Notes under the pieces: model-generated | What the model saw: the letters and a program-made list of their open reading frames with translations, nothing else | What the model was told of the DNA's origin: nothing | Databases searched by the model: none | Shown here: positions 1-64,000 of the stretch, in pieces | Layout of the letters: each line of letters begins with the position of its first letter | Position numbering within the stretch: position 1 is the stretch's first letter | Assembly: GCA_041397765.1 (NCBI GenBank) | Contig: JAWKWA010000008.1 | Location: 94,726-158,725 of the forward strand | Origin: Hyphomicrobiaceae bacterium | Lineage (GTDB): Bacteria > Pseudomonadota > Alphaproteobacteria > Rhizobiales > Hyphomicrobiaceae | Length of the DNA: 64,000 nucleotides | Direction: 5' to 3' | Program-made: the position numbers and the translations under genes

Positions 1-116
1 GCGTCATTCCCCAGGAGGACATCGCCGAGCTGGCGCGCGCCGGCGTCGATCGCGTGTTCCTGTCGGGAACGCCCGTCTCCGACATCGTCGCCTATGTCCG
101 GGGCATCGAGCCATGA
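1..116 (+). CDS. 3' end (partial, runs off window) of a cobalamin-binding domain protein of the methylmalonyl-CoA mutase family
   Basis: Frame ending at TGA 114-116 reads ...VIPQEDIAELARAGVDRVFLSGTPVSDIVAYVRGIEP*, a typical C-terminus of the MCM B12-binding domain. Its stop overlaps the next ATG (ATGA). Confidence 0.5.
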   Translation, partial: VIPQEDIAELARAGVDRVFLSGTPVSDIVAYVRGIEP

Positions 117-1678
117 GCCAGGATGCGACGAGGACCCTCGCGCGCGGCTACGCCGATTCGCCGATGCGGGCGGCCGCCCGCCGCTTCGCCGACCGTCTGG
201 CGCTCGCCGATGCCGGCCGGACCTGGACCTTCGCCGCCTTCGACATTCTCGTCGACCGGCTGGCCGGTGGCCTCGCCGCCCGCCTGGCCGAGGGCGAGCG
301 GGTGGCCCTCTACATGCGCAACTCGCCGGAATACCTGCTTCTCTCGACCGCCATCGAGCGGGCCGGCCTCGTCCGTGTGCCCCTCAATGTCCGCTACACC
401 GCGCTCGAGGTCCGCAACCTGATCGCCGACTGCGGCGCCGCCGCCGTCTGCCATGATTTGCGCACCCTGCCGGCCCTTGGCGAGGCGCTGGCCGGGATTG
501 CCTCCGCCCCCTGGCATTTCAGCGTCGACAGCGAGGACGCGTGCGGCGGTCCCACCTATGGCGAGCTCGCCGCCGCCGCGCCCATCGACGTCGACCGCTC
601 ATCTGCCGATCTCTCCGCCCTCTCCTCCATCAACTACACCTCCGGCACCTCCGGCCGGCCCAAGGGCGTCATGCTGACCCGCGCCAACTGGCGTGCCGTC
701 ACCCGCAACATGATGCTCGACCGGCGCATCTCGGGCGACGACCGGCTCGGCCATATCGGACCGCTGACGCATGCCTCCGGCACCTATTTCCAGCCCTTCT
801 TCCTGCGCGGCGCCGCTTCCGTCGTCGTGACCGAGGGCACGGTCGAGGCACTCCTCGGCGCCATCGACCGCTTCGGCATCACCGGCTTCACCTGCGTGCC
901 CTCGCTGCTCACCCGCGTCGTCAATCATCCCGCCATCGACAGCCACGATCTCTCGAGCCTCGCCTGGATCGGCTACGGCGCCGAGCCCATTCCGCGCAAC
1001 ACGCTGGAGCGATCGCTGGCCCGCTTCGGCCCGGTGCTGACGCAGAACTACGGGCTGACCGAGGCGATGATGACCTGCGCCTTCCTGCCGCCCGCCGATC
1101 ATTTCACCGGCGATGGCGAGTTGCGCACCGGCTCGATCGGCCGCGCCTACTCCTTCGTCGACATCGTGCTGCGCGACGGCGAGGGACGGCCGGTTCCCGT
1201 CGGCGAGATCGGCGAAATCACCATCCGCGCCGAGCATGTCATGGCCGGCTACTGGCGCATGCCCGAGGAAACGGCAAAGGTGCTGCGCGAAGGCTGGCTG
1301 TGGTCGGGCGATCTGGCGCGCATGGATGCCGAGGGCTTCATCACGCTCGCCGGCCGCTCCAAGGACATGATCATCTCCGGCGGATTCAACATCTACCCCC
1401 AGGAGGTCGAAGCCTGCCTGACCGGCTGTCCGGGTGTGCGCGAGGCGGCCGTCGTCGGCATCCCCGACGAGGCCTTCGGCGAGCTGTGCGTCGCCTTCCT
1501 TGTCGCCGACGGCGCCGATGCCCCCGATCCGGAGGTCCTGGTCGCCTGGGCGAAGCCGCGCCTCGGCATCAAGACGCCGCGGCACTGGCGTTTCGTCGCC
1601 GATCTGCCGAAGAACTCCAACGGCAAGCTCGACAAGCCGGCGATCCGCCGCATGAGCGCGGAGATCGACTGGCGATGA
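113..1678 (+). CDS. AMP-dependent acyl-CoA synthetase/ligase
   Basis: 521 aa ORF with the AMP-binding signature YTSGTSGRPKGV and C-terminal ...GEIGEITIRAEHVMAGYW...NSNGKLDKP. ATG at 113. Confidence 0.9.
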   Translation: MSQDATRTLARGYADSPMRAAARRFADRLALADAGRTWTFAAFDILVDRLAGGLAARLAEGERVALYMRNSPEYLLLSTAIERAGLVRVPLNVRYTALEVRNLIADCGAAAVCHDLRTLPALGEALAGIASAPWHFSVDSEDACGGPTYGELAAAAPIDVDRSSADLSALSSINYTSGTSGRPKGVMLTRANWRAVTRNMMLDRRISGDDRLGHIGPLTHASGTYFQPFFLRGAASVVVTEGTVEALLGAIDRFGITGFTCVPSLLTRVVNHPAIDSHDLSSLAWIGYGAEPIPRNTLERSLARFGPVLTQNYGLTEAMMTCAFLPPADHFTGDGELRTGSIGRAYSFVDIVLRDGEGRPVPVGEIGEITIRAEHVMAGYWRMPEETAKVLREGWLWSGDLARMDAEGFITLAGRSKDMIISGGFNIYPQEVEACLTGCPGVREAAVVGIPDEAFGELCVAFLVADGADAPDPEVLVAWAKPRLGIKTPRHWRFVADLPKNSNGKLDKPAIRRMSAEIDWR

Positions 1679-2889
1679 GCGGCACGTCGCAGACGAGGGC
1701 ACGATCGGCCGATCCGCGCGACTGCGTGGTCGTCGCCTTTGCGCGCACGCCGTTCGGGCGCTTCGGCGGTGCGCTCTCGGCGCTCGATGTCGCGGCGCTC
1801 GGCCGCCTCGCCATCGACGAGGCCGTGGCGCGCGCCCGCATCGACGCCGAGGCCGTCGAGGCGCTCTATGCCGGCGTCGCGATGATCGGCGGCGCCATGC
1901 TGACGCCGGCTCGCCGCATGGTTCTCGCCTCCTCGCTGCCCGAACGGACGCCCTCCCTCGCCGTCGATCGCGCCTGCTGCTCGGGGTTGACGGCACTCGC
2001 CCTCGCCCGTCGGCAGATCCTCGCCGGCGAGGCCGATCTCGTCATCGCCGGCGGTGTGGAGGCCTTGAGCGCGACGCCGCGCCTCCTGCCGCGCGAGATG
2101 CGGATGCGCCCCGGCCCGGTCGCGGCCGACGATCCGCTGACCCTCCGCGCACCGTTCCTCGACAAGGCCATCGCCGCCTATACGGGCGAGGAGGCGCTAC
2201 GCAATGGCGTCACCCGCCGGATGCAGGACGAGTGGGCGCTCGAAAGCCATGGTCGCTACTTCGAAGGCGAGGCCGCCGGCCATTTCGCCGCCGAGCGCTT
2301 TGCCGTCGACATGCCGCAGGCTCGGCTCGCCACCGACGAGCAGCCCCGCCGCGACACCTCGCTCGAAAAGCTCGCCGCACTTGCGACCATCTATGGCGGA
2401 CCGACCGTCACCGCCGGCAATGCACCGGGCCTCAGCGACGGTGCCGCCTTTCTCGTGCTCGCATCGCGGGCATTCGCCACCGCTCACGGGCTTGCCATTC
2501 GCGCCACTCTCCGCGCTCATGCCGAGGTGGCGGGCGGCCCGACCTCGGGCACATCGACGCCGGCAGAGGCCATCCGTGCCGTCATCGCGCGCGCTGGTCT
2601 CGGCATCGCCGACATGCGCCTTGTCGAGATCAACGAGGCCTTCGCCGCGACGCCCCTCGTCAGCACCCTGCGGCTCGCCGACGGCGATCCGGGCGAGGCC
2701 CGCTCGCTGCGCGCGCGCACCAACCTCCACGGCGGCGCCGTCGCCATCGGCCATCCGCTCGGCGCCAGCGGTGCGCGCCTCGTCATGACCCTCGCGGCAT
2801 CGCTGGAGCGCCTCGGCGGCGGCGCGGGCGTGGCGGCCATTTGCGGCGGCTTCGGCCAGGGCGACGCCATGATCGTCGAGGTGGCATGA
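1675..2889 (+). CDS. acetyl-CoA C-acyltransferase (thiolase family)
   Basis: ATG 1675 overlaps the upstream stop (ATGA). Protein MSGTSQTRA...VVAFARTPFGRFGG...DRACCSG...NLHGGAVAIGHPLGASGARL has thiolase active-site motifs. The start is taken inside the longer track ORF 541..2889. Confidence 0.85.
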   Translation: MSGTSQTRARSADPRDCVVVAFARTPFGRFGGALSALDVAALGRLAIDEAVARARIDAEAVEALYAGVAMIGGAMLTPARRMVLASSLPERTPSLAVDRACCSGLTALALARRQILAGEADLVIAGGVEALSATPRLLPREMRMRPGPVAADDPLTLRAPFLDKAIAAYTGEEALRNGVTRRMQDEWALESHGRYFEGEAAGHFAAERFAVDMPQARLATDEQPRRDTSLEKLAALATIYGGPTVTAGNAPGLSDGAAFLVLASRAFATAHGLAIRATLRAHAEVAGGPTSGTSTPAEAIRAVIARAGLGIADMRLVEINEAFAATPLVSTLRLADGDPGEARSLRARTNLHGGAVAIGHPLGASGARLVMTLAASLERLGGGAGVAAICGGFGQGDAMIVEVA

Positions 2890-4634
2890 TGGCAGCAGGG
2901 AAGACGACGCCGCCAGGCGATGGGCGCGATGCCCGCCAGGATGGGCCCGCCGGCGCCCGTCCCGCCGATGGCGATCCGATCACCGAGGCGCATCGCGCTT
3001 GGCGCGACGGTGCCTACCGCGCCGCTCTCGGCGAGGTCGGAGAGCGCCGTGACTTCGTCACCGACATTGGCATCGCGGTCGAGCCGCTCTACACCCCGCA
3101 CAGCCTCGCCGACCGCCGGTTCGACTATCTGAAGGATGTCGGCTTTCCCGGCGCCTTTCCCTTCACGCGCGGCGACGATCCGGCGATGTATCGCCGCGCC
3201 CCCTTCATCGTCTCGGCCTATACCGGCTTCGGCGAGGCGCCCGCCTGCAATCGCCGACTGAAACGTCTCGTCGAGCTCGGCGTCGAGCAGCTTCTCCTCG
3301 CCTTCGACCTGCCGACCCAGTGCGGCTATGACAGCGACGACGTGATGGCGGCCGGCGAGGTCGGGCGCGTCGGCGTCGCCATCGACACACTCGCCGACAT
3401 GGAGGATCTTTTCGAGGATCTGCCGCTCGACACGGTGAAGCGCGTCGGCTGCCTCGGCAATGCCATCGGCCCGATCGTCACCGCCATGTTCGTCGCCCTC
3501 GCCGAGAAGCAGGGACTGGCGCCCGCCGACTTCGTGCTCAATCTGCAGAACGATCCCTTGAAGGAATATCTGGCGCGCGGCACGCAGATCCTGCCGGTCG
3601 CTCCCTCCCTCAAGCTCGCCGCCGATCCGGTCTCCTGGTGCGTCACCCATGCCCCGCATTGGTCGCCGCTCACCGTCTGCTACAATCATCTGAATGCCGG
3701 CGGTGCCGGCTCCAGCATGGGCGCGGCGATCGCCCTCGCCAATGCCCGCGCCTATCTCGACGATCTGCTCGCCCGCGGTCATTCGATCGACGAGGTGGCC
3801 CCGCTCCTGCACATGTTCGCCGACGAGCGGCACGATTTCTTCGTGTCGGTCGCCAATATGCGGGCGCTTCGCAAGGTCTGGGCGCATCTGATGCGCGATG
3901 CCTATGGTGCCACCACCGACCGCGCCATGGCCCTCGCCACCACCGTCTACGGTCATGGCCAGGAAGCGCTCGCCGAGCCTATAAACAATCTGGTGCGCAT
4001 CGCCTTCGGCACGCTCGCCTATGTCATGGGCGGCGCCTCATATGTTTACATCGCCTCCTATGACGAGGCCGTCGGCATCCCGTCCGAGGAGACGGTGCGC
4101 GCCGCCGTGCGCACGCAACAGATCATCGCCCACGAGCATGGCTTCACCGATACGATCGACCCGCTCGGCGGCTCCTGGCTCGTCGAGAGCCTGACGATCG
4201 ACATCGAGCGGCAGTTGCGGGACGGCCTCTCGGCCATCGAAGCGATGGGAGGCGCTCTTGCCATCATCGACAACGGCTATGGCCGCAAGCTCATGTCGGA
4301 AGGGGCGGGGCGTCGCCAGAAGCGCATCGATACGGGCGCGCGTCCCTGGGTGACGGTCAATCTTCATCGTCAGGAGCCGAACGTGCCGAACACCGCCTTC
4401 CGCATCGACCCCGCGACCGGCGACCGGCAGATCGCACGCCTCGCTGCCGTCAAGGCGCGCCGCGACGGCGCGCGCGTCGCCGCCGCGCTTGCCGAGATCG
4501 ATCGGGCCTGTGCCGAAGGCCGCAACGTCATGGAGCCGACACTCGAGGCGGTGCGCGCCTATGCGAGCATCGGCGAGATCGTCGATGTCTGGCGCCGCCG
4601 CTACGGCGAGTTCCAGCCTTCGACCGCATTCTGA
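2886..4634 (+). CDS. acyl-CoA mutase catalytic (large) subunit, MCM family, without a fused B12 domain
   Basis: ATG 2886 overlaps the thiolase stop. Protein ...FPGAFPFTRGDDPAMYRRAPFIVSAYTGFG...LAFDLPTQCGYDSDDVMAAGEVGRVGVAIDTLADMEDLF... is homologous to the MutB/IcmA/HcmA TIM-barrel domain. At about 582 aa there is no C-terminal cobalamin domain. Confidence 0.8.
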   Translation: MMAAGKTTPPGDGRDARQDGPAGARPADGDPITEAHRAWRDGAYRAALGEVGERRDFVTDIGIAVEPLYTPHSLADRRFDYLKDVGFPGAFPFTRGDDPAMYRRAPFIVSAYTGFGEAPACNRRLKRLVELGVEQLLLAFDLPTQCGYDSDDVMAAGEVGRVGVAIDTLADMEDLFEDLPLDTVKRVGCLGNAIGPIVTAMFVALAEKQGLAPADFVLNLQNDPLKEYLARGTQILPVAPSLKLAADPVSWCVTHAPHWSPLTVCYNHLNAGGAGSSMGAAIALANARAYLDDLLARGHSIDEVAPLLHMFADERHDFFVSVANMRALRKVWAHLMRDAYGATTDRAMALATTVYGHGQEALAEPINNLVRIAFGTLAYVMGGASYVYIASYDEAVGIPSEETVRAAVRTQQIIAHEHGFTDTIDPLGGSWLVESLTIDIERQLRDGLSAIEAMGGALAIIDNGYGRKLMSEGAGRRQKRIDTGARPWVTVNLHRQEPNVPNTAFRIDPATGDRQIARLAAVKARRDGARVAAALAEIDRACAEGRNVMEPTLEAVRAYASIGEIVDVWRRRYGEFQPSTAF

Positions 4635-4651
4635 GCAGGGAGCATCGGGCA

Positions 4652-6412
4652 ATGAGCACCAAGAGCGCCGGGCCGGATGACGCCGGGGCGAAGCGGCCGG
4701 GAACCGTCGATCCCTTCACCATGGTGGTGCTGCGTCGCCGCATGGAGGCGATCATCCGCGAGATGGTCAATGCGCTCCTGAAGTCCGGCCGCTCCGGCGT
4801 GCTCAACACGGCGATGGACTTTTCCTGCTCCCTGACCGATGCGCGTTTCCAGTCGGTGAGCGTTGCACTCGGGCTGCCGGTGCATGTCGGCGCCATCGAC
4901 CTCATTCCGCGCAAGGTCGCCGAGAAGCATGGTTCGACCCTCGCCCCCGGCGATTGCTTCGCCAACAACAGCGGCTACCACGGCAACACGCATTGCGCCG
5001 ATTTCACGCTATGCGTGCCGGTGTTCTACGAGGGTCGCGTCGTTTTCTATACCATCGCCCGCGCGCATCTGGGCGACATGGGCTTTCCGATACCCTCCAC
5101 CTACAACCCGGCCGCCCGCGACGTCTATGAGGAAGGCCTGATGCTGCCCTGCATCCGCGTCCAGCGGGATGGCCGCGACATCGAGGACGTGATCGACATC
5201 CTGAAGGCGAACATCCGTGCGCCCGAGCAGTTCTATGGCGACTATCTCGCCTGTCTCGCCGCGGTGCGCACCGGCGAGAAGCGCCTGAAGGAGTTGTGCG
5301 CCCGCTTCGGCACCGATCTCGTCGAGCGCTTCATCGACGAGTATCAGGACTACGCCGAGCTGATGGCCAAGGATGCCATTTCGCGTCTCCCCAAGGGCCG
5401 CGTGACGCGATCGGTGCGCTACGATTCGGAGCTTGCGCAATATCCCGACGGCATTCCCGTGACGGCGACGCTCGATGTCGATCCTGACGCCGGCCGCGTC
5501 GTCATCGACCTGACGGAGAACATCGACAATCTGCCGCTTGGCATCAACATGACCGAGAGCACCGTGCTCGCCTGCTGCCGCATGGGCACGCTCAACGTGC
5601 TTGGTCCCGACGTGCCGCGCTCGGCCGGTGCATTCCGCCGCATCGAGGTGAGGATGCGCGACGGCTCGGCGATCGGCCGGCCGGTCTTTCCCGCCGCAAC
5701 CTCGGCCGCCACCACCAATCTCTGCCATCTGCTCGCCTCGCACATCCAGGCCCTCTATGCCGATCTCGTCGATGGTCTCGGCTCCGCCTACGGCTCCGTC
5801 GGCCTGCCGGGCTCCTGCCCCGTCGTCAGCGGCCGCGACCCGCGACGCGGCAATCGCCCCTTCGTCAACCAGATCATCATGGGCTACTGGGGCGGCCCGG
5901 CCGTCGCCGGTCACGACGGCTGGCTGACCTACGGCAGCGCCGCCTCGCAGGGCATTCTCTGGCAGTCGAGCGTCGAGATCGTCGAGCAGCAGCAGCCGAT
6001 CCTGATCGAGGAGCTGTCGATCCGGGAGGATTCGGGTGGCGCCGGCGCCAGCCAGGGCGGCCCGGGCTCGCGTGTCGTCTTCCGCCCGCGCTTCGGCCCC
6101 GTGCGTTTCGCGATCAACGCCGCCGCGCACGACAATCCGCCCGAAGGCATGCGCGGCGGTCTGCCGGGAGCGCCGACGCGCATCAGCCGCATCGCCGCCG
6201 ACGGCACCCGCACCGATCTCGGCATCACCATCGACGTCACGCTCGGTCCGGGCGAGCGGCTGCTGTCGGAAGCCTGCGGCGGCGGCGGCTATGGCACACC
6301 GGCGGAGCGCCCCGCCGATCGCATCGCCGCCGACATCGCCGATGGCGTCCTGACGCCCGCACATGCCGCCAAGGTCTATCCCCGGCAGGCCCGTGAGGGG
6401 AGCGGTCGCTGA
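4652..6412 (+). CDS. hydantoinase B/oxoprolinase family protein (HyuB-like, ATP-dependent amidohydrolase beta subunit)
   Basis: 586 aa. The N-terminus DPFTMVVLRRRMEAIIREMVNALLKSGRSGVLNTAMDFSCSL..GYHGNTHCADF is characteristic of Hydantoinase_B. RBS gggag upstream. Confidence 0.85.
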   Translation: MSTKSAGPDDAGAKRPGTVDPFTMVVLRRRMEAIIREMVNALLKSGRSGVLNTAMDFSCSLTDARFQSVSVALGLPVHVGAIDLIPRKVAEKHGSTLAPGDCFANNSGYHGNTHCADFTLCVPVFYEGRVVFYTIARAHLGDMGFPIPSTYNPAARDVYEEGLMLPCIRVQRDGRDIEDVIDILKANIRAPEQFYGDYLACLAAVRTGEKRLKELCARFGTDLVERFIDEYQDYAELMAKDAISRLPKGRVTRSVRYDSELAQYPDGIPVTATLDVDPDAGRVVIDLTENIDNLPLGINMTESTVLACCRMGTLNVLGPDVPRSAGAFRRIEVRMRDGSAIGRPVFPAATSAATTNLCHLLASHIQALYADLVDGLGSAYGSVGLPGSCPVVSGRDPRRGNRPFVNQIIMGYWGGPAVAGHDGWLTYGSAASQGILWQSSVEIVEQQQPILIEELSIREDSGGAGASQGGPGSRVVFRPRFGPVRFAINAAAHDNPPEGMRGGLPGAPTRISRIAADGTRTDLGITIDVTLGPGERLLSEACGGGGYGTPAERPADRIAADIADGVLTPAHAAKVYPRQAREGSGR

Positions 6413-8508
6413 TGCACGAGCGAGCGGACATTGCCATCGACGTCGGCGGCACCTTCACCGATCTGGTGCTGCGTCTCGCCTCCGGCGAGATCCGCGCCTA
6501 CAAGTCGCCGACGACCACCGGCCGCATCATCGACGGGGTCTTCGACGGCCTCGCCCAGATCGCCGAGGACCTTGGCATCCCGCGCGACCGGCTGATCGCA
6601 GGGCTTGGCCGTTTCGCCTTCGGCACCACCGCCGCGACCAATGCCATTCTCGAGGGCAAGGCGGCGGCGACCGGCCTCATCGTCACCAGGGGATTCCGCG
6701 AGACCCTCCTGGTGCGCGAGGGCGGCAAGGCCGACACCTACAACATGTATCTCGACTATCCCGCGCCCTACATTCCCCGCGCGCTGACCCTCGAGGTCGA
6801 CGAGCGCGTCAACGCCGAGGGCGGCATCGAGCGGCCGCTCGAAGAGCAGAGCGTCGTCGCCGCCATCGACGCCCTGCGCGCCGCCGGCGTCGAGGCCGTC
6901 GCCGTCTCGCTCCTGTGGTCGATCGCCAATCCGCTCCACGAGGAGCGCGTCGGCGCGATCTTTGCCCGGCACTGGCCGGAGATTCCCGTCAGCCTCGGCC
7001 ATCGCGTCAATCCTTGCGTGCGCGAGTATCGCCGCACCTCGGCCGTCGCGCTCGATGCCTCGCTGAAGCCGATCGTCGCGCGCAGCGTCGCCGATCTCGA
7101 GGAGCGGCTGGCAGCGAGCGGCTTTTGTGGCACGTTGACCTATGTCACCTCGTCCGGCGGCCAGACCTCTGCCGAAGACATCATGGCGCGCCCCGTTCAT
7201 CTCTGCTTTTCGGGTCCCGCCGCCGCACCAGAGGCGAGCCGCAGGTTTGCCGCGCTCGAGAACATCGACGGTGGCAACATCATCACCGTCGACATGGGCG
7301 GCACCAGCTTCGATGTCAGCATCGTCACCGACTGGCAGATTCCGCTCCACCGCGAGGGCAGCATCGCCGGTCACATCTTCGGCGTGCCCTCGGTCGAGAT
7401 CCACACCATCGGCGCCGGCGGTGGCTCGCTCGCGCGTGTCGACCGCGGCGGCTTCATCCACACCGGCCCCGAGAGTGCAGGCTCCCTCCCCGGTCCCGCC
7501 TGCTATGGCCGTGGCGGCACGCGCGCGACGGTGACGGACGCCAATCTGGTGCTCGGCATGCTCGATCCCGAGCGCTTCGCCGCCGGCCGCATGACGCTCG
7601 ACGCGGCCGCGGCGCGTGACGCGGTCGAGCGGGATGTCGCCCGTCCGCTCGGTCTGGTGCTTGGCGAGGCCGCCAGCCTCGTCGCGGTGAGTTGCGAGCA
7701 GAACATGGTCGGCGCCATCGCCGATCTGACGGTCAAGCGTGGCATCGACCCGCGCGACTATCTGATGGTCGCTGGTGGCGCCGCCGCCGCGCTCCACGCC
7801 GTCGCCATCGCCCGCGAGCTCGGGATCCGCCGCATCCTCGTGCCGCGCTTCGCCGGCGTCATGAGCGCCTTCGGCATCCTGACGGGCGATGTCGCCTTCA
7901 CCTTCGGACGCGCGTTGTTCGCCTCCTCGGCGACTTTCGACCATGCGGCCGTCAATGGCGTGCTCGAGGCCCTCGAGGCCGAGGGTAACGACTATCTCGA
8001 CCGCATGGGCTTTGCCGATCCGGCCTTGCGCAGTCTCGTCTTCTCGGCGGAAGCGCGCTATGCGGGCCAGGTCTGGCAGCTCACCGTGCCTCTGCCCTCG
8101 CCTCGCATCCCCGACGCCACCGCGCTTGCCGCACTCGTCGAGGCATTCCACCGTCAGCACGAGCTGCAATACGCGGTAAGGAGCGCGCTCGACGCCGTCG
8201 AGTTCACCGAATGGAGCCTGAAGGCCGTCGGCCGCCTGCCCGACGTGTCGCTCGCCGAGCGGAACATGGAGCGCGGCGCCGTCACGCCGTCGCGCCGGCG
8301 CATGGCCCGCTTTCCGTCATCGCCCGAGCCGATCGACACGCCGGTCTACGAGATCGCGGACCTGCCGGTCGGCGTCACGATCGCCGGGCCGGCGCTCGTC
8401 GAGGATCGCCTGACCACCATCGTCGTCCCGCCCGGATCGCGCGCGTCGGTGACCCGCTACGGAAACATCCTGATCGACATCGCCAGCCCCGAGGGAGGCG
8501 TCACATGA
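6412..8508 (+). CDS. hydantoinase A/oxoprolinase family protein (HyuA-like alpha subunit)
   Basis: 698 aa. N-terminal IAIDVGGTFTDLV sugar-kinase-like fold and ...TVDMGGTSFDVS... The ATG overlaps the HyuB stop by 1 nt. Confidence 0.85.
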   Translation: MHERADIAIDVGGTFTDLVLRLASGEIRAYKSPTTTGRIIDGVFDGLAQIAEDLGIPRDRLIAGLGRFAFGTTAATNAILEGKAAATGLIVTRGFRETLLVREGGKADTYNMYLDYPAPYIPRALTLEVDERVNAEGGIERPLEEQSVVAAIDALRAAGVEAVAVSLLWSIANPLHEERVGAIFARHWPEIPVSLGHRVNPCVREYRRTSAVALDASLKPIVARSVADLEERLAASGFCGTLTYVTSSGGQTSAEDIMARPVHLCFSGPAAAPEASRRFAALENIDGGNIITVDMGGTSFDVSIVTDWQIPLHREGSIAGHIFGVPSVEIHTIGAGGGSLARVDRGGFIHTGPESAGSLPGPACYGRGGTRATVTDANLVLGMLDPERFAAGRMTLDAAAARDAVERDVARPLGLVLGEAASLVAVSCEQNMVGAIADLTVKRGIDPRDYLMVAGGAAAALHAVAIARELGIRRILVPRFAGVMSAFGILTGDVAFTFGRALFASSATFDHAAVNGVLEALEAEGNDYLDRMGFADPALRSLVFSAEARYAGQVWQLTVPLPSPRIPDATALAALVEAFHRQHELQYAVRSALDAVEFTEWSLKAVGRLPDVSLAERNMERGAVTPSRRRMARFPSSPEPIDTPVYEIADLPVGVTIAGPALVEDRLTTIVVPPGSRASVTRYGNILIDIASPEGGVT

Positions 8509-9434
8509 GCTTGAGCGAGCCGCTCGTCTATCTGAACGGCGAGTTCGTCCCCGAGAGTGCCGCCAAGGTCAGCGTCTATGACCGCTGCTTCCTCTACGGC
8601 GACGGGGTGTTCGAGGGCATCGCCGTCTGGGAGCGCGCGCCGTTCCGCCTCGGGTCGCATCTCGACCGTCTGTCGCGCGGCCTGCGCTATCTGATGATCG
8701 ACGAGCCGCTCGACCATGACGGCTGGCGCGAGGTGATCCGCGAGCTGATCCGCCTGAACGACATGCAGGACGGCTATCTCCGCCTCCAGCTCAGCCGCGG
8801 CGAGGGCATGAGCTCGATCAAGTGGGAGAAGCGGCTGCTGCGCAAGGCGTCGCCCAATGTGACGATCATCCCGGTCGCCGGCTTTGCGCGCTACTACGCC
8901 GGCCTGCTCGACGAGAAGAACGAGCGCGGCCTGAAGGCGATCACCGTTCCGCGTCCGCGCATCGCCTCGCACGCCGTGCCGACCGGCATGAAGCACTGCA
9001 ACTACCTGGGCAGCGTGCTCGGTGCGATCGACGTGACCGGACGCGGCGCCGACATCGGCATTTCCGTCGATGCCGACGGCTTCGTCGCCGAGGGCATCGC
9101 CTACAACGTGTTCATCGTCGTCAACGGCCGCATCCTGACGCCACCGACGACGCGCGACATCCTGCCCGGCATCACCCGCGACGTCATCGTCGAGCTCGCC
9201 GAGGCGAACGGCATACCCGTCGCCGAGCGTGATTTCGACGCCTATACCATGGCCTCCGCCGACGAGGCGTTCATTTCATCGACGCTCGAGCTTGCCGTGC
9301 CCGTCGTCTCTCTCGATGGCCGTACCATCGGCGAAGGCCGTCCAGGACCCGTCGCGCGGCGCATGGGCGCGCTCCTGAAGGACGCCATGACGCGCGAGGC
9401 GGCCGACTTCCATGCAACCCGCCAGGCGGGCTGA
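8505..9434 (+). CDS. PLP fold-type IV aminotransferase (branched-chain / D-amino-acid / (R)-amine transaminase class)
   Basis: ATG 8505 overlaps the HyuA stop. Protein MSLSEPLVYLNGEFVPESAAKVSVYDRCFLYGDGVFEGI...NYL...GITRDVI... is typical of class IV aminotransferases. Confidence 0.8.
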   Translation: MSLSEPLVYLNGEFVPESAAKVSVYDRCFLYGDGVFEGIAVWERAPFRLGSHLDRLSRGLRYLMIDEPLDHDGWREVIRELIRLNDMQDGYLRLQLSRGEGMSSIKWEKRLLRKASPNVTIIPVAGFARYYAGLLDEKNERGLKAITVPRPRIASHAVPTGMKHCNYLGSVLGAIDVTGRGADIGISVDADGFVAEGIAYNVFIVVNGRILTPPTTRDILPGITRDVIVELAEANGIPVAERDFDAYTMASADEAFISSTLELAVPVVSLDGRTIGEGRPGPVARRMGALLKDAMTREAADFHATRQAG

Positions 9435-9452
9435 GCGGCCAGCCGCGACACG

Positions 9453-10235
9453 ATGAGGAGGACTTCCATGGAGAACTTTTCCGACCTGACCGGCAAGACC
9501 ATCCTCGTCACGGGCGGCTCGCGTGGTATCGGCGAGGGCATCGTCCGCGGCCTCGTCAGGCAGGGCGCCCATGTCGTGCTCAACTATTCGACGAGCGGCA
9601 AGAGCGCCGAGGCGATCGCCGACGAGCTCGGCCGCGATCGTTGTCTTCCCGTCCATGCCGATCTGGCGAAGCTCGAGGATGTCGAGCGCTTGTGGAAGGA
9701 CGCCGTCGCCTGGCGCGGCCGCATCGACGTTCTCGTCAACAACGCCGCCGTCAGGAAGCCGATTGCCATCGACGCGCCGGCCGAGGCCTGGGACGAGCAT
9801 TGGATGACCGCCTTCCGCATCAATCTGCTGGCGACCGCGCATCTGTGTCGCCTCGCCATCGGCCATTATCGCCAGACGGGTGGCGGCTCGATCATCGGCA
9901 TCACGGCACGCATCGCGGTGCGCGGCGATCGCACCAACTTCTTCCACGATGGTGCCATGAAGGGCGGCATGAACTCGCTGCTCCGCGGCATCGCGCGTTT
10001 CCATGCCAAGGAGAACATCGACACCTATCTCGTTTGCGTCGGCGTGGTCGAGACCGAGCAGGCGCGCGACATGGTCGACATCTACGGCCGGGACGAGATG
10101 CTGCGCGAGATCCCGGCCGGCCGCTTCGGCACGCCCGCCGAGGTCGCCGATACGGTGGTGCTGTGCGCCGGCGGACGCATGAAATACGCGACCGGCTGCA
10201 CCATCGATCTCGTCGGCGCGTCCTTTCTGCATTGA
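9453..10235 (+). CDS. short-chain dehydrogenase/reductase (SDR)
   Basis: Rossmann motif TGGSRGIGEGI with NNAA, and a YxxxK region. RBS gaggagga 8 nt upstream. Confidence 0.85.
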   Translation: MRRTSMENFSDLTGKTILVTGGSRGIGEGIVRGLVRQGAHVVLNYSTSGKSAEAIADELGRDRCLPVHADLAKLEDVERLWKDAVAWRGRIDVLVNNAAVRKPIAIDAPAEAWDEHWMTAFRINLLATAHLCRLAIGHYRQTGGGSIIGITARIAVRGDRTNFFHDGAMKGGMNSLLRGIARFHAKENIDTYLVCVGVVETEQARDMVDIYGRDEMLREIPAGRFGTPAEVADTVVLCAGGRMKYATGCTIDLVGASFLH

Positions 10236-10267
10236 GCTGGCCGCGATTCTTGAGGGAGAACGGGAAC

Positions 10268-12526
10268 GTGACCAGTATCGGCAGATCGATCAAGCGCTTC
10301 GAGGACGAGCGACTGCTGCGCGGCGAGGGCCGGTTCGTCGAGTCGCTGATCCCCGGCGGCGCGCTCGAGGCGATGTTTCTCCGCTCGCCCTTCGCTCATG
10401 CCCGCATCGCACGGATCGACTGCACCGCCGCGCGCGCCATGCCCGGCGTGGTCGGGGTGCTGACGGGCCGCGATCTCGTCGACGCCGGTGCCGGGCCGCT
10501 GAAATGCCGCCGCACCATCCCGAGCATCGACGGCACCCCGTTCCACGAGCCGGTCCGCCATGCGCTCGCCCTCGAGACTGTGCGCTTCGTCGGCGAGGCG
10601 GTGGCCCTTGTCATCGCCGAAAGTCGCGCGGCGGCACTCGATGCCCTCGACATGATCGAGGTGGACTACGACCCGCTGCCGCTCGTGGTCGATCCGCTGA
10701 AATCGACCGAGATCGCCTTCACATGGGCGCAAGGCGACCGTGACGCCACCGACGCCGTCTTCCGCACGGCGCCGCTCGTCACCAGCTTTTCCGGCACCAG
10801 CTCGCGCATGGCCGCCGTGCCGATCGAGCCGCGCTCGGCCATCGCCGAATACGATCCGGTGGCGGCACGCTATCGCCTGGTGACGCAGAGCCAGGGTGTG
10901 CACCTGTTGCGCGCCGCCTACGCGTCCTCGCTCGGCATCGCTCCCGAGGCACTGCATCTGCAGACATTCGATGTCGGCGGCAGCTTCGGCATGAAGCTGA
11001 TCCCGCATCCAGAGCCGATCGCGCTGCTGACGGCTGCAAGGCTCGTCGGCCGCACCCTGGCCTGGGTCTCGACGCGCTCGGAGGCCTTCCTTTCGGACAA
11101 CTACGCGCGCGACCAGACCGCGACCGCCGAGCTGGCGATGGATCGCGACGGCACCTTCCTTGCACTCAGGATCTCCAGCACCGGCAACATGGGAGCCTAT
11201 GCCTCCTCATCGGCCCCGGGCGTGATGGCGATCCACTTCGCCCGCACCGTCGGTCATGTCTACCGCATCCCCGTCCATCACGTTCATGTCACCTCGGTCT
11301 ACACCAATATGACGCCGACGGATGTCTTCCGTGGCGCCGGAAAGCCGGAATCGACGGTGCTGGTCGAGCGTCTCATCGACCGTGCCGCGTGCAGGCACGG
11401 CTTCGATCGCCTCGATCTCAGACGCCGCAATCTCGTGACGCCCGCCGACATGCCGCGCCGCACGCTGTCGGGCCACATGATCGACGGCGGCGACTTCCCG
11501 CGGACGCTCGATCATGCGCTGGTGAGGGCAGATTGGCGCGGCTTCGAGGCGAGGCGCGCCGAGACGCTGTCACGCGGCCGGCTGCGCGGCATCGGCGTCG
11601 GTCTCTACATGCACGTCACCAGCCACCCCGTCGTCGAGGAATGTCGCGTCCGCCTCCTCGGCGATGGCACATTCGAGGCGACGATGGGTGCGCAAGGGAT
11701 CGGCCAGGGGCACGAGACCACATTTTCCCAGCTACTCGGCGACACGCTGAAGGTCGAGCCGGACGCCATCCGCATCGTCCAGGGCGACAGCGCCGTGCTT
11801 CCCCCCGTCGGCGCCGCGACCGGTGGCTCGGGCTCGATCCAGGTTACGGGCCTCACACTTCTGAAGGCGGCACGCCTTCTCATCGATCGGCTGCGACCCG
11901 AGGCCGCCGAGATGCTCGAGGCCTCGCCCGCCGATCTCGAGCATGCGACCGGCGGTTTCCGCATCAAGGGCACCGATCGCGCCGTCGGCTTCGCAGCCAT
12001 CGCCGGCCGCATGGACGACGACGCGCGCGAGGACTGCGCGGGCGATGCGCATTTCGAGGGCGATGCCGCCACCTGCCCGAACGGTGCCTACATCGCCGAG
12101 GTCGAGGTCGATCCGGCGACCGGCGAGGTCGAGATCCTGCGCTTCTCCGGCGCCGACGATGTCGGCCGGCGGCTCAACCCGATGATCGTCGATGGCCAGC
12201 TCCATGGCGGCATCGCCCAGGGTATCGGCCAGGCCATGCTCGAGCGCGTCGTCTACGACGAGGAGAGCGGACAGCTCCTCTCCGGCAGCCTCATGGACTA
12301 CGCGCTGCCGCTCGCCAGCGACTTGCCGAGCTTCGAGCTGGTCGCAGCCGATTGCCCCTCCTCGCAGAACGAGCTCGGCATGAAGGGCGCCGGCGAGTGC
12401 GGCACGATCGGCGCGCCCGGCGCGCTTCTCAACGCCATAGCCGACGCGATCGGCACCGACGAGTTCGACATGCCGGCGACGACCGAGCGGGTCTGGCGCG
12501 CGATACGCCTGAAACGGGGAGACTGA
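10268..12526 (+). CDS. molybdopterin-dependent hydroxylase large subunit (xanthine dehydrogenase/CoxL family, form II-like) without adjacent Fe-S or FAD subunits
   Basis: GTG start 10268 within track ORF 9641..12526. N-terminus SIGRSIKRFEDERLLRGEGRFVESL is a classic XDH/CoxL large-subunit start. VFRGAGKPE motif present. About 752 aa. Confidence 0.8.
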   Translation: MTSIGRSIKRFEDERLLRGEGRFVESLIPGGALEAMFLRSPFAHARIARIDCTAARAMPGVVGVLTGRDLVDAGAGPLKCRRTIPSIDGTPFHEPVRHALALETVRFVGEAVALVIAESRAAALDALDMIEVDYDPLPLVVDPLKSTEIAFTWAQGDRDATDAVFRTAPLVTSFSGTSSRMAAVPIEPRSAIAEYDPVAARYRLVTQSQGVHLLRAAYASSLGIAPEALHLQTFDVGGSFGMKLIPHPEPIALLTAARLVGRTLAWVSTRSEAFLSDNYARDQTATAELAMDRDGTFLALRISSTGNMGAYASSSAPGVMAIHFARTVGHVYRIPVHHVHVTSVYTNMTPTDVFRGAGKPESTVLVERLIDRAACRHGFDRLDLRRRNLVTPADMPRRTLSGHMIDGGDFPRTLDHALVRADWRGFEARRAETLSRGRLRGIGVGLYMHVTSHPVVEECRVRLLGDGTFEATMGAQGIGQGHETTFSQLLGDTLKVEPDAIRIVQGDSAVLPPVGAATGGSGSIQVTGLTLLKAARLLIDRLRPEAAEMLEASPADLEHATGGFRIKGTDRAVGFAAIAGRMDDDAREDCAGDAHFEGDAATCPNGAYIAEVEVDPATGEVEILRFSGADDVGRRLNPMIVDGQLHGGIAQGIGQAMLERVVYDEESGQLLSGSLMDYALPLASDLPSFELVAADCPSSQNELGMKGAGECGTIGAPGALLNAIADAIGTDEFDMPATTERVWRAIRLKRGD

Positions 12527-12528
12527 GC

Positions 12529-14892
12529 ATGGCCGACGAGCTTCCGCGCAACGCCGATGTGGTCGTGATCGGTGGTGGCATTGCCGGGTTGATGGCGCTC
12601 TACAATCTGGCGCGGCTCGGTGTCACCGACACGGTACTGGTCGAGCGACGCCAGCTCGCCTGCGGCACGACATGGCATTCCGTCGGCAGCGTCGGCCAGG
12701 TGCGCGGCTCGCGCCTCTTGACCGTGCTGTCCGGTGCGACAGCCGCGCTCTTGCCCGAGATCGAGCGCGAGACCGGCATGTCGACCGGCTACAAGCGCTA
12801 CGGCTCGATCGGCCTCGCATTGACCGAGGAGCGGCTGGAGGAGTTCCGCCGCACCGTTTCGTCGGCCTCGGCATGGGGGCACGAGGCGGCGATCCTCTCG
12901 CCCGGCGAGATCAAGGAGCGCTATCCCGCCGTCGAAGTCGACGACGTCAAGGGCGGTCTCTTTCTTCCAGGCGACGGCCGCACCAATCCGATCGATACGG
13001 TCCAGGCGCTCGCCAGGGCCTGCCGCCAGCGCGGCGCGCGCATCTTCGAGGAGACGCGCGTCGACGACATCGTGGTGGAGGATGGGCTCGTTCGGGGTGT
13101 TCGCACCTCGCGGGGCGACATCCTGGCCGAAAAGGTGCTGCTCTGTGCCGGCATGTGGAGCCGCGACATCGCCGAGCGCATCGGCGTCACCATTCCGCTG
13201 CTCGCCGCCGAGCATTTCTACGCCGTCACCGAGCCGATCGAGGGGCTCGCGCGCGACACGCCCATGGTACGTGTTCCCGACGAGCGCACCTACTACAAGG
13301 AGGATGCCGGCAAGCTGCTGTTCGGTTGCCTCGAGGAGGTCGCCAAGCCCTGGGGCATGGCCGGCATTCCCGAGAGCTTCTGCTTCGATAGCCTGCCGCC
13401 CGACCTCGATCATTTCGCACCGATCCTCGAGACTGCCATGGAACGCATGCCGCTCCTGAAGGAGGTTGGCATCAAGCTGTTCTTCAACGGTCCCGAGAGC
13501 TTCACGCCGGACGGCAACTTCCACATCGGCGAGACCGCCGAGGTGCGCAATCTCTTCGTCTCGTGCGGTTTCAATACCATCGGCGTCATGGCCTCGGGCG
13601 GCATCGGCCGCATGGCCGCCGAGCTGATCGTCGACGGCCGCGCCAGCGTCGATATGACCGGCACCGATGTTCGGCGCGCCGCGCGCTTCGAGACGAACGT
13701 CTCCTACCTCACCGAGCGGATCACCGAGGGCCTCGGCAAGCTCTACGGCCTGCAATGTCCCGACCAGACCTATACCTCCGCGCGCGGCGTCCGGCGCAGC
13801 CCGCTGCACGCCGATCACATTGCCGCCGGTGCGGTGATGGAGCATGTCGCCGGTTTCGAGCGGCCGGCCCTGTTCGCCCCGGCCGGGGCCGCCGCCCTCC
13901 ACGTGCCGACCTATTTCCGCCCGGCCTCGCACGACTGGGTGGCGGCTGAACAGCCCGCCGCACGCGAGAGGCCGCCGCCGTCTTCGACCAGTCGGCCCTC
14001 GCGAAGCTGACGCTGGCCGGCCGCGATGCCGCCGCTGCCCTGGCTGAAATCGTGACCCGCATGCCGGAGCACGGCGCGCCGTCCGTTCGCAGCCTGATCC
14101 TCGATGGCGCCGGTTGTCGAGGCGATCGTCCAGGTCGTCCGCATTCCTGGCCGAATACCCTTCGTCATCGGCGCCCCCGGTGACGAGCGCCGGCTCCTCG
14201 CGCTTCTGTCGCGCCGTCTGCCGGAGGGGCTGCACGCCGTCGTTCTCGACGCCACCGCCGGTTATTGCCTCCTCGACATCTTCGGTCCCGACCGCTCCGA
14301 TGCCTTGCGGCGCGCCGGTCGCCGGCCCCGTGCGGGTGATGCGGACATGGCACCGCAGCTCGACCTTGGCCTCGGCCTGACGCGCGCCGTCGAGGGCGGC
14401 GAGCATGGCCTCGACGTCACGCGCCTGATCGTCGCCTCCGACATGGCCGCGCACATCTACGAGGCCGTGACGGCGGCCGCGGTCCGCCCGATCGGCAGCC
14501 ATGCCTTCCATGCGCTCCGTCTCGAGGCAGGCCGTCCCGCCTGGGGCTCGGAGATCGACCAGACGACCATGCCGGCCGACGCCGGGCTCTCCGAGGCCGC
14601 CGGCCTCAACCGCGCCGCCGATGCGGTGCCCGCGCTCTGCCGCATCGTGCTCGAGCGCGCCGACGAGCGCCTGATCGGTCGCGAGCCGATCCGCCGCGAC
14701 GGCGAGGTCATTGGCTCGGTGGTCTCCGGCGCCTTCGGCCATGGGATCGGCCGGCCCGTCGGCTTCGCCTTCGTCGCATCGGCCGCCGACCGGCCGCGTC
14801 CCGGCGCCGAGGACATCGCCGTCGATGTCGAGATCGCTGGCCGGCCGGGCCGTGCACGCCTCATGGCCCTGCCCGGCGAGGAGATGGCCTGA
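12529..14892 (+). pseudogene. dimethylglycine/sarcosine dehydrogenase-like FAD oxidoreductase fused to a GcvT folate-binding domain, interrupted by two compensating frame shifts (about 13967 and about 14100)
   Basis: Frame 1 from 12529 gives DVVVIGGGIAGL...HDWVAAEQPAARE. Frame 0 (13950-14100) gives AAAVFDQSALAKLTLAGRDAAAALAEIVTRMP...LILDGAG. Frame 1 again (14104-14892) gives VVEAIVQVVRIPGR...LRLEAGRP...GREPIRRDGEVIGSVVSG. All three pieces align colinearly to DMGDH (FAD domain then GcvT domain). The frame-1 reading hits TGA at 14008. Confidence 0.6.
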
Positions 14893-15070
14893 AGGCTGAA
14901 GGGAGGACTCCTCTCGCGCAAGACCTCGTCGTCCGATGTCGCGCCGGTGATGGACGCGACCACCCGTCGCTTTCGGACGGGCGCGAAGGCCCGAGGACGC
15001 GATATCGAGGTGCTGACGGCGCCAGTGCCGACGCCGCCACGCCCCCCGCCCGCGGTGACAGGGACCGACC

Positions 15071-15553
15071 ATGACCGAGCAGCCGCAGCGACCTTCGAGA
15101 TTTGCAGGGATCTCCAACCGGCGCCGTGCCGTCTATGCCTTTCTCGCATCCATCCTGATCGGCCCGCCCATTGGCGGCATCTCTGTGATGCTCGGGCTCG
15201 CCCTGGCGTCCCTCGTCTCCGGCGATGCCAATTCCGGCGAGAGCGCCCTCGGCTTTCTCGCCGCGATCCCTGTCGTCGCCATCTTCTCCTACATCGCCGG
15301 CGGCCTTCAAGCGTTGGTCTGCGGCCTCATTCTCGCCATCCCGGTCGCCCGCACGGGCCATGTCGGGCTTGGCTTGACCGCCGGCGTCGCCGGCTTCGTC
15401 GGCATGTTGCGTGGCGGCGCCGTCTTGTTCGCCGGCGAGACCATCGTCCCGGCCGGGTTGCTCTTCGTCGCGCCCGCTCTGGTATCGGCCATCGGCTGCC
15501 GCGCTTTCCTGCTCTGGCTCGGCATCCTGCGGCGCCAGCCCCGGCGGGAGTGA
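15071..15553 (+). CDS. hypothetical small integral membrane protein (4 predicted TM helices)
   Basis: 160 aa ORF with hydrophobic stretches (ILIGPPIGGISVMLGLALASLV..., AAIPVVAIFSYIAGGLQALVCGLILAI...). Weak RBS aggga. No recognisable family. Confidence 0.4.
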   Translation: MTEQPQRPSRFAGISNRRRAVYAFLASILIGPPIGGISVMLGLALASLVSGDANSGESALGFLAAIPVVAIFSYIAGGLQALVCGLILAIPVARTGHVGLGLTAGVAGFVGMLRGGAVLFAGETIVPAGLLFVAPALVSAIGCRAFLLWLGILRRQPRRE

Positions 15554-15634
15554 CGGCAGCCGGGCGGGTGGCAGCGACCGGCCAAATCAGCTAGACAGGG
15601 CGGGAACAAATCCGAAACGCTGCCGGGGCCGCGC

Positions 15635-16681
15635 ATGACCGACCGCCTCTTGTCCGCCAAGCGCAAGGAGGACGACGCCGTCGAGGCGTCGATCCGGCCC
15701 CAGTCGCTGTCGGACTTCACCGGCCAGCAGCAGGCCCGCGCCAATCTCCGCGTCTTTATCGAGGCCGCCAAGGGCCGCGGCGACGCGCTCGACCATGTGC
15801 TGTTCGCCGGCCCCCCGGGCCTCGGCAAGACGACGCTCGCCCAGATCATGGCACGCGAGCTGGGCGTCGGCTTCCGCATGACGTCGGGGCCCGTCATCGC
15901 CAAGGCCGGTGATCTCGCGGCCCTTCTCACCAATCTCGAGGAGCGCGACGTCCTCTTCATCGACGAGATCCACCGCCTCAACCCGGCGGTCGAGGAGATC
16001 CTCTATCCCGCCATGGAGGACTTCCAGCTCGACCTCATCATCGGCGAGGGGCCGGCCGCCCGCTCGGTCCGCATCGATCTGGCGAAGTTCACCCTCGTCG
16101 GCGCCACCACCCGCGCAGGTCTTTTGACGACGCCGTTGCGCGACCGCTTCGGCATCCCGATCCGGCTCAATTTCTACACCGTCGAGGAGCTCGAGCTGAT
16201 CGTCGCGCGCGGCGCCCGCGTGCTCGGCTGCGCCATGAGCCCCGACGGTGCCCGCGAGATCGCCCGCCGCTCGCGTGGCACGCCGCGCATCGCCGGCCGT
16301 CTGCTGCGCCGGGTCCGCGACTTCGCCGCCGTCGGCGGTGCCGCCGTGATCGACGCCCGCGTCGCCGACGAGGCGCTGCGCCAGCTCGAGGTCGACGGCG
16401 AGGGGCTCGACTCCCTCGACCACCGCTATCTGCGCTGCATCGCCGTCAACTACGAGGGCGGCCCGGTCGGCATCGAGACCATCGCCGCGGCCCTTTCGGA
16501 GCCGCGCGACGCGCTGGAGGAGATCGTCGAGCCCTATCTGCTGCAGCAGGGCTTCATCGGCCGCACCCCGCGCGGCCGCGTCGTCACCATGAAGGCCTAC
16601 CGCCATCTCGGCCTCGCCAGTCCCGCCCGCCGCCCCGATCAGGCCGGCCTCTTCGACGGCGGCGACGGCGGGGAGGGATGA
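15635..16681 (+). CDS. ruvB: Holliday junction branch migration helicase RuvB
   Basis: 348 aa. Walker [12 protein letters not shown] and DEIHRL are typical RuvB. Confidence 0.95.
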
Positions 16682-16703
16682 GGCGGCCGGCGCCGCCCAT
16701 CGT

Positions 16704-17010
16704 TCAAGGGGCGAGCCAGATCTCGACCTCTGTGCCGTTGGCCCTCAGGCGTCCCGTCTTCATGAAGCCGTGGCGCAGATAGAACTGCTCGGGACCATGC
16801 GCGCCGGGATTGCCGTCATGCCCGCGAAGGCGGGCACCCGGACCCAGCCGATCATGCGCGGCGACAAGGGCCTTCTGGATTCCCGCCTCCGCGGGAACGA
16901 CGGAGTGGCGGAGGTGAGCGGCAGAAGCTTCACTCGCCATCACCCGGCATCGTCCCGGGGTCAACCGCTCGGCGTCCCCTCGCGATCGTCCCAACCCGGC
17001 ATCGGACCGG
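16704..17010. repeat. cluster of REP-type hairpins between convergent ruvB and lepA, overlying a probable GNAT gene remnant
   Basis: Hairpins atgcccgc-gaag-gcgggcac (about 16817-16840) and ttcccgc-ctcc-gcgggaa (about 16880-16898), plus direct repeats acccggcatcg x2. The minus-strand ORF 16704..16994 ends ...FYLRHGFMKTGRLRANGTEVEIWLAP (GNAT-like C-terminus), but its upstream part is repeat-derived (VVPAEAGIQ...LRGHDGN). Confidence 0.5.
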
Positions 17011-17040
17011 ACGACAGCCGCAGCATTTCCCGGCCACCCC

Positions 17041-18855
17041 TCAGTTCTCGTCCATCTTCAGCGCCGCGATGAACGCCTCCTGCGGGATCTCGACCTTGCC
17101 GAACTCGCGCATCTTCTTCTTGCCGGCCTTCTGCTTGTCGAGCAGCTTGCGCTTGCGGGTGATGTCGCCGCCATAGCACTTGGCGAGCACGTCCTTGCGG
17201 AGCGCCCGGATGGTCTCGCGCGCGATCACCTTGGCGCCGATCGCTGCCTGCACCGGGATCTGGAAGAGGTGCGGCGGGATCAACTCCTTCAACTTCTCGC
17301 ACATCGAGCGGCCGCGCGCCTCGGCGCGGGAGCGGTGCACGATGATCGACAGCGCATCGACCGGCTCGGCATTGACGAGGATCGACATCTTGACGAGGTC
17401 GCCCTCCTCGTAGCCGATCACCTGATAGTCGAACGAGGCATAGCCCCGGCTCACCGACTTGAGGCGATCGTAGAAGTCGAACACCACCTCGTTGAGCGGC
17501 AGCTCGTAGACCACCATCGCCCGGCTGCCGGCATAGGTGAGGTCCTTCTGCCGGCCGCGCCGGTCCTGGCAGAGCTTGAGGACCGAGCCGAGATACTCGT
17601 CCGGAACGAGGATCGTCGCCTTGATCCACGGCTCCTCGATATGGTCGATCCTGACGACGTCGGGCATGTCGGCCGGATTGTGCATCTCGACCATGGAGCC
17701 GTCGTTCATGTGCAGGTGATAGATGACCGACGGCGCCGTGGTGATGAGATCGAGGTCGAACTCGCGCTCCAGTCGCTCGGTGATGATCTCCAGGTGCAGC
17801 AGCCCGAGAAAGCCGCAGCGGAAGCCGAAGCCGAGCGCCGCCGAGGTCTCCATCTCGTAGGAGAAGCTCGCATCGTTGAGGCGCAGCTTGCCGACCGCCT
17901 CGCGCAGATCCTCGAAATCGGCGGCATCGACCGGGAAGAGCCCGCAGAACACCACCGGCTGCACCGGCTTGAAGCCCGCGAGCGGCGCATCGCAGGGTGC
18001 CCGGTCCTCCGTCACCGTGTCGCCGACCCGCGCATCGGCGACCTGCTTGATGCCGGCGGTGAGGAACCCGACCTCGCCGGGCCTCAGCTCGCCGAGCATC
18101 TGCTGCTTGGGCCGGAAAACGCCGACCCGCTCGACCGGATGGGCAGCTCCCGTCGACCAGAACTTGATCTTCTGGCCCTTCTTCAGGATGCCGTCGACGA
18201 TCCGGACGAGCACGATGACGCCGAGATAGGCATCGTACCAGCTGTCGATCAGCAGCGCCTTCAAGGGCTTTGCCGGATCGCCCTTGGGCGGCGGCAGGCG
18301 CGTCACGATGGCCTCGAGCACGTCGGCGACATTGAGCCCGGTCTTTGCCGAGATCTCGACCGCGTCGGAGGCATCGAGCCCGATCACGTCCTCGATCTGC
18401 CGCTTGACCCGCTCCGGCTCGGCCGCCGGCAGGTCGATCTTGTTCAAGACCGGCACGATCTCGAGATTGTGCTCGAGCGCGGTATAGACATTGGCGAGCG
18501 TCTGCGCCTCGACGCCCTGGCTGGCGTCGACCACCAGGATCGCCCCCTCGCAAGCCGCCAGCGACCGCGAGACCTCGTAGGCGAAATCGACATGGCCGGG
18601 CGTGTCCATCAGGTTGAGCTGATAGACGAGGCCGTCCCGGGCCTTGTAGTCGAGGCGCACGGTCTGCGCCTTGATGGTGATGCCGCGCTCGCGCTCGATC
18701 TCCATGGAATCGAGGATCTGCTCCTTCATCTCCCGGTCGCTGACGTTGCCGCAGAGCTGGATCAGCCTGTCGGCGAGCGTCGATTTCCCGTGGTCGATGT
18801 GAGCGATGATGGAGAAATTGCGGATGCGCTCGATGGGCGTTGTCGCGTCGGTCAT
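17041..18855 (-). CDS. lepA: translation elongation factor 4 (LepA)
   Basis: [31 protein letters not shown]... GTPase motifs. Start taken at MTDATT (cat at 18853-18855) within track ORF 17041..18873. Confidence 0.95.
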
Positions 18856-18956
18856 GGCGCGGACTTCTAGCATTGCCCCATGCGCCGAGAAAGAGGCGTC
18901 GGAGACAAGGACGCGCCAATCGGCAGGCGTGCGCCCGCGGGCGGTCGGGCTGGGGC

Positions 18957-19700
18957 GACGAAGTCAGGAGGCGGTGGGTCGTCGCCGTCTCGGCGCAAGC
19001 GCGCTGAGCCGCGACAGCCGCCCGTGCCGTTCTGACGCTCGAACCCATCCACACCGTCATTCCCGCGAAGGCGGGAATCCAGGGCATCTTTCCGTCTTGC
19101 GTGAGGCGCGGTGTCTGGGTGCCCGCCTTCGCGGGCAGGACGGGGAATGGTTGAGGCCGGCGAGCGCCAGGCGGCTGCGCGGCCGGTGGCTGACGGGGCG
19201 AGGACGGCGTCGGCTGCGGCGACGAAGTCGGGAGGCGGTGGGTCGTCGCCGTCTCGGCGCAATCGCGCTGAGCCGCGACAGCCGCCCGTGCCGTTCTGAC
19301 GCTCGAACCCTTCCACACCGTCATTCCCGCGAAGGCGGGAATCCAGGGCATCTTTCCGTCTTGCGTGAGGCGCGGTGTCTGGGTGCCCGCCTTCGCGGGC
19401 AGGACGGGGAATGGTTGAGGCCGGCGAGCGCCAGGCGGCTGCGCGGCCGGTGGCTGACGGGGCGAGGACGGCGTCGGTTGCGGCGACGAAGTCAGGAGGC
19501 GGTGGGTCGTCGCCGTCTCGGCGCAAGCGCGCTGAGCCGCGACAGCCGCCCGTGCCGTTCTGACGCTCGAACCCATCCACACCGTCATTCCCGCGAAGGC
19601 GGGAATCCAGGACATCTTTCCGTCTTGCGTGAGGCGCTGATCCGGGATGGTTGAGGCCGGCGAGCGCCAGGCGGCTGCGCGGCCGGTGGCAGGAGGACGA
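18957..19700. repeat. 264-bp tandem repeat, about 2.8 copies, each unit carrying two REP hairpins
   Basis: Unit starts at 18957, 19221 and 19485 (period exactly 264 nt). It begins gacgaagtcaggaggcggtgggtcgtcgccgtctcggcgca and contains cattcccgcgaaggcgggaatccag and tgcccgccttcgcgggca. A partial degenerate 4th copy follows to about 19700. Its translation gives the repeated peptide in track ORFs 18806..19654 and 18867..19733. Confidence 0.85.
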
Positions 19701-19799
19701 AGATGGTTGAAGGCGGCGGCGAGCTGACGCCACAGGCAGGCTGCGCGGTGCTGAGGACGGATGCGACAGGGCGAGGACGGCGTCGGCCGGGCCGGTCGT

Positions 19800-20516
19800 T
19801 CAGATGCGTACGAGCGCGACCGGCAGCGTGATCTCGTCGAGGGCCTTGAGATGGGGCGCGACTCTCGGATCGCTGCGCGGTACGCGGCCGGTCAGCCCGC
19901 CGAGCGCTGGATGGGCGTCCTGCCTGACCATCATCACCGGCGCCACGGCCGGATAGAGCTCGCGCCCGCGCGGATTGGCGAAGGTGAGCACGGCGCCACG
20001 GATCATCGTCTCGCCGGGCGGCGCGTGATAGGCGGTGATCATCCGCGCCGAACCGTTGTCGAGAGTGATGAAATGCAGGAAATGCGTGCCGGTCGGCACG
20101 CAGATCACGCCTCTCTGCTCATAGCCCGGATTGCCGTCCTCGAAGACGAGAGCCCGCGCCTCCCCGACCAGCGGATCGTAAGCGGATAGGCCGAGAGCGT
20201 GGCGGCATCCGTGAAGGACGGCCGGAGGCAGGTATAGGCCCCCTCGTAATAGGCGTAGATCTGCCGGTGATAGCCGCCGTAGCGGATGTCGGCGACCTCG
20301 ACGCTCGGGGCGGCCGGTTGGCTGACGGGCTCGCCGCCGAGCCCCAGCACCTCCTCGACGCGCGCGAGGGTCTTTGCCGTGAAGCTGCCCTTCAGGAGGC
20401 GGAACACGGTCGATCTCGCCGAGCAGGGCCTTGTCGGCCAGCATGCGCTGGGTCCATCCGCGCCGGTTCAGCTCGCGCTCGATACGTCGCACGACGTCGA
20501 CCGGTTGCGCGTCCAT
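19800..20516 (-). pseudogene. XRE-type HTH plus cupin domain transcriptional regulator, reading frame switches twice (about 20425 and about 20190)
   Basis: N-terminal piece from ATG at 20516 (MDAQPVDVVRRIERELNRRGWTQRMLADKALLGEIDRV) continues with FRLLKGSFTAKTLARVEEVLGLG... in the frame of track ORF 20105..20407. Diverse cupin-like sequence ...DPLVGEARALVFEDGNPGYEQRGVICVPTGTHFLHFITLDNGSARMITAYHAPPGE... then resumes in the first frame to the stop at 19800. The intervening frame-A text is Arg/Gly/Pro junk. Confidence 0.35.
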
Positions 20517-20788
20517 GGCTCCGCTTCTTCTGGTTCGGATCGGCTGTTCGTTGGGATCGGCCCGCCCGCCCGCTCTCGCCCCCGGGACCGTCGGGACCCG
20601 TCGATTTTCTCCAGTTTCCGCCAGACCCGTCAATCCCCCACGGATTCTGGCCGAACTTGGCCGGCTCCTGACCATGGCCAAAACCCCTGCAATTCCCAGA
20701 TGATGGATGTCGGCAGGCGATGAGCGAGACGTACAGCGCCGGCCGGCGAGGACGAGCCGAGACGATCTCGCCAGAGGGAGACACGTGA

Positions 20789-21139
20789 ATGACCCGCACC
20801 ATGACGACCACAGCCTTCGCCGCCCTTGCCCTGCTCGCCGCCGGTCTCGCCGGCACCCCCGAGGCTGCCGCCGCCAGCCCGAGCTTCTCCTGCAAGGGCC
20901 GCCTCACCGCCACCGAGCGGGCGATCTGCGACAGCCCGGTGCTGTCCAGCCTCGATCGGCAGATGGCGCGCGAATACGCCCACCGCATGGGCTCGTTCCG
21001 AACCTCAGAGGGCCGCTCGAGCCTCAAGGCCGCGCAGCGCGGCTGGCTCGCCACGCGCAATTCCTGCGGCGCCAGCAAGGGCTGCCTCAGGGCCGAGTAC
21101 GAGGATTGGATCTCCCAGCTCGTCGAATGGGACCTGTGA
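20789..21139 (+). CDS. secreted LprI-like (DUF1311 family) protein
   Basis: 116 aa. Signal peptide MTRTMTTTAFAALALLAAGLAGTPEAAAA. Motif pattern C..L...E..ICDSPVLSSLDRQM..Y...............RGWLATRNSC.....C....Y..WI as in lysozyme-inhibitor LprI N-domain proteins. Confidence 0.55.
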   Translation: MTRTMTTTAFAALALLAAGLAGTPEAAAASPSFSCKGRLTATERAICDSPVLSSLDRQMAREYAHRMGSFRTSEGRSSLKAAQRGWLATRNSCGASKGCLRAEYEDWISQLVEWDL

Positions 21140-21463
21140 GGTCGTCGAAGGCGGCCCCTTGCGGCCGCGATGGAATTGCCCGGTGACGCCCGCTCGGCGC
21201 CACCGGGCCCTGGATCGGCGGTGACTTGCGACGACGGGGACGTGGACCGCAGACACGGCCCCGCCGCCGAGGACACCGCCGAACGTGAAGCGCACGGGTG
21301 CCTCGCACACCCGTGCGCTTTCTCTTTTGAGTGGCGGGCGTCTCCTGGGCAAGGAATCGGAGCATGCCCGGCACGGTCGAACCGATTCCAACGCGGTCGG
21401 ACATGCTCTAAGAACCTCCGGGAGATTTCCGCGCGAGCTCTGCCGCGCCAGCCCCGGTGGCCA

Positions 21464-23139
21464 ATGACCCCTCTCGCAACCCCGCTCGACCGGATCGCCT
21501 CCGACTACGACGTCGTCGTCGTCGGCTCGGGCTATGGCGGCGGCGTCACGGCTTCGCGCCTCGCCCGTGCCGGCAAGCGCGTCCTCGTTCTCGAGCGCGG
21601 GCGGGAATACCCGACCGGCAGCTTTCCCTCGAGGCTGACCGAGCTGCGCGCCGAGCTGATGGTGACCGGCGGCCGCTTCGGGGCGGGCTCGCGGCCGGGC
21701 CTCTACGACTTCCGCTTCGGCGAGCACATCCACGTGCTGACGGGCTGCGGCCTCGGCGGCGGCTCGCTCGTCAATGCCGGCGTCGCGCTCCGCCCGGACG
21801 CCCGCGTCTTCGCCGATCCTTCTGCCTTTCCCGCCGAGATCGCCGGCGACGGCCTCATCGAGGAGGGGTTTGCCCGCGCCGCCGCCTGGATCCGCCCGGC
21901 CCGCGATCCCGAGGCCGGCACCACGACCAAGCTCGCCGCCTTCGCCAAGGCCGGCGAGGCGACCATCGGCCGGCCCGATCCCGCTCCCGTTGCCGTCAGC
22001 TTCGCCGATACCGTCAATCCGGCCGGCATCGGCCAGCCGGCCTGCACCCGCTGCGGCGACTGCTGCGGCGGCTGCAATGTCGGCGCCAAGAACACCGTCG
22101 CTCTCAGCTACCTGCCCGACGCGGTCGCCCACGGCGCCGTCATCGCGACGGAGGCCCGTGTCACCCGCCTCGAGCGCATCGGCAGCCGCTGGCACGTGCA
22201 TGTCGAGCCATTCCCCGCCGATCCGAAGGCCGCCGGCAGTTCCTCGGGCCCCATGGCCGTCGCCGCCGACATCGTCGTGCTCGCAGCGGGCACGCTCGGC
22301 TCCACCGAGATCCTGCTCCGGTCGCGCGCCGCTGGCCTTCCCCTGTCGGCCCGCCTCGGCGAAGGCTTCTCGGCGAACGGTGACATCATCGCCTTCGGCT
22401 ACAACGGCCGCGAGCGGGTCAATGCCGTCGGCATCGGCCATCCCCCGAGGGACGGTCTCGATCCGGTCGGCGCCAGCGTCACCGGCCAGATCGAGGTCGC
22501 CGATCCGGCCGATCTCGATCTCGGCATGTGCGTCCAGGAAGGCGTGCTGCCCTCCGCGCTCGGGCCGCTTCTGCCGGTTTCTTCGTGCCGGGCGGCCGTC
22601 TGCTCGGCGCCGCCCATGCCCTCATCAAGGGCGTCTATGACGGCCCGCTCGCCCGCACGCATACCTTCTTCGTCGTCAGCCACGACCGCGCGCGCGGCCG
22701 CATCGTGCTGAAGGGCGACAGGGCCGCCGTCGAATGGCCGGACGTCAATGACGAGCCGGTCTTCGCCCGGGTCGACGCCGCGCTCGAGCGGCTCTGCCGG
22801 GCGACCGGGGCGGCCTATGTGAAGAGCCCCTTGTCGGAAACCCTGATGGGCCGCCGCCCGGCGACTGCCCATCCATTGGGCGGCGCCCGCATGGCCACCG
22901 CTGCCCAGGCCGGCGTCGTCGATCACAAGGGCCGCGTCTTCGCCGGCGAGACCGGCGCGGTGGTTCATCCCGGCCTCTATGTCAGTGACGGATCGGTGCT
23001 GCCGCGTTCGCTCGGCGTCAATCCGCTCTTCACCATCACCGCCCTCACCGAGCGCGCCATGATCCACCTTGCCGAGGACTACCAGCTCCGCTTCGACACG
23101 GGACCACGTCCGCGCCGAACGGAGGCCGCCCATGGCTGA
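21464..23139 (+). pseudogene. GMC-family FAD oxidoreductase (cholesterol oxidase / choline dehydrogenase-like) with a -1 frame shift near 22575
   Basis: N-terminal part (frame of track ORF 21170..22711 from ATG 21464): DYDVVVVGSGYGGGVTASRLARAGKRVLVLERG... C-terminal part (track ORF 22528..23139): ...HPLGGARMATAAQAGVVDHKGRVFAGETGAVVHPGLYVSDGSVLPRSLGVNPLFTITALTERA. The junction lies at ctgccggtttcttc (ttt run). Confidence 0.65.
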
Positions 23140-23441
23140 GCGCAAGGCATCGGCCATGCCTGGCGAGGCCATCGAGACCTTGCACACCGTGCGCGACTGG
23201 TTCCGCTACGCCGTCACGCGCCTGGGCGAGGCCGGCGTCGCCTTCGGCCACGGCACCACCAACGCGGTCGACGAGGCGGCCTATCTGATCCTCGCGACCC
23301 TGAAGCTGCCGATCGACCGTCTCGATCCGTTCCTCGACGCCCGTCTCCTCGAAGCCGAGCGCCGCGCCCTCGCCGAGGTCATCGCCGCCCGCATCGCCAC
23401 CCGCAAGCCCGCCGCCTATCTGACCGGCGAGGCCTATATCG
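23132..23441 (+). pseudogene. prmB: 5' remnant (about 103 codons) of ribosomal protein L3 glutamine methyltransferase PrmB, truncated
   Basis: MAERKAS...AIETLHTVRDWFRYAVTRLGEAGVAFGHGTTNAVDEAAYLILATLKLPIDRLDPFLDARLLEAERRALAEVIAARIATRKPAAYLTGEAYI matches the PrmB N-domain. Downstream, none of the three frames continues the methyltransferase fold; the ORF runs into low-complexity junk to 23596. Confidence 0.55.
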
Positions 23442-23698
23442 GACCACACGCTCAGCCTCCCACCAGGAGTCAGTCCCGGAGAAGGCGCCGGCTCCGCCGG
23501 TCCTCGCGCATGGCCCCGCTGGCGCGCCCGGGGGGAGTGGGCCATGCGCGAGGCCTCGGCTCCGGGAGTCAGCGCCACCCATGTCCCCTGGCCTGATCGC
23601 CACACCCCCTCGCCCCGATTGCGCGCCGGCCCGATCGACTGCCCAAGCCGGCGCCAGGTCCTGTTGCGCTCTGGGGCGCCCTCTCCCCACCATGGCCC

Positions 23699-24109
23699 AT
23701 GATCGTGACCCATACTGAGAACGCCGATGGCCAGCGCCGCGTCTATCTCGGCGGAAAGGCGAGCCTCGAATGCTGGATCGAGCCCAAGGCCGACGGCCGC
23801 ACTTGGACCTTCCACCTGGAAGAAGCCGTCACCGGCAACCGGCTCACCGAGGACGATCGTCGCATCTGGGTGATCCATACCCTGCTGGCGCTCGCCGAGG
23901 CCCTCGCGGTCTCCCCTCGGGATCTGAGCGCCGTGCCCTTCGAAGCCATCGCGGCGCTTCACGTCGCCGATCCCTTCGCCAGCCGCCGGGTCGCCACGCC
24001 ACGCCGGACACCGGTCGAGAACAGCTTCCGTGCAACGCGGCCGGATGTGCGCCGGCCGAGGGAAGACTTCCGGCACCGCGACGACGCGCGGCCACGCTCT
24101 CGCATGTGA
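23699..24109 (+). CDS. hypothetical protein (orphan)
   Basis: 136 aa. The N-terminal 90 aa have balanced composition (MIVTHTENADGQRRVYLGGKASLECWIEPKADGRTWTFHLEEAVTGNRLTEDDRRIWVIHTLLALAEALA...). The C-terminus is Arg-rich. No family recognised. Confidence 0.35.
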   Translation: MIVTHTENADGQRRVYLGGKASLECWIEPKADGRTWTFHLEEAVTGNRLTEDDRRIWVIHTLLALAEALAVSPRDLSAVPFEAIAALHVADPFASRRVATPRRTPVENSFRATRPDVRRPREDFRHRDDARPRSRM

Positions 24110-24146
24110 TACCGCCTCGCGAAACCTCTGACCTTCGCGAGGCGGT

Positions 24147-24247
24147 ATGCGCGCGCGGGGTTGGTGGGGCGGCCGCGCGCAAACAAAGGACAAACCGGCG
24201 CGCATCCAACGCGATCACGAGTCGAAACTCATGCGCGCCGGTATGAG
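24147..24247. repeat. about 100-nt structured repeat element, copy 1 (two conserved stem-loops); second copy at 51392..51498
   Basis: gcgcgcgg-N14-ccgcgcgc, then aaacaaagga, then accggcgcgcat-N31-atgcgcgccggt (12-bp perfect inverted repeat). About 90% identical to 51392..51498. Both copies lie between convergent genes. Confidence 0.6.
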
Positions 24248-24322
24248 CCGCACCGTCCGGCTCCGCGCGGCGCCCGGCGATGCTGCGGAACCGATTCCAG
24301 CCAGGTCGGACAGCCTGCTGGC

Positions 24323-24616
24323 TCAGCCCAGATCGCCCGCGACGATGATCAGGTCGCGGCCCGCCGATTTGATCGCGAACACCTTCGCCTCCGCATAGGC
24401 CGGATCGTCGTAGCAGGCCTTGGCCGCCTCGAGCGAGGGGAACTCCACGATGGTGACCCGGACGCCGGTGCGCGTCTCCTTCAGCACCGGCGAGATATTG
24501 GCCGGATTGACCTTTGCCTGATACTTCTCCGCGATCGGCTTCCACAGCCGGACATATTCGTTGCGTGCCGCCTCGTCGCCGATCGCATCTGCGACGATCA
24601 CCCAATAGCCCTTCAT
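24323..24616 (-). CDS. DUF1330 domain protein
   Basis: 97 aa. MKGYWVIVADAIGDEAARNEYVRLWKPIAEKY...VEFPSLEAAKACYDDPAYAEA is typical DUF1330. Confidence 0.8.
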   Translation of the reverse strand: MKGYWVIVADAIGDEAARNEYVRLWKPIAEKYQAKVNPANISPVLKETRTGVRVTIVEFPSLEAAKACYDDPAYAEAKVFAIKSAGRDLIIVAGDLG

Positions 24617-24668
24617 CGCCTTCCCCCGGCTGCTGTGCTCCGCCCGCCCCGCGACGGGCGTGCGATCC

Positions 24669-25814
24669 CTATTCGCCCCGCCCCTCGAAGAAGCTCGCCA
24701 CCTTGGCGAAGAACCCGGTCGATTCCGGGCTCGTGTCCTTGCCCGAGGCCTTCTCGAACTCCTCGAGCAGCTCGCGCTGGCGCCGGGTGAGGTTCTTCGG
24801 CGTCTCGACCTCGACCTGGATATACATGTCGCCCGTCGACTTCGAGCGCAGAACCGGCATGCCCTTGTTCTTCAGCCGGAATTGCTTGCCGGTCTCGGTG
24901 CCCTCGGGGATCTTCACCCGCGTCCGCCCGCCGTCGAGCGTCGGCACCTCGACCGATCCGCCGAGTGCCGCCGACACCATCGAGATCGGTACGCGGCAGA
25001 AGATATCGGCGCCGTCGCGCTGGAAGAACTCGTGCGGCCTGATCGACAGGAAGATGTAGAGATCGCCCGGGTGTCCGCCCCGCAGGCCCGCCTCGCCTTC
25101 GCCGGCGAGACGAATGCGCGTGCCGTCCTCGACGCCGGCCGGGATGTTCACCGACAGCGTCCGCTCCTTGGTGACGCGGCCGGTTCCCGAACAGACCCCG
25201 CAGGGATTGGTGATCACCTCGCCGCGGCCCTGGCACGTCGGACAGGTCCGCTCGATGGTGAAGAAGCCCTGGCTCGCCCGGACCTTGCCCTGGCCGTGGC
25301 AGGTCGAGCAGGTGCTCGGCTGGGTGCCGGCCTTGGCTCCCGTGCCGCTGCAGGCCTCGCATTGCACGCTGGTCGGCACGCGGATTTGCGCCGTCTTGCC
25401 CTCAAAGGCCTCGCCGAGGGTGATCTCCATATTGTAGCGCAGATCGTCGCCGCGCTCGCGCGCGCTCCGCCGGCCGCCCCCACCCCCGCCGCGCCGCCCG
25501 CCCATGGCGCCGAACAGGTCGTCGAAGATGTCGGACATCGACATCCCGAAATCGGGACCGAAGCCGCCGCCGCCACCGCCCATTCCGCCCTCGAAGGCGG
25601 CGTGACCGAACTGGTCGTAGGCCGCGCGCTTCTGGGCGTCGGACAGCGTCTGATAGGCCTCGTTCAGCTCCTTGAAGCGCGAATCGGCTTCGCTGTCGCC
25701 GGGATTGCGGTCCGGATGGTACTGCTTGGCGAGCTTGCGGAAGGCGTTCTTGATGTCCTGGTCGCTCGCCCCGCGCGAAAGCCCCAGCACCTCGTAATAG
25801 TCACGCTTGGCCAT
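24669..25814 (-). CDS. dnaJ: molecular chaperone DnaJ
   Basis: [37 protein letters not shown] (J domain), a G/F-rich region, and four CxxCxGxG zinc-finger repeats. Start at cat 25812-25814. Confidence 0.95.
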
Positions 25815-26114
25815 GGGCCGTGCCTCACTCCCGTATCGGCATTCCAGGCTCCGACCGTCGCCCGGCTCCGCCCGGTTCCCGGGCAGCGCCTCACGCCTTG
25901 GGTTCGCCTGCACCCTCGCCGGTTACTCAACTGCGCTCGAGCTCCCGCCACAGGGTCGCGAGGCGGACAGGAGGCAGGCGGGAAACCGGTCGGGGCCCGA
26001 AAGCGTACGGATTCTACGCCTCGAAATGCGAGATGCCTCCCCGCGGCCCTTCAATCGGTAAGATCGTCGGGGTTTTTAGGGAGGCATCCCGTTCACGTCC
26101 AGAAATCAGTTGGA

Positions 26115-28022
<1,908 letters not shown>

Positions 28023-28222
28023 GATGTCGAAATTCCTTTCATTGCGGCGAACTGCCCGGGCCCAATCGGCACCCGGTCATCTGGCGCCCACCTGCCGACG
28101 CCGGAACAGTCCCCATCAAGAGCCATGAATCAGGTATTCCTAGGCCTATATAAGAGTGCCCCCTGGGCACTGCAATGGGCATGGGGTGCTGGACGGGCGG
28201 TCGAACGGGGCATCCACGAGAG

Positions 28223-28861
28223 ATGGGAAAGCTCGAGATGAACGGATCGGCGCCCGACGGCTCATATGGGAACGGCGCGCCCTGGCGGAAGGCCCTGCGG
28301 CGGTTTGCCGGCCGCGGCGCGCCCTCTCCCGCCCGGCCGCAACGGCAGGATGCGGGGCCGGGGCGCGCGCTCCGCGGCTTGGTCGGCGGGCTGCTCCTGA
28401 TGGCGCTCGCAACTCCGGCCGAGGCGCTCGACGCGACGCCGCTGAAGGCCGGTTTCGTCGAGGAGGTCGCCATCGGCGAGCCCCCGGTCTGGCTTTCCGC
28501 CAAGCTCGATACCGGCGCCGAGACGAGCGCGATCCATGCCCCCGTCTATGCCATCATCGCCCATGACGGCGTCGAATATGCCCGCTTCCGCCTGCTGACC
28601 GACGATTGGCGGCTTCTGAATGTCGAGCGCCCGGTGCTGCGCCGCGCCACCATCCTGAAGGCTGGCGCCGCGCCCGAGGAGCGGCCGGTGGTCGCCTTGC
28701 CGGTCTGTATCGGCGGCGTTCGCGCCGAGGCCGAGTTCACCCTTGCCGACCGCACCGGTCTGAAGCACAAGGTTCTGATCGGGCGCAGCTTTCTGGCCGG
28801 CCGCGTGATCGTCGACGCCGGCCGCACCGGGCTCGTCAAAGGTGGCTGCGGGACACCGTGA
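28223..28861 (+). CDS. retropepsin-like aspartic protease domain protein (RimK-associated / putative ATP-dependent zinc protease family, COG4067-like)
   Basis: Signal/TM LRGLVGGLLLMALATPAEA, then ...VWLSAKLDTGAETSAIHA... (D-T-G-A catalytic motif), ...KHKVLIGRSFLAGRVIVDAGRT. Start is uncertain (ATG 28223 or 28238). Confidence 0.55.
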   Translation: MGKLEMNGSAPDGSYGNGAPWRKALRRFAGRGAPSPARPQRQDAGPGRALRGLVGGLLLMALATPAEALDATPLKAGFVEEVAIGEPPVWLSAKLDTGAETSAIHAPVYAIIAHDGVEYARFRLLTDDWRLLNVERPVLRRATILKAGAAPEERPVVALPVCIGGVRAEAEFTLADRTGLKHKVLIGRSFLAGRVIVDAGRTGLVKGGCGTP

Positions 28862-28933
28862 CGGCCCCGGCCGGCCCTGCGGCGATGCCGCGCCCGGGTT
28901 CCATGGGGTTGCGGGTAGCGAGGAGCCGCGCGT

Positions 28934-29533
28934 GTGCTTGACGGGTTCCGCCATCTCCCCGGCCATCTGGACCGTCCGGCTCAGAATGCCCTCGCCACCG
29001 CCATCCGTGAGGTGATTGCCAAGGCCCCGCTCTACCGGCCTGCCATGCCGCGCACCGGCAAGCCGCTGTCGGTCGAGATGACCAATTGCGGACCGCTCGG
29101 CTGGGTCACCGACAAGGCCGGCGGTTATCGCTATCAGCCGCATCACCCCCTCACGGGCCGGCCCTGGCCGCCGATCCCCGAGCAGCTTCTCGCCCTCTGG
29201 CGGGAGCTGTCCGGCCATGGCGGCCCGCCGGAGGCCTGCCTTGTCAATTTCTATGCCGGCGGCGCCCGGCTCGGCCTCCACCAGGACCGCGACGAGAGGG
29301 ATTTCGCCGCACCCGTCCTGTCCGTCTCGCTCGGCGACGATGCCGTCTTCGCGGTCGGGGGTCTGAAGCGTAGCGATCCGAAGGAGCGCATCACGCTGCG
29401 CTCGGGCGATGTCGTGATTCTCGGCGGGGCCAGCCGCCTCGCCTTCCACGGCATCGAGAAGGTGCTGCCAGGCACCTCGGACCTCTGGCCCGGCGGCGGC
29501 CGCATCAACCTGACGCTCCGCGTCGTCGGGTAG
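28934..29533 (+). CDS. alkB: alpha-ketoglutarate/Fe(II)-dependent dioxygenase AlkB (alkylated DNA repair)
   Basis: GTG start with aggag RBS. ...LVNFYAGGARLGLHQDRDE...PVLSVSLGDDAVF...LRSGDVVILGGASRLAFHGI... has the HxD...H 2OG-oxygenase motifs of AlkB. Confidence 0.85.
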   Translation: MLDGFRHLPGHLDRPAQNALATAIREVIAKAPLYRPAMPRTGKPLSVEMTNCGPLGWVTDKAGGYRYQPHHPLTGRPWPPIPEQLLALWRELSGHGGPPEACLVNFYAGGARLGLHQDRDERDFAAPVLSVSLGDDAVFAVGGLKRSDPKERITLRSGDVVILGGASRLAFHGIEKVLPGTSDLWPGGGRINLTLRVVG

Positions 29534-29864
29534 AGCGCAACGCCATTCGAGACCGGCAGTGCGAGACCGGCCATTCGCGGACGGCAATTCGAGAAAAGTA
29601 ATTATGCCGGGCCGGGCGGCCTGCCACGCCGTGTCCTTGATTGGGTGGTTCACGGGGGATTGCCGAAGCGGGCAGCCCGAGGATCATGATTTGCCAAACG
29701 TGAACGCTTTGACCGTAACGTGCCGTCCGTTGATCGGCCGACCTCATCGGCGGCCGGACCCGGCTCGAACCCTGGTATCGCGTATCGTGACCTGCCGTTC
29801 TCTCGCTTCCCAGTCGGTCGCTCGTCCGGCCGCCTGCCGCCGCGCATCGACCGATGCTGCCTTC

Positions 29865-30974
29865 ATGCTCGCCGTCATCGCCCTGCTTGCGGCCCTCTTC
29901 TGGCTCGCACCGGCCGGGCCCGCCCGTGCCGGCGGCCTCGACGCCGTGCCGATCGTCTCGCGCAACATGGAGGTGTCGCGGGCGCGCGCCACCGAATCGC
30001 CGCTGAAAGAGGCGGACCAGGCGATCTCCGATGGCTGGCCGCTCTACCGCACCGACACCGGCCAGCAGATCTACAACCGCATGATGGCGACGCTCGACGC
30101 CACCGACGGCCCGACGCCATCGGCCGGCGATTTCGCCGGCTGCGCCGAGCTGAACTGCAATCTGGTGCTGCCCGAGCTTTCCTCGCTCGGCTGGCTGCCG
30201 GCCGGGCGTCTCTGGCTGTCGCCCGACGAATATGTGCTGTTCGTCGTCAGCCCGCGCGGCAAGGGCCTCGACGACTATCGCCGACGGCCGAAAAGCGGCA
30301 TGCGGATTTTCGTCTATCACGAGTTCCAGAACAGCACGACCAACACCGACCCCTACGACACCATCTCCTCCCATTCGGGCACCGTCTTCGTCTCCTTCTA
30401 TATGAGCAAGCCGGCCGTCGACGCCGCCGGGCGCAGCTTCGTCGTCGTCACCCAGATCGCCCCCCACGATGTCGTCAGCCGCCACGCCTCGAACTGGGGC
30501 AGCGCCGGCCCCGGCATCGAGGTCGCCAAGAACACCGGCGAGAAGCTCGCGCCGCTGCAGGCGCGGGCCGGCATCGTCGTGGCGACCATCGTCAAGGCCG
30601 CCGAGCCGCAGCTGCGCGTCGTCAACCACCGCAATGTCGAGGGCCTGCCGATGCTGAAGGCCTACGAGGCGCGGCTCGCCTGGCTGGCCGCCCATCCGGG
30701 CGCCGCCCGTGTCGCGCTGCCTTTCGTCGCCGCCAGCGACGCCCGCATCGCCGCCGCCTCGGCCCCGCTCGCCGAACTCATCCGCCTGCCGGGCACGACG
30801 CGGGTCGCGTCCGCCGCGACGAGCCTGACCATCCCCGCAGCCATGGTGCCGGTACCCGTGCCGGTCACCTCGATCGCGCTCCGCGCCGGCGTGCCGGTGC
30901 CCGTCGAGGCCAAGCGCCCCTTGAGTCTCACCGGCATGATCAGGCGCATGATGAAGGAGACCGCCGAGGAGTGA
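29865..30974 (+). CDS. secreted hypothetical protein, possibly an amidase_2 / PGRP-like peptidoglycan amidase domain
   Basis: Signal peptide MLAVIALLAALFWLAPAGPARA. Central RIFVYHEF...SSHSGTVFVSF...VVVTQIAPHDVVSRHAS.NWGSAGPGIEV loosely resembles amidase_2 (AmpD/AmiD) blocks. C-terminal Ala/Pro/Val-rich tail. Confidence 0.45.
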   Translation: MLAVIALLAALFWLAPAGPARAGGLDAVPIVSRNMEVSRARATESPLKEADQAISDGWPLYRTDTGQQIYNRMMATLDATDGPTPSAGDFAGCAELNCNLVLPELSSLGWLPAGRLWLSPDEYVLFVVSPRGKGLDDYRRRPKSGMRIFVYHEFQNSTTNTDPYDTISSHSGTVFVSFYMSKPAVDAAGRSFVVVTQIAPHDVVSRHASNWGSAGPGIEVAKNTGEKLAPLQARAGIVVATIVKAAEPQLRVVNHRNVEGLPMLKAYEARLAWLAAHPGAARVALPFVAASDARIAAASAPLAELIRLPGTTRVASAATSLTIPAAMVPVPVPVTSIALRAGVPVPVEAKRPLSLTGMIRRMMKETAEE

Positions 30975-31102
30975 GTTTGTCGGGCAAGGCGCGGCGGTCG
31001 CCCGCCGAGCATTTGTCCCCCGCCACACGGACCTTAATTTCCCGTTAACGACGCCCGCCGAAGCTTCTCCGGACAATCGCGATTCGACCCCGGAGGCCGG
31101 TC

Positions 31103-32899
31103 ATGCTCGGCGCAGTTCTCGGCATCATTCTGCTCGTCGTTGGTGCACTCACCGCGCTTCGCGGGCCAAAGTCTATTCCGACCGGTGCCGGCAATGCCGG
31201 GAGGCTCGGACCTGTCGTCGGCATGCTCGGCGGGCGCTTCGGTGGCGCCATTCTGGCCCTCGTCGGCCTATTCATGATCGCCCAGACTTCCTATGTTTTC
31301 ATCGACGCCAACCGTGTCGGCCATCTGAAGCGCATCTATGCCTTCTCCGAGCTGCCCGAGGGCCGCATCATCGCGCTGCCCGGCGAGAAGGGACCGCAAG
31401 CCCGGATTCTCGGTCCCGGCTTCCACTTCATCCCGCTCGTGCGCGTGCTCTACGACGTCGAGCAGTTCCCGGTCGTCGTCGTGCCGGAGGGCTACTATGC
31501 CGAGGTCACCGCGCTCGACGGCAAGCCGATGCCCGAGGGCATGTTCATGGCCCCCGCCGTCGCCGACACCGATGTCGGTGAGATGCTCGATGCCGAGCGC
31601 TTCCTGACCAGCGGCAAGTATTTTCGCGGCCCCCAGGAGACCGTGCTGAAGCCCGGCAGCTACCGGCTCAACCAGTACCTCTTCCGCATCAACATCAGCG
31701 ACGAGACCAGAGCCACCATCATTCCCGCCGGTCACGTCGGCGTGGTGAAGTCGAACGTCGCCCAGCCGGGCGCCCATTGCGTCGAGCAGGAGGTCAAGGC
31801 CGCCGATGCCGAGGCGCTCGCCGGCGCGCTATCGGTGCCGCTCGTGCCGCGTGGCTGCATCGGTATCTGGCGCGAGCCGATCCTGCCGGGCGCCCAGTAT
31901 CTCAATCGCCGCGCCTATGAGGTGACGCTCGTCGACACCCGCGTCCAGACCTGGGAGTTCAAGGGCGGCTTCATCAAGCGCTACATCGATGTGTCCGTCG
32001 ACCAGCAGGGCACCCTGAAGCAGACCGAGCGCTCCGAGGCCCATCCCGAGGTTGCCGACGCGGCCGACCGGGCGGTGTTCCTGAAGGTGGAAGGCTGGGA
32101 CATTCCCCAGGAGCTGCGCGTGCTCGTGCAGGTGAGCCCGGCCAACGCCCCGATCGTCGTCGGTGCGGTCGGCGGCCTCGACGAGGTGAGGAGCCGCATC
32201 CTCGTGCCCGTGATCCGATCGATCGTAAGGAATGTCGCCGGCTCGGAGATCGAGGTGCCGGATCCGACGACGCCCGGCAAGCGCATCCGCCGCGCCACCC
32301 ACGCCCTCGATCTCATCGAGAATCGCGATGCTCTCGAGCAGACCATCGAGGTGCAGGTGAAGCGCGAGGGCCTCAAGGCCGGTGTCGACATCCAGCAGAT
32401 CCGTCTCGGCGAGCCGGCCATTCCTCCCGAGATCCTCATCTCGCGCCAGCGCGAGCAGCTCGCCGCCCTCCTCGCCAAGGCCTATGAGCAGGAGACCGCC
32501 TCCCAGGCCAAGCGCATCGAGACCGAGCAGGCCCGCGCCACCGCCAACGAGCAGCCGCGCCTCGTCGAGAGCCAGATCGCCGTTCAGGTCGCCCGCCAGC
32601 GTGAGGCGGAGCGCGCCGCCCTCGGCCGCGCCGAGCGCCAGTTCCTCGAGGAGCTCGCCCGCGGCCAGAGCGCCCAGGCCGCCGTCCTCGGCCAGGATCG
32701 TGTGGCGCTGCTGCAGGCTCTCGAGAAGACCCTCGCAGCCCTCGAGCGCAAGCCCGAGCTCGTCGGTCTCGTGCAGCGCCTCGTGCCCAATATCGTTGTC
32801 AACGGCGGTGGCGGCGATGCGAGCTTCGCCGGTGCTGCCGCCATCCTCGGCAGCGCCTTGCAGGGCGGCGAGCGGCCCAAGGTCTTCAACCCGCAATAG
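31103..32899 (+). CDS. SPFH/band-7 (flotillin-like) membrane protein
   Basis: 598 aa. N-terminal TM helix, SPFH core, long C-terminal coiled-coil region rich in EA/ER repeats (..QREQLAALLAKAYEQETASQAKRIETEQARA..) typical of bacterial flotillins. Confidence 0.8.
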   Translation: MLGAVLGIILLVVGALTALRGPKSIPTGAGNAGRLGPVVGMLGGRFGGAILALVGLFMIAQTSYVFIDANRVGHLKRIYAFSELPEGRIIALPGEKGPQARILGPGFHFIPLVRVLYDVEQFPVVVVPEGYYAEVTALDGKPMPEGMFMAPAVADTDVGEMLDAERFLTSGKYFRGPQETVLKPGSYRLNQYLFRINISDETRATIIPAGHVGVVKSNVAQPGAHCVEQEVKAADAEALAGALSVPLVPRGCIGIWREPILPGAQYLNRRAYEVTLVDTRVQTWEFKGGFIKRYIDVSVDQQGTLKQTERSEAHPEVADAADRAVFLKVEGWDIPQELRVLVQVSPANAPIVVGAVGGLDEVRSRILVPVIRSIVRNVAGSEIEVPDPTTPGKRIRRATHALDLIENRDALEQTIEVQVKREGLKAGVDIQQIRLGEPAIPPEILISRQREQLAALLAKAYEQETASQAKRIETEQARATANEQPRLVESQIAVQVARQREAERAALGRAERQFLEELARGQSAQAAVLGQDRVALLQALEKTLAALERKPELVGLVQRLVPNIVVNGGGGDASFAGAAAILGSALQGGERPKVFNPQ

Positions 32900-32983
32900 C
32901 GAGCTTCGGACGGCGTGACCCGATCCGCGGCAGACTGCCGGAACTGACGGCGGCGGCCCGGCCCGGGCCCGCCGCCGAGCGCT

Positions 32984-35900
32984 CTACTCCGCCGCTTTGG
33001 CGTGCGTCGGCTCGGCCGGCAACTCGCCGGGCGAGACCGTCGCCTCGTCCTCCTCGCTGCGGCGGTTGCGCGCGAGATAGGTATAGGCGGTCGGCACTAC
33101 GAACAGCGTGAACAGCGTGCCGAACGACATGCCGCCGACGATCACCCAGCCGATCTGCTGGCGGCTTTCGGCGCCCGCGCCATGCGCGAAGGCGAGCGGC
33201 AGCGCGCCGAACACCATGGCGCCCGTCGTCATGACGATCGGACGCAGCCGCCGCACCGACGCCTCGATCACCGCCTTGTACGCATCGGCGCCCGTCTCGC
33301 GCATCTGGTTGGCGAACTCGACGATCAGGATGCCGTGCTTGGTGATGAGACCGATCAGTGTCACGAGCCCGATCTGGCTGTAGACGTTGAGCGTGCCCCC
33401 CGCCAGATACAGCGTGAACAGCGCGCCGGTGATCGACAGCGGCACCGAGAGCATGATGATCGTCGGATTGATCCAGCTCTCGAACTGCGCGGCGAGCACG
33501 AGGAAGATGAAGACGAGCGACAGCGCGCCGACCAGATAGAGGCTGCGCCCGGCGCCCTGGAACTCGCGGCTCTCGCCGGCGAGGTCGGTCTGCACCGTTC
33601 CCGGCAGCACACGCTCGGCCGCCGCGCGGATGTCGGCGAGCGATTCGCCGAGCGAGAAGCCGGGCGCCGGGATCGCCGAGATGATCGCAGCCCGCTGCTG
33701 GTTGAAGCGATTGAGCTCCTTGGGCGCCACGCGCTCGGCGATCGTCACGAGATTGGAGAGCTGGATCATCTCGCCCGAGGCGTTGCGCACGAAGATCGAG
33801 GCGAGATCGCGCGGTCGCGCCCGATCGGCATCGGCGAGCTGCACGATCACGTCGTACTGGTCGCCGTTCATCTCGAATCGCGTCACCTGCCGGCCGCCGA
33901 GCATGGTCTCGAGTGTGCGCCCGACATCGGAGACCTTGAGCCCGTTGTCGGCCAGCTTCTCGCGGTCGAGTGCGACATAGATCTGCGGCTTGTTGAGTCG
34001 GAGGTCGGAATCCACATTCGTCACCGAGGGCACCTTGCGCAACTCGGCGATGAGTGCGTTCACATAGCCATCGAGCGTTTCGTAGCTCTCCGAGGTCTGG
34101 ATTACGAACTGCACCGGCTTGGATCGCGAGCTCTGCCCGAGCGAGGGCGGATTGGAGGCGAAGGCGCGGATGCCGGGTATCTTCATCAGCCCGCCCTGAA
34201 GCTGCCCGGCGATCGCCTGCTGCGAGCGCGTCCGCTCCTCCCAGGCCTTCAGCCTGACGAATGAGAGCGCGCTCGTCGCATCGGGAAAGCCGACAATGAT
34301 CAGATTTGTCTCGACCTCGGGCACTTGCGCATATACGGCGGCGAACTCGCGCGCATAGCCCGCCGTGAAGGCCACGGTCGAGCCCTCGGGCGCCGAGCCG
34401 AACACCATGATCGAGCCGCGATCCTCGACCGGCGACAGCTCCGATTTGAGGTGGCTGAGCGAGTAGACGATGCCGCTCGCCGCCGCGAGCGCGAGCACGA
34501 TGACGAGTGGCCGCGCCCGGAATGCAAGGCCGAGCAGCCGGCGATAGCCGCCCGCCACCCAATCGAAGCCCCGCTCGAGCGCCAGATAGATGCCGCCGTG
34601 CCGCTCGTGCTCCTTGAGGATCTGCGAGCACATCATCGGCGTCAGCGTGAGGGCGATGAAGCCCGAGATGACGACGGCACCCGCCAGTGTCAGGGCGAAC
34701 TCGACGAACAGCTTGCCAGTCCGGCCCGAGCTGAACACCATCGGCGCATAGACCGCGACCAGCGTCAGCGTCATCGCCACCACCGCGAAGGCGATCTCGT
34801 TGATGCCCCGGATGGCGGCGGCCTTGGGCTTCATGCCCTGCTCGATATGGTGGTGGATGTTCTCCAGCACGACGATAGCGTCGTCGACCACGAGGCCGAC
34901 CGCGAGCACCAGCGCCAAGAGCGTCAGCGTGTTGATCGAGAAGCCGAACAGATACATGAGCGTGAAGGCGCCGATCAGCGAGGCCGGTATGGTGACGATC
35001 GGGATGATGGTCGCGCGGAACGATCGCAGGAAGAACAGGATCACCACGACGACCAGCGCCACCGCCTCGCCGATCGCCGTGAACACCGCGCGGATCGAGC
35101 GCTCGATGAAGATCGAGGAATCGTAGGCGACGATCAGGTTCATGCCGGCGGGCAGTTTCGCCACGATGTCGGGCAGCCGCTCGCGCACGCCCGCCGACAC
35201 GTCGAGCGGATTGGCGGTCGCCTGCTTGACGAGCCCGAGCGTGACCGACTGCTGGCCGCTCAGCCATGCGACGCGCCGGCTGTCGGCGGCGCCGAGCTCG
35301 ACGGTGGCGATGTCGCCGATCCGCACGAGGAAACCGTCGGCGTTCTTGACGATGATCGAGCGGAACTGCTCGGGCGTCGACAGCCCGGTATCGGAGAGCA
35401 CCGTGAACTCGCGGTCCTGCCCCTCGATGCGGCCGGCCGGGATTTCGACATTCTGCTCGCGCAGCGCCGTCTCCACGTCCTGCGTCGTCAGATTGTAGGC
35501 CGCGAGCCGCGCCCGGTCGATCCAGATGCGCATCGCATAGCGCCGCTCGCCGAGGATGCGCACTTCCGCGACGCCCGGCGAGTTGCGCAGCCGCTCCGAC
35601 ACGAACCGGTCGGCGAAATCACTGATCTCGAGCGCGCTGTGACGGTCGCTGGTCAGCGCCAGATAGAGCACCGGCTGGGCGTCCGCCTCGACCTTGGAGA
35701 TGACCGGCTCGTCGACCGCTTCCGGCAGCCGGCCGCGTACCCGCCCGACCCGGTCGCGCACGTCCGAGGCGGCGACGTCCGGATCGGCATCCGCACGGAA
35801 GGTGACGGAGATCTGGCTGCGCTCCTGCCGGCTCGAAGAGGTGATGACCTCGATGCCCTCGATGCCCGCGATCGAGTTCTCGAGCACCTGCGTCACCTGC

Positions 35901-36079
35901 GTCTCGATGATCTCGGCCGAGGCGCCCGGATAGTCGGTCCTGACCGAGACCTGCGGCTCGTCGATATTGGGGTACTCGCGCACCGTCAGGCGCGTGTAGC
36001 TGACGAGCCCGATGAGCAGCACGATCAGGCTGAGCACCGTCGCAAAGACCGGCCGGCGGATGAAGACGTCGAAGACCAT
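32984..36079 (-). CDS. RND family efflux transporter permease (AcrB/MexB-like)
   Basis: 1031 aa. MVFDVFIRRPVFATVLSLIVLLIGLVSYTRLTVREYPNIDEPQVSV... is a canonical HAE1 RND N-terminus. 12-TM architecture. Confidence 0.95.
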   Translation of the reverse strand: MVFDVFIRRPVFATVLSLIVLLIGLVSYTRLTVREYPNIDEPQVSVRTDYPGASAEIIETQVTQVLENSIAGIEGIEVITSSSRQERSQISVTFRADADPDVAASDVRDRVGRVRGRLPEAVDEPVISKVEADAQPVLYLALTSDRHSALEISDFADRFVSERLRNSPGVAEVRILGERRYAMRIWIDRARLAAYNLTTQDVETALREQNVEIPAGRIEGQDREFTVLSDTGLSTPEQFRSIIVKNADGFLVRIGDIATVELGAADSRRVAWLSGQQSVTLGLVKQATANPLDVSAGVRERLPDIVAKLPAGMNLIVAYDSSIFIERSIRAVFTAIGEAVALVVVVILFFLRSFRATIIPIVTIPASLIGAFTLMYLFGFSINTLTLLALVLAVGLVVDDAIVVLENIHHHIEQGMKPKAAAIRGINEIAFAVVAMTLTLVAVYAPMVFSSGRTGKLFVEFALTLAGAVVISGFIALTLTPMMCSQILKEHERHGGIYLALERGFDWVAGGYRRLLGLAFRARPLVIVLALAAASGIVYSLSHLKSELSPVEDRGSIMVFGSAPEGSTVAFTAGYAREFAAVYAQVPEVETNLIIVGFPDATSALSFVRLKAWEERTRSQQAIAGQLQGGLMKIPGIRAFASNPPSLGQSSRSKPVQFVIQTSESYETLDGYVNALIAELRKVPSVTNVDSDLRLNKPQIYVALDREKLADNGLKVSDVGRTLETMLGGRQVTRFEMNGDQYDVIVQLADADRARPRDLASIFVRNASGEMIQLSNLVTIAERVAPKELNRFNQQRAAIISAIPAPGFSLGESLADIRAAAERVLPGTVQTDLAGESREFQGAGRSLYLVGALSLVFIFLVLAAQFESWINPTIIMLSVPLSITGALFTLYLAGGTLNVYSQIGLVTLIGLITKHGILIVEFANQMRETGADAYKAVIEASVRRLRPIVMTTGAMVFGALPLAFAHGAGAESRQQIGWVIVGGMSFGTLFTLFVVPTAYTYLARNRRSEEDEATVSPGELPAEPTHAKAAE

Positions 36080-36083
36080 GGGC

Positions 36084-37178
36084 TCACGCCGCCTTTCCGG
36101 GCATCTCGGTGACCTCGTCGCCGTCCTTCAGCCGCATCTGGCCGGCGGTGATGACGCGCTGGCCGGCGGTGAGGCCCTCTTTGATCTCTACCCGGCCGTC
36201 CTGACGCTGGCCGGCGACCACCTCTGTCTTGCGCACCGTCCGTCCCTCGAGCACGAAGACGTAGCTCTTGTCGCCCTCCGGGATGATGGCCGCCTCCGGA
36301 ATCAGCACGGCCGCCTCGACGACCGAGAGCACCAGCTTCACGCGGGCGAACAGGCCCGGCTTCAGCGTGCCGTCGGGATTTGGCAGCGACGCCTTCATCC
36401 TCACCGCCCGTCCGTTGACGTCGACGACCGGGTCGATGGCCGTCACCTCGCCCTTGAAGGCGCGGCCCGGGAAGGCGTCGACCGTGACGTCGATGGCGAG
36501 GCCCGGCTTCAGCACCGAGAGGAATACCTCGGGGACCCGGAACTCGACCTTGACGGGGTCGATGCTGGTGATCGTCACGATCGCCTGTCCGGGAGTCAGA
36601 TAGTCGCCGATGCCGACAGTGCTGAGCCCGAGCACGCCGTCGATCGGCGCGCGGATGGTCGCCTTGGCGAGCTGGGCACGGGCGAGCGCCAGCCGGGCTG
36701 TCGCGGTGGCAAGTCCGCCTTCCGCCTCGTCGCGGTTCGCCTGGCTGCCGAGGCGCTTGTCGGCGAGCGACTTGGCGCGCGCGAAATTGACCTCGGCGAG
36801 GTCGAGATCCGCCTTGGCCTGGGCGAGCGTCGCCTCGAGCGTCGAGGCATCGAGCTGGACCACCACGGCGCCGGTCTTGATCGGCCGGCCCTCGGTGAAG
36901 CGCGCCTCCACCACCTTGCCGGCGATCTCCGAGGCGATGACCACCTGCTGGTCGGCCTGCAGCGTGCCGAGCGCCTCGATGCTGGAGACCACCGGCCCCG
37001 TTTCGGCCGTGCTCGCCTCGACCGGCAGCAGCGGTGCCTTTGCCGCCGCTGGCGTGCCAGACGAGGGGCTGGCCGCCGTCTGCATCGGATAGACCTGCTT
37101 CCACAACTCGTAGTGCCATACGGCATAGCCGCCGGCCCCGACGAGGATGGCGAGGAGCGCAAGGAAGAACGACCTCAA
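36084..37178 (-). CDS. RND efflux membrane fusion protein (periplasmic adaptor, HlyD family)
   Basis: Biotinyl-lipoyl, beta-barrel and MP domains (…VVIASEIAGKVVEARF…RAPIDGVLGLSTVGIGDYLTPGQ…). Probable TTG start preceded by aggggag, giving N-terminal TM helix LRSFFLALLAILVGAGGYAV. Adjacent to the RND permease. Confidence 0.85.
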   Translation of the reverse strand: MRSFFLALLAILVGAGGYAVWHYELWKQVYPMQTAASPSSGTPAAAKAPLLPVEASTAETGPVVSSIEALGTLQADQQVVIASEIAGKVVEARFTEGRPIKTGAVVVQLDASTLEATLAQAKADLDLAEVNFARAKSLADKRLGSQANRDEAEGGLATATARLALARAQLAKATIRAPIDGVLGLSTVGIGDYLTPGQAIVTITSIDPVKVEFRVPEVFLSVLKPGLAIDVTVDAFPGRAFKGEVTAIDPVVDVNGRAVRMKASLPNPDGTLKPGLFARVKLVLSVVEAAVLIPEAAIIPEGDKSYVFVLEGRTVRKTEVVAGQRQDGRVEIKEGLTAGQRVITAGQMRLKDGDEVTEMPGKAA

Positions 37179-37590
37179 TTGGGCAACTCCCCTATCCGGT
37201 GTGGCGTCGGCCGGTGCTCTCTGGCTCCGAGCGGACGGATGTCTCAGCAAGGCAGTCGAGCGACGGGCCGGCCGCGCCGGGATCGCGAGGGCGGAACGCC
37301 GATCGGGCGAGGCGCCGGCTCTTCGATAGGCGATCTGTCGGGGAAGCCGGTCTGGCCGCTGCGCAGGGCGTACTGCGCGATCGCCGGCCGTCCGGGCTGA
37401 ATGCCCCGTCTGATGCGCCCCGCCAGGGTACGCATGTCCCGCGCTGGCGGATGATGCCCACTCGCAGGCGGCGAGGCCAGTAATATCGGCGCGAGCGCAT
37501 GCCGGCAGTGCGAACGTCGTGAACGGCGACGCCGGCTCCCGCGCCGCAGCCGAACGGCCCTCACCCCGCTGCCGACCGCCGCCGGAGCCT

Positions 37591-38586
37591 TCAGATGTCG
37601 AGCCCCTTCTCGCGGGCGAGCCGGTCGAGCGGCACGAGCGGTCGCGGCCCGATATGGGAGATCGCCTCCGCCGCCGCGATGCTCGCCAGCCGTCCAGCGG
37701 TCTCCAGCGAGCGCCCGGTGGCATGGCCGTAGAGGAAGCCGGCGGCATAGAGATCACCCGCCCCGGTCGTGTCCACGACCCGCGCCACCGGATCGGCCGC
37801 GATCTCGACGGTCGTGCCGCCCGAGATGATGATCGAGCCCCGGGCGCTGCGCGTCACCGCGGCAAGCGCCGCGTCCTTCCTGACCCGCGCGCAGGCCTCG
37901 TCGAACGAGGTCTCGTATAGCGCGGTGATCTCGTCGGAGTTGGCGAACAGGATGTCCACATGGTTGCGGATGAGGTCGAGGAATTCCGCGCGATGCCGCT
38001 CGACGCAGAACCCGTCCGACAGCGACAGCGCGACCTTGCGGCCGGCCTTTCGCGCCGTCGCCGCCGCGAGGCTGAAAGCGCGTTTCGCCGCCGGCCGGTC
38101 GAACAGATAGCCCTCCAGATAGGTGATCGTCGCCCCGCCGATCACGCCCGTATCGACCTCCGCCTCCGCCAGCTCCGGGCTGACCCCGAGATAGGTGTTC
38201 ATGGTCCGCTCCCCGTCCGGGGTCACGAATACGAGGCAGCGCGCCGTCGGCGTGCCGGACGAGGAGGCCACCGTGTCGTAGGCGACCCCGATCGAGCGGA
38301 TGTCGTGGCGGAAGATGCGGCCGAATTCGTCGTCCGCCGTCTTGCCGATGAAGGCGGCCCGTCCGCCGAAGGAGGCGACGCCGGCGATGGTGTTGGCCGC
38401 CGAACCGCCCGAGGTCTCGACCGCCGGGCCCATCTCCGCATAGAGGCTCTTCACCTCGTCGACCTCGATGAGCCGCATATGGCCCTTCGACAGGCCGAGC
38501 CGGGCAACGAGGCCGTCCTCGCAGCGCGCGATGATGTCGACGATCGCATTGCCGATGCCGACGACGTCAAGGGATGCTTCTGTCAT
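37591..38586 (-). CDS. PfkB-family carbohydrate/nucleoside kinase (adenosine kinase-like)
   Basis: 331 aa. GIGNAIVDII... and a C-terminal DTTGAGDLYAAGFLYG anion-hole motif. Confidence 0.8.
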   Translation of the reverse strand: MTEASLDVVGIGNAIVDIIARCEDGLVARLGLSKGHMRLIEVDEVKSLYAEMGPAVETSGGSAANTIAGVASFGGRAAFIGKTADDEFGRIFRHDIRSIGVAYDTVASSSGTPTARCLVFVTPDGERTMNTYLGVSPELAEAEVDTGVIGGATITYLEGYLFDRPAAKRAFSLAAATARKAGRKVALSLSDGFCVERHRAEFLDLIRNHVDILFANSDEITALYETSFDEACARVRKDAALAAVTRSARGSIIISGGTTVEIAADPVARVVDTTGAGDLYAAGFLYGHATGRSLETAGRLASIAAAEAISHIGPRPLVPLDRLAREKGLDI

Positions 38587-38665
38587 CGGTCAAGGCTCCC
38601 GTTCGCGGTGTGTGTCTTGGGGGTGAAGCGGCGCGCCCGCCGAGGGGTTGGCTCCGGCGGCGCGG

Positions 38666-39499
38666 TCAGTCGAGGCACTTGTCCTCGAATTGGCACAGAT
38701 CGGCAACGACACAGGTGCCGCAGCGCGGCTTGCGGGCGAGGCAGGTATAGCGCCCGTGCAGGATCAGCCAGTGATGGGCATTTCGCCGGAACTCCGCCGG
38801 CACGCATTGAAGCAGCACCTGCTCGACCTCGTCGGGCGTGCGCCCCGGGGCGAGCCCGGTACGGTTCCCGACCCGGAAGATATGGGTGTCGACGGCGATG
38901 GTCGGTTCGCCGAAAGCGACGTTCAGCACCACATTTGCGGTCTTCCGGCCGACGCCGGGCAGCCGCTCGAGCGCCGCCCGGTCCGCCGGCACCGCGCCGC
39001 CGTGCTCCTCGACGAGGATCCTCGACAGAGCGAGCACGTTCTTTGCCTTGCCGCGGAAGAGGCCGATGGTCTTGATGTGCTCTCGGATCTGATCCTCGCC
39101 GAGCGCGACCATCTTCGCCGGCGTGTCGGCCGCGGCGAACAGGCCCCGCGTCGCCTTGTTGACGCCCGCATCCGTCGCCTGCGCCGACAGCACCACGGCG
39201 ACGAGCAGCGTGAAGGGGTTGGAATGCTCCAGCTCGCTGCGCGGATCGGGGCGCTGCGCCCTCAGCCGCGTGAAGAGCTCCTCTATCGCCGCCGCATCGA
39301 GCCGGGTGCCCGTGCGGCCAGGGGCGCCGGCCCGCTTCGCTTTGGGCTTTGCCGTCCCCGCCGTCTTCGCCTTCGCGGCCGCACCGGACGCCTTTGCCTT
39401 GACGGCCGCGCCGGACCCCTTCGCTTCCACGGCTGCACCGGCCCGGCCCCGTGGGGAAGCGCCACCACCCCGCCCGACCGTCTTTACGCCCCGTGCCAT
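38666..39499 (-). CDS. nth: endonuclease III (Nth) with an about 70-aa Lys/Ala-rich N-terminal extension
   Basis: ...HSNPFTLLVAVVLSAQATDAGVNKAT...LPGVGRKTANVVL...CLARKPRCGTCVVADLC (HhH-GPD plus 4Fe-4S Cys ligands). N-terminus is AKAKASGAAAKAKTAGTAKPKAKRAG. The only in-frame ATG is at 39499. Confidence 0.85.
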   Translation of the reverse strand: MARGVKTVGRGGGASPRGRAGAAVEAKGSGAAVKAKASGAAAKAKTAGTAKPKAKRAGAPGRTGTRLDAAAIEELFTRLRAQRPDPRSELEHSNPFTLLVAVVLSAQATDAGVNKATRGLFAAADTPAKMVALGEDQIREHIKTIGLFRGKAKNVLALSRILVEEHGGAVPADRAALERLPGVGRKTANVVLNVAFGEPTIAVDTHIFRVGNRTGLAPGRTPDEVEQVLLQCVPAEFRRNAHHWLILHGRYTCLARKPRCGTCVVADLCQFEDKCLD

Positions 39500-39577
39500 G
39501 CCCCGCGCCTCCCATCCGTCCGCCCTCGCCGAATATCGGACCTTTCAGCCAGCCCCTCGATGAACTAGCCTCGGGCG

Positions 39578-40084
39578 ATGACCTCAGACCGCCCCGCCGA
39601 TGAAGGCCAGATACCGGGCCGGGACGCCCTCTTCCGGGCCGTCCTCACGCCCAACAGCTCGCTCGGCCGCGAAGGCTTCCGCATCCTGATGGGGATCGTG
39701 ATCGCCATCAACCTGTTCGTCGGTCTGACGGCCTGGTCCATGGGCGCCTGGCCGATCTTCGGATTTTGCGGCCTCGATGTCGCCCTCTTCTATTGGGCTT
39801 TCAAGGCCAACTACCGGGCCGCGCGGCGCTACGAGACGGTCGAGATCTCGCACGACCTTCTCGAGGTGACGCGGGTCGATCCGGCCGGCAATCGGCTGGT
39901 CTGGCAGTGCAACCCCTATTGGGCCCGCGTCGAGCTCGTCGAATATCCGAGCGGGGCCGACCTGAAGCTCGTCTCGGGCGGCCGCTCGATCGAGATCGCC
40001 CGCGTGCTCGGCGAGGAGGAGAAGCGCGATTTCGCCTCGGCCCTGAAGGCGGCGCTCCACCAGAGCCGCCATCGGCCGGCCTGA
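39578..40084 (+). CDS. DUF2244-like integral membrane protein
   Basis: 168 aa with two TM helices (ILMGIVIAINLFVGLTAW, IFGFCGLDVALFYWAF) followed by ...ETVEISHDLLEVTRVDPAGNRLVWQCNPYWARVEL, the pattern seen in DUF2244 proteins. Confidence 0.55.
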   Translation: MTSDRPADEGQIPGRDALFRAVLTPNSSLGREGFRILMGIVIAINLFVGLTAWSMGAWPIFGFCGLDVALFYWAFKANYRAARRYETVEISHDLLEVTRVDPAGNRLVWQCNPYWARVELVEYPSGADLKLVSGGRSIEIARVLGEEEKRDFASALKAALHQSRHRPA

Positions 40085-40172
40085 CCGGGCCGGCAGGTTT
40101 CGGGTCGCCGCGAGCCTCGTTCCAGGCGCATGGTCCCGGCCATGGATTGATGGCCTCAATGGGAAGAGAGCG

Positions 40173-41099
40173 ATGCTGATGACCTCGACGACGAGAGCGC
40201 AGGAAAATCCGGACCTTGCCGCCGGCATGGGACCGCCGCCCGCGGTCGACGACTATCTGCAGATCCGCGAGGCGATCGGCTGGCTGACCGCGCATTGGCA
40301 GTCCCAGCCCGATCTTGCCGCGCTCGCCGCCCATCTCGGCCTCGGCGCCACCCAGACCCAGAAGCTTTTCACGCGCTGGTGCGGCCTCTCGCCCAAGGAA
40401 TTCGTGCAGGCCATCACCATCGACCACGCCCGCGACCTGCTCGACGGCGATGCGAGCCTGCTCGACGCCGCGCTCGAGGTCGGGCTCTCCGGCCCCTCGC
40501 GCCTCCACGACCTCTTCGTCGATCACGAGGCCATGTCGCCGGGCGAGTATAAGCGCCGCGGCGAGGGGCTGACCATCTCCTGGGGCTTTCACGATTCGCC
40601 CTTCGGCCGCGCACTGGTGATGGCGACCGCGCGCGGCATCTGCGGCATCGCCTTCGCCGACGGCCCCGGCGACGAGCCGGCCGCGCTCGCCGACATGCAG
40701 GCGCGCTGGCCGGCCGCCCGCTATGTCGAGGCCCCCGCCGTCACCGCGTCCGAAGCCGCCAGGCTGTTCCGTCCGCTCGACTGGCAGGAGGAGGACCCGA
40801 TCCGCGTGGTGATGATCGGCTCCGACTTCGAGGTGCGGGTCTGGGAGGAGTTGCTGCGCATTCCGATGGGCGCGACCGCCAGCTATGGCGCCGTCGCCGA
40901 GGCCATCGGCCGGCCGCAGGCGGCGCGCGCGGTCGGTGCGGCCGTCGGGCGCAATCCGCTCTCTTTCGTCGTCCCCTGCCACCGTGTCGTCGGTAGCACC
41001 GGCCGGCTCACCGGCTATCATTGGGGCATCACCCGCAAGCAGGCGATCATCGGCTGGGAGAAGGGCTGCCTCAGGCGGCTGGCGGAGAAAGCCGTTTGA
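40173..41099 (+). CDS. AraC-type HTH fused to a methylated-DNA-protein-cysteine methyltransferase domain (Ada-like, no N-terminal Zn-Cys4 domain)
   Basis: N-terminus ...LAALAAHLGLGATQTQKLFTRWCGLSPKEFVQAITIDHARDLL (AraC HTH). C-terminus ...IPMGATASYGAVAEAIGRPQAARAVGAAVGRNPLSFVVPCHRVVGSTGRLTGY (MGMT PCHRV active site). Confidence 0.8.
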   Translation: MLMTSTTRAQENPDLAAGMGPPPAVDDYLQIREAIGWLTAHWQSQPDLAALAAHLGLGATQTQKLFTRWCGLSPKEFVQAITIDHARDLLDGDASLLDAALEVGLSGPSRLHDLFVDHEAMSPGEYKRRGEGLTISWGFHDSPFGRALVMATARGICGIAFADGPGDEPAALADMQARWPAARYVEAPAVTASEAARLFRPLDWQEEDPIRVVMIGSDFEVRVWEELLRIPMGATASYGAVAEAIGRPQAARAVGAAVGRNPLSFVVPCHRVVGSTGRLTGYHWGITRKQAIIGWEKGCLRRLAEKAV

Positions 41100-41613
41100 A
41101 CAGGATCGTCGTCGCCGTGAGCCCGCCATGGCTCATCAGCGCGAAATCGGGGATCCGGCCCGCTACCTGATAGCCGAGGCCGCGATAGAGCGTCTCGGCC
41201 GGCCCGTCGGTCTCGGTGTCGAGCGTGACGAGCGTGCGGCCGAGCCCACGCGCCTCCTGCTCGATTCGGGCCATCAGCGCCGCGGCGATGCCCCGGCGCC
41301 GGGCGCGGCGGTGGACCAGCAGCTTTGCCACCTCGGCCCGGTGCGGCTGGTTCGGCTGCCAGCAGGGATGGAGTTGCACCGTTCCGACGATCCCCCCGGC
41401 ATCGCGCGCCGCGAGCACGATCTTGCGATGGGTGGCGACCTCGCCTTCGAGCGACAGCCAGAAGCGGATGGCATCGAGCGGGGCGAGCGGCGCCATGAAG
41501 CTGACCCCGCCGCCGCTGTCGACGCAATCGATCAGCACCTCGGCGAGTTCGGGGATCGCCGCTGCATAGCTCGCTCCGTCGAGCCGGTCGATGACGACGC
41601 CGTCCCCGCTCAA
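41071..41613 (-). CDS. GNAT family N-acetyltransferase
   Basis: About 180 aa. ...[75 protein letters not shown]. Probable TTG start overlapping the gpmA stop. Confidence 0.65.
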
Positions 41614-42230
41614 ATGGCGACCTCCCGCTTGTCCGCGACCGAGCCGTCGGCGGCGAGCCGGTAGACGATCGGCACGCCCGTCGCCAGCTCCCGCGCGATG
41701 ATCTCCTCGCCCGTCAGCCCCTCGAGCGACATGATGAGCGCGCGCAGCGAGTTGCCGTGTGCGGCGACCAGCACGCGCCGGCCTTCGAGCACCAACGGCC
41801 GGATCTCGGCCTCGTAATAGGGCAGGACGCGGGCAGCGGTGTCCTTGAGGCTCTCCCCGCCTGGCGGCGGCACGTCGAACGAGCGGCGCCAGACATGCAC
41901 CTGCTCCTCGCCCCAGCGCGTACGCGCGTCGTCCTTGTTGAGCCCCGACAACTCCCCGTAGTCCCGCTCGTTGAGCGCCTGGTCGCGGCGGGTCTCGAGG
42001 CCCTGCTGGCCGATCTCCTCGAGGATCAGGCGGAGCGTGTGCTGCGCCCGTGTCAGCCCCGAGGTGAAGGCGATGTCGAAGCCGAGCCCCATGCCCTTCA
42101 GCGCCCGGCCGGCGGCGCGCGCCTCGGCGATGCCCTTTTCGGTCAGGTCCGGATCGCGCCAGCCGGTGAAGAGGTTCTTGAGGTTCCACTCGCTTTGGCC
42201 GTGGCGGACGAGCACGAGAAGGCGATCCAT
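41610..42230 (-). CDS. gpmA: 2,3-bisphosphoglycerate-dependent phosphoglycerate mutase
   Basis: [33 protein letters not shown]... (RHG catalytic His), 206 aa. Start cat 42228-42230. Confidence 0.9.
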
Positions 42231-42250
42231 GTTCACTCCGTTCGAGAGTT

Positions 42251-42544
42251 TCAGTCGTCGAGAAAGCCGGCCACCACCCAGCCGACCCCCTCGAGAGCGG
42301 CAAAAGCGAGCACGGCGGCAATGAGAAGGAAAAGCGCGACGGCGCCGGGCTCGCTGTCGAGCGCGCCCTGGCCGAGCCCGATTACGAAGGCGACCGTCGA
42401 GCCCAGAAGCAGGAAGCCCGCGACCAGGATGCCGAGCCGGCGAAAGCCGCGCCGGATCCGGGCCGACCACCCGATATGCCGTCCCGTCGCGGTCGTCGCC
42501 GGGGCGCGCTGGTTTGGATCTGCGTCGGTCGGGCTCGTCTGCAT
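42251..42544 (-). CDS. hypothetical small membrane protein
   Basis: Two hydrophobic helices ([49 protein letters not shown]). The start is uncertain. Confidence 0.35.
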
Positions 42545-42559
42545 GGCCCGCTCCCCCAC

Positions 42560-43366
42560 TCACAGACCGAGCACGTCGGCCATGCTGTAATGGCCGGGCG
42601 CGCGATCCCGCGCCCACAGCGCGGCCTTGACCGCCCCCTTGGCGAACAGCGAGCGGTCGCCGGCCTTGTGGGTGAGCTCGATGCGCTCGCCATCGCCGGC
42701 GAAGATGACCGAATGCTCGCCGATCACGCTGCCGCCGCGCAGCGTCGCAAATCCGATGTCGCCGCGCTGCCGCGCCCCGGTGATGCCGTCGCGCGCCCGC
42801 ACCGATCGTGTCTCGAGATCGATGCCGCGGCCCTCGGCGGCGGCGCGCCCGAGCATCAGCGCCGTGCCGGACGGCGCGTCGACCTTCATGCGGTGATGCA
42901 TCTCGACGACCTCGATGTCGAAATCCTCATCGAGCGCCGCCGCGACCTTCCGCGCGAGCGCGACGAGCAGGTTGACGCCGAGGCTCATATTGCCGGCGCG
43001 CACCACCCGCGCATGGCGCGAGGCGGCGTCGATCGCCCCGATGTCGCTCGGCGAGAGCCCGGTCGTGCCGATGACATGGACGATGCGCGCCTGCGCGGCG
43101 AGCGCCGCAAAGCCGATGGTTGCCGCCGGTGCCGTGAAATCGAGAATGCCCTCGACATCCTTGATGACGGACAGCGGATCGTCCGTGACGGGAACGCCGG
43201 CCTCGGCCACGCCCGCGACGAGGCCGGCATCGCGGCCGAGCAACGCCGAGCCTTCCCGCTCGGTCGCCCCCGCGAGCACCGCGCCCGGCACCTCCGTGAT
43301 CGCCCGGATGAGCGCCTGCCCCATGCGGCCGCCCGCGCCCATGACGGCAAGTCTCATATCGGCCAT
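42560..43366 (-). CDS. dapB: 4-hydroxy-tetrahydrodipicolinate reductase
   Basis: [20 protein letters not shown]...[16 protein letters not shown]... 268 aa. Start cat 43364-43366. Confidence 0.9.
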
Positions 43367-43476
43367 GGCTCGACGCCCCTCGTTTCGACCATCTTGCGCT
43401 CTATAACAGCCGGACGGACATATGAAAACGGCCCGCCGCTCGCCGGACGGGCGTGCCGATTGGCTGGAGGTGGGTG

Positions 43477-44109
43477 ATGATCGAGAGGACGCGAGCCCGG
43501 GGCCGGGCTGGGATCGGCATTCTGATCGGCTTGGCGGGGCTGATCGCCGCTGGCGGCGCGGCGGCACTCGCGGCGACCGGCGAGGTGAAGAGCATCTACA
43601 CCACCATCGACCTGAAGAGCTGCAAGACGCTGCAGAAATTCGAGGACGGCGCCAGCTGGTACTGCCCCGGCACCATCGACGGCTACGACGTGCTGCTCTC
43701 GGAGGGCGACCTGCGCTTCATGGTGAGCTACGGCAAGCCGGTCGATGGCAAGGTCCCGCACGCCCAGACCCTCAAATCCTTCAACACGATATTCAAGGGC
43801 AATTCCGACCGCGCCGCTCTCGAATGGCGCGCCGAGCGGCGGGGCGCGGTCTGGATCCCCTACGCGACCATCCTGCGCTACTACACCTCGAGCGACGCCA
43901 GCGGACAGATGGTCCACGGCCAGGTGCTGGTCGTCTCCAAGGTCGGCGTCGCTACGGGCGCCGATTCCTGCCACGTCGCCTATGTCGACTCGCGCGCCAA
44001 CAAGGATGCGAATGCCCTCGCCCGCAAGGCTGCCGACGAACTCGCCAGGACATTCGACTGCCTGAAGGAGCCGGTGATCTACGGCAAGTCCGGCCGGAGC
44101 CCGATGTAG
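43477..44109 (+). CDS. secreted hypothetical protein
   Basis: Signal peptide [25 protein letters not shown]. Balanced composition with 4 Cys. No family recognised. Start either 43453 or 43477. Confidence 0.45.
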
Positions 44110-44148
44110 CGCCCTGGATGCGCCGTCCGCGTCGGCGCCCCCCTCAGG

Positions 44149-44197
44149 ACTCACAACTCACAACTCACAACTCACGACTCACGACTCACGACTCACA
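44149..44197. repeat. heptanucleotide microsatellite (actcaca/actcacg) x7
   Basis: actcaca x3, actcacg x3, actcaca x1, contiguous and perfect. It sits in the 100-nt gap between the convergent genes 43477..44109 and 44211..44714. Confidence 0.9.
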
Positions 44198-44210
44198 TCT
44201 CTCCATCCGC

Positions 44211-44714
44211 CTAGCTCCAACCGAACGCCATCTTGGCGACCGTTGTGTCGCCGAACTGCTCGAGCGCTTCGCCGACCGGCCGGCCGCCGCGCCGCCGGTA
44301 GAACTCGCAGGCACCGCGATTGTCGCAGAGCGCCCAGACCAGCAGCCCCTCGAGGCCGCGCTCGTCGAGCACCTGCCGGCAGCTCTCGAACAGATGCACG
44401 CCGAGCCCGAGCCCCTGATAGACGGGATCGAGATAGAGCTCGTAGATCTCGCCCTTGAACGTCTGGCGCGCGCGCGACCGGCCGCAGGTCGCATAGCCGG
44501 CGATCACGCCGCCGGCCTCCAGCAGGAGCGGCGGGTCCCCGCTCCGTGCCGCCCTCGCCCACCAGTCTGCACCGCGCCGGCGGATATAGCCCTCGAGCTG
44601 AAGCCGCGGAATGATTCCCGTATAGGCGAGCGTCCACGATCGCGCGAAGATCTCGGCGATGCGCTCGGCATCGACATCGGCGGCCGGCCGCACCCGGGCG
44701 AATTGGGTCTCCAT
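44211..44714 (-). CDS. GNAT family N-acetyltransferase
   Basis: 167 aa. ...IAGYATCGRSRARQTFKGEIYELYLDPVYQGLGLGVHLFESCRQVLDERGLEGLLVWALCDNRGACEFYRRRGG. Confidence 0.8.
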   Translation of the reverse strand: METQFARVRPAADVDAERIAEIFARSWTLAYTGIIPRLQLEGYIRRRGADWWARAARSGDPPLLLEAGGVIAGYATCGRSRARQTFKGEIYELYLDPVYQGLGLGVHLFESCRQVLDERGLEGLLVWALCDNRGACEFYRRRGGRPVGEALEQFGDTTVAKMAFGWS

Positions 44715-44850
44715 CCCGCTAATATAGGTAGGCCGGCGAGGCGCCGCACCATGCCTCGCGCGGGGGGAGGGGCCGGTCCCCCGAGGCGGTTGTGGAGCCG
44801 CACCGGCGGGAGGTGCGCTTCTCCACAGGCTGCCCGGTCCCTCTCCGGCG

Positions 44851-46203
44851 CTATCTGAGATCGAGCTCCTTGATCTCGCCCGGTGCCACCTCGACGCCGA
44901 CCGGCGCGAAACCCTCATCGTTCGGATCGAAGATCTCGTAGCTGCCTTCGGGCAGGCTGAGGTCCTCCCCGTCGACCGGATCGAGCCCGCGCTCCCCCGT
45001 CGTCAGCGAGCGGATCGCGAAGAACCGCACCGGCGGGCTCGCCATCCGCACCCGGACGATGGCGCCGGTCACCACGGTCTTCCGGCCGGCCTCGAACGTC
45101 GCGGTGCCGAACGAGAAGCCGCTCGAGCTCTTCAGCTCGTAGGTGCCGGGCACCAGCGCCACCTTCTGGCCGGCCTGCTGGAAGATCGCCGCGACGTCCT
45201 CGCCGGTTTCCGGATCGATGAGGTCCATGTTGGCCGCCGCCGGATTGCGGAACTCGAGGAAGGCCGGCACCAGTTTCGTCGTCTCGCCGGCCCTGATCTC
45301 GACCCCGGTCCACGCGCCGTTGGTCAGCATCACGGTATAGATGCCCGCCGGCAGCTCCAGCCGGTTGCCGCCGACCGTGCCGACGATACCGGCATGTTGG
45401 CCGCTCTCGCTGTCGACGACCTCGACGCCGGCCTCGGCGATCCCCGGAATGGTCAGGATGCCGGGACCATGCGCCGGCTCGGGGGCGGCTTCCTGGATCG
45501 GCGCCGCCGCCGCTGCGACCAGCTTGTCGGCGAGATCGCGCATCGATCGTGCGTCGTAATAGTTGCCGCGCGCGACATTGGCGATGCACTGCAATTGCAG
45601 CCGCGTGCCGCTGTCGACACCGAAGCCGACGGTATGGACGACGAGTCCGGCATGGGCCGCCGCGAGCGCCTTGGCGACCGCGCACGGATCGGCCCGGCAT
45701 GTCTCCTTGCCGTCGCTGACGAGGATGATCGTATTGGCACTCTCGGGATGGGCCGCCAGATCCTCTGCCGCCTTCTGCAGCGACAGGCTGATCGGCGTAT
45801 AGCCCCGCGCCGCGAGCCCCGACACGGTGGCGTCGATCTCGTCCGCCCGCTCCGCCGCCGGTCCGAACGGCAGCACCAGCTCGGTGTCGCCGCAATTCTT
45901 CTCCTCCGGGTCCGACTGATGGCCATAGACCCTGAGCGCGAGCGAAATGGTGGGGGGAAGCCGGCCGACCATGCCGATCAGCGCATCGCGCGCCGCATCG
46001 AACCGCGTGGTGCCGTCGGGCAGCTCGGAGTTCATGCTGCCCGAGGCGTCGAGCACGAGCTCGATCCGGTCGGCGGTCGGCTGCTGACCCTGCCCGGCCG
46101 TCCCCGCCGCTCGGGCCGGGACCGAGGCTGCCAGGTTCGCGCAAGCGAGCCAGAGGCAGGCGACAAGGGCCGCAGCCCCATTCTTCGATGCGGCTCGACC
46201 CAT
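44851..46203 (-). CDS. secreted von Willebrand factor type A (VWA) domain protein
   Basis: Signal peptide, then ...IELVLDASGSMNSELPDGTTRFDAARDAL... (MIDAS DxSxS), ...IILVSDGKETC..., followed by beta-rich C-terminal repeats. Confidence 0.8.
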   Translation of the reverse strand: MGRAASKNGAAALVACLWLACANLAASVPARAAGTAGQGQQPTADRIELVLDASGSMNSELPDGTTRFDAARDALIGMVGRLPPTISLALRVYGHQSDPEEKNCGDTELVLPFGPAAERADEIDATVSGLAARGYTPISLSLQKAAEDLAAHPESANTIILVSDGKETCRADPCAVAKALAAAHAGLVVHTVGFGVDSGTRLQLQCIANVARGNYYDARSMRDLADKLVAAAAAPIQEAAPEPAHGPGILTIPGIAEAGVEVVDSESGQHAGIVGTVGGNRLELPAGIYTVMLTNGAWTGVEIRAGETTKLVPAFLEFRNPAAANMDLIDPETGEDVAAIFQQAGQKVALVPGTYELKSSSGFSFGTATFEAGRKTVVTGAIVRVRMASPPVRFFAIRSLTTGERGLDPVDGEDLSLPEGSYEIFDPNDEGFAPVGVEVAPGEIKELDLR

Positions 46204-46396
46204 GGAATTTGGTGCTCCGGGAAACGGCCGCTCGTAACGTACGGCGGGCCTCGGCTGGCTTTCGGCAAGGAGCATGACGGCTGATCGGCAAGGGGTGCAC
46301 GGACCCTCTGCACGATATGAATCTAGGATCGAATCCCGCCTCCGACAATGGCCCTCTGGTAACGTCAGGAAACGCCGGCCACGCTGCCCGGCCGTC

Positions 46397-47320
46397 TCAG
46401 CCGATCTCGCCCCCGACCGCCGCCTCGTAGGCCGCTCGCTGCAGCCGCGCCGCCGTCACCGCGTTCTGCATCAGGATCGACACCGTCACCGGGCCGACGC
46501 CGCCCGGCACCGGCGTGATCCAGCCCGCCACCTCCGCGCAACTCTCGAAGTCCGCGTCGCCGACCACCCGCGTCGAGCCGTCCGGTGCCGTCACCTGGTT
46601 GATGCCGATGTCGATGACGGCGGCACCCGGCTTCAGCATGTCGCCGGTGACGAGGCCGGGCTTGCCGACCGCGACGAACACGGCGTCCGCCTGGCGCGAA
46701 TGGATGGCGAGACTGCGCGTCATATGATGGCAAACCGTGACGGTTGCCCCCTCGCTCATCAGCAGGAAGGCGATCGGCTTGCCGACGATCTCCGAATGCC
46801 CGATGACGACCACCTCGAGGCCCTGCAGCTTCAGCCGCGTCTCTTTCAGGATGCGCACCGCCGCGACGGCCGTGCATGGACCCATGACGAGGTCGTTGTA
46901 GACGATGTTTCCGATCGAGGCGGGATGCATGCCCTCGACGTCCTTCAAGGGCGCCACTGCCCGCTGCAGCCGCTTGATCGGGATCTCGGCCGGTACCGGC
47001 CGCTGGATGATGATGCCCGAAGTGCGCGGATCGGCATTGAGGCCGTGGATGACGCCGGTCAGCTCCTCCGTGCCGATCGTGCTCGGATAGGTCCGCTCCT
47101 CGAACGCGATGCCGAGGCTCTCCGCCGTCCGCTTCTGGTTGCGGACATAGAGATGGGTGGCCGCGCCGTCCCCGACCGAGATCGAGACGAGCTTTGGCGC
47201 CCAGCCGCTCTCGGCGAGTGCCTTCGCCTCGGCGGCGATGGCCGGTGCCATGGACCGGGCGATGGTGCGGCCGTCCAATAGCTTGTGCCGGTGGGCGACG
47301 AGTTCCTCGGCGGTCATCAT
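46397..47320 (-). CDS. folD: bifunctional methylenetetrahydrofolate dehydrogenase/methenyl-THF cyclohydrolase
   Basis: ...LVSISVGDGAATHLYVRNQKRTAESLGIAF...VVVIGHSEIVGKPIAFLL...PVPGGVGPVTVSILM. Start MMTAEEL at 47320. Confidence 0.95.
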   Translation of the reverse strand: MMTAEELVAHRHKLLDGRTIARSMAPAIAAEAKALAESGWAPKLVSISVGDGAATHLYVRNQKRTAESLGIAFEERTYPSTIGTEELTGVIHGLNADPRTSGIIIQRPVPAEIPIKRLQRAVAPLKDVEGMHPASIGNIVYNDLVMGPCTAVAAVRILKETRLKLQGLEVVVIGHSEIVGKPIAFLLMSEGATVTVCHHMTRSLAIHSRQADAVFVAVGKPGLVTGDMLKPGAAVIDIGINQVTAPDGSTRVVGDADFESCAEVAGWITPVPGGVGPVTVSILMQNAVTAARLQRAAYEAAVGGEIG

Positions 47321-47633
47321 GGTCTCCTTGGCGAAGGCTTCACATGGCCGGGCCCCGTCATCACGAGGCCTGGGCATCGCGCGTAGGGGGCGATTGTCGG
47401 TCGGGCTGGCCCGGGCACGAATCGCGACGCCCGGCGCCGGCTCTTAAAGCATGGCCCGCATGTCGGGATCGTCTCAATCGCGACCGCCAATGCTCCAGCT
47501 CTGCCTTGTCATCGGCGCCGGGGGCCGATGCAGAATCCAAGTGGGATCAGAGGCTTCAAGCTCCCCGAAGGGATCCTGCCCGGGTTCCTGCGGGCCATCG
47601 CCGGCGACCGCCAGGGATGTCGCATCGCACAAA

Positions 47634-47670
47634 TTGCTTCGGCAACGCAACAATTCATGTTGCATTGCAC
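47634..47670 (+). promoter_or_regulatory. overlapping dyad symmetries in a lower-GC tract upstream of the phasin gene (candidate PhaR-type operator / promoter)
   Basis: TTGC-ttcg-GCAA, GCAAC-aattcat-GTTGC and TGCATTGCA within 47635-47670, followed by tactatatgtc (-10-like), about 140 nt upstream of the phasin ATG. Confidence 0.3.
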
Positions 47671-47805
47671 AACGAGCTGTACTATATGTCTCTTCACGAA
47701 ACGAACACGGCGGCCCGGCGATGCACCGGGCAGAAGCCGATCACCCCCGCAAGGTTGCGCAGCCGGCCCGTCGGGCCTCCCTCACCGGTACCAAGGAGAG
47801 CGATC

Positions 47806-48261
47806 ATGAACGACAAGTTCACCAAGCAGGCCGAGCAGTTCTTCCAGGCCGCCCAGGACGTCAAGATGCCCGAGTCCATGCAGGCGTTCGCCGAGGATGG
47901 CCTCGCCAAGTCGAAGGCCGCCTACGAGATGATGACCTCGGCCGCCAAGGATGCCGGCCGTGGCATGGAGGAAGTCGCGACCGTCGCCCAGAAGGGCGCC
48001 AAGGCGCTCGGCGAGAAGGCTCTCGACACCTTCAGCCGCAACACCGAGGCCGCCTTCGCCGCCGCCCAGCAGATGGCCCGCTCCAAGTCGCTGCCCGAGG
48101 CCGCCAAGGTCCAGGCCGAGTTCATGCAGACCCAGATGGCCAAGGCCGGCGAGCAGACCCGGGAGTTCTACGAGCTCTCCTCCAAGATCGCCCGCGAGAC
48201 CTTCGAGACCATGAGCGCTGTCGCGCGCAAGAACCTCGAGCAGATGAAGAAGGTCGGCTGA
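47806..48261 (+). CDS. phasin family protein (PHA granule-associated)
   Basis: 151 aa. MNDKFTKQAEQFFQAAQDVKMPESMQAFAEDGLAKSKAAYE..., alpha-helical, Ala/Gln/Lys-rich as in alphaproteobacterial phasins. Strong RBS aaggagag. Confidence 0.85.
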   Translation: MNDKFTKQAEQFFQAAQDVKMPESMQAFAEDGLAKSKAAYEMMTSAAKDAGRGMEEVATVAQKGAKALGEKALDTFSRNTEAAFAAAQQMARSKSLPEAAKVQAEFMQTQMAKAGEQTREFYELSSKIARETFETMSAVARKNLEQMKKVG

Positions 48262-48302
48262 TCGCGGCCGCTCCCTCCACCTGCACCAGAGCCAGAGAAA
48301 TG

Positions 48303-48337
48303 ACGGCCCGGGGCGACGCTCCGGGCCGTTTTCGTTC
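48303..48337 (+). terminator. intrinsic terminator downstream of the phasin gene
   Basis: Stem ggcccgg / ccgggcc around a 9-nt loop (ggcgacgct), then gttttcgtt. Confidence 0.7.
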
Positions 48338-48466
48338 GTCCCGGCCGGCTGATGCGATGCATGCCGACCACGCACATGCGCATTCTGCGCGGGAAATCCA
48401 CCTCCTGCGGTTCCAAAATCCGCGAAATCGACCATGCGATACTGGCCGGTTGACCCTGAGAGATCT

Positions 48467-48988
48467 ATGGGAATGGCGATGCGCGCTTTGGCGATGAGCA
48501 TGCGACGTGGGCCTCTGGCCGGGCTCGGTGCGGCCGTGCTGGCCGGACTGGCGCTTCTTTCGGCGACGGCCTCTGCCGACGACGGTCCCTTCTCCGGCTA
48601 TGCCGGGCGCTGGGTCGGCAACGGCTCGATCAAGATGGCGAGCGGGGCGAGCGAGCCTATCAAGTGCCGCGTCACCTATTTCATCAGCAATGGCGGCGCC
48701 ACGCTCCAGCAGAACATCCGCTGCGCCAGCGACAGCTACGCCTTCGAGGTCAAGAGCAACGTGCAGGCGGCCGGTGGCTCGCTGAGCGGCACCTGGGAGG
48801 AGACGACCCGCAGCGTCGTCGGCGACCTCTCCGGCTCGCTGAAGGGCCGCAACATCCGCTTGAGCGTCTCGGCGCCCAACTTCTCGGCCTCCATGTCGGT
48901 CGAGATGTCAGGCTCGGGCCAGTCGGTGGTGATCTCCCCTAAGGGCATCGACGTGACCCGCGTGTCGATCGGGCTGCGGCGCGGCTGA
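48467..48988 (+). CDS. secreted hypothetical protein
   Basis: Signal peptide LAGLGAAVLAGLALLSATASA. Ser/Gly-rich beta-type sequence with 2 Cys. No family recognised. Confidence 0.45.
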   Translation: MGMAMRALAMSMRRGPLAGLGAAVLAGLALLSATASADDGPFSGYAGRWVGNGSIKMASGASEPIKCRVTYFISNGGATLQQNIRCASDSYAFEVKSNVQAAGGSLSGTWEETTRSVVGDLSGSLKGRNIRLSVSAPNFSASMSVEMSGSGQSVVISPKGIDVTRVSIGLRRG

Positions 48989-49051
48989 CGGCCAGTCGGG
49001 ACGGCCGCGGTCTCGCGCCGGGTCCGCGGCCGGAAGGGTTGGGTCCTTCCT

Positions 49052-50074
49052 TCAACCCTCGAGCGTGAGGTCCGCCGTTGCCGGCCCGTCCGCCTCGTAG
49101 CCCCGCGCGATCATCCGGCCGCTCGCCGCCTCCGCGACCATGGCGAGACTTGTCGTCGGATTGAGCACCGGCGGCGCGAGCCAGTCGAGATCGAGACCGA
49201 TGCCGCCTTTGAGCCCTCGCATCATGGCGACGCGCTCGTCATTGCCGAGGCCGCGCACGCGCCCCTGCCAATCCGGCGCGCTCCAGCTATTGGCGGCGAA
49301 CGCCGCGCCGTCGTAGAGGCGCGCCATCTCCTCGCGGCGCTCGATGATCGCGCCCTCGCCTGCCTTCAGCCCCGAGAGCGTGAAGATCGCCGGCGCCGCG
49401 ACCGGCGTCTCTTCGAGCATACGCCGCGCGCTCGCATAGTCTGCGGCCGTCTCCATCACCCGCCGCAAAAGATGCGCCGGCGGCAGATGCTCCGATCGCC
49501 ACACCTGCCAACGCGCGATCGCCCAGTCGAGCGGCATCGCCCCGACCGGCATCGCCATCGGCGCCTGGTTGAGCGCCGCCGCGAACCGGCCGGGCGCCAT
49601 CGCCTGCAGCACGCCGGCGAAGCCCGGCCAGCTCATCGTCACATAGTCGCCCGCCCGATTGCCTGAGACGCGGACGGCATGGATATGGCGTCCGAGCCCT
49701 GCCGTATGCCAGTCGAGCACGCGGACGAGCCGCGCGCTCCGCGCCCGCGGACAGGGTTTCACCCCGCTCGTGCAGCCCCATTCGTAGTGTACGTTGAAGA
49801 AATAGGCGCCGGGCCGGCCAAGCAGCCGCGCCACCTCGTCGATTTCGGCGAGATAGGGATTGCGCGTGCGCCGCAGCCAGGCCCGCGAGATCCGGTCGGC
49901 GAGGCGGATGGCGGCAGGAGGTGTCGGCCCCGAGGCGTCCGCCAGCAGCGCCTCGGCAGCCCCCATTCCGACACGAAGCGATGCCGAAGCGAGATCGGCG
50001 CCGGTCTCGATCACGGGAATGTCCGGCAACGGCCGGCCGGTCGTTTCTGCGGGCATGGCGGTCCGTGCTGTCAT
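49052..50074 (-). CDS. hypothetical protein, possibly an Ntn-hydrolase (choloylglycine hydrolase / acid-ceramidase-like linear amide hydrolase)
   Basis: 340 aa, balanced composition. ...YFFNVHYEWGCTSGV... resembles the autoprocessing/nucleophile G|CTS motif of Cys-Ntn hydrolases. Confidence 0.4.
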   Translation of the reverse strand: MTARTAMPAETTGRPLPDIPVIETGADLASASLRVGMGAAEALLADASGPTPPAAIRLADRISRAWLRRTRNPYLAEIDEVARLLGRPGAYFFNVHYEWGCTSGVKPCPRARSARLVRVLDWHTAGLGRHIHAVRVSGNRAGDYVTMSWPGFAGVLQAMAPGRFAAALNQAPMAMPVGAMPLDWAIARWQVWRSEHLPPAHLLRRVMETAADYASARRMLEETPVAAPAIFTLSGLKAGEGAIIERREEMARLYDGAAFAANSWSAPDWQGRVRGLGNDERVAMMRGLKGGIGLDLDWLAPPVLNPTTSLAMVAEAASGRMIARGYEADGPATADLTLEG

Positions 50075-50310
50075 GCGACCTCGCTTCCCGATCGACGACC
50101 GGGCTTTCCCCTACCCGATATCGTGAGCCGCCCCGCCAACCTCAAGCGGTCGATCCCGGCGGCACCCCTCTTTGACCTGCCTCACCATCGCTGCGCCAAC
50201 CAGTCCGGCTTGCGAAGGGGCTACACTTGGCTCGGCAATTGGTGTTTGTTGCGTCGCAAAGCGATGTGCCGTGCCGGTCCCGGTTTCGGCACGAGAGAGG
50301 GACGCTCCGC

Positions 50311-51303
50311 ATGCTTTCCAGCCTGACCTTCAGCGCCTTTTCCGGCAAGAAGCGCTTCGCCGACCTGTCCGAGAAGGAGATCCTGGCCCTCGCCATCACC
50401 TCCGAGGAAGAGGACAGCCAGATCTATCAGGCCTATGCCGCAAAGCTGCGCGCTGACTTTCCCGCCAGTGCCGCGGTGTTCGACGGCATGGCCGCCGAGG
50501 AGAACGAGCACCGCCGCTGGCTGATCGACCTCTACAAGAAGCGCTTCGGCGACTTCGTCATTCCGCTGCGCCGCGAGCATGTCGCCGATTACTTCACCCG
50601 CCGCCCGGTCTGGCTGGTCGAGAATCTCGGCGTCGAGCGCATCCGCGAGGAAGCCGCCGACATGGAGCGGCAGGCGCAGAAATTCTATTCCGCCGCCGCC
50701 GCCCGCGCCACCGACGCCGACACGCGCAAGCTGCTCGGCGACCTCGCCATCGCCGAGGCCGGCCACGAATTGTCCGCCGAGGGCCTCGCCGAGGAGCATC
50801 TGGGCAAGGAGGAGCGCGCCGAGGAGGACGAGCGGGCCCGCCGTCAGTTCATTCTGACCTGGGTGCAGCCCGGTCTCGCCGGCCTGATGGATGGCTCCGT
50901 CTCGACGCTCGCCCCGATCTTCGCCACCGCCTTCGCTACCCAGAACACCTGGACGACCCTGCTCGTCGGCCTGTCGGCCGCGGTCGGCGCCGGCATCTCC
51001 ATGGGCTTCACCGAGGCGGTCCACGACGACGGCAAGATCTCTGGTCGCGGCGCTCCCTGGAAGCGCGGCATCGCCTCGGGGGTGATGACGGCGATCGGCG
51101 GTCTCGGCCACGCCCTGCCCTACATGATCCCGCACTTCTGGACGGCGACGATCGTCGCGCTGGTGATCGTGTTCTTCGAGCTGTGGGCGATCGTGTGGAT
51201 CCAGAACCGCTATATGGAGACGCCGTTCCTGCGCGCCACGTTCCAGGTCGTGCTCGGCGGTGCCCTGGTGCTCGCGGCCGGCATTCTGATCGGCGGGGCC
51301 TAG
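50311..51303 (+). CDS. mbfA: membrane-bound ferritin-like / vacuolar-iron-transporter family protein (erythrin-VIT1 fusion, MbfA-like)
   Basis: N-terminal rubrerythrin/ferritin-like domain (EILALAITSEEEDSQIYQAYA...MAAEENEHRRWL...ERQAQKFYSAAAA...IAEAGHE) fused to a C-terminal VIT1/CCC1 membrane domain (LAGLMDGSVSTLAPIFATAFA...). Confidence 0.85.
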   Translation: MLSSLTFSAFSGKKRFADLSEKEILALAITSEEEDSQIYQAYAAKLRADFPASAAVFDGMAAEENEHRRWLIDLYKKRFGDFVIPLRREHVADYFTRRPVWLVENLGVERIREEAADMERQAQKFYSAAAARATDADTRKLLGDLAIAEAGHELSAEGLAEEHLGKEERAEEDERARRQFILTWVQPGLAGLMDGSVSTLAPIFATAFATQNTWTTLLVGLSAAVGAGISMGFTEAVHDDGKISGRGAPWKRGIASGVMTAIGGLGHALPYMIPHFWTATIVALVIVFFELWAIVWIQNRYMETPFLRATFQVVLGGALVLAAGILIGGA

Positions 51304-51391
51304 AGCCTGATCGGTCGAGATGCGCGCGTCCGCGCGCGCATCGAGAGCGTGAATCAGACTCTACAGAAAAGACAGCCTGACCGGTCGAGAT

Positions 51392-51498
51392 GTGCGCGTC
51401 CGCGCGCGGGGTTGGCGGGACGGCCGCGCGCAAACAAAGGAGATACCGGCGCGCATCCAACTGGATCACGAGTCGAAACCCATGCGCGCCGGTATGAC
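51392..51498. repeat. about 100-nt structured repeat element, copy 2, with a partial tandem duplication of its 5' part just upstream (51305-51345)
   Basis: gcgcgcgg-N14-ccgcgcgc ... accggcgcgcat-N31-atgcgcgccggt conserved with 24147..24247. The segment cctgaYcggtcgagatgYgcgcgtccgcgcgcg occurs at 51305 and again at 51375. Confidence 0.6.
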
Positions 51499-51528
51499 TT
51501 CGTTGCCTCCGCCTGACGACCGCTGCCG

Positions 51529-52659
51529 TCACGTCGCGCCGCCGAGCCAGACGATGTGATTGTCGAAGTGGAGGTCGGCGTGCGCCTCGGGCGGCGATAT
51601 GGTTGCGGCGTCGCCGTCGGGCATGGTCCGCCGCGTCACACCTGCCCCGCTCGTCAGCAGGATCTCGCGCGCCCGCCCCGTTCCCGTCAGCCCGCAGACA
51701 TCGGCGAGCTCGCTCGTGCCGAGGAACCGGCCGCTGGCGATGTCCCAATGCGCGACGAGACCGCCCTTGGGCGAGGAGGCACTGGCGAGCGTGCCCGAGC
51801 TGTCGACGGCGACGCTGCCGACATAGCCGCGCATGCGACGGGTGACCATGGCCGGGCAATCGAGCATGCGCGGCGCCGCGCCGACGCGGGTGATGCCGAC
51901 CAGCGGCGGATGCTCCGTCATCGCGCCGTGCCACTGGCAGCCGAACACCACGCTGTCCTCCGCCGCGACCGCCAGATGCCGTATCGACAGCAGCCGCCAG
52001 TCGGGCTTCAGCTCCTGCCTGTCGATCAGCGCGCCGCTCGCAAGGTCGATCGCCGTCAGGCTCGAGCGCATCTGCGACACGGCGATGTCGGTGCGACCAT
52101 TGGGATCCGTCTCGATGCCGCCATTGGCGACGATGAGGGTTCGCCCGTCCGACAGGAGCGCGATGTCGTGCGGCCCGGTGCCACCGGTCGGCATGCTCCC
52201 GATCGGCCGGTAGCCGCCGGTCGCATCGCGGATGCCGATGACGCCGGCGCCACCGGCGATGTCGTTCTCGCTCGACAGCATGAGCCGTCCGTCCGCCGTA
52301 TAGACGCCATGACCGAAGAAGTGGCGGTTCTCCTCGGCGCCGAGCTCGAGCGGGCCCGCGCGCCCGTCGAGATCGAAGCGGACCGCGAAGCGGCCCGGCC
52401 GGCGCGCGAACACCACCGCTTCCCGGCTGCCAGGGCGCACGGCGATGTCGTGGCAGCGCGCCGGCATCGCAATGGTGCGGGCGATGCCGAGATCGCCGCC
52501 GATCAGCCCGACCCCATAGCCACTGGCCTCGCCCGCGAAGGCCGAGGCGAACCGTGCCGGCTCGCTCGCCGCGGCGAGCGACGGCGCCGTGCGGACCGTC
52601 ATCAGGGCTGCCGCCGCGCCGATCAGCAGCTCGCGACGATCAATCGCCATCGCCGGCAT
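51529..52659 (-). CDS. DUF1513 domain protein (Tat-secreted beta-propeller-like)
   Basis: MPAMAIDRRELLIGAAAALM (Tat RR motif). 376 aa. Typical 4th member of the imelysin / DUF1111 cluster. Confidence 0.8.
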   Translation of the reverse strand: MPAMAIDRRELLIGAAAALMTVRTAPSLAAASEPARFASAFAGEASGYGVGLIGGDLGIARTIAMPARCHDIAVRPGSREAVVFARRPGRFAVRFDLDGRAGPLELGAEENRHFFGHGVYTADGRLMLSSENDIAGGAGVIGIRDATGGYRPIGSMPTGGTGPHDIALLSDGRTLIVANGGIETDPNGRTDIAVSQMRSSLTAIDLASGALIDRQELKPDWRLLSIRHLAVAAEDSVVFGCQWHGAMTEHPPLVGITRVGAAPRMLDCPAMVTRRMRGYVGSVAVDSSGTLASASSPKGGLVAHWDIASGRFLGTSELADVCGLTGTGRAREILLTSGAGVTRRTMPDGDAATISPPEAHADLHFDNHIVWLGGAT

Positions 52660-53746
52660 TGAACCCCACCGTGACGCCCGCCGCCTGCGTGATCAGCTCG
52701 GCGGCGAGTTGCTGGGCATTGCGAAGAGGAAAGCCCGCCGCGATGATGGCGCGCCGGCCTTCGCCCTTTCGCGCGGCGTCGAGATCGGTGCCGGCTCGCC
52801 GGACGGCTGCGGCTGCCGTCTCGATCTCCTCGCCGATCAGCCTCGCGATGCCATGATCGGCCGTCGTAACGCGCTTTTCGATGCCGCCGTCGCCATAGAG
52901 CGCGCCAAGCCCTTCGAGGCCTGCGACTATGTAAGGCAGCGTCAGACCCGCCGTCTCCAGGATGCCGGGTGTCGGCGCCTTGTCCACTGCCCTGAGGCCG
53001 ATGGGACCGGCAAGGCGCGAATCGCGGATCTGCTCGATGCCGTTGACGAAGGTCTGGGCGATACCGAGTGTCACCTCGTTCGCGTCGAGATAGGCCGGGT
53101 TGTCGGCCGAGGGCGTCCGCATCAGCCTCGCAAAGCCGCTCTCGTCGCGCCAGTCGCGATCGAGATCCCCGGCGATCCGGCGGATGTTGGCGGCGATGGC
53201 GGCGGCGAACCCGCAGCGGAATTGCGTCTCCTCCGCCGGCAGGCCGGCCGGTGCGGCAAAGAGCAGGATCTCGAGCGCGGGAAGGCCCTGCAACGCCACA
53301 CTCTTTCCATGGAGGCTGGCGGCATCGAGCACGCTCGGGGCTCTGGCGGCGAGTTCCTTCTCGACCTGCCGGCGCACGAGGCCCTTGGGGTCGGGATAGA
53401 GCAGCAGACGCTCGGGCCGCGCCGCCTCGTGGCTCGGCCCGAAGCGCACGATGTCGAGCGGGGCATAGGCGAGCGCTGCCGAGGAGAAAGCTGCGCGGGT
53501 TGTCGCGCCCAAACCGGCATCATCCGGCCGCGCGCATTGCGCCCTCGCGGCCTCGTCGAGCCCCATGGCGGCGGCGGCGAAGCGCGCCGTCGCCGGCCGC
53601 AGGAAACCCTCGAGGAAATCCTCGACAAGGCCGGCGTGATCGAATGGTGGCGCCGCTTCGGCGAAGGCGCGCAATGTCGTCGCGCTTCCGCCCGGCAAGA
53701 TGAGCGCGCCGGCGCCGAGCAACCGGAGGAGCCGTCTTCTGTTCAT
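52640..53746 (-). CDS. imelysin-like (peptidase_M75 family) protein
   Basis: Tat signal MNRRRLLRLLGAGALIL. Start taken at the second ATG (53746); a 21-bp duplication provides an alternative ATG at 53767. Imelysin-type four-helix-bundle sequence. Confidence 0.75.
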   Translation of the reverse strand: MNRRRLLRLLGAGALILPGGSATTLRAFAEAAPPFDHAGLVEDFLEGFLRPATARFAAAAMGLDEAARAQCARPDDAGLGATTRAAFSSAALAYAPLDIVRFGPSHEAARPERLLLYPDPKGLVRRQVEKELAARAPSVLDAASLHGKSVALQGLPALEILLFAAPAGLPAEETQFRCGFAAAIAANIRRIAGDLDRDWRDESGFARLMRTPSADNPAYLDANEVTLGIAQTFVNGIEQIRDSRLAGPIGLRAVDKAPTPGILETAGLTLPYIVAGLEGLGALYGDGGIEKRVTTADHGIARLIGEEIETAAAAVRRAGTDLDAARKGEGRRAIIAAGFPLRNAQQLAAELITQAAGVTVGFNAGDGD

Positions 53747-53763
53747 AGCGAGCTCACGAATGT

Positions 53764-55278
53764 TCATAGCGAGCTCACGAATTTGATGAGGGCCTCGCGC
53801 TCCGCCGCCGAAAGTGCGGCAAAGCCGTTGCGTGCCGCCTCCGCTTCTCCGCCGTGCCACAGGATGGCCTCGGTGAGGTTGCGCGCCCGGCCGTCGTGCA
53901 GGAACAGCGTGTGGCCGCTCACCGTCTGAGTGAGCCCGATGCCCCACAGCGGCGGCGTCCGCCATTCCCGCCCGTCCGCCAAGCCCTCGGGCCGGTTGTC
54001 GGCGAGCCCGTCACCCATGTCGTGCAGGAGCAGGTCCGTGTAGGGCCAGATCTTCTGATGCGACAGATGCGGCTCGCCCTCCGCCTCGCCCGTCACGAAA
54101 GAGGGATGGTGGCAGGCGGCGCAGCCGATCTCGTGAAAGAGCGTGCGCCCGGCGAGCACGGCGGGATCCTCGGCGTCGCGCCGCGGTGGCACCGCCAGAT
54201 TGCGCGAGTAGAAGGCGACGAGCGCAAGAAGGTCGTCGCCGATCTCGATCTCCGGCTTGCCCTTGATCGAGCCGTTCGGCGCCGAGAGGCAGAGCGGCTG
54301 GTTGTCCGTGCAGTCGCCGGCCGCGTGCGGCACCATGCTGCTGCCGATGCCGATATCGCCGGCGAAGGCGTCGGCGGCCTGCTGCGCGACCGTCGGATTG
54401 CCGGCCTTCCAGCCGAAGCGTCCGGGCTTCGCCGTGAGATCGGCGATCGACCAGACGAGATTGACGCGGCCCGAAATGCCGTCGCCATCGGCATCGTCGG
54501 GATCGGCATTGGCGAGGAGATCGGCGTCCGGGATCGCCTCGAGAAGACCAAGGCCGATCATCTGCGGCGCGACGCGTGGAGACAGCATCACGCCTTCATG
54601 CAGCGGACCATAGCCCGGATCGCCGACCGAATAGGTCGGTCGCCTGAGGCTGACGATGGTTCCATCCGCCAGTGCCGCCGGCACTTCCTCGTAGGCGATC
54701 AGCATCCGGCCCTCGACCGCGTGCCCCTGCACGGCAAAGCTCTGGAGCTGCCCGCCATAGACGGGGTCGGGCACCACATTGATGCGATGCTCGGCGAGGA
54801 GTGCCCTCTGTTTGTCGGTCTCGGGCGCGATCGACAGGCGCAGGAACATCGAGACCGCTTCCTCCGGACCGCTCGGCGGGTGACCGCGTCCGTCCTTCAG
54901 ATGGCAGCCCTGGCACGAGCGCGCATTGTAGAGGGGTCCGAGCCCGTCCGATGCCTTCGTCGAGGACGGCGACGACACCCAGAATTTGCGGAAGATGGCA
55001 TTCCCGACCTTGAAATCGAGCTCGCGCTCGAAAGGCAGATTGCCGGAGGAATCGGAGAAGGCATTGGCCGTATCCGTGCTCGCCCGCGACGTCGCGGCCC
55101 CGCCCGGCAGGGCCTCCGCGGGATCGAGCGGGGGGATGGCATCGGCCGACATCGCCGCGGCTGATGCCACAACCGGAACGCCGAAACCCGAATGGAGCGC
55201 GCCGGCCACCGCCGCGAGAGAGAGGACCGTGGCGACGACGGTCACGCCCGTCCGCCTGCGACGCGACATTGCAGCCAT
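53764..55278 (-). CDS. DUF1111 di-haem cytochrome c peroxidase-like 'thiol oxidoreductase'
   Basis: Two CxxCH haem motifs (CQGCH, CAACH) and a signal sequence. Approximate start MAAMSRRRRTGVTVVATVL. Confidence 0.85.
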   Translation of the reverse strand: MAAMSRRRRTGVTVVATVLSLAAVAGALHSGFGVPVVASAAAMSADAIPPLDPAEALPGGAATSRASTDTANAFSDSSGNLPFERELDFKVGNAIFRKFWVSSPSSTKASDGLGPLYNARSCQGCHLKDGRGHPPSGPEEAVSMFLRLSIAPETDKQRALLAEHRINVVPDPVYGGQLQSFAVQGHAVEGRMLIAYEEVPAALADGTIVSLRRPTYSVGDPGYGPLHEGVMLSPRVAPQMIGLGLLEAIPDADLLANADPDDADGDGISGRVNLVWSIADLTAKPGRFGWKAGNPTVAQQAADAFAGDIGIGSSMVPHAAGDCTDNQPLCLSAPNGSIKGKPEIEIGDDLLALVAFYSRNLAVPPRRDAEDPAVLAGRTLFHEIGCAACHHPSFVTGEAEGEPHLSHQKIWPYTDLLLHDMGDGLADNRPEGLADGREWRTPPLWGIGLTQTVSGHTLFLHDGRARNLTEAILWHGGEAEAARNGFAALSAAEREALIKFVSSL

Positions 55279-55313
55279 CCTCCGATCCTCCCTGCCCGCC
55301 ATGGCCTCGCCGG

Positions 55314-56594
55314 CTATTGCAGCACGGCCGCCGGATTGTCGAGGCTGTCGGAGCCCTCGAAGTCGATCGAGCTGAGCTCGAGCGCAGTCACGGCCCGCTC
55401 GATCTCCTTCGTCTGCCGCAACAGCGCCGTCACCGCCTGATCGACCGCCGCATTGCCCTCGGCATTGCCCTCGCCGATCATCTGGTCATAGGCCTCGAGC
55501 GATTTCGCACGATCGACGAGCGCCGTCATTCGCTCCATCGTCGCATCGAGCGCGGCGTTGACGCGGCCGTCGATCTCGGGAGCCTTCGCCTTCACGATGT
55601 CCGACGGGCTCGGTCCCTTCACCACGCTGCCATCGATGCGCGTATAGCTGCCGCGATAGATGTTGAGGATGCCGAGCGCGTCGTAATAGTGCGAATTGTG
55701 CGTGTTGTCGGAGAAGCAGTCGTGCTCCTCCTCGGGGTCGTGCACCAGCAGCCCGAGTTTCATGCGTTCGCCGGCGAGCTCGCCATAGGAGAGGCTGCCG
55801 AGCCCGGTGAAGATGGTCGCAAGTCCGGCATTGCCCTCGCCGACCGCCCTGCGCGCCGCTCCGCCGTCCGCCCAGTCCGCCGCCATGGTGCCGAGATCCT
55901 CGACGAGGAGGTCGGTCGCGACCTTCAGGTAGGCCGCCCGCCGGTCGCAGTGACCGTTGGTGCAGTTCGCCGTGTCGAAGTCGGTCGCCGGTCGCGCGCC
56001 AGCCCCCGGCCCCGTGCCGTTCAGGTCCTGCCCCCACAGCAGGAACTCGACGGCATGATAGCCGGTCGCGACATTGGCCTCGATGCCGCCGCCCTCCTGC
56101 AGCTTGTCGGCGAGCAGCTCCCGGGTGATGGTCGAGGCGTCGATCGTTTCCGCGCCGATGCGGATCGAGCGGTTGGCGACGACATTGGCGACATAGAGCG
56201 GGTTCTCGGCCGACTCGCTGCCATACTCGCCGGCGACATAGTCGATGAGGCCCTCATCGAGCGGCCAGGAATTGACGCGTCCCTCCCAGTCGTCAACGAC
56301 GCGATTGCCGAAGCGGAAAGCCTCGGTCTGCATATAGGGCACCCGCGCCGCCTTCCACGCCTCGCGGGCCGCCGCGAGATTGGTTTCGCTCGGCTCGGCG
56401 ATCAGCCGGTCGACGGCTGCCTGAAGCGTCTTTGCGGTGGCGAGGCTGTCGCCATAGGCTGCGGCCGCGATGTCGGCATAGGTCGCGAGCACGGCGCCGA
56501 CCTCCGGTTCCGCGGCGCGCGCGAGGTCGGCCGGACCGGCGAGGAGGCTGGCAGAGAGGAGAAGTGTCGGCAGGTGCCGCAATGTCGTCGGCAT
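55314..56594 (-). CDS. imelysin family protein (iron-regulated protein A-like)
   Basis: Signal peptide MPTTLRHLPTLLLSASLLAGPADLARA. ...LLWGQDLNG..., HxxE-like imelysin motifs. Start at cat 56592-56594 with RBS aaaggga. Confidence 0.85.
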   Translation of the reverse strand: MPTTLRHLPTLLLSASLLAGPADLARAAEPEVGAVLATYADIAAAAYGDSLATAKTLQAAVDRLIAEPSETNLAAAREAWKAARVPYMQTEAFRFGNRVVDDWEGRVNSWPLDEGLIDYVAGEYGSESAENPLYVANVVANRSIRIGAETIDASTITRELLADKLQEGGGIEANVATGYHAVEFLLWGQDLNGTGPGAGARPATDFDTANCTNGHCDRRAAYLKVATDLLVEDLGTMAADWADGGAARRAVGEGNAGLATIFTGLGSLSYGELAGERMKLGLLVHDPEEEHDCFSDNTHNSHYYDALGILNIYRGSYTRIDGSVVKGPSPSDIVKAKAPEIDGRVNAALDATMERMTALVDRAKSLEAYDQMIGEGNAEGNAAVDQAVTALLRQTKEIERAVTALELSSIDFEGSDSLDNPAAVLQ

Positions 56595-56685
56595 GAGGCA
56601 ATTCCCTTTCTTCATCATCTGTCGAGTGTCTTGGTGTCGGGAGCGCCAGCACACGGCCCGACCGCGCCGGCAGGCGTCGATCAGT

Positions 56686-57246
56686 TCAGGCGGCGATCGG
56701 TGCATGCACGGCGACCTTCTTCGGCAGCACCACGCCGAGCCGGTCGAGGCCGGCCGCGAACATGCTCGCCATGTCGATCACGGTGTCGGGCGCCGTCTCG
56801 ACGCCGAGGAGAACCGCCGCGCAGCGACGGGCGATGTCGCCGCGCTGATATTGCAGCGACCCGATCATCGCGATGGCGAGGCATTCGTCGCGGCAGTAGA
56901 GCCGGCAATTGGGCGGGAACACCTCGATCTGCCGCGCCCGGCAGTGCCAGAGCGTACGGCACCAGAAGCCGAGATCGCCGATCGCCTGGCGCGCGCCAGT
57001 AGCGCCGAGCTCGGCGCTGTAGCTCTCGAAGGCGATCTCCCAGGAGGCGATATCTCCGGTATGGTATCCTGCGAGCCAGCAGCGGAACCCCTCGCCGACC
57101 AGCCGGCCTTTGCCGTCGATCTCGTGGAAGGCGGCCATGCGGCAGCAGTCCGGCCGTCCGCAGCTTGCCGGGCAGCGTGCCGCCTTCGGGCCGGCCTCGG
57201 CTTTGCCCGCCGCCGGTCCCGCGGAAGTCGGGAGCCGTCGCCGCAT
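56686..57246 (-). CDS. YkgJ/UPF0153-family putative Fe-S / zinc-chelating domain protein
   Basis: CPASCGRPDCC (CxxxCxxxxCC) near the N-terminus when the ORF is started at ATG 57246. ...FRCWLAGYHTGD...FWCRTLWHCRARQIEVFPPNCRLYCRDEC. Confidence 0.5.
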   Translation of the reverse strand: MRRRLPTSAGPAAGKAEAGPKAARCPASCGRPDCCRMAAFHEIDGKGRLVGEGFRCWLAGYHTGDIASWEIAFESYSAELGATGARQAIGDLGFWCRTLWHCRARQIEVFPPNCRLYCRDECLAIAMIGSLQYQRGDIARRCAAVLLGVETAPDTVIDMASMFAAGLDRLGVVLPKKVAVHAPIAA

Positions 57247-57459
57247 GTTCCGACTGGTTGTCTGGGGAGGATGGCTACGTCGCCCGTCATCCGGCGACGA
57301 CTTCGCAACGCCCGGCGGGCGCGCTCCGGTCGAGGTCATTGTCCTTGTCTCCGCTAGCCGGGGTTCAAAGCCCCGATATCGGTTCATGTCGCCGGCGCAC
57401 CGGCTGAGACGATTGATCCGCGAGACGTGACGACCGGTCAAGCGACGTATCTTGGAGTT

Positions 57460-57483
57460 ATTCCAGAAGCGTCATTTTGGAAT
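57460..57483. promoter_or_regulatory. palindrome ATTCCA-N12-TGGAAT in a low-GC divergent intergenic region (candidate LysR-type site)
   Basis: attccagaagcgtcattttggaat lies about 325 nt upstream of the LysR-family gene at 57807 and about 215 nt upstream of the divergent YkgJ-like gene. Surrounding 57440-57560 is AT-enriched. Confidence 0.3.
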
Positions 57484-57806
57484 GATTCAATATTGTCAAT
57501 GAAAGTAACTACGAGGAATAAATTCGAGCCGTCACGTCCTATCGGTCGTCAGGTTGCCGGCTAATACTGGAAAAGAAAGAAGAGCCGCCGCCCTTCCGGC
57601 CATTGCGACGGACCGCCGCAGTTCCCACATATCCGTGATCGGGGCCGTGCTGCACCAGGAGGGGGCTGCGGCTCTGGGGCGGGAAAGTCGGGACCCGCCG
57701 AGCTTGGACCTTTCCTCGAGGGGGAGGGCCGCGTCAGCTCGCTCGTCGCCGGATTGGGTTCAGTTGTCGCGGCGATCGGCGCAAGCCAAGGGAATGCTGC
57801 CATCAC

Positions 57807-58727
57807 ATGCCCAGCCTCAAGCAGTTCAAGTACTTCGTCGCCCTCTATCACGCCCGCAATTTCAGTCGTGCCGCCGAGCAATTCGGCGTCAAGCAGCCGA
57901 ACGTCAGCAATCAGATCGCCAGACTCGAGAATGAGCTCGGCATACGGCTTTTCGAGCGTGGTGTGGAGACACTGCCGACCCCCGCCGCCGAACGGATCCT
58001 GCCGAGCGCCGTCGCCGCGATCGACGCTGCCGACAGGTTCGTCGCCATCGCCAGGGCGTGCGGCCGCGGGTTCGGTGGTCGCATCCGCCTCGGCACGCCG
58101 AGCACCGTCGGCCCCTGCCTGCTCGCCCATCTGACCGACGAGCTCCGGCAGGCGCATCCGGATCTCGATATCGTCCTGCGCGAGGAGGTTCCCTATGCGC
58201 TGCCTGACCGGCTGAGCGCGGGCGAGTTCGACCTCATCATCCTGCCGTCGCCGGTCGAGCGTGACGGCATCCGCGTCGCCTCGCTCTACCGCGAGCCGAT
58301 CCGCTTCGTCTCGCGGCGGGATCATCCGCTTGCACGGGGTTCCACCGTCGCACCGTCTAAGCTCGCCGGTCAGCAGGTGCTCGTGCTCGATGCCCGCTTC
58401 CATCTCCGCCAGATCGTCGAGGTCTACTGCCGCACGTGCGGGGCGCGGCCGATGACCTGTTGCGAGGCGGCGAGCCTCGACGCCCTCAGTCTCATGGCGC
58501 GGGCGGGCCTTGGCGTGACCTTCTTGCCGGAGCTCTATCTGCGCAAGACGCTCGCCGCCGATGACACGCTCAAAGTGGTGAACCTCGAAGGCGCGCCGCT
58601 CGAGCGGACGGTCGGCATCGCCTGGCGCAGCACGAGCCCGCACGATGAGGGCTTCGCCGCGCTCGCCGCCACGATCCGAGGGGCGCTCGCCCTGCCGGGG
58701 ACCGGCGTCGTGCCGCTGCACGGTTGA
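57807..58727 (+). CDS. LysR family transcriptional regulator
   Basis: MPSLKQFKYFVALYHARNFSRAAEQFGVKQPNVSNQIARLENELGIRLFER (LysR HTH) plus a substrate-binding domain. 306 aa. Confidence 0.9.
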   Translation: MPSLKQFKYFVALYHARNFSRAAEQFGVKQPNVSNQIARLENELGIRLFERGVETLPTPAAERILPSAVAAIDAADRFVAIARACGRGFGGRIRLGTPSTVGPCLLAHLTDELRQAHPDLDIVLREEVPYALPDRLSAGEFDLIILPSPVERDGIRVASLYREPIRFVSRRDHPLARGSTVAPSKLAGQQVLVLDARFHLRQIVEVYCRTCGARPMTCCEAASLDALSLMARAGLGVTFLPELYLRKTLAADDTLKVVNLEGAPLERTVGIAWRSTSPHDEGFAALAATIRGALALPGTGVVPLHG

Positions 58728-58749
58728 GGTGAGCGGAGCGGGAATGCAG

Positions 58750-58790
58750 CCGGGCGGCGTGCACTGGCGACGCCGCCCGGTTTCCATTTT
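58750..58790 (+). terminator. intrinsic terminator downstream of the LysR gene
   Basis: ccgggcggcgt-gcactggcg-acgccgcccgg perfect 11-bp stem, followed by tttccatttt. Confidence 0.7.
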
Positions 58791-59047
58791 GGGCTTCTCC
58801 ATGTGGAGAGTCAGGAGGCTAGGAGCCTGTCGGGAACCAGAGTCGTCACCGGGCGCGCCAACGCACGGATAATGCGCACATTTTTGCAACACAAATCTCC
58901 CAATCCGATATTTCCGCCCCGTTTTGCTCGAAAAACCGGCCAATTCGCCGAAAAGGGAAGAATTGTCGAGATATTTTCGGTGGATAGGGAGATTCCAAAT
59001 CAGCAATATTTGTCTCGTCGAATCATTTCCCCTCTTGGAGAAGCCCA

Positions 59048-59644
59048 ATGACAGCAACCAAGCCCACCCGTGGCCGCCCGAAAGGCTCCGGCATCAACGA
59101 CCGCGCCATCCTGCTCAGCATCGCCGGCCTCATCGTCGACAATCCGACGCTGAAGCGCACCACGGCCATCAAGCAGGCCGGCATCACCAATCCCTCGACC
59201 ATCCGCCGCCTGCGCGACAAGTTCGCCGCCGAAGGCGACACGCTGATTGCCGAGGTCGAGGCCTCGCGGGCCGCCGTCGCCACCGCCACCGAGCAGGCGG
59301 TCGCCGCGCCGGCCAAGTCGCGCCGCAAGTCGAAGGCTCCGGTAACGACCGTCGAGACGCCGGCCGCCGAGGCCGCTGCGATCGAGGAGCCGATCATTCA
59401 GATCTCTGCGACTGCCGCCGCCGCGCCGGCGGCGACTGCCGCGCCTGCGCCGGCTGCCGAGGATCCCAATATCGAGGCGATCGTCATGCAGGTGCTCGGC
59501 CAGGTGCTCGGCGCCGATATGCGCGCGCTTCAGTCCTCGCCGATCCTCGCGCTCCTGAAGGAGCAGATGAAGCTCATCGACACCGTGCTGCCGATCATTC
59601 GTCAGCAGATCGCGCAAGTGCAGCGCGTCACTCGCGCCGCCTGA
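59048..59644 (+). CDS. hypothetical protein with a basic N-terminal putative DNA-binding segment
   Basis: 198 aa. MTATKPTRGRPKGSGINDRAILLSIAGLIVDNPTLKRTTAIKQAGITNPSTIRRLRDKF (AT-hook-like GRPKGS plus helix-turn-helix-like). Ala/Pro-rich linker. Conserved-looking C-terminus. Preceded by a 190-nt low-GC region. Confidence 0.45.
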   Translation: MTATKPTRGRPKGSGINDRAILLSIAGLIVDNPTLKRTTAIKQAGITNPSTIRRLRDKFAAEGDTLIAEVEASRAAVATATEQAVAAPAKSRRKSKAPVTTVETPAAEAAAIEEPIIQISATAAAAPAATAAPAPAAEDPNIEAIVMQVLGQVLGADMRALQSSPILALLKEQMKLIDTVLPIIRQQIAQVQRVTRAA

Positions 59645-59881
59645 CCTCACGGCCGATCCTGCCGCAGCGATTCATCGACAACGACAAAGGGGACGGCCAC
59701 CACCGTCCCCTTTGTCATGTTCGCCAACCGCTCATGCGCCCGCACGCGGCAATCGCAATACGACACCGCGTCATCCGGACGGGCGAGCCGCGCTCGCCCG
59801 TCCTTGCGCCGCGGTCTCGCGCCCTGGCACGACCGCCTGATGCATGAGCTCCGAAGAGCTCATGCAAGGAGACGACGGCGC

Positions 59882-60730
59882 TCAGGCGATCAGCTTCTGC
59901 ACATAGCCCGGCAGTGCGAAGGCGGCAGCGTGGACCTCGGGCGAGTAATAGCGTGTGCCGATGCCCGTACCCGAGAAGCGCGCCGACAATGTCGCGACGT
60001 CGAGCTTCCTGAGACCGGTGTCGTCGCTGGCAAAGCCCATCGCCATCGGCCCGCCCACATAGGTCGGGATGGTGGCGAGATAAGCGCTGCCGTCGGCGAA
60101 GATCTCGCGGAAGTATGTGACCGACTGCGTCAGCTCCGCGCCCTGCATGAACGGCACGCCGTTCTGCGTGACGAGCACGCCGCCGGGCCTCAGCGCCCGA
60201 TGGCAATCGGCGTAGAAGCCCTTGGTGAAGAGCACCGCACCCGGCCCGATCGGATCGGTCGAATCGACGATGATCGCGTCGAACCGCTCGCTCGTCTCGG
60301 CGACGAACTTCAGCCCGTCGGCGATCACCACCTCGGTGCGCCGATCCTCGAAGGCGCCGGCCGACACCTCGGGAAAATGCCGAAGCGCCATGTCGACGAC
60401 CGTGCGATCGATCTCGCACAGCGTCGCTCTCTCGATCGAGCCGTGCTTCAGCACCTCGCGCAGGATGCCGCCGTCGCCGCCGCCGATGACGAGCACGCGC
60501 CGCGCCTCGCCGAGTGCGACGAGCGGCACATGCGTCATCATCTCGTGATAGATGAACTCGTCGGCGAGCGTGACCTGCACGACACCGTCGAGCGTCATCA
60601 CCCGCCCGAGCGTCTCGTTCTCGAAGATGACGAGGTGCTGATGATCGGTCCTGTCCTCGAAGAGGACGCGATCGACCCTCAGCCGCTGACGCCAGCTCGG
60701 ATAGAGGGTTTCGTCGATCCAACGCTCCAT
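59882..60730 (-). CDS. speE: spermidine synthase
   Basis: MERWIDETLYPSWRQRLRVDRVLFEDRTDHQHLVIFEN...VLVIGGGDGGILREV...DAIIVDSTDPIGPG. 282 aa. Confidence 0.9.
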   Translation of the reverse strand: MERWIDETLYPSWRQRLRVDRVLFEDRTDHQHLVIFENETLGRVMTLDGVVQVTLADEFIYHEMMTHVPLVALGEARRVLVIGGGDGGILREVLKHGSIERATLCEIDRTVVDMALRHFPEVSAGAFEDRRTEVVIADGLKFVAETSERFDAIIVDSTDPIGPGAVLFTKGFYADCHRALRPGGVLVTQNGVPFMQGAELTQSVTYFREIFADGSAYLATIPTYVGGPMAMGFASDDTGLRKLDVATLSARFSGTGIGTRYYSPEVHAAAFALPGYVQKLIA

Positions 60731-61218
60731 TCGCCATCCTCCAGCTTGTCGCCGCGCAGGTGCTCCTTCACCTCGATCCGCTCGGGACCGAAGGCATCCT
60801 GGAGCACGCCGATCGCCAGGTGCGGATTTGCCTTGCCGCACATGAAGACATCGAGAGCCGCATAGCCGGCTTCCGGCCAGCTATGGATCGAGATGTGGCT
60901 CTCTGCGAGCACGGCGACGCCGGAGACGCCGCCGTTGGGCGTGAAGTGGTGCAGATGGATATGCAGAAGCGTGGCGCCTGCCACATCGACACAGCGCTTC
61001 AGCGCCTCCTCGATATGGCCGATCTCGTCGAGCCTGCGCGCTCCGAACAGATCGATGATGAGATGCGTTCCGGCAAAGCGGACGCCATCCCGCTCGATGA
61101 AGTGATCCAGCCGGTCATCGTTGGCCGCGATGCCGGGGGTCCAGACAGATTCTTCCGTTCGGGTGGTGCTTGCTTCCAAGTCCATCCCCGATTGGAAGAG
61201 GGCGTCATGGTGTACCAT
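60679..61218 (-). CDS. speD: S-adenosylmethionine decarboxylase proenzyme (small bacterial SpeH-type)
   Basis: ...GTHLIIDLFGA...LHIHLHHFTPNGGVSGVAVLAESHISIHSWPE (processing Ser) AGYAALDVFMCG. Its 3' end overlaps speE by about 52 nt. Confidence 0.8.
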   Translation of the reverse strand: MVHHDALFQSGMDLEASTTRTEESVWTPGIAANDDRLDHFIERDGVRFAGTHLIIDLFGARRLDEIGHIEEALKRCVDVAGATLLHIHLHHFTPNGGVSGVAVLAESHISIHSWPEAGYAALDVFMCGKANPHLAIGVLQDAFGPERIEVKEHLRGDKLEDGEWSVGSTKPSIRAGVSG

Positions 61219-61393
61219 GGTGCTCTCCCCAACCTAGAGACAGATGATCGCGCCTCGCGATCAACGACGCGCGCTTATGATGGCATTTGGTGACGGCATC
61301 AAGAAAATTCACGGGCCGTCGCAAAAAATTCTGTCGCAGCCGCCATGAACGTGAGCCGAAGGTCTGCCGGCGTTTCCAGCCGGTCTTGCCGGC

Positions 61394-63607
61394 CTAATTG
61401 CCGCTGCCGCCGAGCATCTGCTGCAGCATGTCGCCGACGGCCTTCTTCTTGGCGGGGTCCTTGCCGGTCAGCGCGCCGAGCGCCTCGGCCACCGCGCCCT
61501 TCTTCTTCGATGCGCCCTTGCCGATCTCCTGCAGTACGCCGAGCGCCGCCTTCGGATCCTTGATGACGCCGGCAAGGTCGGGTGCAAAGCGCGGTTCGTC
61601 CCAGCTTCCGGTGATCCTGACCGGAATGACGATGCCCTTCTCGCCGCCCGTGGTGCCCTGGCCTTCGAGGCTCGCGACCAGCTTCGGCTCGATCGTGTAG
61701 TCGAGCGTGCGTGCCGGCATGTCGGCAGTGCCCGATCCCGCCACCCTCAGCAACGGGCTGACGAGCTTCAGGTCGGTGTTGGTGACGGTGCCGGCCGTGA
61801 TGGTGAATGTCCCCGACAGCTCGCTGAAATCGGTGCGCTCGTCGGCTCCGCTCTGCCAGCCGCTGAGCTGTCCCCGCCCGATCCCTCGCACGATCTTTGC
61901 GACATTGATGCCGACCACCGCGCCGTCATTGAAGGCGAACCGCCCCTGGCCGGTCAGCGTGCGCACGATGTCGCGCTGGTTGCGGCCCTGGCCGGTGAAG
62001 CCGAAGGAGAGATCGGCACGCCCGTCGATCCGCTCGAAATCTGCCGCGTCGCTGAGCAGCGGCAGCGCCTTCACTCCCGCAACCGTGAAATTGCTGTCGA
62101 GACGCAGCGTCGGCCGCCGCGAGTCGACGATGACGGTGCCGACGCCCTTGCCGCCGTAAAGGGCGATCTCCGGGAACCGCGCCTTCAGCATGCCGCCCTT
62201 CAGCGACACCTTGAGGACCGAGCGATCGAGCACGAGCTCCTGGTAGAGCAGCCGGCCGACGGTCAGCGAAGCCTCGGCATCGACGAGCCCGAGACCAGTG
62301 AGATCGATCGGATCGGTCGACCAGCCGTCGGCGGCTCGGCCAGCCTTGGCCCGTCGACGTTTCTTGGATTTCCTGGCGGTGTCCCCGGCATCGGCGTCGT
62401 CCGCTGTCGGCGTCCCGCCGCTCACCTCGGCCGCCTCCATCAGCTCGGCCGGAGCATCATCGCCCGCCGCCGAGCCACCTCCGCCGCCGAGATATTTGTT
62501 GGCGTCGAGCACGTCGAGCGCGAGGTCGGCCGTGATCCGCGGCGCCTTCCCGCCGAGCCCGACGGCGACTTCGCCGGTCATGGTTGCGCCATCGAGCGTG
62601 ATGCGGGCCTTCTTGACGGCGATGGTGTCCTTGACGAAGGAGAGTGCCGATCGGAGCGAGAGCGCGCCGAAGCCCTCGGCCTTCGGCAATGCGGCCCCGC
62701 CGAGCCGCGCGAGCCGGCGCACCGACGGCGTGTCGAGCTCGAGCATACCGGCGACGGCCGGCTCCGGCGTCACGGTGACCTCGCCCGAGAACCGGCTCTG
62801 CAGCGGCTCGCCGTCGAGCCGGAAGTCGACCTTGCTGCGACCGCCCTCGGCGAGCTCACGCGGCGCCTCGATATTGATTTCGAACGGCAGCGACTCGCCC
62901 CGCCACTCGACGAGACCCTTCGCGGTCAACGCCTCGTCGAGGCTCGGCAACGACAGTCTCATCTCGATGCCGGAGATCTCCTCCCGTGCCCCGTTGCGTT
63001 CGTCCTCGTAGACGAGCCGGCCGTCGACGATGGCGATGTCGCCGAGTCTCAGGCCCGCGAGCGCCGACAGATCGACCGGCCTGTCCGCATCCGCCGCCAC
63101 CTCGTCCTTGGCGCCTTCGCCGGTCCCGCCCCCGCTGCCGACGCTCGTGCGCAGCTCGGGCGTCGGCTCCGTCGCGACCGCCTCCGCCTCGCCACCGGCG
63201 TCGGCGGGCATGGCGAAATCCCAGGTCCGCCGGCCCTTCTTGTCGACCGCGAGGCGGAACACCGGCTTCACCAGCACGAAGCGGTCGACGCTGATCTCCC
63301 GCCGCAGGAGCGGCAGCAACGGCACATTGACGTCGAGCGAGCCCATTTCGATGAACGCATCGCTGCGCATGCCCTTGGGCGGCGAGAGCGTGACGTCCTT
63401 CAGCGCGATGCCGAGCCGGGGATAGAAGGTCAGCGAGGCGCCGCCCGCGACCACCAGATCGCGCCCGGTCGCCTCGCGCACCTGACGGACGAGCTGCTCG
63501 CGCACGAAATCGGTGGGAATCGCCATGTAGACGAAGGATGCCGCCGCCAGCACGAGGCAGGCGAGACCGAGAGCGGCATAGCCGAGCAGGCGAGCGAGTG
63601 GTCTCAC
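61394..63607 (-). CDS. AsmA family protein (outer-membrane assembly / lipid-transport-like)
   Basis: GTG start with ggaagga RBS. N-terminal TM LARLLGYAALGLACLVLAAASFVYMAI, then a long beta-rich AsmA-like sequence. C-terminus ...KKKAVGDMLQQMLGGSGN. Confidence 0.8.
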   Translation of the reverse strand: MRPLARLLGYAALGLACLVLAAASFVYMAIPTDFVREQLVRQVREATGRDLVVAGGASLTFYPRLGIALKDVTLSPPKGMRSDAFIEMGSLDVNVPLLPLLRREISVDRFVLVKPVFRLAVDKKGRRTWDFAMPADAGGEAEAVATEPTPELRTSVGSGGGTGEGAKDEVAADADRPVDLSALAGLRLGDIAIVDGRLVYEDERNGAREEISGIEMRLSLPSLDEALTAKGLVEWRGESLPFEINIEAPRELAEGGRSKVDFRLDGEPLQSRFSGEVTVTPEPAVAGMLELDTPSVRRLARLGGAALPKAEGFGALSLRSALSFVKDTIAVKKARITLDGATMTGEVAVGLGGKAPRITADLALDVLDANKYLGGGGGSAAGDDAPAELMEAAEVSGGTPTADDADAGDTARKSKKRRRAKAGRAADGWSTDPIDLTGLGLVDAEASLTVGRLLYQELVLDRSVLKVSLKGGMLKARFPEIALYGGKGVGTVIVDSRRPTLRLDSNFTVAGVKALPLLSDAADFERIDGRADLSFGFTGQGRNQRDIVRTLTGQGRFAFNDGAVVGINVAKIVRGIGRGQLSGWQSGADERTDFSELSGTFTITAGTVTNTDLKLVSPLLRVAGSGTADMPARTLDYTIEPKLVASLEGQGTTGGEKGIVIPVRITGSWDEPRFAPDLAGVIKDPKAALGVLQEIGKGASKKKGAVAEALGALTGKDPAKKKAVGDMLQQMLGGSGN

Positions 63608-64000
63608 GAGGCAAATCCTTCCCCGCCCGGCGCCCGGCCGATCCTGGACAAGACCCTCGAGCGATCCTGTCGAGGCCTCGCCCTTGCCGCCCGCGTCCCT
63701 GCGGCGGCGTTTCGGCGAGCGGGCGCACCCTGGCGGCAATACCCGAATCGATGACTGAAGTGTCGCGGCCCGGACCAGCGATGTCACGCACCGACCGCGA
63801 GATTTCACAGCTTCGGTGGCCAAAGATCGGATTTCAGACAGGTTTTTTTATGTCGGACGGGTGCGGAGCGTTCCAAGGTGGCCGATCCACTGCCCCCTGC
63901 TCCGCCGCTCCATGCCGGGCAGCCCTGTTTCCGGCACCCCAGGTCCGGGCACCGTCGTGCATTCGCCCCAGGCGTGATGTCGCTCAGAGCATGAAATCGG

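Follow-up and report, generated by a model that had tools for sequence, protein, structure and literature searches.

A probable catabolic operon in a Hyphomicrobiaceae bacterium, organised like the anaerobic indoleacetate pathway

At one end of a 64-kb stretch of Hyphomicrobiaceae DNA (the whole of which is referred to here as the window), genes for a CoA ligase, a B12-dependent mutase and a thiolase adjoin genes for hydantoinase-type, transaminase, molybdenum and demethylase-like proteins, which raises the question of whether they serve one pathway, and of what kind. A preliminary description held that the combination matches no pathway that can be named. This missed the anaerobic indoleacetate (iaa) operon, a precedent that joins hydantoinase-like enzymes with a ligase, the phenylsuccinyl/benzylmalonyl-CoA mutase IaaGH and beta-oxidation (PMC8360864; PMC9613470). 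Our analysis leads us to regard the cluster as a real, uncharacterised variant of an iaa-like pathway, and we favour, with moderate confidence, the reading that the block is one operon for a conserved alphaproteobacterial catabolic route of this organisation. We found no characterised cluster with this composition, in keeping with the earlier view of the block as a candidate for an undescribed pathway.

Gene content and layout of the block

Pfam places each gene in the family that had been named for it:

..116, + strand: B12-binding small subunit of the split mutase (B12s), 3′ end, 37 codons; 68% identity to the orthologue in locus L001
113..1678, + strand: AMP-forming acyl-CoA ligase (lig), 521 aa; AMP-binding (243 bits) and AMP-binding_C
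1675..2889, + strand: thiolase (thl), 404 aa; Thiolase_N and Thiolase_C
2886..4634, + strand: large, substrate-binding mutase subunit (mutL), 582 aa, SAY/ARGTQ/CYNH subfamily; MM_CoA_mutase (476 bits)
4652..6412, + strand: Hydantoinase_B-type subunit (HyuB), predicted ATP-dependent lactamase, 586 aa; PF02538 (408 bits)
6412..8508, + strand: Hydantoinase_A-type subunit (HyuA), 698 aa; Hydant_A_N, Hydantoinase_A and Hydant_A_C
8505..9434, + strand: BCAT-like fold-type IV aminotransferase (AT4), 309 aa; Aminotran_4 (160 bits)
9453..10235, + strand: short-chain dehydrogenase/reductase (SDR), 260 aa; adh_short and adh_short_C2
10265..12526 (GTG start inferred), + strand: molybdopterin-binding large subunit of the xanthine-oxidase/CoxL family (MoL), 753 aa; Ald_Xan_dh_C, MoCoBD_1 and MoCoBD_2
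12529..14892, + strand: DMGDH/sarcosine-dehydrogenase-like flavoprotein with a GcvT folate domain, with two frameshifts; DAO, FAO_M, GCV_T and GCV_T_C

A GC3 frame plot and the translations confirmed these co-directional genes and their limits, with the GTG start of the molybdenum gene at about 10265. According to the translations, the junctions lie exactly where they had been placed (four ATGA overlaps at 113, 1675, 2886 and 8505, a 1-nt overlap at 6412 and a 2-nt gap at 12527), and the remaining gaps of 17, 18 and ~29 nt keep all intergenic distances at or below 30 nt. The ten-gene block originally proposed stands for nine genes, which are intact and run in the same direction (1-12526), and not for the tenth, DMGDH-like gene, which is broken by two frameshifts and three in-frame stops. 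Within 1-17000, a consensus scan found no sigma-70-like site, and terminator-like hairpins did not exceed those in shuffled sequence (5 versus a mean of 5.0); this is compatible with the single transcription unit claimed earlier, without proving it. The 5′ part of the operon is outside the window: of the first gene, which encodes a 134-aa subunit, just the final 37 codons are included, so the operon begins ~300 nt upstream of the window. The translated end, VIPQEDIAELARAGVDRVFLSGTPVSDIVAYVRGIEP followed by the stop codon, shares 68% identity with the C-terminal end of its L001 counterpart (PF02310, 134 aa), and full-length orthologues of this subunit carry the DxHxxG motif.

In the sequence as given, the DMGDH-like gene falls into two ORFs (12529-14010 and 14104-14892), with frameshifts near 13,965 and 14,112. 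Frame 1 meets a stop at 14008-14010 and two more after it, while frame 3 encodes the conserved N-terminal GcvT sequence 'AAAVFDQSALAKLTLAGRD...SLILDGAG' (~13,971-14,114), after which frame 1 resumes. Correspondingly, Pfam finds DAO and FAO_M on 12529-14007 and GCV_T (profile positions 105-253 only) with GCV_T_C on 14104-14889, and the N-terminal part of GcvT that is missing there is supplied by frame 3 (13971-14114). The frame-corrected product (783 aa) and its L001 orthologue, which is intact at 774 aa, share 64% identity, intact orthologues measuring 771-794 aa; for the Aminobacter orthologue, the nearest structure is human DMGDH (357 bits). The two frameshifts compensate each other; as it stands, the gene is either a pseudogene or affected by two assembly indels. 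Its interruption in this genome was counted against the reading of the block as one pathway.

Conservation in relatives

The gene order is the same in L001, a locus of a second Hyphomicrobiaceae MAG, at 64-81% amino acid identity and with LysR divergent from B12s-lig-thl-mutL-hyuB-hyuA-AT4-SDR-MoL-DMGDH. In Aminobacter carboxidus DSM 1086, ten of ten families are found in two divergent operons (mutL-MeaB-thl-lig-B12s and LysR-hyuB-hyuA-AT4-SDR-MoL-DMGDH-CoxG), and the Rhodobacteraceae keep nine, the core being convergent with hyuB-hyuA-AT4-SDR-DMGDH-ABC transporter-SDR2-RidA. The hyuBA-AT4 genes are also neighbours in L007, L010, L014 and L025. The gene-neighbourhood comparison called for earlier thus bears out a functional unit, the ten families being co-located in three arrangements across Hyphomicrobiaceae, Aminobacter and related Alphaproteobacteria, with nine in Rhodobacteraceae. 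Since relatives keep the same gene set, the cluster is probably one uncharacterised pathway. Individual genes follow the same pattern: of 24 subfamily loci, 17 have the ligase gene beside those of the mutase, and in L001, L087 and L088 the aminotransferase is followed by an SDR orthologue (66-77% identity). The AT4 orthologue family is small, with ~115 clusters above 50% identity before a drop to 44%; its members almost always share a contig with the mutase, and at least 15 long AT4 contigs are equal in length to mutase-bearing ones.

It is unlikely that two unrelated modules adjoin here, namely an acid-degrading ligase/B12-mutase/thiolase set and an N-methyl-lactam module in its own right (HyuBA, transaminase, SDR, molybdenum subunit and DMGDH-like enzyme), juxtaposed and co-transcribed by chance or with no more than a regulator in common. 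The core set does occur alone, in 12 loci from Betaproteobacteria, Sphingomonas and others that hold the mutase subunits, usually together with MeaB, the CoA ligase and thiolase, with a TctC binding protein or TauD/SnoaL/FAH/ADH genes upstream, and in Aminobacter and Rhodobacteraceae each half has a strand of its own. Such independence is, however, difficult to reconcile with co-location kept through three rearrangements and four families, with the contig sharing of AT4 and mutase, or with the mere 17 nt between the halves in the window. Moreover, whether a locus has hyu/AT4 goes along with the mutase type, Y or V, and with F or L at the neighbouring pocket position: Y-type mutases (CYNHLNAG/AFDLP) are found in loci with the hyu/AT4 module, and V-type mutases (C[VM]NH[IL]N[AS]G, mostly ALDLP) in the 12 core-only loci, of which none has hyu or AT4. 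One Y-type mutase, in L021, has neither within 10 kb.

Nitrogen-side enzymes and a candidate route

By sequence comparison, HyuB and HyuA appear to be of the lactamase type, closest to caprolactamase and far from acetone carboxylase. The nearest structure for HyuB is CapB (6yra_B, 238 bits; acetone carboxylase alpha only 48 bits), and HyuA matches CapA (6yra_A, 416 bits) ahead of N-methylhydantoinase (373) and acetone carboxylase beta (188), with scores of 268 and 560 against the NCBIfam CapB and CapA models, under the cut-off of 1000 in both cases. The gamma partner reported missing is indeed absent.

The aminotransferase had been linked to (R)-amine and D-amino-acid transaminases, an assignment contradicted by its BCAT signature (the Y-x-R motif, Tyr95/Arg97, together with the catalytic Lys) and by its nearest structures, the archaeal BCATs 5cm0 and 5e25 (219 bits). 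Arg40 is replaced by Ala, Thr or Ser in 113 of 113 orthologues. A BCAT-like transaminase expects an alpha-carboxylate, which constrains the ring-opened product without identifying it.

The molybdenum subunit matches CoxL (8uem, 441 bits), 6-hydroxypseudooxynicotine dehydrogenase (363) and quinoline 2-oxidoreductase (355), and contains GAGE. In CO dehydrogenase the loop motif is VAYRCSFR; here the loop reads VFRGAGK, without the cysteine. Its orphan status holds, as no CoxS-type 2Fe-2S motif was found in the 64-kb window or the orthologous loci, whereas the positive control L017 was detected. At least 14 contigs carry both a homologue and the cluster, yet the Rhodobacteraceae version does without the subunit, which is therefore not indispensable. 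In L090, an orphan molybdenum subunit (52% identical) stands beside a HyuB/HyuA pair that is not orthologous, together with CoxG, a CoA ligase and an OCD/mu-crystallin protein of the imine reductase family, suggesting that the Mo/Hyu pairing is a recurring one.

The conversion of a lactam or N-heterocycle to acyl-CoA, as first proposed, remains the best general reading, for which we infer both step order and substrate class. What the data themselves show is which genes are present and in what frames, the families they belong to, the active-site residues, the preserved co-location and the modular distribution. First, a ring compound containing nitrogen, probably a cyclic amine or amino-acid derivative that carries an N-methyl group, would be oxidised beside the ring nitrogen by the DMGDH-like flavoprotein, its N-methyl group passing to tetrahydrofolate, and the CoxL-type subunit, where present, would yield the lactam. 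HyuB/HyuA would then open the lactam at the expense of ATP, like caprolactamase and 5-oxoprolinase, and the freed alpha-amino acid would be deaminated by the transaminase, the SDR providing a redox step. Finally, the core module would activate the acid through the CoA ligase, rearrange its skeleton through the split AdoCbl mutase and release central acyl-CoAs through the thiolase. Counted against a single pathway are the lack of acyl-CoA dehydrogenase and enoyl-CoA hydratase genes in the cluster, of FeS and FAD electron-transfer partners for the molybdenum subunit within 64 kb, and of a MeaB chaperone or transporter in the window.

HyuBA might instead act in salvage, reopening lactams formed when amino-acyl-CoA or gamma/delta-amino-acid intermediates cyclise spontaneously. 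Chemically this is conceivable, with a CoA ligase in the cluster and a transaminase that implies an amine-bearing intermediate, and 5-oxoprolinase, which the caprolactamase/oxoprolinase-like HyuBA resembles, does likewise for glutamate-derived 5-oxoproline. However, HyuBA is conserved as strictly as AT4, and its genes head their sub-operon in both Aminobacter and Rhodobacteraceae, traits that would better suit a main-line enzyme and that make salvage decidedly unlikely.

The split mutase and the indoleacetate precedent

The mutase belongs to a distinct subfamily, in which RQY is changed to SAY and GYH to (Y/V)NH; the substitutions of Arg87-Gln88 by Ser-Ala and of Tyr243 by Asn are invariant. 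Gln197 and His244 are conserved, and the equivalents of Tyr89 and Arg207, which bind the carboxylate in methylmalonyl-, ethylmalonyl- and phenylsuccinyl-CoA mutases, are invariant across the subfamily and also retained in all the 'DLPTQCGY' split mutases that were compared, an iaa-like enzyme among them. This pair speaks against the 'branched acid' (ICM/HCM/PCM-like) mutase proposed initially, and makes a 1,2-shift of the substituted succinyl-CoA/substituted malonyl-CoA type most likely, an assignment that could be wrong given that the enzyme differs from all characterised ones at Arg87/Gln88/Tyr243. With such a product, extra enzymes encoded elsewhere would be needed before the thiolase, which itself scores 336.7 against TIGR01930 (cut-off 240.55) and has the motifs CCSG, NEAF and GHPLGASG.

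An ordinary split methylmalonyl-CoA mutase for propionate or branched-chain amino-acid catabolism, with incidental neighbours, would agree with the conserved Tyr89, Arg207, Gln197 and His244, with the public annotation ('methylmalonyl-CoA mutase family protein') and with the similarity of the ligase to malonyl-CoA synthetases (213 bits, after feruloyl/fatty-acyl-CoA synthetases at 245; no NCBIfam model is matched above cut-off). It is nonetheless very improbable, as the protein scores 389 against the NCBIfam MCM equivalog (cut-off 876), carries the subfamily-wide substitutions and is dedicated to clusters under LysR regulation that have their own ligase, thiolase and MeaB. Degradation of 2-hydroxyisobutyrate proceeds through a ligase, mutase, dehydrogenase and thiolase. 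Our ligase, mutase, SDR and thiolase would resemble that order, and HcmA is the best PDB match of the mutase (346 bits; human MCM 303), but the HCM specificity residues Ile90, Asp117 and Gln208 are Tyr, Ala and Arg here, leaving a pathway of this type (Hcl, HcmAB, MeaH, dehydrogenase, thiolase) for a tertiary alcohol acid hardly tenable.

The iaa operon reported by Ebenau-Jehle in 2012 is said to include a Mo-hydroxylase part; on that basis, the two systems have in common a Mo-hydroxylase, a hydantoinase-like pair, CoA ligase, B12 mutase and thiolase. The iaa-like locus L063 (thiolase, ligase, HyuB, ACAD, HyuA, B12 subunit, mutase) shares six families with the cluster. That the cluster is itself an iaa orthologue degrading indole-3-acetate is nevertheless scarcely credible, in view of identities to L063 of just 26-48% (HyuB 26%, thiolase 29% over 182 of 404 residues, ligase 36%, HyuA 37%, mutase 42%, B12 subunit 48%, measured on the L001 orthologue), of the divergent mutase motifs (RQY/GRGTW/CGYH in L063, SAY/ARGTQ/CYNH here), of the absence by Pfam of an IaaF-type ACAD and a family-III CoA transferase among the ten genes, and of a transaminase and N-demethylase that would be superfluous for an aniline-type intermediate. 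Compared with iaa, the cluster lacks IaaF and IaaL and has the BCAT-like transaminase, the SDR and the DMGDH-like enzyme in addition.

The ten-gene block, its setting and its conservation

Because the G+C content of the window is ~70%, raw ORF lists are full of spurious frames; over the first ~14.9 kb, the third-position GC plot never marks more than one coding frame, and it lies on the + strand. This span holds ten consecutive + strand genes, identified by translation and assigned to families by Pfam.

Genes of the block, followed by the two features downstream of it
..116, +, B12-binding protein (small mutase subunit), last 37 codons
113-1678, +, AMP-forming CoA ligase
1675-2889, +, thiolase
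2886-4634, +, mutase large subunit
4652-6412, +, HyuB, 586 aa
6412-8508, +, HyuA
8505-9434, +, fold-IV aminotransferase (AT4)
9453-10235, +, SDR
~10265 (GTG) to 12526, +, molybdopterin large subunit
12529-14892, +, DMGDH-like gene
15,071-15,553, very hydrophobic ORF of 160 aa between operon and ruvB, without Pfam match
15,635-16,681, ruvB

The preliminary description, made from the sequence alone, had placed the gene junctions exactly (ATGA at 113, 1675, 2886 and 8505; one shared nucleotide at 6412; two intergenic nucleotides at 12527), and Pfam bears out the family that it gave to each gene; the remaining intergenic gaps are 17-29 nt. Its ten co-directional genes likewise stand, except that the tenth, the DMGDH-like gene, is broken. 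The first gene enters the window with only its 37 C-terminal residues; L001, a locus from a second Hyphomicrobiaceae MAG, shows that the 134-aa B12-binding subunit is the first gene of the operon, and the orthologues in L001 and in a further homologous locus, L002, carry DGHDVG (the DxHxxG motif).

Frame 1 of the DMGDH-like gene has a stop at 14008-14010 and two further stops before 14104, and lacks the N-terminal part of GcvT, which is encoded in frame 3 from ~13,971 to 14,114, after which frame 1 resumes. The interval 13,940-14,130 therefore holds two compensating frameshifts ~150 nt apart, with three stops between them. Joining the three pieces yields a 783-aa DMGDH-like protein that is 64% identical to the intact L001 orthologue and 44-48% identical to the Rhodobacteraceae and Aminobacter orthologues. 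DAO, FAO_M, GCV_T and GCV_T_C are all found in the gene (Pfam) but are split by the frameshifts and stops, and the single polypeptide typical of the DMGDH/sarcosine dehydrogenase family is not encoded in the window; the orthologues are intact, with the complete DAO/FAO_M/GcvT architecture. Internal stops occur neither in the other nine block genes nor in the housekeeping genes scanned; the compensating shifts are therefore a local feature, which may mean that the gene is really a pseudogene or that the assembly is in error. The closest structure is mammalian DMGDH (357 bits between human DMGDH and the Aminobacter orthologue), and the protein contains TTWHS, which we take to be the covalent-flavin His motif of DMGDH.

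In a consensus scan of the operon region, promoter-like and terminator-like sites were not commoner than in shuffled sequence, and an Rfam scan of the window and three orthologous loci returned no family, cobalamin riboswitch included. On its 3' side the operon is followed by a 178-nt gap, the small hydrophobic ORF and ruvB, with no recognisable ruvA-like ORF immediately before the latter; farther on come lepA, dnaJ/dnaK and further housekeeping genes. Given these downstream genes, the ten-gene block is a discrete insertion in the chromosome amid core genes. Antisense within hyuB, ARAGORN called a 96-nt tRNA-Pro(CGG) at 6192-6287 (-); the Rfam tRNA model has no match there at gathering score, so that this is in all likelihood a spurious call within GC-rich coding sequence.

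The mutase and the Mo subunit match proteins on a 207.6-kb contig of one Hyphomicrobiaceae MAG at 100% identity. A gene-neighbourhood comparison, which the preliminary description had proposed, found the ten genes in unchanged order in L001, behind a divergent LysR gene and at 64-81% amino-acid identity. All ten families are also co-located in Aminobacter carboxidus DSM 1086, on JACZEP010000005.1 at ~165.8-193.2 kb, rearranged into two divergent operons, one with mutase large subunit-MeaB-thiolase-ligase-small B12 subunit and the other with LysR-hyuB-hyuA-AT4-SDR-Mo large subunit-DMGDH-CoxG. In Rhodobacteraceae, the core (small B12 subunit, ligase, thiolase and mutase large subunit) is convergent with hyuB-hyuA-AT4-SDR-DMGDH, a PotD-type ABC transporter, a FabG-like SDR and RidA, and the Mo subunit is missing. 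The hydantoinase-type pair (HyuBA) with AT4 lies near the mutase in Parvibaculaceae, Mesorhizobium, Dongiaceae and further MAGs as well. The AT4 orthologue group is small, with ~115 clusters above 50% identity before a fall to 44%; at least 15 long AT4-bearing contigs equal mutase-bearing contigs in size, and none of the AT4 orthologues is on a plasmid. One 55%-identical aminotransferase outside this group has an unrelated context. In at least 14 cases, the Mo subunit and the cluster lie on a common contig. That the genes have stayed together through three rearrangements argues strongly for a functional unit. The cluster is real, conserved, modular and uncharacterised.

A distinct subfamily of split acyl-CoA mutases

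The most interesting part of the cluster is its mutase, which represents a populous, sequence-distinct acyl-CoA mutase subfamily altered where MCM and HCM are conserved. Among solved structures, HcmA comes closest to the window mutase (346 bits), ahead of the human and Propionibacterium MCMs. With MCM and ethylmalonyl-CoA mutases it shares the PF01642 fold, the residues Tyr89, Arg207, Gln197 and His244 (alignment to 1req_A, human MCM), the small-subunit DxHxxG of the orthologues and, in most loci related to the cluster, a MeaB chaperone gene. In MCM, the Tyr89/Arg207 pair binds the free carboxylate of the substrate; the equivalent Y112 and R231 are invariant in 29 subfamily members. The cluster mutase differs from MCM and ethylmalonyl-CoA mutases in being split, and in having Ser-Ala for Arg87-Gln88 and Tyr/Val-Asn for Gly242-Tyr243. 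Both sites are conserved in MCM and HCM; in the window mutase they read Ser-Ala and Tyr-Asn, changes that are invariant in the 29 subfamily members.

A residue-by-residue comparison shows that the mutase is not of the HCM, ICM or PCM type. The cluster resembles the Hcl/HcmAB/MeaH system of Aquincola tertiaricarbonis in its split subunits, dedicated CoA ligase and G-protein chaperone, but the HCM specificity residues Ile90, Asp117 and Gln208 are replaced in the window mutase by Tyr, Ala and Arg (alignment to 4r3u_A), which rules out HCM/2-HIBA function. ICM/PCM function is ruled out by the presence of Tyr/Arg rather than Phe/Gln, and a true MCM by the SAY/YNH motifs together with the NCBIfam score (389.2 against the MCM equivalog NF006944, below its cut-off of 876).

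When two peptides of the subfamily, DLPTQCGY and F[PA]DERHDF, were searched for in 185,579 species genomes, 21 loci of the subfamily were recovered, along with 59 split mutases that are more distant (~40% identity). Tyr89 and Arg207 are kept in all of them, and motif clades can be distinguished.

Motif clades among the scanned split mutases
Actinobacteria: RQY / SRGTW / AG(A/S)H
Acidobacteria and Nitrospirae: GMY / ARGTY / SGYH; thiolase adjacent
Two iaa-like loci: RQY / GRGTW / CGYH
Window subfamily: SAY / ARGTQ / (Y/V)NH

The actinobacterial clade is large (L035-L038, L041-L059, L061, L062 and L064-L086, from Streptomyces, Mycobacterium, Nocardia and others); here Tyr243 is replaced by Ala or Ser, the B12 subunit usually comes after the mutase, and a CoA ligase is often nearby.

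The window subfamily itself comes in two forms, type A (Y type), with CYNHLNAG, YLARG and AFDLP in most members, and type B (V type), with C[VM]NH[IL]N[AS]G, YIARG and ALDLP in all but one; among the best 120 database matches, ~45 are of the Y type and ~75 of the V type. Type A consists of the window and 12 loci, 10 of these 13 having the hydantoinase-type genes and/or AT4 within 10 kb; of the remainder, two reach contig borders and L021 is without this module. Type B consists of 12 loci from Betaproteobacteria, Sphingomonas and others (L004, L008, L011-L013, L015-L019, L022 and L027, with the mutase at ~10,001 in the full-length loci), none of which has hydantoinase-type genes or AT4. Their core is the large and small mutase subunits, usually with MeaB and often with ligase and thiolase, and it stands behind a TctC carboxylate-binding protein or together with TauD/SnoaL/FAH/Zn-ADH, a Rieske oxygenase, an amidohydrolase, a tungsten AFOR or an acyl-CoA dehydrogenase (ACAD). 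This suggests that the same core takes an acid delivered by quite different upstream routes. The pocket residue that separates the two types tracks the feeder module, and from the distribution of types A and B the ligase-mutase-thiolase core thus appears as a portable carboxylic-acid module with differing feeders.

Predicted lactam-opening, transaminating and molybdenum enzymes

The closest solved structures to the hydantoinase-type pair are those of caprolactamase (HyuA against CapA, 416 bits; HyuB against CapB, 238 bits). The pair is also close to N-methylhydantoinase and remote from acetone carboxylase, the 586-aa HyuB scoring 48 bits against the alpha subunit of the latter. Against the NCBIfam caprolactamase equivalogs, the scores of 560.5 (CapA) and 268.6 (CapB) are both below the cut-off of 1000. 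Ketone carboxylases have one or more extra small subunits and a long HyuB-type alpha subunit of ~776 aa. ORF calls and translations revealed no additional small gene beside or between hyuB and hyuA, and the cluster genes include neither a hydantoinase small subunit nor a carbamoylase, in agreement with the preliminary description. Acetone- or acetophenone-type carboxylation is ruled out by the missing small subunit and the CapB-like HyuB, and the creatinine/N-methylhydantoin and 5-substituted hydantoin routes by the missing carbamoylase. The most economical reading is that HyuBA is a predicted ATP-dependent lactam hydrolase. In the caprolactam pathway of Pseudomonas jessenii, CapAB opens the lactam at the cost of ATP and the freed amino acid is transaminated. 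The cluster can be likened to it in this principle; it differs in the attached B12 mutase module and in its transaminase, which is BCAT-like and of fold type IV, whereas that of the caprolactam pathway is reportedly an omega-transaminase of class III.

The aminotransferase scores 219 bits against archaeal BCATs versus ~110 bits against (R)-amine and D-amino-acid transaminases, and 202 against TIGR01122 (cut-off 245.55). It has Y-L-R (Tyr95-x-Arg97), the catalytic Lys and GDGVFEG, while Arg40, which in E. coli BCAT holds the distal carboxylate of glutamate, is Ala in the window and A/T/S across all 113 orthologues. With Tyr95/Arg97 kept and Arg40 lost, the enzyme is expected to take an alpha-amino acid as substrate and might use a partner other than glutamate.

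The Mo large subunit is complete (Pfam), carries the catalytic-Glu motif GAGE and is nearest to CoxL, 6-hydroxypseudooxynicotine dehydrogenase and quinoline 2-oxidoreductase. At the active-site position where form I CoxL has the loop VAYRCSFR with its Cu-binding Cys, it reads DVFRGAGKPE, and it scores below the cut-offs of the NCBIfam CO dehydrogenase models; CO dehydrogenase is ruled out by the missing Cys loop and the missing CoxS/CoxM. No CoxS-type 2Fe-2S motif was found in the window, L001, L087, L002 or L090 (the motif was found in the control locus L017), and no FAD_binding_5 protein among the window genes scanned, so that the lack of small and medium Mo-hydroxylase subunits, already remarked on in the preliminary description, holds within the window. 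By the defining features tested, the predicted products of the cluster include no MCM, HCM, caprolactamase or CO dehydrogenase.

Another orphan Mo large subunit, 52% identical to that of the window, occurs in the unrelated locus L090 (7,425-21,777), accompanied by CoxG, an OCD/mu-crystallin protein, a CoA ligase, a luciferase-like oxygenase, an MR/MLE enzyme and TctA. L090 also has a HyuB/HyuA pair, non-orthologous to that of the window, and so offers a second pairing of a lone CoxL-type subunit with lactamases. That the pairing recurs speaks for a partnership of the two kinds of enzyme, the Mo enzyme presumably forming a lactam which HyuAB then opens.

Relation to the indoleacetate operon and a possible route

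The preliminary description could name no pathway with this enzyme set; a precedent does exist in the anaerobic indoleacetate (iaa) operon of Aromatoleum aromaticum and A. evansii, which encodes a hydantoinase-like pair, a CoA ligase, the IaaGH mutase converting phenylsuccinyl-CoA to benzylmalonyl-CoA, and beta-oxidation (PMC8360864, PMC9613470). Common to iaa and the cluster are the HyuA/HyuB-like pair, the CoA ligase, the split AdoCbl mutase and the thiolase (Pfam; L063, an iaa-like locus). The enzyme list of Ebenau-Jehle et al. from 2012 is said to comprise a xanthine-oxidase-family Mo enzyme, hydantoinase-like proteins, the ligase IaaB, IaaGH, the ACAD IaaF, the CoA transferase IaaL and beta-oxidation enzymes including a thiolase; Schuhle et al. 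reportedly also dealt with the Aromatoleum operon in 2016 and 2021. A xanthine-oxidase-family Mo enzyme would then be found in both, that of the cluster being a lone large subunit. The cluster matches the iaa logic of hydroxylating beside the ring nitrogen, opening the lactam, forming the CoA ester, rearranging the skeleton and thiolysing.

L063 (1-10,967, a contig of an Ectothiorhodospiraceae MAG) was called iaa-like by gene order alone: its order, thiolase-ligase-HyuB-ACAD-HyuA-B12 small subunit-mutase, fits iaaABC(F)EGH, and it is probably an indoleacetate operon outside the taxa usually cited. The window proteins are 26-48% identical to those of L063, and the mutase motifs differ (RQY/GRGTW/CGYH in the iaa-like locus, SAY/ARGTQ/CYNH in the cluster). 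Pfam found no Acyl-CoA_dh or CoA_transf_3 domain in the ten genes, and an ACAD query had no match in the window; the cluster is thus without the decarboxylating ACAD IaaF, the CoA transferase IaaL and the hydratase/dehydrogenase fusion of iaa. It adds the BCAT-like transaminase, the SDR and the DMGDH-like demethylase, and its hosts are mostly aerobic Alphaproteobacteria, unlike anaerobic iaa. Indoleacetate degradation is rejected for the low identity and the missing IaaF/IaaL, and these differences, together with the other mutase motifs and the added genes, make the cluster an analogue of iaa, not a member. The added transaminase, SDR and N-demethylase would make sense if ring opening left an aliphatic (N-methyl)amino group on the product instead of an aniline. 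A full-text literature search joining hydantoinase with methylmalonyl-/acyl-CoA mutase gave no match, and a looser one led to iaa. The cluster, first put forward as a candidate for an undescribed pathway, indeed has no characterised identity, but with iaa its enzyme set is not wholly unprecedented. Similar logic is reported for the nicotinate fermentation of Eubacterium barkeri, for which Alhapel et al. in 2006 are said to have described a Mo hydroxylase forming a cyclic amide, hydrolytic opening, a dehydrogenase and a B12 mutase; there, reportedly, an enamidase stands in place of HyuAB, and 2-methyleneglutarate mutase acts on the free acid instead of an acyl-CoA.

Gene content, conservation, families and active-site residues are as observed in the data; from them, we infer the step order and substrate class of an iaa-like route. 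It would begin with oxidation beside the ring nitrogen by the flavoprotein, the Mo subunit being optional, followed by ATP-dependent opening of the lactam by HyuBA, removal of the N-methyl group to tetrahydrofolate, transamination and a redox step by the SDR. CoA activation, an AdoCbl-dependent 1,2-shift of a carboxylate-bearing acyl-CoA and thiolysis would complete it. Its weak points are the absence from the cluster of an ACAD or hydratase to act between mutase and thiolase, the absence of MeaB and a transporter from the window, a Mo subunit without electron-transfer partners and, in the window genome, the broken DMGDH-like gene.

An alternative chemistry would do without an enzyme between mutase and thiolase: a shift of 4-oxoacyl-CoA to 2-methyl-3-oxoacyl-CoA followed by direct thiolysis would make the three-gene core of ligase, mutase and thiolase self-sufficient, but no report of a 4-oxoacyl-CoA mutase was identified, a literature search on levulinyl-CoA and mutase having returned one paper, on making propionic acid from levulinic acid in Pseudomonas putida. 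HyuBA, for its part, might not be the entry enzyme of the iaa-like route but serve in salvage, reopening an amino-acyl intermediate that cyclises spontaneously.

As a joint reading, which we put forward tentatively and consider possible though rather doubtful, the SAY/ARGTQ/(Y/V)NH mutases would form a new class of AdoCbl acyl-CoA mutases with an undescribed reaction; in Alphaproteobacteria, their feeder would be a module for opening lactams and removing amino groups, by which some common natural compound, an N-methylated cyclic amine or amino-acid derivative, is broken down, and the orphan Mo subunit would work without canonical FeS/FAD partners. The reaction may concern a substituted succinyl- or malonyl-CoA with a polar or nitrogenous side chain, or it may be the 4-oxoacyl-CoA shift. 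N-methylpyrrolidone-type lactams, 5-oxoproline/6-oxopipecolate derivatives, kainoids, trigonelline-type pyridones, opine lactams and levulinate-forming gamma-lactams are neither favoured nor ruled out by the sequence alone.

To our knowledge, the acyl-CoA mutase specificities described so far are few (MCM, ECM, ICM/IcmF, HCM/RCM, PCM and the iaa enzyme), and every new one that we know of proved useful in pathway engineering. The conservation of the cluster turns it into a testable pathway hypothesis in the cultured Aminobacter carboxidus DSM 1086, Rhodoligotrophos defluvii, Nitratireductor soli and Rhodobacter sp. SGA-6-6. Identifying the substrate would bring to light a further route of N-heterocycle or lactam catabolism and would test whether a lone CoxL-type subunit functions with HyuAB-type lactamases, a pairing that recurs in the unrelated L090.

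Elsewhere in the window, long ORFs on both strands at 18,870-21,100 and 23,063-24,109 have no Pfam match at 1e-5, and GC3 is ambiguous at 18.9-19.8 kb. Three further genes are grouped within 12 kb, with an RND efflux pump (32,984-37,853) and a PfkB kinase among them:

28,919-29,533, AlkB-like 2OG-Fe(II) oxygenase
38,666-39,544, endonuclease III
40,047-41,099, Ada-like gene (HTH_18 and O6-methylguanine methyltransferase)

At 50,176-55,485, a rubrerythrin-VIT1 fusion gene stands beside DUF1513 and di-haem oxidoreductase (DHOR) genes, a set that looks iron-related.

Follow-up and report, generated by a model that had tools for sequence, protein, structure and literature searches.

The 64,000-nucleotide stretch of Hyphomicrobiaceae DNA analysed here (the window) opens with genes that we read as encoding a two-subunit AdoCbl mutase of a deep clade, acting at the middle step of a ligase-mutase-thiolase module within an operon that would degrade an N-heterocycle or lactam to CoA esters. 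We put the probability of this reading at roughly 0.78. B12-dependent enzymes of this family rearrange the carbon skeletons of CoA-bound acids. The mutase is accompanied by a CoA ligase and a thiolase, which suggests a breakdown route not yet described, and a search of the literature returned nothing on this mutase clade and no characterised member of it.

The large, catalytic subunit is encoded on the forward strand at 2886..4634, from an ATG at 2886 to a stop codon at 4632-4634, and is 582 amino acids long. Its residues 59-574 match positions 2-512 of the 512-position Pfam profile PF01642 (MM_CoA_mutase; E = 1.4e-142), corresponding to the full-length substrate-binding domain, and it scores 457 bits against the acyl-CoA mutase N-terminal domain model TIGR00641, for which the cutoff is 304. 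Pfam profiles identify no fused B12-binding domain in the protein. A sequence-only reading of this DNA had described an MCM-family TIM-barrel catalytic subunit of this length without a fused cobalamin domain, and both parts of that description hold; at the level of sequence the ORF is confirmed as a catalytic subunit of the AdoCbl-dependent acyl-CoA mutase superfamily, with a predicted activity. Its best solved relatives are HcmA (4r3u; 2.9e-102) and human MUT.

Every member of the clade is labelled 'methylmalonyl-CoA mutase (family protein)' by NCBI and JGI, and the carboxylate-binding pair of residues is present, as would be expected of an ordinary, fast-evolving methylmalonyl-CoA mutase (MCM) of propionate/succinate metabolism with merely incidental neighbours. 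We regard this explanation as very improbable. The protein reaches only 389 bits against the NCBIfam MCM equivalog NF006944, below the cutoff of 876; the conserved synteny is with a ligase and a thiolase rather than with propionyl-CoA carboxylase or epimerase; and Tyr243, Arg87, Gln330 and Glu370 of MCM are replaced invariantly across the clade. A neighbour-joining tree puts the clade outside a group containing MCM, HcmA and three other uncharacterised clades, and both alignment and tree place the canonical RQY-type MCMs in a distinct clade. The equivalog score and the separate deep clade speak against placing the protein inside canonical MCM, the outcome that would have refuted the earlier reading. 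The mutase is 34% identical to human MUT and 36% identical to HcmA, compared with 41% between those two. It shares with MCM (MutB/human MUT; 1req, 2xij) the fold, the domain, four active-site residues and, at the loci of its relatives, an encoded MeaB chaperone, but the B12 domain that is fused in MCM is separate here and the gene context is different. Against the IcmF equivalog NF045497 it scores 169 bits (cutoff 1500), and assignments to MCM, HCM or ICM/IcmF were ruled out by the equivalog scores together with the specificity residues.

By alignment and tree the mutase is a member of a deep, widespread clade apart from MCM, HCM and ICM. The clade comprises more than 120 clusters at ≥63% identity, and 80 genome loci from at least three phyla, including a close set of about 45 alpha- and betaproteobacterial relatives with 62-77% identity; the closest, at locus L083, has a mutase 76% identical to this one. 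Cultured carriers include Aminobacter carboxidus DSM 1086, Dechloromonas agitata DSM 13637, Nitratireductor soli ZZ-1 and Sphingomonas sp. YL-JM2C. No plasmid record contained a mutase match above 40% identity, and a plasmid-borne catabolic origin is therefore unsupported.

The B12-binding partner is represented by the 3' end of a forward-strand gene at 1..116. Its last 38 codons (3..116) read VIPQEDIAELARAGVDRVFLSGTPVSDIVAYVRGIEP followed by the stop, and align without gaps to the C-termini of the 134-141-aa PF02310 small subunits of relatives, with 51-62% identity to four proteobacterial examples (L083, L001, L084 and L033); a tblastn comparison of the Aminobacter small subunit with the window gave 58% identity over residues 94-126. 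The small subunits of relatives carry the DxHxxG motif as DGHDVG, and in this locus the motif itself lies beyond the window edge. Judged by this alignment the gene end is the C-terminus of the mutase's small subunit, which substantiates the earlier recognition of a B12-domain gene tail at this position, separated from the mutase by two genes.

The first of these two genes (113..1678, forward strand) encodes an AMP-forming acyl-CoA ligase of 521 amino acids (PF00501 and PF13193) that reaches no NCBIfam equivalog and whose best solved relatives are feruloyl/fatty-acyl-CoA synthetases and MatB. The second (1675..2889, forward strand, with its true start at 1675) encodes a thiolase of 404 amino acids with Thiolase_N/C domains and a TIGR01930 score above cutoff; its translation contains the catalytic motifs CxS, NEAF, GHP and CxG, and its best PDB match is the acetoacetyl-CoA thiolase 7cw4. 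All three junctions from small subunit through ligase and thiolase to mutase are 4-bp ATGA overlaps, the first at 113-116. We observe the same synteny elsewhere: a five-gene module of small subunit, ligase, thiolase, MeaB and large subunit is complete at 30 loci among the approximately 45 relatives, where its genes co-occur with 55-77% identity in two gene orders, and ligase orthologues of 55-70% identity lie within the same module in at least 30 loci. The small-ligase-thiolase-large order, which had been singled out as unusual, does differ from the hcl-hcmAB-meaH layout of HCM (PMC7176365), and it is no one-off, being kept in a whole subclade, usually with MeaB before the large subunit. Fourteen loci have the mutase and small subunit without a nearby ligase or thiolase, mostly with MeaB, and 11 of them scored type C. 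No gene for a MeaB-type G-protein was found in the 64-kb window or in L083, although one is present in most relatives, and no cobalamin riboswitch was found in the window; we count these absences, together with the 14 loci, against our main reading. We note that MeaB is an accessory rather than a strictly defining feature of the superfamily.

Downstream of the mutase, on the same strand, lie six further genes. Those at 4652..6412 and 6412..8508 encode the Hydantoinase_B-type and Hydantoinase_A-type subunits of an ATP-dependent lactamase. The former (PF02538, E = 6e-122) has caprolactamase beta as its best NCBIfam match, below cutoff; the latter, assigned from Pfam and PDB matches, best matches caprolactamase 6yra (2.9e-123) and N-methylhydantoinase 7hk5, with acetone carboxylase far lower. 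We also considered HydAB as an acetone-type carboxylase, in a route from ketone to beta-keto acid and on through ligase, thiolase and mutase, and ranked it low because HydA scores 416 bits with caprolactamase and 188 bits with acetone carboxylase. In passing, no gamma-subunit gene was noticed next to hydAB. There follow a class IV (BCAT-like) aminotransferase (8508..9434; PF01063), which reaches no NCBIfam cutoff, matches the archaeal BCATs 5cm0 and 5e25 best in the PDB and retains the BCAT Tyr-x-Arg motif (GYLRL); a FabG-like short-chain dehydrogenase/reductase (SDR; 9453..10235), which by profile and structure matches resembles acetoacetyl-CoA reductases; and a molybdenum-hydroxylase large subunit of the XDH/CODH/aldehyde oxidoreductase family (10232..12526), nearest to the aldehyde-oxidoreductase-type members and with no FeS or FAD subunit gene adjoining it. 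The last gene of the cluster, before RuvB, is a DMGDH/sarcosine-dehydrogenase-like gene (12523..14892; DAO, FAO_M and GCV_T domains) with two frame changes; its counterpart in L083 is intact over the 774 aa that were called before the locus ends.

Accessory genes vary from genome to genome and include HydAB lactamase, class IV aminotransferase, DAO-type amine dehydrogenases, SDRs, Zn-ADH and SGL lactonase, all of which either open five- or six-membered rings or form a carbonyl from a C-N or C-O group. Transport genes at the loci encode Bug/TctC binding proteins and PotD/F-type ABC systems, and point to carboxylates and amines, respectively, as substrates. In an actinobacterial sister clade the same enzyme set is gathered in a single operon, although the thiolase there is of the SCP2 type and not orthologous; thiolases of that type handle 2-branched 3-oxoacyl-CoAs, such as the substrates of SCPx and BbsAB. 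The conserved core of the relatives' loci contains no dehydrogenase or hydratase.

With the module joined to lactam-opening and amino- and hydroxyl-processing genes, the operon should degrade an N-heterocycle or lactam to central CoA esters. In the order of steps that we infer, HydAB would open the lactam ring; the DMGDH-like enzyme, aminotransferase, SDR and Mo-hydroxylase would remove or oxidise amino and hydroxyl groups; and the resulting acid would be converted by the ligase to an acyl-CoA, by the mutase to its isomer and by the thiolase to two smaller CoA esters. By homology with MCM and HCM, the small subunit of about 135 amino acids would hold the cofactor base-off/His-on through DxHxxG, and the large subunit would thread the acyl-CoA through its TIM barrel, with Co-C homolysis leading to a radical 1,2-shift of the thioester group. 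The caprolactam pathway resembles this scheme in that an ATP-dependent HydA/HydB lactamase, the caprolactamase CapAB, opens the lactam, after which an aminotransferase removes the amine. The N-methylpyrrolidone pathway proceeds through NmpAB and then an amine oxidase. Unlike the route proposed here, these two finish at adipate or succinate without calling for a B12 rearrangement.

The active site bears on the choice of substrate. In MCM (MutB/human MUT) numbering, Tyr89, Gln197, Arg207 and His244 are retained in the clade, Gln197 and His244 invariantly; the latter two are the thioester-activating residues of MCM. The substrate-carboxylate tyrosine had been thought conserved, and indeed FIVSAYTGFG pairs with WTIRQYAGFS of human MUT, so that the Tyr89 equivalent is kept; the carboxylate clamp of Tyr89 and Arg207 is present, with SAY and LARG aligning to RQY and VRN. 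The peptides quoted in the earlier reading all occur in the translation. The segment CYNHLNAGGA pairs with SGYHMQEAGA of human MUT, and relative to MCM the clade replaces Tyr243 by Asn, Arg87 by Ser, Gln88 by Ala, Ser114 by Leu, Arg283 by Leu, Ser285 by His, Gln330 by Tyr and Glu370 by Gly, with Arg82 also replaced. The replacements at Tyr243, Arg87/Gln88, Gln330 and Glu370 are invariant across the clade, where the rest of the MCM active site is not retained, and therefore point to purifying selection on a different site. Of the claim that the region downstream of the tyrosine is strongly divergent, the part concerning the active site stands; the second stretch quoted in its support, FADERHDFFVSVANMRALRKVWAHLM, shows only moderate divergence, given its good alignment with its 26-residue counterpart. 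Most of the positions that we take to contact CoA along the channel in MCM (Tyr75, Arg82, Thr85, Arg87, Ser114, Thr195, Arg283 and Ser285) carry other residues here, which leaves even the way in which CoA is bound uncertain. An invariant signature (SAY, NLQNDPLKEYxARGTQ, VCxNH, VAPLxHMF, TVYGHGQE and FGTLAYxLGGASYVY) runs through the approximately 45 proteobacterial sequences and is largely common to 12 actinobacterial/Firmicutes sequences. ICM/IcmF and pivalyl-CoA mutase (PCM) have a hydrophobic residue at the Tyr89 position and Gln at the Arg207 position, a pair that is absent here, where these residues are Tyr and Arg.

The determinants of HCM specificity, which Kurteva-Yaneva and co-workers are said to have identified in 2015, are Ile90, Asp117 and Gln208 in HcmA numbering; aligned to the 4r3u sequence, this mutase has Tyr, Ala and Arg there (Tyr89/Ala116/Arg207). 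This disfavours a reaction of the HCM kind, in which the mutase would take a tertiary 2-hydroxy- or 2-amino-2-methylacyl-CoA to a 3-hydroxy- or 3-aminoacyl-CoA and the SDR or aminotransferase would then provide the 3-oxoacyl-CoA needed by the thiolase. Such a scheme has attractions, in that HcmA is the best solved relative, the SDR is akin to acetoacetyl-CoA reductases, either enzyme would supply the 3-oxo group, and the layout of ligase, split mutase and G-protein recalls hcl-hcmAB-meaH (PMC7176365). Nonetheless most core loci lack the SDR and aminotransferase and an ammonium group next to Arg207 would be unfavourable, and we consider it improbable. HcmAB of Aquincola tertiaricarbonis is like the present system in its split large and small subunits, dedicated acyl-CoA ligase, MeaB-type G-protein and catabolic role. 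HcmA nevertheless keeps MCM-like channel residues (YPTMY..R..WTMRQ, SVSFT, FAPRL) that are replaced in this clade, and the hcm cluster lacks a thiolase gene and has a regulator of the GntR type instead of a LysR or AsnC one.

The retention of Tyr89, Arg207, Gln197 and His244 would suit a substituted succinyl-CoA/alkylmalonyl-CoA mutase, ECM- or IaaGH-like, in which Tyr89 and Arg207 clamp a carboxylate, the remodelled residues accommodate the substituent, and the thiolase acts later, after intervening steps encoded elsewhere. The iaa cluster of Aromatoleum, which serves anaerobic indoleacetate degradation, combines enzyme classes also present here; its genes reportedly (Ebenau-Jehle and colleagues, 2012) include those for a Mo-hydroxylase, a hydantoinase-like ring-opening enzyme and a thiolase. 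ECM consists of one fused chain, unlike the split mutase here. The iaa cluster further comprises the CoA ligase IaaB, the CoA-transferase IaaL, the B12 mutase IaaGH and the acyl-CoA dehydrogenase IaaF (PMC8360864). Compared by description rather than by sequence, IaaGH of Aromatoleum aromaticum, a proposed (2-aminophenyl)succinyl-/benzylmalonyl-CoA mutase, shares the pathway logic; an aldehyde-oxidoreductase-like Mo-enzyme could turn an amino-acid-derived aldehyde into the second carboxylate, and Bug/TctC proteins often bind dicarboxylates. However, the iaa pathway also needs IaaL, the decarboxylating IaaF and a hydratase/dehydrogenase, none of which is in this module; the genes found in their stead encode a class IV aminotransferase, an SDR and a DMGDH-like enzyme. 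The context genes of either type (ccr/mcd, iaaF/iaaL) are absent from the module, and the Tyr and Arg residues are shared. The conserved core has no hydratase or dehydrogenase that would make a thiolase substrate out of an alkylmalonyl- or succinyl-type product, and yet the thiolase gene is translationally coupled to that of the mutase. We hold a mutase of this kind to be possible, at well under even odds. A HydAB-linked 'ELYAGF' clade (L062), suspected of being iaa-like, sits among 2-oxoacid dehydrogenase, PrpD and TRAP genes.

Within the ligase-mutase-thiolase reading, gene context and chemical logic, which are the sole basis for assigning a substrate, lead us tentatively, and at well under even odds, to a 4-oxoacyl-CoA mutase, interconverting CoA esters of the levulinyl-CoA type with 2-methyl-3-oxoacyl-CoAs (2-methylacetoacetyl-CoA and homologues) ahead of thiolysis. 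This would be the keto analogue of the interconversion of succinyl-CoA and methylmalonyl-CoA, with the set of Tyr89, Arg207, Gln197 and His244 binding a carbonyl instead of a free carboxylate, and the thiolase would cleave the product to an acyl-CoA and propionyl-CoA. Several points weigh against it. The pairing of Arg207 with Tyr89 is classically a carboxylate clamp, which makes a dicarboxylyl-CoA no less natural a substrate; the Tyr-x-Arg motif of the aminotransferase binds an alpha-carboxylate, which is easier to reconcile with an alpha-amino acid than with a gamma-amine such as 4-aminopentanoate; and a widespread natural source of 5-substituted pyrrolidones or levulinate is not obvious. 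As other substrates we considered 2-oxoglutarate, glutarate, aspartyl-/malyl-CoA, aminoisobutyrate and thymine-derived methylmalonate, each of which leaves the thiolase or the divergent active site unexplained.

To our knowledge, the B12-dependent acyl-CoA mutases described so far cover fewer than ten substrate specificities, and every addition to the list (ECM, HCM, PCM) has brought a new pathway to light and given metabolic engineering a tool. The clade described here is large and conserved, with a clearly remodelled active site and a minimal, portable ligase-mutase-thiolase module, and the question of its substrate is therefore directly testable with a handful of acyl-CoAs; the answer would also reveal how the loss of most presumed CoA-contact residues of the channel is tolerated in this family. 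If the mutase does act on 4-oxoacyl-CoAs, the B12 acyl-CoA mutases would gain a new type of reaction, and ligase, mutase and thiolase would together constitute a three-enzyme, B12-dependent route for the degradation of gamma-keto acids, an alternative to the phosphorylation-based Lva pathway that variable front-end enzymes would extend to gamma-lactams, gamma-lactones and gamma-amino and gamma-hydroxy acids.

The 582-aa product of window positions 2886..4634 (+) matches PF01642 across the whole profile (E = 1.4e-142) and carries no fused B12-binding domain in a Pfam scan, which bears out the sequence-only reading that it is the stand-alone catalytic (large) subunit of a methylmalonyl-CoA mutase (MCM) family enzyme. 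The gene tail at 1..116 (+), proposed there as the end of its B12-binding partner, indeed encodes one, as its 38 residues align without gaps to the C-termini of the PF02310 proteins that accompany relatives of the mutase; these small subunits are 134-141 aa long and have a DxHxxG motif (DGHDVG). A protein in NCBI that is 100% identical to the window mutase, from a Hyphomicrobiaceae MAG, is labelled merely 'methylmalonyl-CoA mutase family protein'. The only NCBIfam model above its cutoff is a generic N-terminal-domain model, with scores of 389 bits for the MCM equivalog (876 required) and 169 bits for that of the isobutyryl-CoA mutase IcmF (1500 required). The best solved relatives are the 2-hydroxyisobutyryl-CoA mutase HcmA (4r3u) and human MUT; over 557 well-aligned columns the window mutase shares 36% identity with HcmA and 34% with human MUT, against 41% between those two. 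In a neighbor-joining tree of 77 sequences, in which the characterised mutases are represented by MCM and HcmA, the window clade branches off outside the group formed by these two and three more uncharacterised clades. The question of whether the protein falls inside canonical MCM, raised in that same reading, is thus answered in the negative by the equivalog score together with the separate branch. We found no function for this clade in full-text literature or curated profile libraries. The clade is a genuine and conserved branch of a well-known enzyme family, and clearly distinct within it.

The active site of the clade is partly conserved and extensively remodelled (P. shermanii MutB numbering; residue roles as in the MCM and HCM structural literature). 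Tyr89 is retained as was first noticed, with SAY in the clade aligned to RQY, and so are Gln197 and Arg207 (NLQNDPLKEYLARGTQ versus TIQNDILKEFMVRNTY) and His244. Invariant replacements are found at Tyr243 (Asn; VC[Y/V]NH), Arg87 and Gln88 (Ser and Ala), Ser114 (Leu), Thr195 (Asn), Arg283 and Ser285 (Leu and His; VAPLxHMF), His328 and Gln330 (Thr and Tyr; TVYGHGQE) and Glu370 (Gly; FGTLAY), while Tyr75, Arg82, and Thr85 become variable or hydrophobic and the LHTN motif of MutB is replaced by VY[I/L]A. HcmA keeps nearly all residues at the positions that contact CoA in MCM, whereas in the clade these are mostly replaced, and the remodelling therefore extends well beyond the differences among characterised members. 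According to a review, known acyl-CoA mutases have closely similar binding sites because most of the contacts are made to CoA (PMC2847961). In the tree, ethylmalonyl- (ECM), isobutyryl- (ICM) and pivalyl-CoA mutases (PCM) are not among the characterised references. Neither the HCM determinants (Ile90, Asp117, Gln208) nor the ICM-type hydrophobic/Gln pair is present in the clade; an HCM-like reaction fits these residues poorly and is improbable, and plain MCM activity, also a poor fit to the residues, is more improbable still.

In the window, which is of high GC content (~69%), the mutase belongs to an operon-like run of genes on the + strand that occupies the first 14.9 kb. The small subunit gene is followed by genes for an AMP-forming acyl-CoA ligase (113..1678), a thiolase (1675..2889), the mutase large subunit, Hydantoinase_B (4652..6412) and Hydantoinase_A (6412..8508) subunits, a class IV aminotransferase (8508..9434), an SDR (9453..10235), a molybdenum-hydroxylase large subunit (10232..12526), and a DMGDH/sarcosine-dehydrogenase-like protein (12523..14892). 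ATGA overlaps at the first three junctions (113-116, 1675-1678, 2886-2889) are typical of translationally coupled genes, and the cluster ends after the DMGDH-like gene, since RuvB, LepA, DnaJ, and DnaK genes come next. The 64-kb window contains no gene for the G-protein chaperone MeaB, and no Rfam match in 1..64000 attains the gathering score of its family, which leaves this B12-dependent operon without a recognisable cobalamin riboswitch within reach. We note that the DMGDH-like gene (DAO and FAO_M, then GCV_T) is split, its reading moving out of frame 0 into frame 2 and returning to frame 0 inside ~200 bases with breaks near 13950-14110; its orthologue at L083, the locus of the closest mutase relative, is a single uninterrupted gene over 774 aa that runs off the locus end, and the split either marks a pseudogene or stems from an error in the assembly or sequencing of the MAG. 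The N- and C-domains of a GMC oxidoreductase likewise lie in two overlapping ORFs (21170..22711 and 22528..23139, +), which suggests another frameshifted gene in this MAG. The Mo-hydroxylase large subunit gene adjoins neither a CoxS-like 2Fe-2S nor a CoxM-like FAD subunit gene, here or in L083; the FAD subunit gene is present in actinobacterial clusters (loci L056 and L057).

A protein search with the mutase brought up more than 120 clusters that are 63-77% identical to it, and a scan of species-representative genomes yielded 80 loci. About 45 of these are alpha- or betaproteobacterial loci with members of the clade at 62-77% identity, the named carriers including Aminobacter, Mesorhizobium, Nitratireductor, Rhodobacter, Dechloromonas, and Alcaligenaceae; a Sphingomonas carrier was identified separately, by looking up proteins. 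Carriers in culture include Aminobacter carboxidus DSM 1086, Dechloromonas agitata DSM 13637, Nitratireductor soli ZZ-1, and Sphingomonas sp. YL-JM2C. Actinomycetota and Firmicutes have a sister clade at 45-55% identity. Searches by tblastn with the window proteins reveal a recurrent five-gene module of small subunit, ligase, thiolase, MeaB, and large subunit, confirmed by independent Pfam annotation. The small-ligase-thiolase-large arrangement, singled out in the sequence-only reading as unlike known split mutases, recurs across relatives, typically as small-ligase-thiolase-MeaB-large beside a divergent LysR gene; a second order is large-small-ligase-thiolase-MeaB, and 11 loci have large-small-MeaB only. 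The first order lacks MeaB in the window, in the closest relative (L003/L083, 76% identity), where there is none within 10 kb in L083, and at L042. No dehydrogenase, hydratase, or CoA-transferase is part of the conserved core.

The genes accompanying the core vary. In the window and L083 the HydB, HydA, aminotransferase, SDR, Mo-hydroxylase, and DMGDH-like genes lie downstream of the mutase gene, in the same orientation and very closely spaced, and in other genomes of the first order HydB, HydA, and the aminotransferase are divergent, across the LysR gene. HydA best matches caprolactamase (6yra, 2.9e-123) and N-methylhydantoinase and is far from acetone carboxylase, so that a hydrolytic ATP-dependent lactamase (for comparison, PMC8453981) is the likelier prediction for HydAB. 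The aminotransferase is BCAT-like, the SDR FabG-like, and the Mo subunit nearest to aldehyde-oxidoreductase/CODH-type members, with none reaching an equivalog cutoff. At other loci the core lies beside genes for an SGL lactonase (L023, L034), Zn-dependent alcohol dehydrogenases (L030, L035, L028), SDR pairs (L041), an aldehyde dehydrogenase (L021), or an acyl-CoA dehydrogenase accompanied by a DUF35 protein and an SCP2-type thiolase (L033, L036), and further neighbours are Bug/TctC or PotD/F-type transport genes and AsnC or LysR regulators. In four Rhizobiales genomes a conserved ~850-930-aa gene adjoins the module (L021 17135..19687 (-), L023, L034, L050) and by eye appears to resemble the N,N-dimethylformamidase large subunit. 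The part of L083 upstream of the divergent LysR gene (1..5838) encodes another LysR protein, an agmatinase/ureohydrolase-family enzyme, an NMT1-type ABC transporter, and a GMC oxidoreductase, which hints that a guanidino or ureido compound is handled nearby.

The sister clade in Actinomadura, Spongiactinospora, and Conexibacteraceae has an operon ordered Mo-hydroxylase subunit, MeaB, HydA, HydB, a three-part opine/sarcosine-oxidase-like amine dehydrogenase, ligase, large subunit, small subunit, thiolase, class IV aminotransferase, SDR, and Mo-hydroxylase FAD subunit. Its thiolase is SCP2-type (Thiolase_C_1) and non-orthologous to the proteobacterial one. The functional set is thus kept, or reassembled, across phyla, and this recurrence argues for a single pathway.

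The system is a split MCM-family mutase with a B12 subunit, set between a ligase and a thiolase. By homology the mutase would move the CoA-thioester group in the usual AdoCbl radical 1,2-shift, with His244 and Gln197 acting on the thioester carbonyl and Tyr89 and Arg207 binding an oxygen function on the neighbouring carbon; the gene context suggests a route from acid to acyl-CoA, rearranged acyl-CoA, and thiolysis. Thiolases act on 3-oxoacyl-CoA, and as the core has no dehydrogenase, the simplest chemistry is that the mutase itself makes this substrate. Such a shift cannot give a linear 3-oxoacyl-CoA, but it can give a 2-methyl-3-oxoacyl-CoA from a 4-oxoacyl-CoA. We therefore favour, tentatively and with a probability of about 0.3, conversion of a 4-oxoacyl-CoA to a 2-methyl-3-oxoacyl-CoA followed by thiolysis, which would be the exact keto analogue of succinyl-CoA to methylmalonyl-CoA; levulinate would in this way yield acetyl-CoA and propionyl-CoA. 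Such a reaction would account for the retained carbonyl-binding tetrad, the obligatory thiolase, the swap to a branched-substrate-type (SCP2) thiolase in Actinobacteria, and the changing front-end enzymes, all of which open five- or six-membered lactam or lactone rings or convert C-N or C-O to C=O. Its weak points are the BCAT alpha-carboxylate motif retained by the aminotransferase, the loci without ligase and thiolase, and the alteration in the clade of positions that contact CoA in MCM. The main alternative, which we consider equally probable, is a mutase of substituted succinyl- or alkylmalonyl-CoA akin to ECM or the indoleacetate-cluster mutase IaaGH, which would best fit the Tyr/Arg clamp but would leave the core thiolase without a substrate. 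For the Aromatoleum iaa cluster, Ebenau-Jehle et al. (2012) reportedly described genes for a Mo-hydroxylase, a thiolase, and a hydantoinase-like enzyme. The products named for that cluster in PMC8360864 are a CoA ligase (IaaB), a CoA-transferase (IaaL), a B12 mutase (IaaGH), and an acyl-CoA dehydrogenase (IaaF).

An unassigned MCM-family clade is not surprising in itself, as at least three further uncharacterised mutase clades occur among just 80 loci. A separate uncharacterised clade (L061, L063-L069, L079, L081; match regions near 10001-11700 of the loci) is found in Peptococcaceae, Acidobacteria, Chloroflexota, and Tectomicrobia; it is recognised by W.MGQY(S/A)GF / QIRTTANAI / ISGYH, retains Tyr89 and Arg207, and often directly adjoins genes for an enoyl-CoA hydratase and a thiolase 44-48% identical to that of the window. 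Another, from Dehalococcoidia (L073, L077), reads VCSTQVRWGG where MCM has ISGYHMQEAG and so lacks the otherwise universal His244, with Tyr89 retained within HDFYTGF. A further clade, at a Thermodesulfobacteriota locus (L062 8573..13748), has VELYAGF / VCGSHMKQAGA; its genes run PrpD-like, large subunit, small subunit, ligase, and have genes for 2-oxoacid dehydrogenase E1/E2 and for two TRAP binding proteins as neighbours. The locus looks like a different unknown pathway. The window clade gains interest from its compact ligase-mutase-thiolase module, from a lactam/amine front end that recurs across phyla, and from the fact that some carriers are in culture; together these make the question of its substrate directly testable.

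Follow-up and report, generated by a model that had tools for sequence, protein, structure and literature searches.

A gene of the dimethylglycine/sarcosine-dehydrogenase type, at 12529–14892 (+ strand) of the 64,000-nt stretch of DNA analysed here (the window), is broken in its reading frame within a patch of 215 nt, and an allele from the same species carries the corresponding region in one unbroken ORF. The whole of 12529–14892 is best explained as the coding sequence of a single predicted enzyme of about 787 aa, and we consider it probable that the lesions are local errors of consensus or assembly and that the gene is intact in the organism itself. In the GenBank record, a Hyphomicrobiaceae MAG with locus tags R3D33_*, the gene appears as two separate CDS, MEZ5774764.1 and MEZ5774765.1, which are exact matches to the two ORFs as written, and the deposited annotation handles these fragments as ordinary separate genes.

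One gene read in two frames

The gene begins at ATG 12529, directly 3′ of the stop codon of a molybdenum-hydroxylase gene, and is open in a single frame (frame A, with codon starts at position mod 3 = 1) as far as 13968. In a three-frame translation, frame A reads ...HDWVAAEQPAARE to 13968 and then RPPPSSTSRPSRS up to TGA 14008–14010, the terminator that had already been named in the earlier note, after which two further frame A stops occur before 14098. Frame C (position mod 3 = 0) is stop-free from 13950, and its 48 codons at 13971–14114 (+ strand), a conserved part of the GcvT domain, specify AAAVFDQSALAKLTLAGRDAAAALAEIVTRMPEHGAPSVRSLILDGAG, before frame A picks up again as (MAP)VVEAIVQVV... 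and continues to the stop at 14890–14892. Base composition by codon position follows the frame C pattern over 13970–14089, where the GC content flips, and a Viterbi pass on codon usage, run across the full window with no prior input, recovers the same switch from frame A to frame C. The pattern of a frame-broken DMGDH-like gene, as first noted from the letters of the window, is thereby confirmed as real.

As written, the first ORF (12529–14010, + strand; 493 aa) is MEZ5774764.1, titled 'MAG: FAD-dependent oxidoreductase [Hyphomicrobiaceae bacterium]' and located on a 207,592-bp contig; its last 13 residues (RPPPSSTSRPSRS) are out-of-frame. The second (14104–14892, + strand; 262 aa) is MEZ5774765.1, a 'glycine cleavage T C-terminal barrel domain-containing protein' that lacks positions 1–104 of the GCV_T profile, and it is followed in the deposit by MEZ5774766.1 and then MEZ5774767.1 (RuvB). 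The annotation pipeline called two CDS because the first pair of indels shifts 48 codons and exposes the TGA.

When the frame is repaired, the resulting 786-aa protein matches four Pfam domains in succession: DAO (PF01266; residues 10–366, 231 bits), FAO_M (PF16350; 369–424, 47.6 bits), GCV_T (426–687, profile positions 1–253 of 255, 111.8 bits) and GCV_T_C (702–780, 38.4 bits). By itself, the 262-aa ORF matches GCV_T positions 105–253 only (58.3 bits), and the 493-aa ORF as written has no GCV_T match in Pfam. A complete GCV_T plus GCV_T_C on one polypeptide is found after frame repair and in the same-species allele described below, and in neither ORF as written. The out-of-frame block had been taken for the start of the GcvT domain, but it is not the very start, since Pfam has the domain begin earlier, at residue 426 and thus 5′ to the first shift.

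Comparison with homologues likewise points to a single FAD oxidoreductase and GcvT folate-binding fusion. The repaired protein is colinear with rat DMGDH (4pab; residues 7–751, E 8.5e-79), gapless through the frame C block, and also with human DMGDH (E about 1e-78) and Arthrobacter dimethylglycine oxidase (E 3.4e-70), a family match far above chance. Full-length orthologues (P0001, P0003, P0004 and P0006–P0009) measure 774–794 aa and are 54–67 % identical; against nine full-length orthologues, the frame C block is identical at 15–26 of its 48 residues. GTTWHSVG of the repaired protein aligns with GSTWHAAG of 4pab, and W49 and H50 are invariant in a 12-sequence alignment. Amongst the NCBIfam models none reached its cut-off for the repaired protein, and the label '4-methylaminobutanoate oxidase', which some sources assign automatically to the orthologues, is putative. 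The gene closes a conserved operon that also contains hydantoinase B/A, a class IV aminotransferase, an SDR and the molybdenum hydroxylase, a context unlike that of betaine catabolism. Judging by the hydantoinase, aminotransferase and Mo-hydroxylase, the substrate may be an N-methylated or cyclic amide catabolite.

Amongst species-representative genomes, the nearest one (L002) has an intact gene with 67 % identity, and JGI metagenome contigs gave no match above 52 % identity. A protein search with the patch region alone returned just the window's own two ORFs and no second same-species allele.

The same-species allele and the lesion patch

Two further contigs of the same species were reached via the 90 %-cluster mates (ENA assemblies) of a small downstream gene. 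L162 (ENA ERZ28655766; 2,219 bp), from another sample and another strain, is 98.4 % identical to window positions 13392–15610, and L163 (ERZ27309057; 1,200 bp) is 98.3 % identical to 14411–15610. In L162, one unbroken ORF of 499 codons runs from the first base of the contig to the same stop codon as in the window. Comparison with orthologues, which the earlier note had named as a check, found all nine of them, as well as L162, to be single-frame.

Compared base by base with L162 and the orthologues, the window carries five small lesions within 13950–14164, namely one substitution cluster and four 2-nt indels (successively +2, −2, −2 and +2), amounting to 8–10 gap columns and seven substitutions; the patch is 215 nt in both the window and L162, so that the net change in length is zero. 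At 13951–13955 (+ strand), four substitutions (window CAGCC, L162 TGCCT) give E-Q-P-A in place of E-C-L-A, the Cys being present in seven of nine orthologues. A 2-nt insertion, GA or AG, at 13966–13967 (+ strand; window GCGAGAGGCC, L162 GCGAGGCC) moves the reading from frame A to frame C, and taking it out restores the orthologue spacing from the W of HDW to the D of DQS. The return to frame A is brought about at 14114–14115 (+ strand) by a 2-nt deletion with a T/C difference (window GGT--TGTC, L162 GGTGCCGTC), at the cost of one residue (G-A-V-E in L162, G-x-V-E in orthologues). A second compensated pair lies at 14144–14161 (+ strand; window VRIPGRIPFVIG, L162 VRIAPAEYLVIG) and consists of −2 with two substitutions at 14144–14148 and +2 at 14160–14161, with no stop between the two indels; here the orthologues read VR[IL]APDxxLVIG. 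The L162-like states at the four indels are GAGGCC, GGTGCCGTC, CATCGCCCCGG and ACCTCG. As the L162 state equals the orthologue consensus at every lesion, the window state is the derived one, and with the L162 patch swapped in, the gene specifies a 787-aa protein without an internal stop.

These data refine the picture drawn in the earlier note. Its two shift sites, cgcgagAGgcc and ggTTGTC, were correctly located and correspond to the +2 at 13966–13967 and the −2 at 14114/14115 relative to L162, but its count of two indels was too low, as the patch holds at least four 2-nt indels plus substitutions, the 14144–14161 pair and the 13951–13955 cluster having been overlooked until the comparison with L162. 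The out-of-frame block is undecayed, as had been stated: DNA from 13968 to 14113 is 100 % identical to the intact L162 allele, with 143 nt lying between the first two indels. The proposal of a 'partial restoration' found no support, because three frame A stops remain in the stretch shifted by the first pair; the compensation gains nothing and cannot have been selected.

Outside the patch, the remaining ∼2,000 nt aligned to L162 differ by isolated SNPs and contain zero indels. The CDS overlap has ten SNPs (seven at third codon positions, three changing an amino acid) and no stop or other indel; as they fall mostly at third positions, the gene has been under purifying selection with no other decay. 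In the same comparison, no sign of relaxed selection or further decay was seen outside the patch.

Several origins for the patch were considered and rejected. The AG insertion breaks an inverted repeat of 9 nt, found without a mismatch in L162, and no quasi-palindrome or nearby template was found for it or for the variant bases, which disposes of a template-switch or quasi-palindrome origin. GC drop-out was set aside as the patch has a GC content (0.71–0.745) no higher than that of its neighbours, and gene conversion from a diverged paralogue was discarded as the 143 nt between the first and second indels are identical to L162.

Other frame-damaged genes and contig quality

The Viterbi scan revealed two further frame anomalies within 9 kb of the DMGDH-like gene, so that all three frame-damaged genes lie between 13.9 and 22.6 kb of the window. 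In an XRE-family regulator at 19805–20516 (− strand), ∼250 nt in mid-gene are out of frame and have the codon-position composition of another frame, whilst the ORF stays open. The +1 change is an additional A that follows GAG (about 20414), the −1 change a G4 run at 20162–20165 where G5 is expected. The other frame yields STVFRLLKGSFTAKTLARVEEVLGL...YPLTIRW here, and nine homologues align with it; as written this part is Arg-rich nonsense, and the recognition helix is scrambled. The second anomaly is a split GMC oxidoreductase at 21464–23139, of which the N-terminal part is MEZ5774773.1 (415 aa) and the GMC_oxred_C domain lies in another frame, TTT (T3) standing at 22578–22580 where TTTT (T4) is needed. 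An intact allele of this gene, with the junction LLPVFFVPGG, is deposited as MEZ5776673.1 (P0143; 558 aa) on a contig of 3.6 kb and belongs to the same accession range, about 1,900 after the window proteins. This separately deposited allele points to strain duplicates in the bin. A frameshift suspected at about 40063 turned out to be an ordinary gene junction.

Over 11.8 kb aligned, the same-species contigs L163–L168 show no indel relative to the window, bar a +1/−1 pair at 25070–25074 whose two members are 4 nt apart and which is peculiar to L166, the more divergent contig; a globally noisy assembly was ruled out on this ground. Divergence from the same-species contigs is 1.2–4.4 % at 13–25 kb and 0.2–0.7 % elsewhere, so that the lesions fall where the window varies most between strains. 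A tandem repeat of 264 nt at 18948–19637 adjoins the damaged stretch; its longest exact run is 166 nt, a weak hint that reads or read pairs exceeded 150 nt.

Origin of the lesions and comparison with known systems

The choice offered in the earlier note, between sequencing error and a very recent inactivation, was judged the correct one, and from the evidence above we infer that the lesions are artefacts rather than real mutations. In the explanation that we hold to be probable, the five lesions of the 215-nt patch would be local errors, made in consensus calling or assembly where the metagenome is strain-heterogeneous, with the first +2/−2 pair putting 48 conserved codons out of frame and uncovering the TGA; the organism's own gene would be intact and the frame pattern would have no biological function. 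This is favoured because the L162 ORF is unbroken and agrees with the orthologues at every lesion, because the lesions are tightly clustered, with 143 nt of identity between the clumps and isolated SNPs elsewhere, and because two more damaged genes lie within 9 kb, two of the lesions there being in short homopolymers. Indels in short homopolymers and messy combinations of deletion and insertion are typical of consensus errors. The net-zero length of the patch would then be a moderate coincidence within each error cluster, and chance accounts only loosely for the clean compensation in pairs (+2/−2 and −2/+2 here, +1/−1 in the XRE regulator). Against an error, a purely short-read (Illumina) de Bruijn assembly, if such was used, would rarely create 2-nt indels; the contig is not globally error-prone, with 11.8 kb compared without an indel; the patch is not unusually GC-rich, so that a coverage drop-out is not indicated; and L162, being from another sample and strain, attests an intact gene for the species but not for the strain analysed here.

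It is considerably less likely, though by no means negligible, that one or more clustered events very recently inactivated the DMGDH-like gene in the dominant strain of the sample. On that account, the gene would yield no more than a 493-aa FAD-domain protein lacking a working folate-binding domain, the neighbouring XRE and GMC genes would likewise be young pseudogenes, and the strain-variable segment around them would be decaying. The indel-free 11.8 kb of other same-species contigs is consistent with real lesions, as the contig is not generally noisy, and so is the intact GMC allele on its own short contig, which is what a de Bruijn assembler outputs for a genuine second haplotype. A very recent event would also agree with the lack of further decay, and in the related lineage L001 an orthologue (product P0010) stops short after residue 451 and lacks the GcvT domain altogether, so that the loss may be tolerated in the clade; L001 is, however, a contig of 4.5× coverage that may be chimeric. 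Five lesions in 215 nt, against none in the gene's remaining 2.1 kb, are incompatible with ordinary neutral decay, and no single known mutational mechanism yields four 2-nt indels with adjacent substitutions, neither a quasi-palindrome nor a nearby template accounting for them. Pairwise compensation would also have brought no selective gain, as the stops remain, and in the XRE gene it leaves the recognition helix scrambled, whilst three broken genes in 9 kb would be unusual for a well-conserved genome of the free-living type. A particular form of this account, in which ∼10 kb of strain-variable DNA went through a single localized mutagenic episode (for example, recombination followed by error-prone repair synthesis), strikes us as improbable. 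Were it true, paired, length-conserving small indels would have arisen in at least two genes, with three genes broken, and the 493-aa FAD-domain product would work without the folate-binding domain, in parallel to the L001 orthologue.

That the pattern reflects biology of another kind, either programmed recoding by two ribosomal frameshifts or a deliberately split two-subunit enzyme (493 aa + 262 aa), is most improbable. All that speaks for it is the perfect preservation of the shifted block, together with the annotation of each ORF as a CDS. Recoding would require a −1/+2 shift at the first site and a +1/−2 shift at the second, at unrelated sequences, yet no X XXY YYZ heptamer is present in 13930–14000 or 14080–14140, nor any homopolymer for transcriptional slippage, and the shift is absent from the nine orthologues and from the 98.4 %-identical L162. 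As for a split enzyme, the 262-aa ORF is without GCV_T positions 1–104 and so cannot fold as a complete domain, and the 48 codons would be missing from both products. On these sequence grounds, programmed recoding is in practice excluded and a functional split enzyme is unlikely.

With a local error as the preferred explanation, the warning in the earlier note that the terminal enzyme of the pathway may be non-functional is only partly upheld: the frame is broken as written, but the evidence leans to an artefact, which would leave the enzyme in place. This leaning stems from the intact allele at 98.4 % identity, the two damaged neighbours, the deposited GMC allele and SNPs indicative of purifying selection. 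MEZ5774764.1 and MEZ5774765.1 should accordingly be treated as fragments of one enzyme and merged or flagged as frameshifted, and in pathway reconstruction for this MAG, the last enzyme of the operon ought not to be scored as lost on the frame break alone. As the XRE regulator stays open, the deposit would carry about 80 nonsense residues in it, and proteins encoded at 13.9–22.6 kb, where the frames of at least three genes are damaged, need care. If the lesions are real, the gene is an ordinary strain-level pseudogene.

Either way the frame pattern is ordinary, belonging to a known class of MAG artefact or to the young pseudogenes, neither of which is new. Consensus indel errors that split genes into adjacent ORFs are a known annotation artefact of MAGs. 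The window gene resembles these in that adjacent ORFs on the same strand rebuild one protein; the short-homopolymer lesions of its neighbours (G4 for G5, T3 for T4), the intact allele in independent same-species assemblies and the strain-variable location also fit. Unlike the usual errors of this class, the lesions of the gene itself are 2-nt delins, compensated in pairs, rather than single homopolymer indels, and the rest of the compared contig (11.8 kb) is indel-free. Young frameshift pseudogenes, too, present a frame-disrupted enzyme gene that is otherwise intact, together with an intact allele in a sister strain, as seen here. In these a single indel is typical, mostly located in a simple repeat, whereas the window gene has five clustered lesions with net zero length, and their neighbours do not normally share the pattern, whilst here the XRE and GMC genes are damaged. 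With programmed frameshifting (+1 in prfB, −1 in dnaX, and in transposases of the IS3 family), the gene shares one protein laid out in two frames; it differs from these in having no slippery sequence, no conservation of the shift, a requirement for two kinds of shift and an unshifted allele at 98.4 % identity.

The predicted protein itself has the ordinary DMGDH/SARDH/DMGO architecture, and no NCBIfam equivalog scored above its cut-off to give it a substrate. It has the domain order DAO, FAO_M, GCV_T and GCV_T_C in common with the characterized enzymes (solved structures 4pab/4p9s/5l46 and 1pj5), to which it is only about 30–35 % identical. The covalent-FAD His of the DMGDH motif G-[ST]-T-W-H is kept as H50, here a putative site of covalent attachment. 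The protein also differs from DMGDH, SARDH and DMGO in that its reading frame, in this contig as written, is broken.

Frame damage in a regulator and an oxidoreductase gene

Besides the DMGDH-like gene, two further genes in the window carry frame damage. On the minus strand at 19805-20516 lies a gene for an XRE-family HTH regulator with a compensated double frameshift, its lesions consisting of an additional A following GAG at ∼20414 and a run of four G residues at 20162-20165 where five are expected. The stretch left out of frame spans ∼250 nt and includes the HTH recognition helix. Despite the double frameshift the ORF is uninterrupted; an annotation would therefore contain ∼80 residues of Arg-rich nonsense. 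Once frame-repaired, the protein aligned colinearly with nine homologues, to which it is 53-61 % identical. Between lepA and this gene we found a non-coding tandem repeat with a 264 nt unit in 2.6 copies (18948-19637), of which copies 1 and 2 share 98 % identity; at an offset of 264, exact repetition extends over at most 166 nt. The translated repeat includes an IPAFAGMT-type motif, of the kind usually seen in a widespread repeat element of alphaproteobacteria.

The gene for a GMC-family oxidoreductase (21464-23139, plus strand) is split by the absence of one T at 22578-22580, where the window reads TTT and the sequence ...LLPVFFVPGG... requires TTTT; its N-terminal portion corresponds to the annotated protein MEZ5774773.1 (415 aa). 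The same accession range includes a 3.6 kb contig that encodes an intact 558 aa allele, MEZ5776673.1. Its first 372 residues (through ...LLPV) are identical to those of the window protein, and the C-terminal part differs at two amino acids. The presence of an intact allele on a separate contig suggests a strain-duplicate contig within the bin.

Strain variability along the window

How closely the window matches contigs of the same species from other samples varied along its length, with identities of 98.4, 96.9 and 95.6 % at 13-25 kb (13392-25271) and of 99.3-99.8 % at 8135-10024, 32722-36884 and 59797-61261. All three frame-damaged genes fall inside the more variable 13-25 kb stretch. Two same-species contigs from independent assemblies, L162 (ERZ28655766) and L163 (ERZ27309057), both terminate exactly at 15610, which is 25 nt upstream of the ruvB start codon; this common end suggests that strains differ in structure at this point or that the assembly graph branches there. 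Separately, the more divergent L166, also a contig of the same species (95.6 % identity), shows a +1/−1 gap pair, 4 nt apart, against window 25070-25074. As contig L167, which also spans these positions, aligns to the window free of gaps, the pair is a peculiarity of L166 rather than of the window.

The upstream gene run and a related orthologue

The DMGDH-like gene ends a long same-strand gene run (113-12526, plus strand) that begins with a 521 aa ORF (113-1678, plus strand). This is followed, using the NCBI names of the exact products, by thiolase family, methylmalonyl-CoA mutase family, hydantoinase B, hydantoinase A, class IV aminotransferase, SDR and molybdopterin-dependent hydroxylase large subunit genes. 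The final five genes of the run are syntenic with L001, a contig of a related lineage (ENA ERZ773282 NODE_1469, coverage 4.5), where hydantoinase A, the class IV aminotransferase, the SDR and the Mo-hydroxylase are kept upstream of a DMGDH-like orthologue (L001 6001-7518); truB follows next, on the opposite strand. Residues 1-451 of this orthologue are 95 % identical to the full-length orthologue P0007, homology ends completely at nt 7353, and the 505 aa product has no GcvT domain. The L001 gene has either lost its folate-binding domain by natural deletion or sits on a low-coverage contig that is chimeric.

Follow-up and report, generated by a model that had tools for sequence, protein, structure and literature searches.

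Introduction

The Neisseria Transformation Sequence (NTS) is a 28-nt motif, CGTCATTCCCGCGMAVGCGGGAATCYRG, that includes the 20-bp dRS3 repeat and serves as the strand-specific recognition site, in single-stranded DNA only, of SsnA, a 94-aa GIY-YIG nuclease that cuts a few nucleotides 5′ of the motif (Chenal et al., 2025, Nat Commun, PMC11893778). Cleavage depends critically on the three nucleotides (GTC) 5′ of the palindrome and binding on the C that directly follows it, and the enclosure of a gene in an NTS-gene-NTS configuration lowers transformation/allelic replacement in N. meningitidis (PMC11893778). Generalized as "Ssn-related motifs" (SRM), sequences of this kind flank ssn homologues across phyla, and NTS clusters around genes have already been reported in Rhizorhabdus and Wolbachia (PMC11893778). 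The cognate ssn class is taken here as single-domain GIY-YIG proteins (cd10448), which are often flanked by the motif.

A second described system built from the dRS3 repeat is the neisserial intergenic mosaic element (NIME), in which dRS3 copies are separated by RS elements of 19-214 bp that fall into many families (Bentley et al., 2007, PMC1797815). NIME arrays are dynamic in length and were said in 2007 to be absent outside Neisseria (PMC1797815).

In this study, we detail a tandem array of 264-nt units found directly upstream of lepA in a Hyphomicrobiaceae metagenome-assembled genome (MAG), within a window that comprises the whole 64-kb stretch of DNA analyzed. We consider it likely that the array is a cluster of Ssn-related hairpins that was amplified in place; lepA lies between motifs of this kind in an NTS-gene-NTS arrangement. 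Below, we describe the architecture of the array and the identity of its hairpins, set both against the described systems and the relatives of the host, and weigh the other explanations that the locus invites.

Architecture of the Array

Tandem Repeats Finder (TRF) reported a repeat of period 264 at 18948-19637 (2.6 copies, 97% matches, 0 indels, score 1338), and a repeat search of the window returned in-register copies at 18948-19211 (100%), 19212-19475 (98%) and 19476-19739 (73% ungapped). The 264-bp tandem array that an initial annotation had noted upstream of lepA is thus real, and the register given there, starting at 18957 rather than the 18948 found here, is an immaterial difference. 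The array occupies a 944-nt gap upstream of lepA and starts 93 nt upstream of the ATG at 18855, in keeping with the distance of about 100 nt that had been estimated. At its far end, the degenerate tail stops roughly 10 nt short of the stop codon of the ORF at 19800-20681. The array had been said to end at a disrupted HTH-cupin gene; the position agrees well enough, but the gene has no Pfam cupin match and its HTH_3 signal is sub-threshold (E = 0.1). The features of the locus are collected in Table 1.

Table 1. Coordinates, strand and source of evidence for the features of the lepA locus; positions refer to the 64-kb window.
Feature	Position	Strand	Evidence
Convergent doublet downstream of lepA, 33 nt apart	16814..16901	.	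Motif scans, regex
lepA (elongation factor 4), hairpin doublets on both sides	17041..18855	-	ORF; protein 100% identical to MEZ5774769.1
Unique 92-nt spacer between array and lepA start, not conserved in relatives	18856..18947	-	Sequence, comparison, promoter scan
Unit 1 (U1), complete, hairpin doublet present	18948..19211	.	TRF, repeat search, alignment
Hairpin 1 of unit 1, exact 28-nt NTS CGTCATTCCCGCGAAGGCGGGAATCCAG, contains dRS3 consensus ATTCCCN8GGGAAT	19055..19082	+	Regex scan; predicted ssDNA fold -8.9 kcal/mol, z -4.6
Hairpin 2 of unit 1, inverted variant GTCCTGCCCGCGAAGGCGGGCACCCAG, convergent, 32 nt from hairpin 1	19115..19141	-	Repeat search, regex, fold
Unit 2 (U2), complete	19212..19475	.	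Repeat search, alignment
Hairpin 1 of unit 2, exact NTS	19319..19346	+	Regex scan
Hairpin 2 of unit 2, same variant as in unit 1	19379..19405	-	Repeat search, regex
Unit 3 (U3), truncated, without hairpin 2	19476..19690	.	Alignment
Hairpin 1 of unit 3, exact NTS	19583..19610	+	Regex scan
Old partial copy of unit positions ~188-264, ~70% identical	19691..19790	.	Repeat families, alignment
Frameshifted ORF upstream of array, weak XRE-type HTH signal	19800..20681	-	ORF list, Pfam

Alignment of the units shows that U1 and U2 differ at exactly four positions (6, 19, 52 and 100), all in the first 100 nt, and have about 166 nt of exact identity in common. U3 is U1-like at the variable sites; its divergence begins after about 215 nt, near unit position 243, and it also carries further substitutions. 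In addition, 9 nt in U3 stand in place of 37 nt that include hairpin 2, for a net deletion of 28 nt. The earlier picture of three near-identical units with about four substitutions, each with two hairpins, therefore describes U1 and U2 but not U3, and because U3 lacks hairpin 2, only two of the three units hold both. A degenerate fourth copy is indeed present, but only as the partial copy listed in Table 1. This tail copy terminates in the junction microhomology GGCGTCGGC, and the alignment places GGCG(G)TCGG(G)C at the left edge of the array, at both unit junctions and at the tail end.

The suggestion of a recent expansion is borne out by the 98% identity of U1 and U2 and by the older degenerate copy at one end. 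The accompanying worry over copy number was legitimate, given the MAG source and the stretch of exact U1/U2 identity; since the source is a MAG, both the copy number and the exact structure of the array could be affected by assembly.

Identity of the Hairpins

The window was scanned by regular expression with the published NTS, SRM and dRS3 patterns, the SRM search pattern being HGTCWYN(0-2)YYVSBRHN(0-5)WNVSBRGN(0-2)RNCYNB (from PMC11893778). Three exact matches to the NTS consensus were found, at 19055, 19319 and 19583 on the + strand, and all three carry the oriented flanks GTC-ATTCCCGC...GCGGGAAT-C. The array holds three copies of the 20-bp dRS3 repeat ATTCCCNNNNNNNNGGGAAT, which match on both strands because they are palindromic. 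The hairpin motifs occur five and three times in the window, where 0.01 occurrences would be expected by chance. The whole 64 kb contains seven hairpins at two sites, all flanking lepA, again with a chance expectation of about 0.01.

The SRM pattern is matched by four of these seven hairpins, the three NTS copies and the + strand member (16814-16841) of the doublet downstream of lepA. The failures, GTCC at 19115 and 19379 and GTCG at 16875 (the - strand member of the downstream doublet, 16875-16901), each deviate only at the W position (GTCW) after GTC. This flank position, which affects cleavage, is thus altered in hairpin 2 and in one lepA-downstream hairpin. The stems of the two hairpins of a unit also differ, TTCCCGC/GCGGGAA in hairpin 1 versus TGCCCGC/GCGGGCA in hairpin 2, and the stem of hairpin 2 is kept because the TT/AA to TG/CA change is compensated.

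Individually, the hairpins are predicted to fold as ssDNA into 7-8-bp stems (-8.3 to -9.8 kcal/mol, z -3 to -4.6), which upholds the initial view that the array is built around palindromic hairpins. The doublet arms in the complete units are 29 nt long, 86% complementary and 32 nt apart, and the array doublet at 19045-19152 is also predicted to fold into one long hairpin (z -4.9). The doublet downstream of lepA, which is inverted relative to the unit, shares 77% identity with unit positions 83-196 and folds no better than shuffled sequence (z -0.75). Judged by consensus, flanks and predicted folding, the array hairpins are very probably NTS/SRM motifs. The label of generic REP hairpins has to be abandoned, as hairpin 1 is an exact NTS and hence an Ssn-related motif (PMC11893778).

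No ssn homologue was detected in the 64-kb window by tblastn or jackhmmer; a lone tblastn match to Ssn at 24750-24854 was rejected because it falls inside dnaJ. A search of 15000-23000 (E <= 1) placed no Rfam family in the array, and an Rfam AsrC fragment inside lepA was rejected as a chance match (24 bits versus a gathering score of 111).

Distribution of the Motif and of the Unit

A scan for the 27-mer GTCRTTCCCGCGRAGGCGGGAATCCAG over one genome per species found exact copies in at least 120 genome stretches, which represent many phyla and a GC content of 31-73%. Among the matches listed are Pseudomonadota, Planctomycetota, Dehalococcoidia, Nitrospirota, Patescibacteria, Zixibacteria, Cloacimonadota, Gemmatimonadota, Rickettsia endosymbionts and others, and among these the hairpin is conserved while the flanks and spacers are not. 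Related copies of the hairpin show covarying stem bases. Of 54 neighboring NTS-like pairs in the 120 genome loci (separated by at most 150 nt), 45 are convergent, with a median spacer of 32 nt, a layout shared by the array doublet (32 nt) and the lepA-downstream doublet (33 nt).

An iterative search of all six-frame segments recovered 10 Ssn-like ORFs from 160 loci and nothing of the kind from the window. In half of them (L106, L134, L141, L150 and L160), convergent hairpins stand on either side of the ORF; L106, which seeded the search and was the one examined with Pfam, contains a GIY-YIG domain (E = 2e-15). Moreover, a GIY-YIG ORF begins directly after the hairpin in two of the loci. Because convergent pairs bracket Ssn-like ORFs, we infer that the short doublets may be gene-less versions of an NTS-ssn-NTS cassette, which they resemble.

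The dispersal of the hairpin does not extend to the unit as a whole. When the 264-nt unit was compared with all fetched loci by BLAST, similarity was restricted to the doublet (positions ~97-206), and no further copy of the unit flanks exists elsewhere in the window. The unit-specific 24-mer GGTGGGTCGTCGCCGTCTCGGCGC had no exact match in metagenome contigs. The same hetero-doublet was found in only two metagenome contigs, with similarity confined to the hairpins, and the remaining ~150 nt of the unit outside the hairpins had no match in the loci or collections searched. The initial annotation had allowed that the unit might prove to be a common dispersed element with no link to lepA; this applies to the hairpin core, which is dispersed and unlinked to lepA in six relatives (see below), but not to the full 264-nt unit.

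lepA and Its Relatives

The database protein identical to the LepA of this locus, MEZ5774769.1, is from a Hyphomicrobiaceae MAG, and no other database LepA exceeds 90% identity. In six relatives, whose LepA proteins are 86-90% identical, the gap upstream of lepA measures 61-176 nt, and their lepA loci (~75 kb in total) are free of NTS-like hairpins. The region upstream of lepA in these relatives shows no similarity to the window beyond 7 nt. Gene neighborhoods around lepA in the six differ both from the window and from each other, so the difference in synteny is not attributable to the hairpins. Of the 17 genes that flank lepA in the closest relative, the window contains none except for an AMP-binding match (31% identity, 212-1657), which probably represents a paralogue. 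Given that the six relatives do without upstream hairpins, the association with lepA is not conserved, and a regulatory role finds no comparative support.

Comparison With Described Systems

With respect to the NTS/SRM-Ssn system (PMC11893778), the locus agrees in hairpin 1, which reproduces the exact 28-nt consensus with its oriented GTC...C flanks, in the intergenic, multi-copy placement of the motif on both sides of a gene, and in the convergent pairing, in that a pair like that of the array brackets ssn genes in other sampled genomes. It departs from that system in several respects. The 64-kb window is without an ssn gene. The motifs come from a Hyphomicrobiaceae MAG and enclose a housekeeping gene, lepA, whereas the clusters of Neisseria surround surface-protein genes. 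The second hairpin of the pair is a variant with a compensated stem change and misses the SRM pattern by one position, and the motifs of the array are embedded in a near-perfect tandem repeat.

As an array, its closest analogue is the NIME. Both have repeats of the dRS3 consensus (ATTCCCN8GGGAAT; three in the array) with non-coding spacers next to a gene, and the length of the array appears, like that of NIMEs, to be dynamic. The interval from one dRS3 copy to the next is, however, 244 nt and consists of one spacer repeated, whereas a NIME is a mosaic, and the host is alphaproteobacterial rather than neisserial. We have not filed the array as a NIME for these two reasons, that it is non-mosaic and non-neisserial. 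A further point of comparison is a Dehalococcoidia MAG (L066, CBDESW010000012.1) that contains a tandem array of 107-nt NTS-bearing units. Here too the units run head to tail and each carries an exact NTS in direct orientation, but the period is 107 nt, there is a single hairpin per unit and the spacer is unrelated.

Alternative Explanations

A classical REP/BIME cluster would consist of palindromes in REPIN doublets that depend on a RAYT (Y1 transposase) for their maintenance and are amplified in the manner of E. coli BIME-2. Much about the array recalls the REP/BIME/REPIN elements of E. coli and Pseudomonas: palindromic extragenic hairpins, inverted doublets that are predicted to fold into one long REPIN-like hairpin, intergenic clusters in tandem, and a dedicated hairpin-recognizing ssDNA enzyme as the proposed partner. 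E. coli BIME-2 arrays are tandemly amplified REP clusters, and the tandem repetition seen here is reminiscent of them. RAYT-associated REPs are reportedly marked by a conserved 5′ GT[AG]G head next to the palindrome; the motif of the array, in contrast, is an exact NTS whose flanks (CGTC... and ...CCAG) have no such head, GTAG included. The 27-mer is identical across phyla, unlike species-specific REPs, and the partner associated with the motif is a GIY-YIG nuclease in place of the Y1 transposase of REPs, to judge from the GIY-YIG genes bracketed in the sampled loci, which were searched for Ssn-like ORFs. No RAYT was found in the window by tblastn with an E. coli sequence as query, a weak test. 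The parallel with REP/BIME is one that the NTS study itself draws (PMC11893778), and as an account of this array we regard it as highly improbable. A different reading, in line with the initial suggestion of terminator stacking or promoter spacing, would make the array a cis-regulatory element of lepA, its stacked hairpins terminating or insulating read-through, stabilizing the transcript or setting promoter spacing. The proximity of the array to the lepA start (93 nt) and its filling of the upstream gap fit such a role, and the unit RNA is more stable than shuffled controls (z = -3.5). However, consensus scans of 18856-19800 found no sigma-70-like site and no terminator-like site on either strand, and the stems lack the T-run that follows the stem of an intrinsic (rho-independent) terminator, being followed instead by CCAGGGCATC on one strand and CCCAGACACC on the other. 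The relatives manage with their short upstream gaps and no hairpins, the hairpin recurs as a generic, dispersed element across many genomes and settings, and a doublet of the same kind also lies downstream of lepA. We saw no sign that the array regulates lepA and judge a dedicated regulatory role decidedly unlikely; some 700 nt of structured DNA may nonetheless affect lepA transcription, and the proximal promoter of lepA, if any, would need to be in the 18856-18947 spacer.

An assembler could have expanded a single unit or strain variants into a tandem array, and both the MAG source and the ~166 nt of exact U1/U2 identity, which exceeds common k-mer sizes, make this worth considering. The copies are nonetheless distinguishable by the four U1/U2 substitutions, the private deletion and substitutions of U3 and the diverged fourth copy, a pattern typical of real paralogous copies, and graded divergence with intact junction microhomology is rarely produced by assembly; an artefact is accordingly very unlikely. 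That the array is a protein-coding repeat is suggested by a period that is a multiple of three (264 nt, or 88 codons) and by frames that stay open through the array on both strands, including ORFs of 282-288 codons wholly inside the upstream gap and an 884-codon ORF that runs on through lepA. Yet long spurious ORFs are expected at 69% GC, and GC by codon position shows no periodicity in the array (0.70/0.68/0.78), as opposed to lepA (0.65/0.37/0.92) and ruvB (0.74/0.48/0.93), real genes here having a GC3 of 0.83-0.93. Furthermore, ORFs crossing the array have no credible Pfam match (none above threshold), and the frames yield LDSRLRGNDG and IPAFAGMT, which are the palindrome in translation and not protein. 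A coding function is therefore vanishingly improbable.

Origin of the Array

We hold that the array probably arose by local duplication. In the sequence of events that we propose, one doublet would have become resident in the intergenic region upstream of lepA and a second one downstream. The segment between short direct repeats GGCG(G)TCGG(G)C may then have been duplicated in tandem via unequal recombination or replication slippage, of which the occurrence of this repeat at the boundary, the junctions and the tail is the expected signature. An old partial duplication would have been followed by a recent amplification to about three units, one of which would later have lost hairpin 2. Indeed, the graded divergence of the copies, from ~70% identity in the tail to 98% between U1 and U2, implies at least two rounds, the last of them recent. 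Most likely, the tandem amplification is a neutral by-product of repeat-rich DNA.

A more active history can be envisaged, in which the doublets are gene-less, MITE-like derivatives of a mobile NTS-ssn-NTS cassette that landed on both sides of lepA, and the array records Ssn-dependent events in which ssDNA was nicked 5′ of each NTS and the template was then switched at the GGCGTCGGC microhomology. We consider this unlikely. Were it true, Ssn/NTS systems would be active builders of NIME-type arrays beyond Neisseria and would remodel gene neighborhoods.

Possible Function and Implications

Returning to the reading that we favor, of a locally amplified cluster of Ssn-related motifs, a function can be proposed from the published biochemistry of SsnA, with a cognate nuclease in this organism assumed. 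In a single-stranded state, such as that of incoming transforming or conjugative DNA or of replication intermediates, each + strand NTS would fold into a hairpin with an 8-bp stem. A cognate Ssn, if encoded by the host, would bind the hairpin and cut the strand a few nucleotides 5′ of the motif. Since another doublet lies downstream of lepA, the gene has motifs on both sides, which places it in the NTS-gene-NTS configuration. On this analysis, the chance that Ssn acts on this locus in this organism may approach even.

The implications are of several kinds. What had been called a REP array is re-labelled as a cluster of a defined and biochemically characterized motif, and the locus adds an alphaproteobacterial, housekeeping-gene case of the NTS-gene-NTS layout together with a near-perfect tandem, NIME-like array. 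It also counsels caution in annotation, as an ORF predicted through an array of this kind is an artefact of translating the hairpins, for which the peptides LDSRLRGNDG, IPAFAGMT and HSREGGNP are tell-tale. Finally, if the host has an Ssn, strand-specific cutting of single-stranded DNA from the lepA region is predicted, and the locus would be a simple natural substrate for work on Ssn outside Neisseria.

Gene context of lepA

The neighbourhood of lepA differs in every Hyphomicrobiaceae genome examined, as judged against the lepA loci of six relatives (L001, L002 and L123-L126), and in the window the gene is convergent with ruvB. Within lepA itself, a fragment resembling the Rfam family AsrC (E = 4e-4, 8 kb searched) was judged a chance match, as it reaches 24 bits where the gathering score is 111 and covers only 41 of the 886 model positions. 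Elsewhere in the window lies a heptanucleotide microsatellite (ACTCACA x 7.6, 93% matches), which can alternatively be read as a 14-mer x 4.2.

Features discussed, with their positions
Feature	Locus	Position	Strand	Remarks
96-codon ORF	window	16704-16994	-	within the 359 nt between ruvB and lepA
Hairpin doublet downstream of lepA	window	16814-16901		
lepA	window	17041-18855	-	
AsrC fragment	window	18776-18816	+	inside lepA
ORF crossing the array	window	18867-19733	-	
Frame-switching ORF	window	19800-20681 and 20105-20407	-	upstream of the array
Microsatellite	window	44143-44201		
Second GTCAT-headed hairpin type	L043	592-723, 1642-1769		Rickettsia endosymbiont, NZ_OZ032142.1
107-nt-unit tandem array	L066	7714-8000		at least 2.7 copies; Dehalococcoidia MAG CBDESW010000012.1
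264-nt-period tandem repeat	L087	2495-3016		2.0 copies, 84%; Betaproteobacteria bacterium MS502-56

Reading frames around the hairpins

The 96-codon ORF encloses the doublet found downstream of lepA and may be a gene remnant that this doublet has split; no Pfam match was obtained for the ORF, either with or without its hairpin-derived part. Its C-terminal end, EQFYLRHGFMKTG..., vaguely resembles the tail of an acetyltransferase. The ORF upstream of the array undergoes two frame switches and either is a pseudogene or contains assembly indels; a weak XRE-type HTH signal is the sole one that it yields, with no cupin match.

Residues 129-154 of the ORF crossing the array match PF23479, "Apicomplexa microprotein," below threshold (E = 3.8e-4, 20.5 bits vs. 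a cutoff of 27). The matching segment is the 28-nt NTS hairpin motif, reverse-complemented, in translation (LDSRLRGNDG), and PF23479 may have been assembled in part from translated NTS-like hairpins, for example through bacterial contamination.

Hairpin arrays and cassettes at other loci

In the Dehalococcoidia array, every 107-nt unit contains an exact NTS, always directly oriented. Here a different phylum provides an NTS tandem array independent of the one in the window; its copy number is a lower bound, given that the Dehalococcoidia array extends past the end of the stored stretch. The betaproteobacterial repeat was rejected as a relative of the array in the window, the equal 264-nt period being a coincidence; NTS is absent inside it, as is any similarity to the window's unit. 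In the Rickettsia endosymbiont, the spacers of the NTS doublets enclose hairpins of the second type (GTCATCCTGAA...TTCAGGAT and GTCATGCTGAA...TTCAGCAT), which suggests nested hairpin families that share one head.

The exact 28-nt NTS was likewise found on 38 viral contigs from IMG/VR (L127-L164). Five of these (L134, L141, L146, L150 and L160) have an ORF resembling Ssn, the small GIY-YIG nuclease, beside or between the NTS hairpins, and therefore phage or prophage DNA also carries the NTS-ssn cassette.
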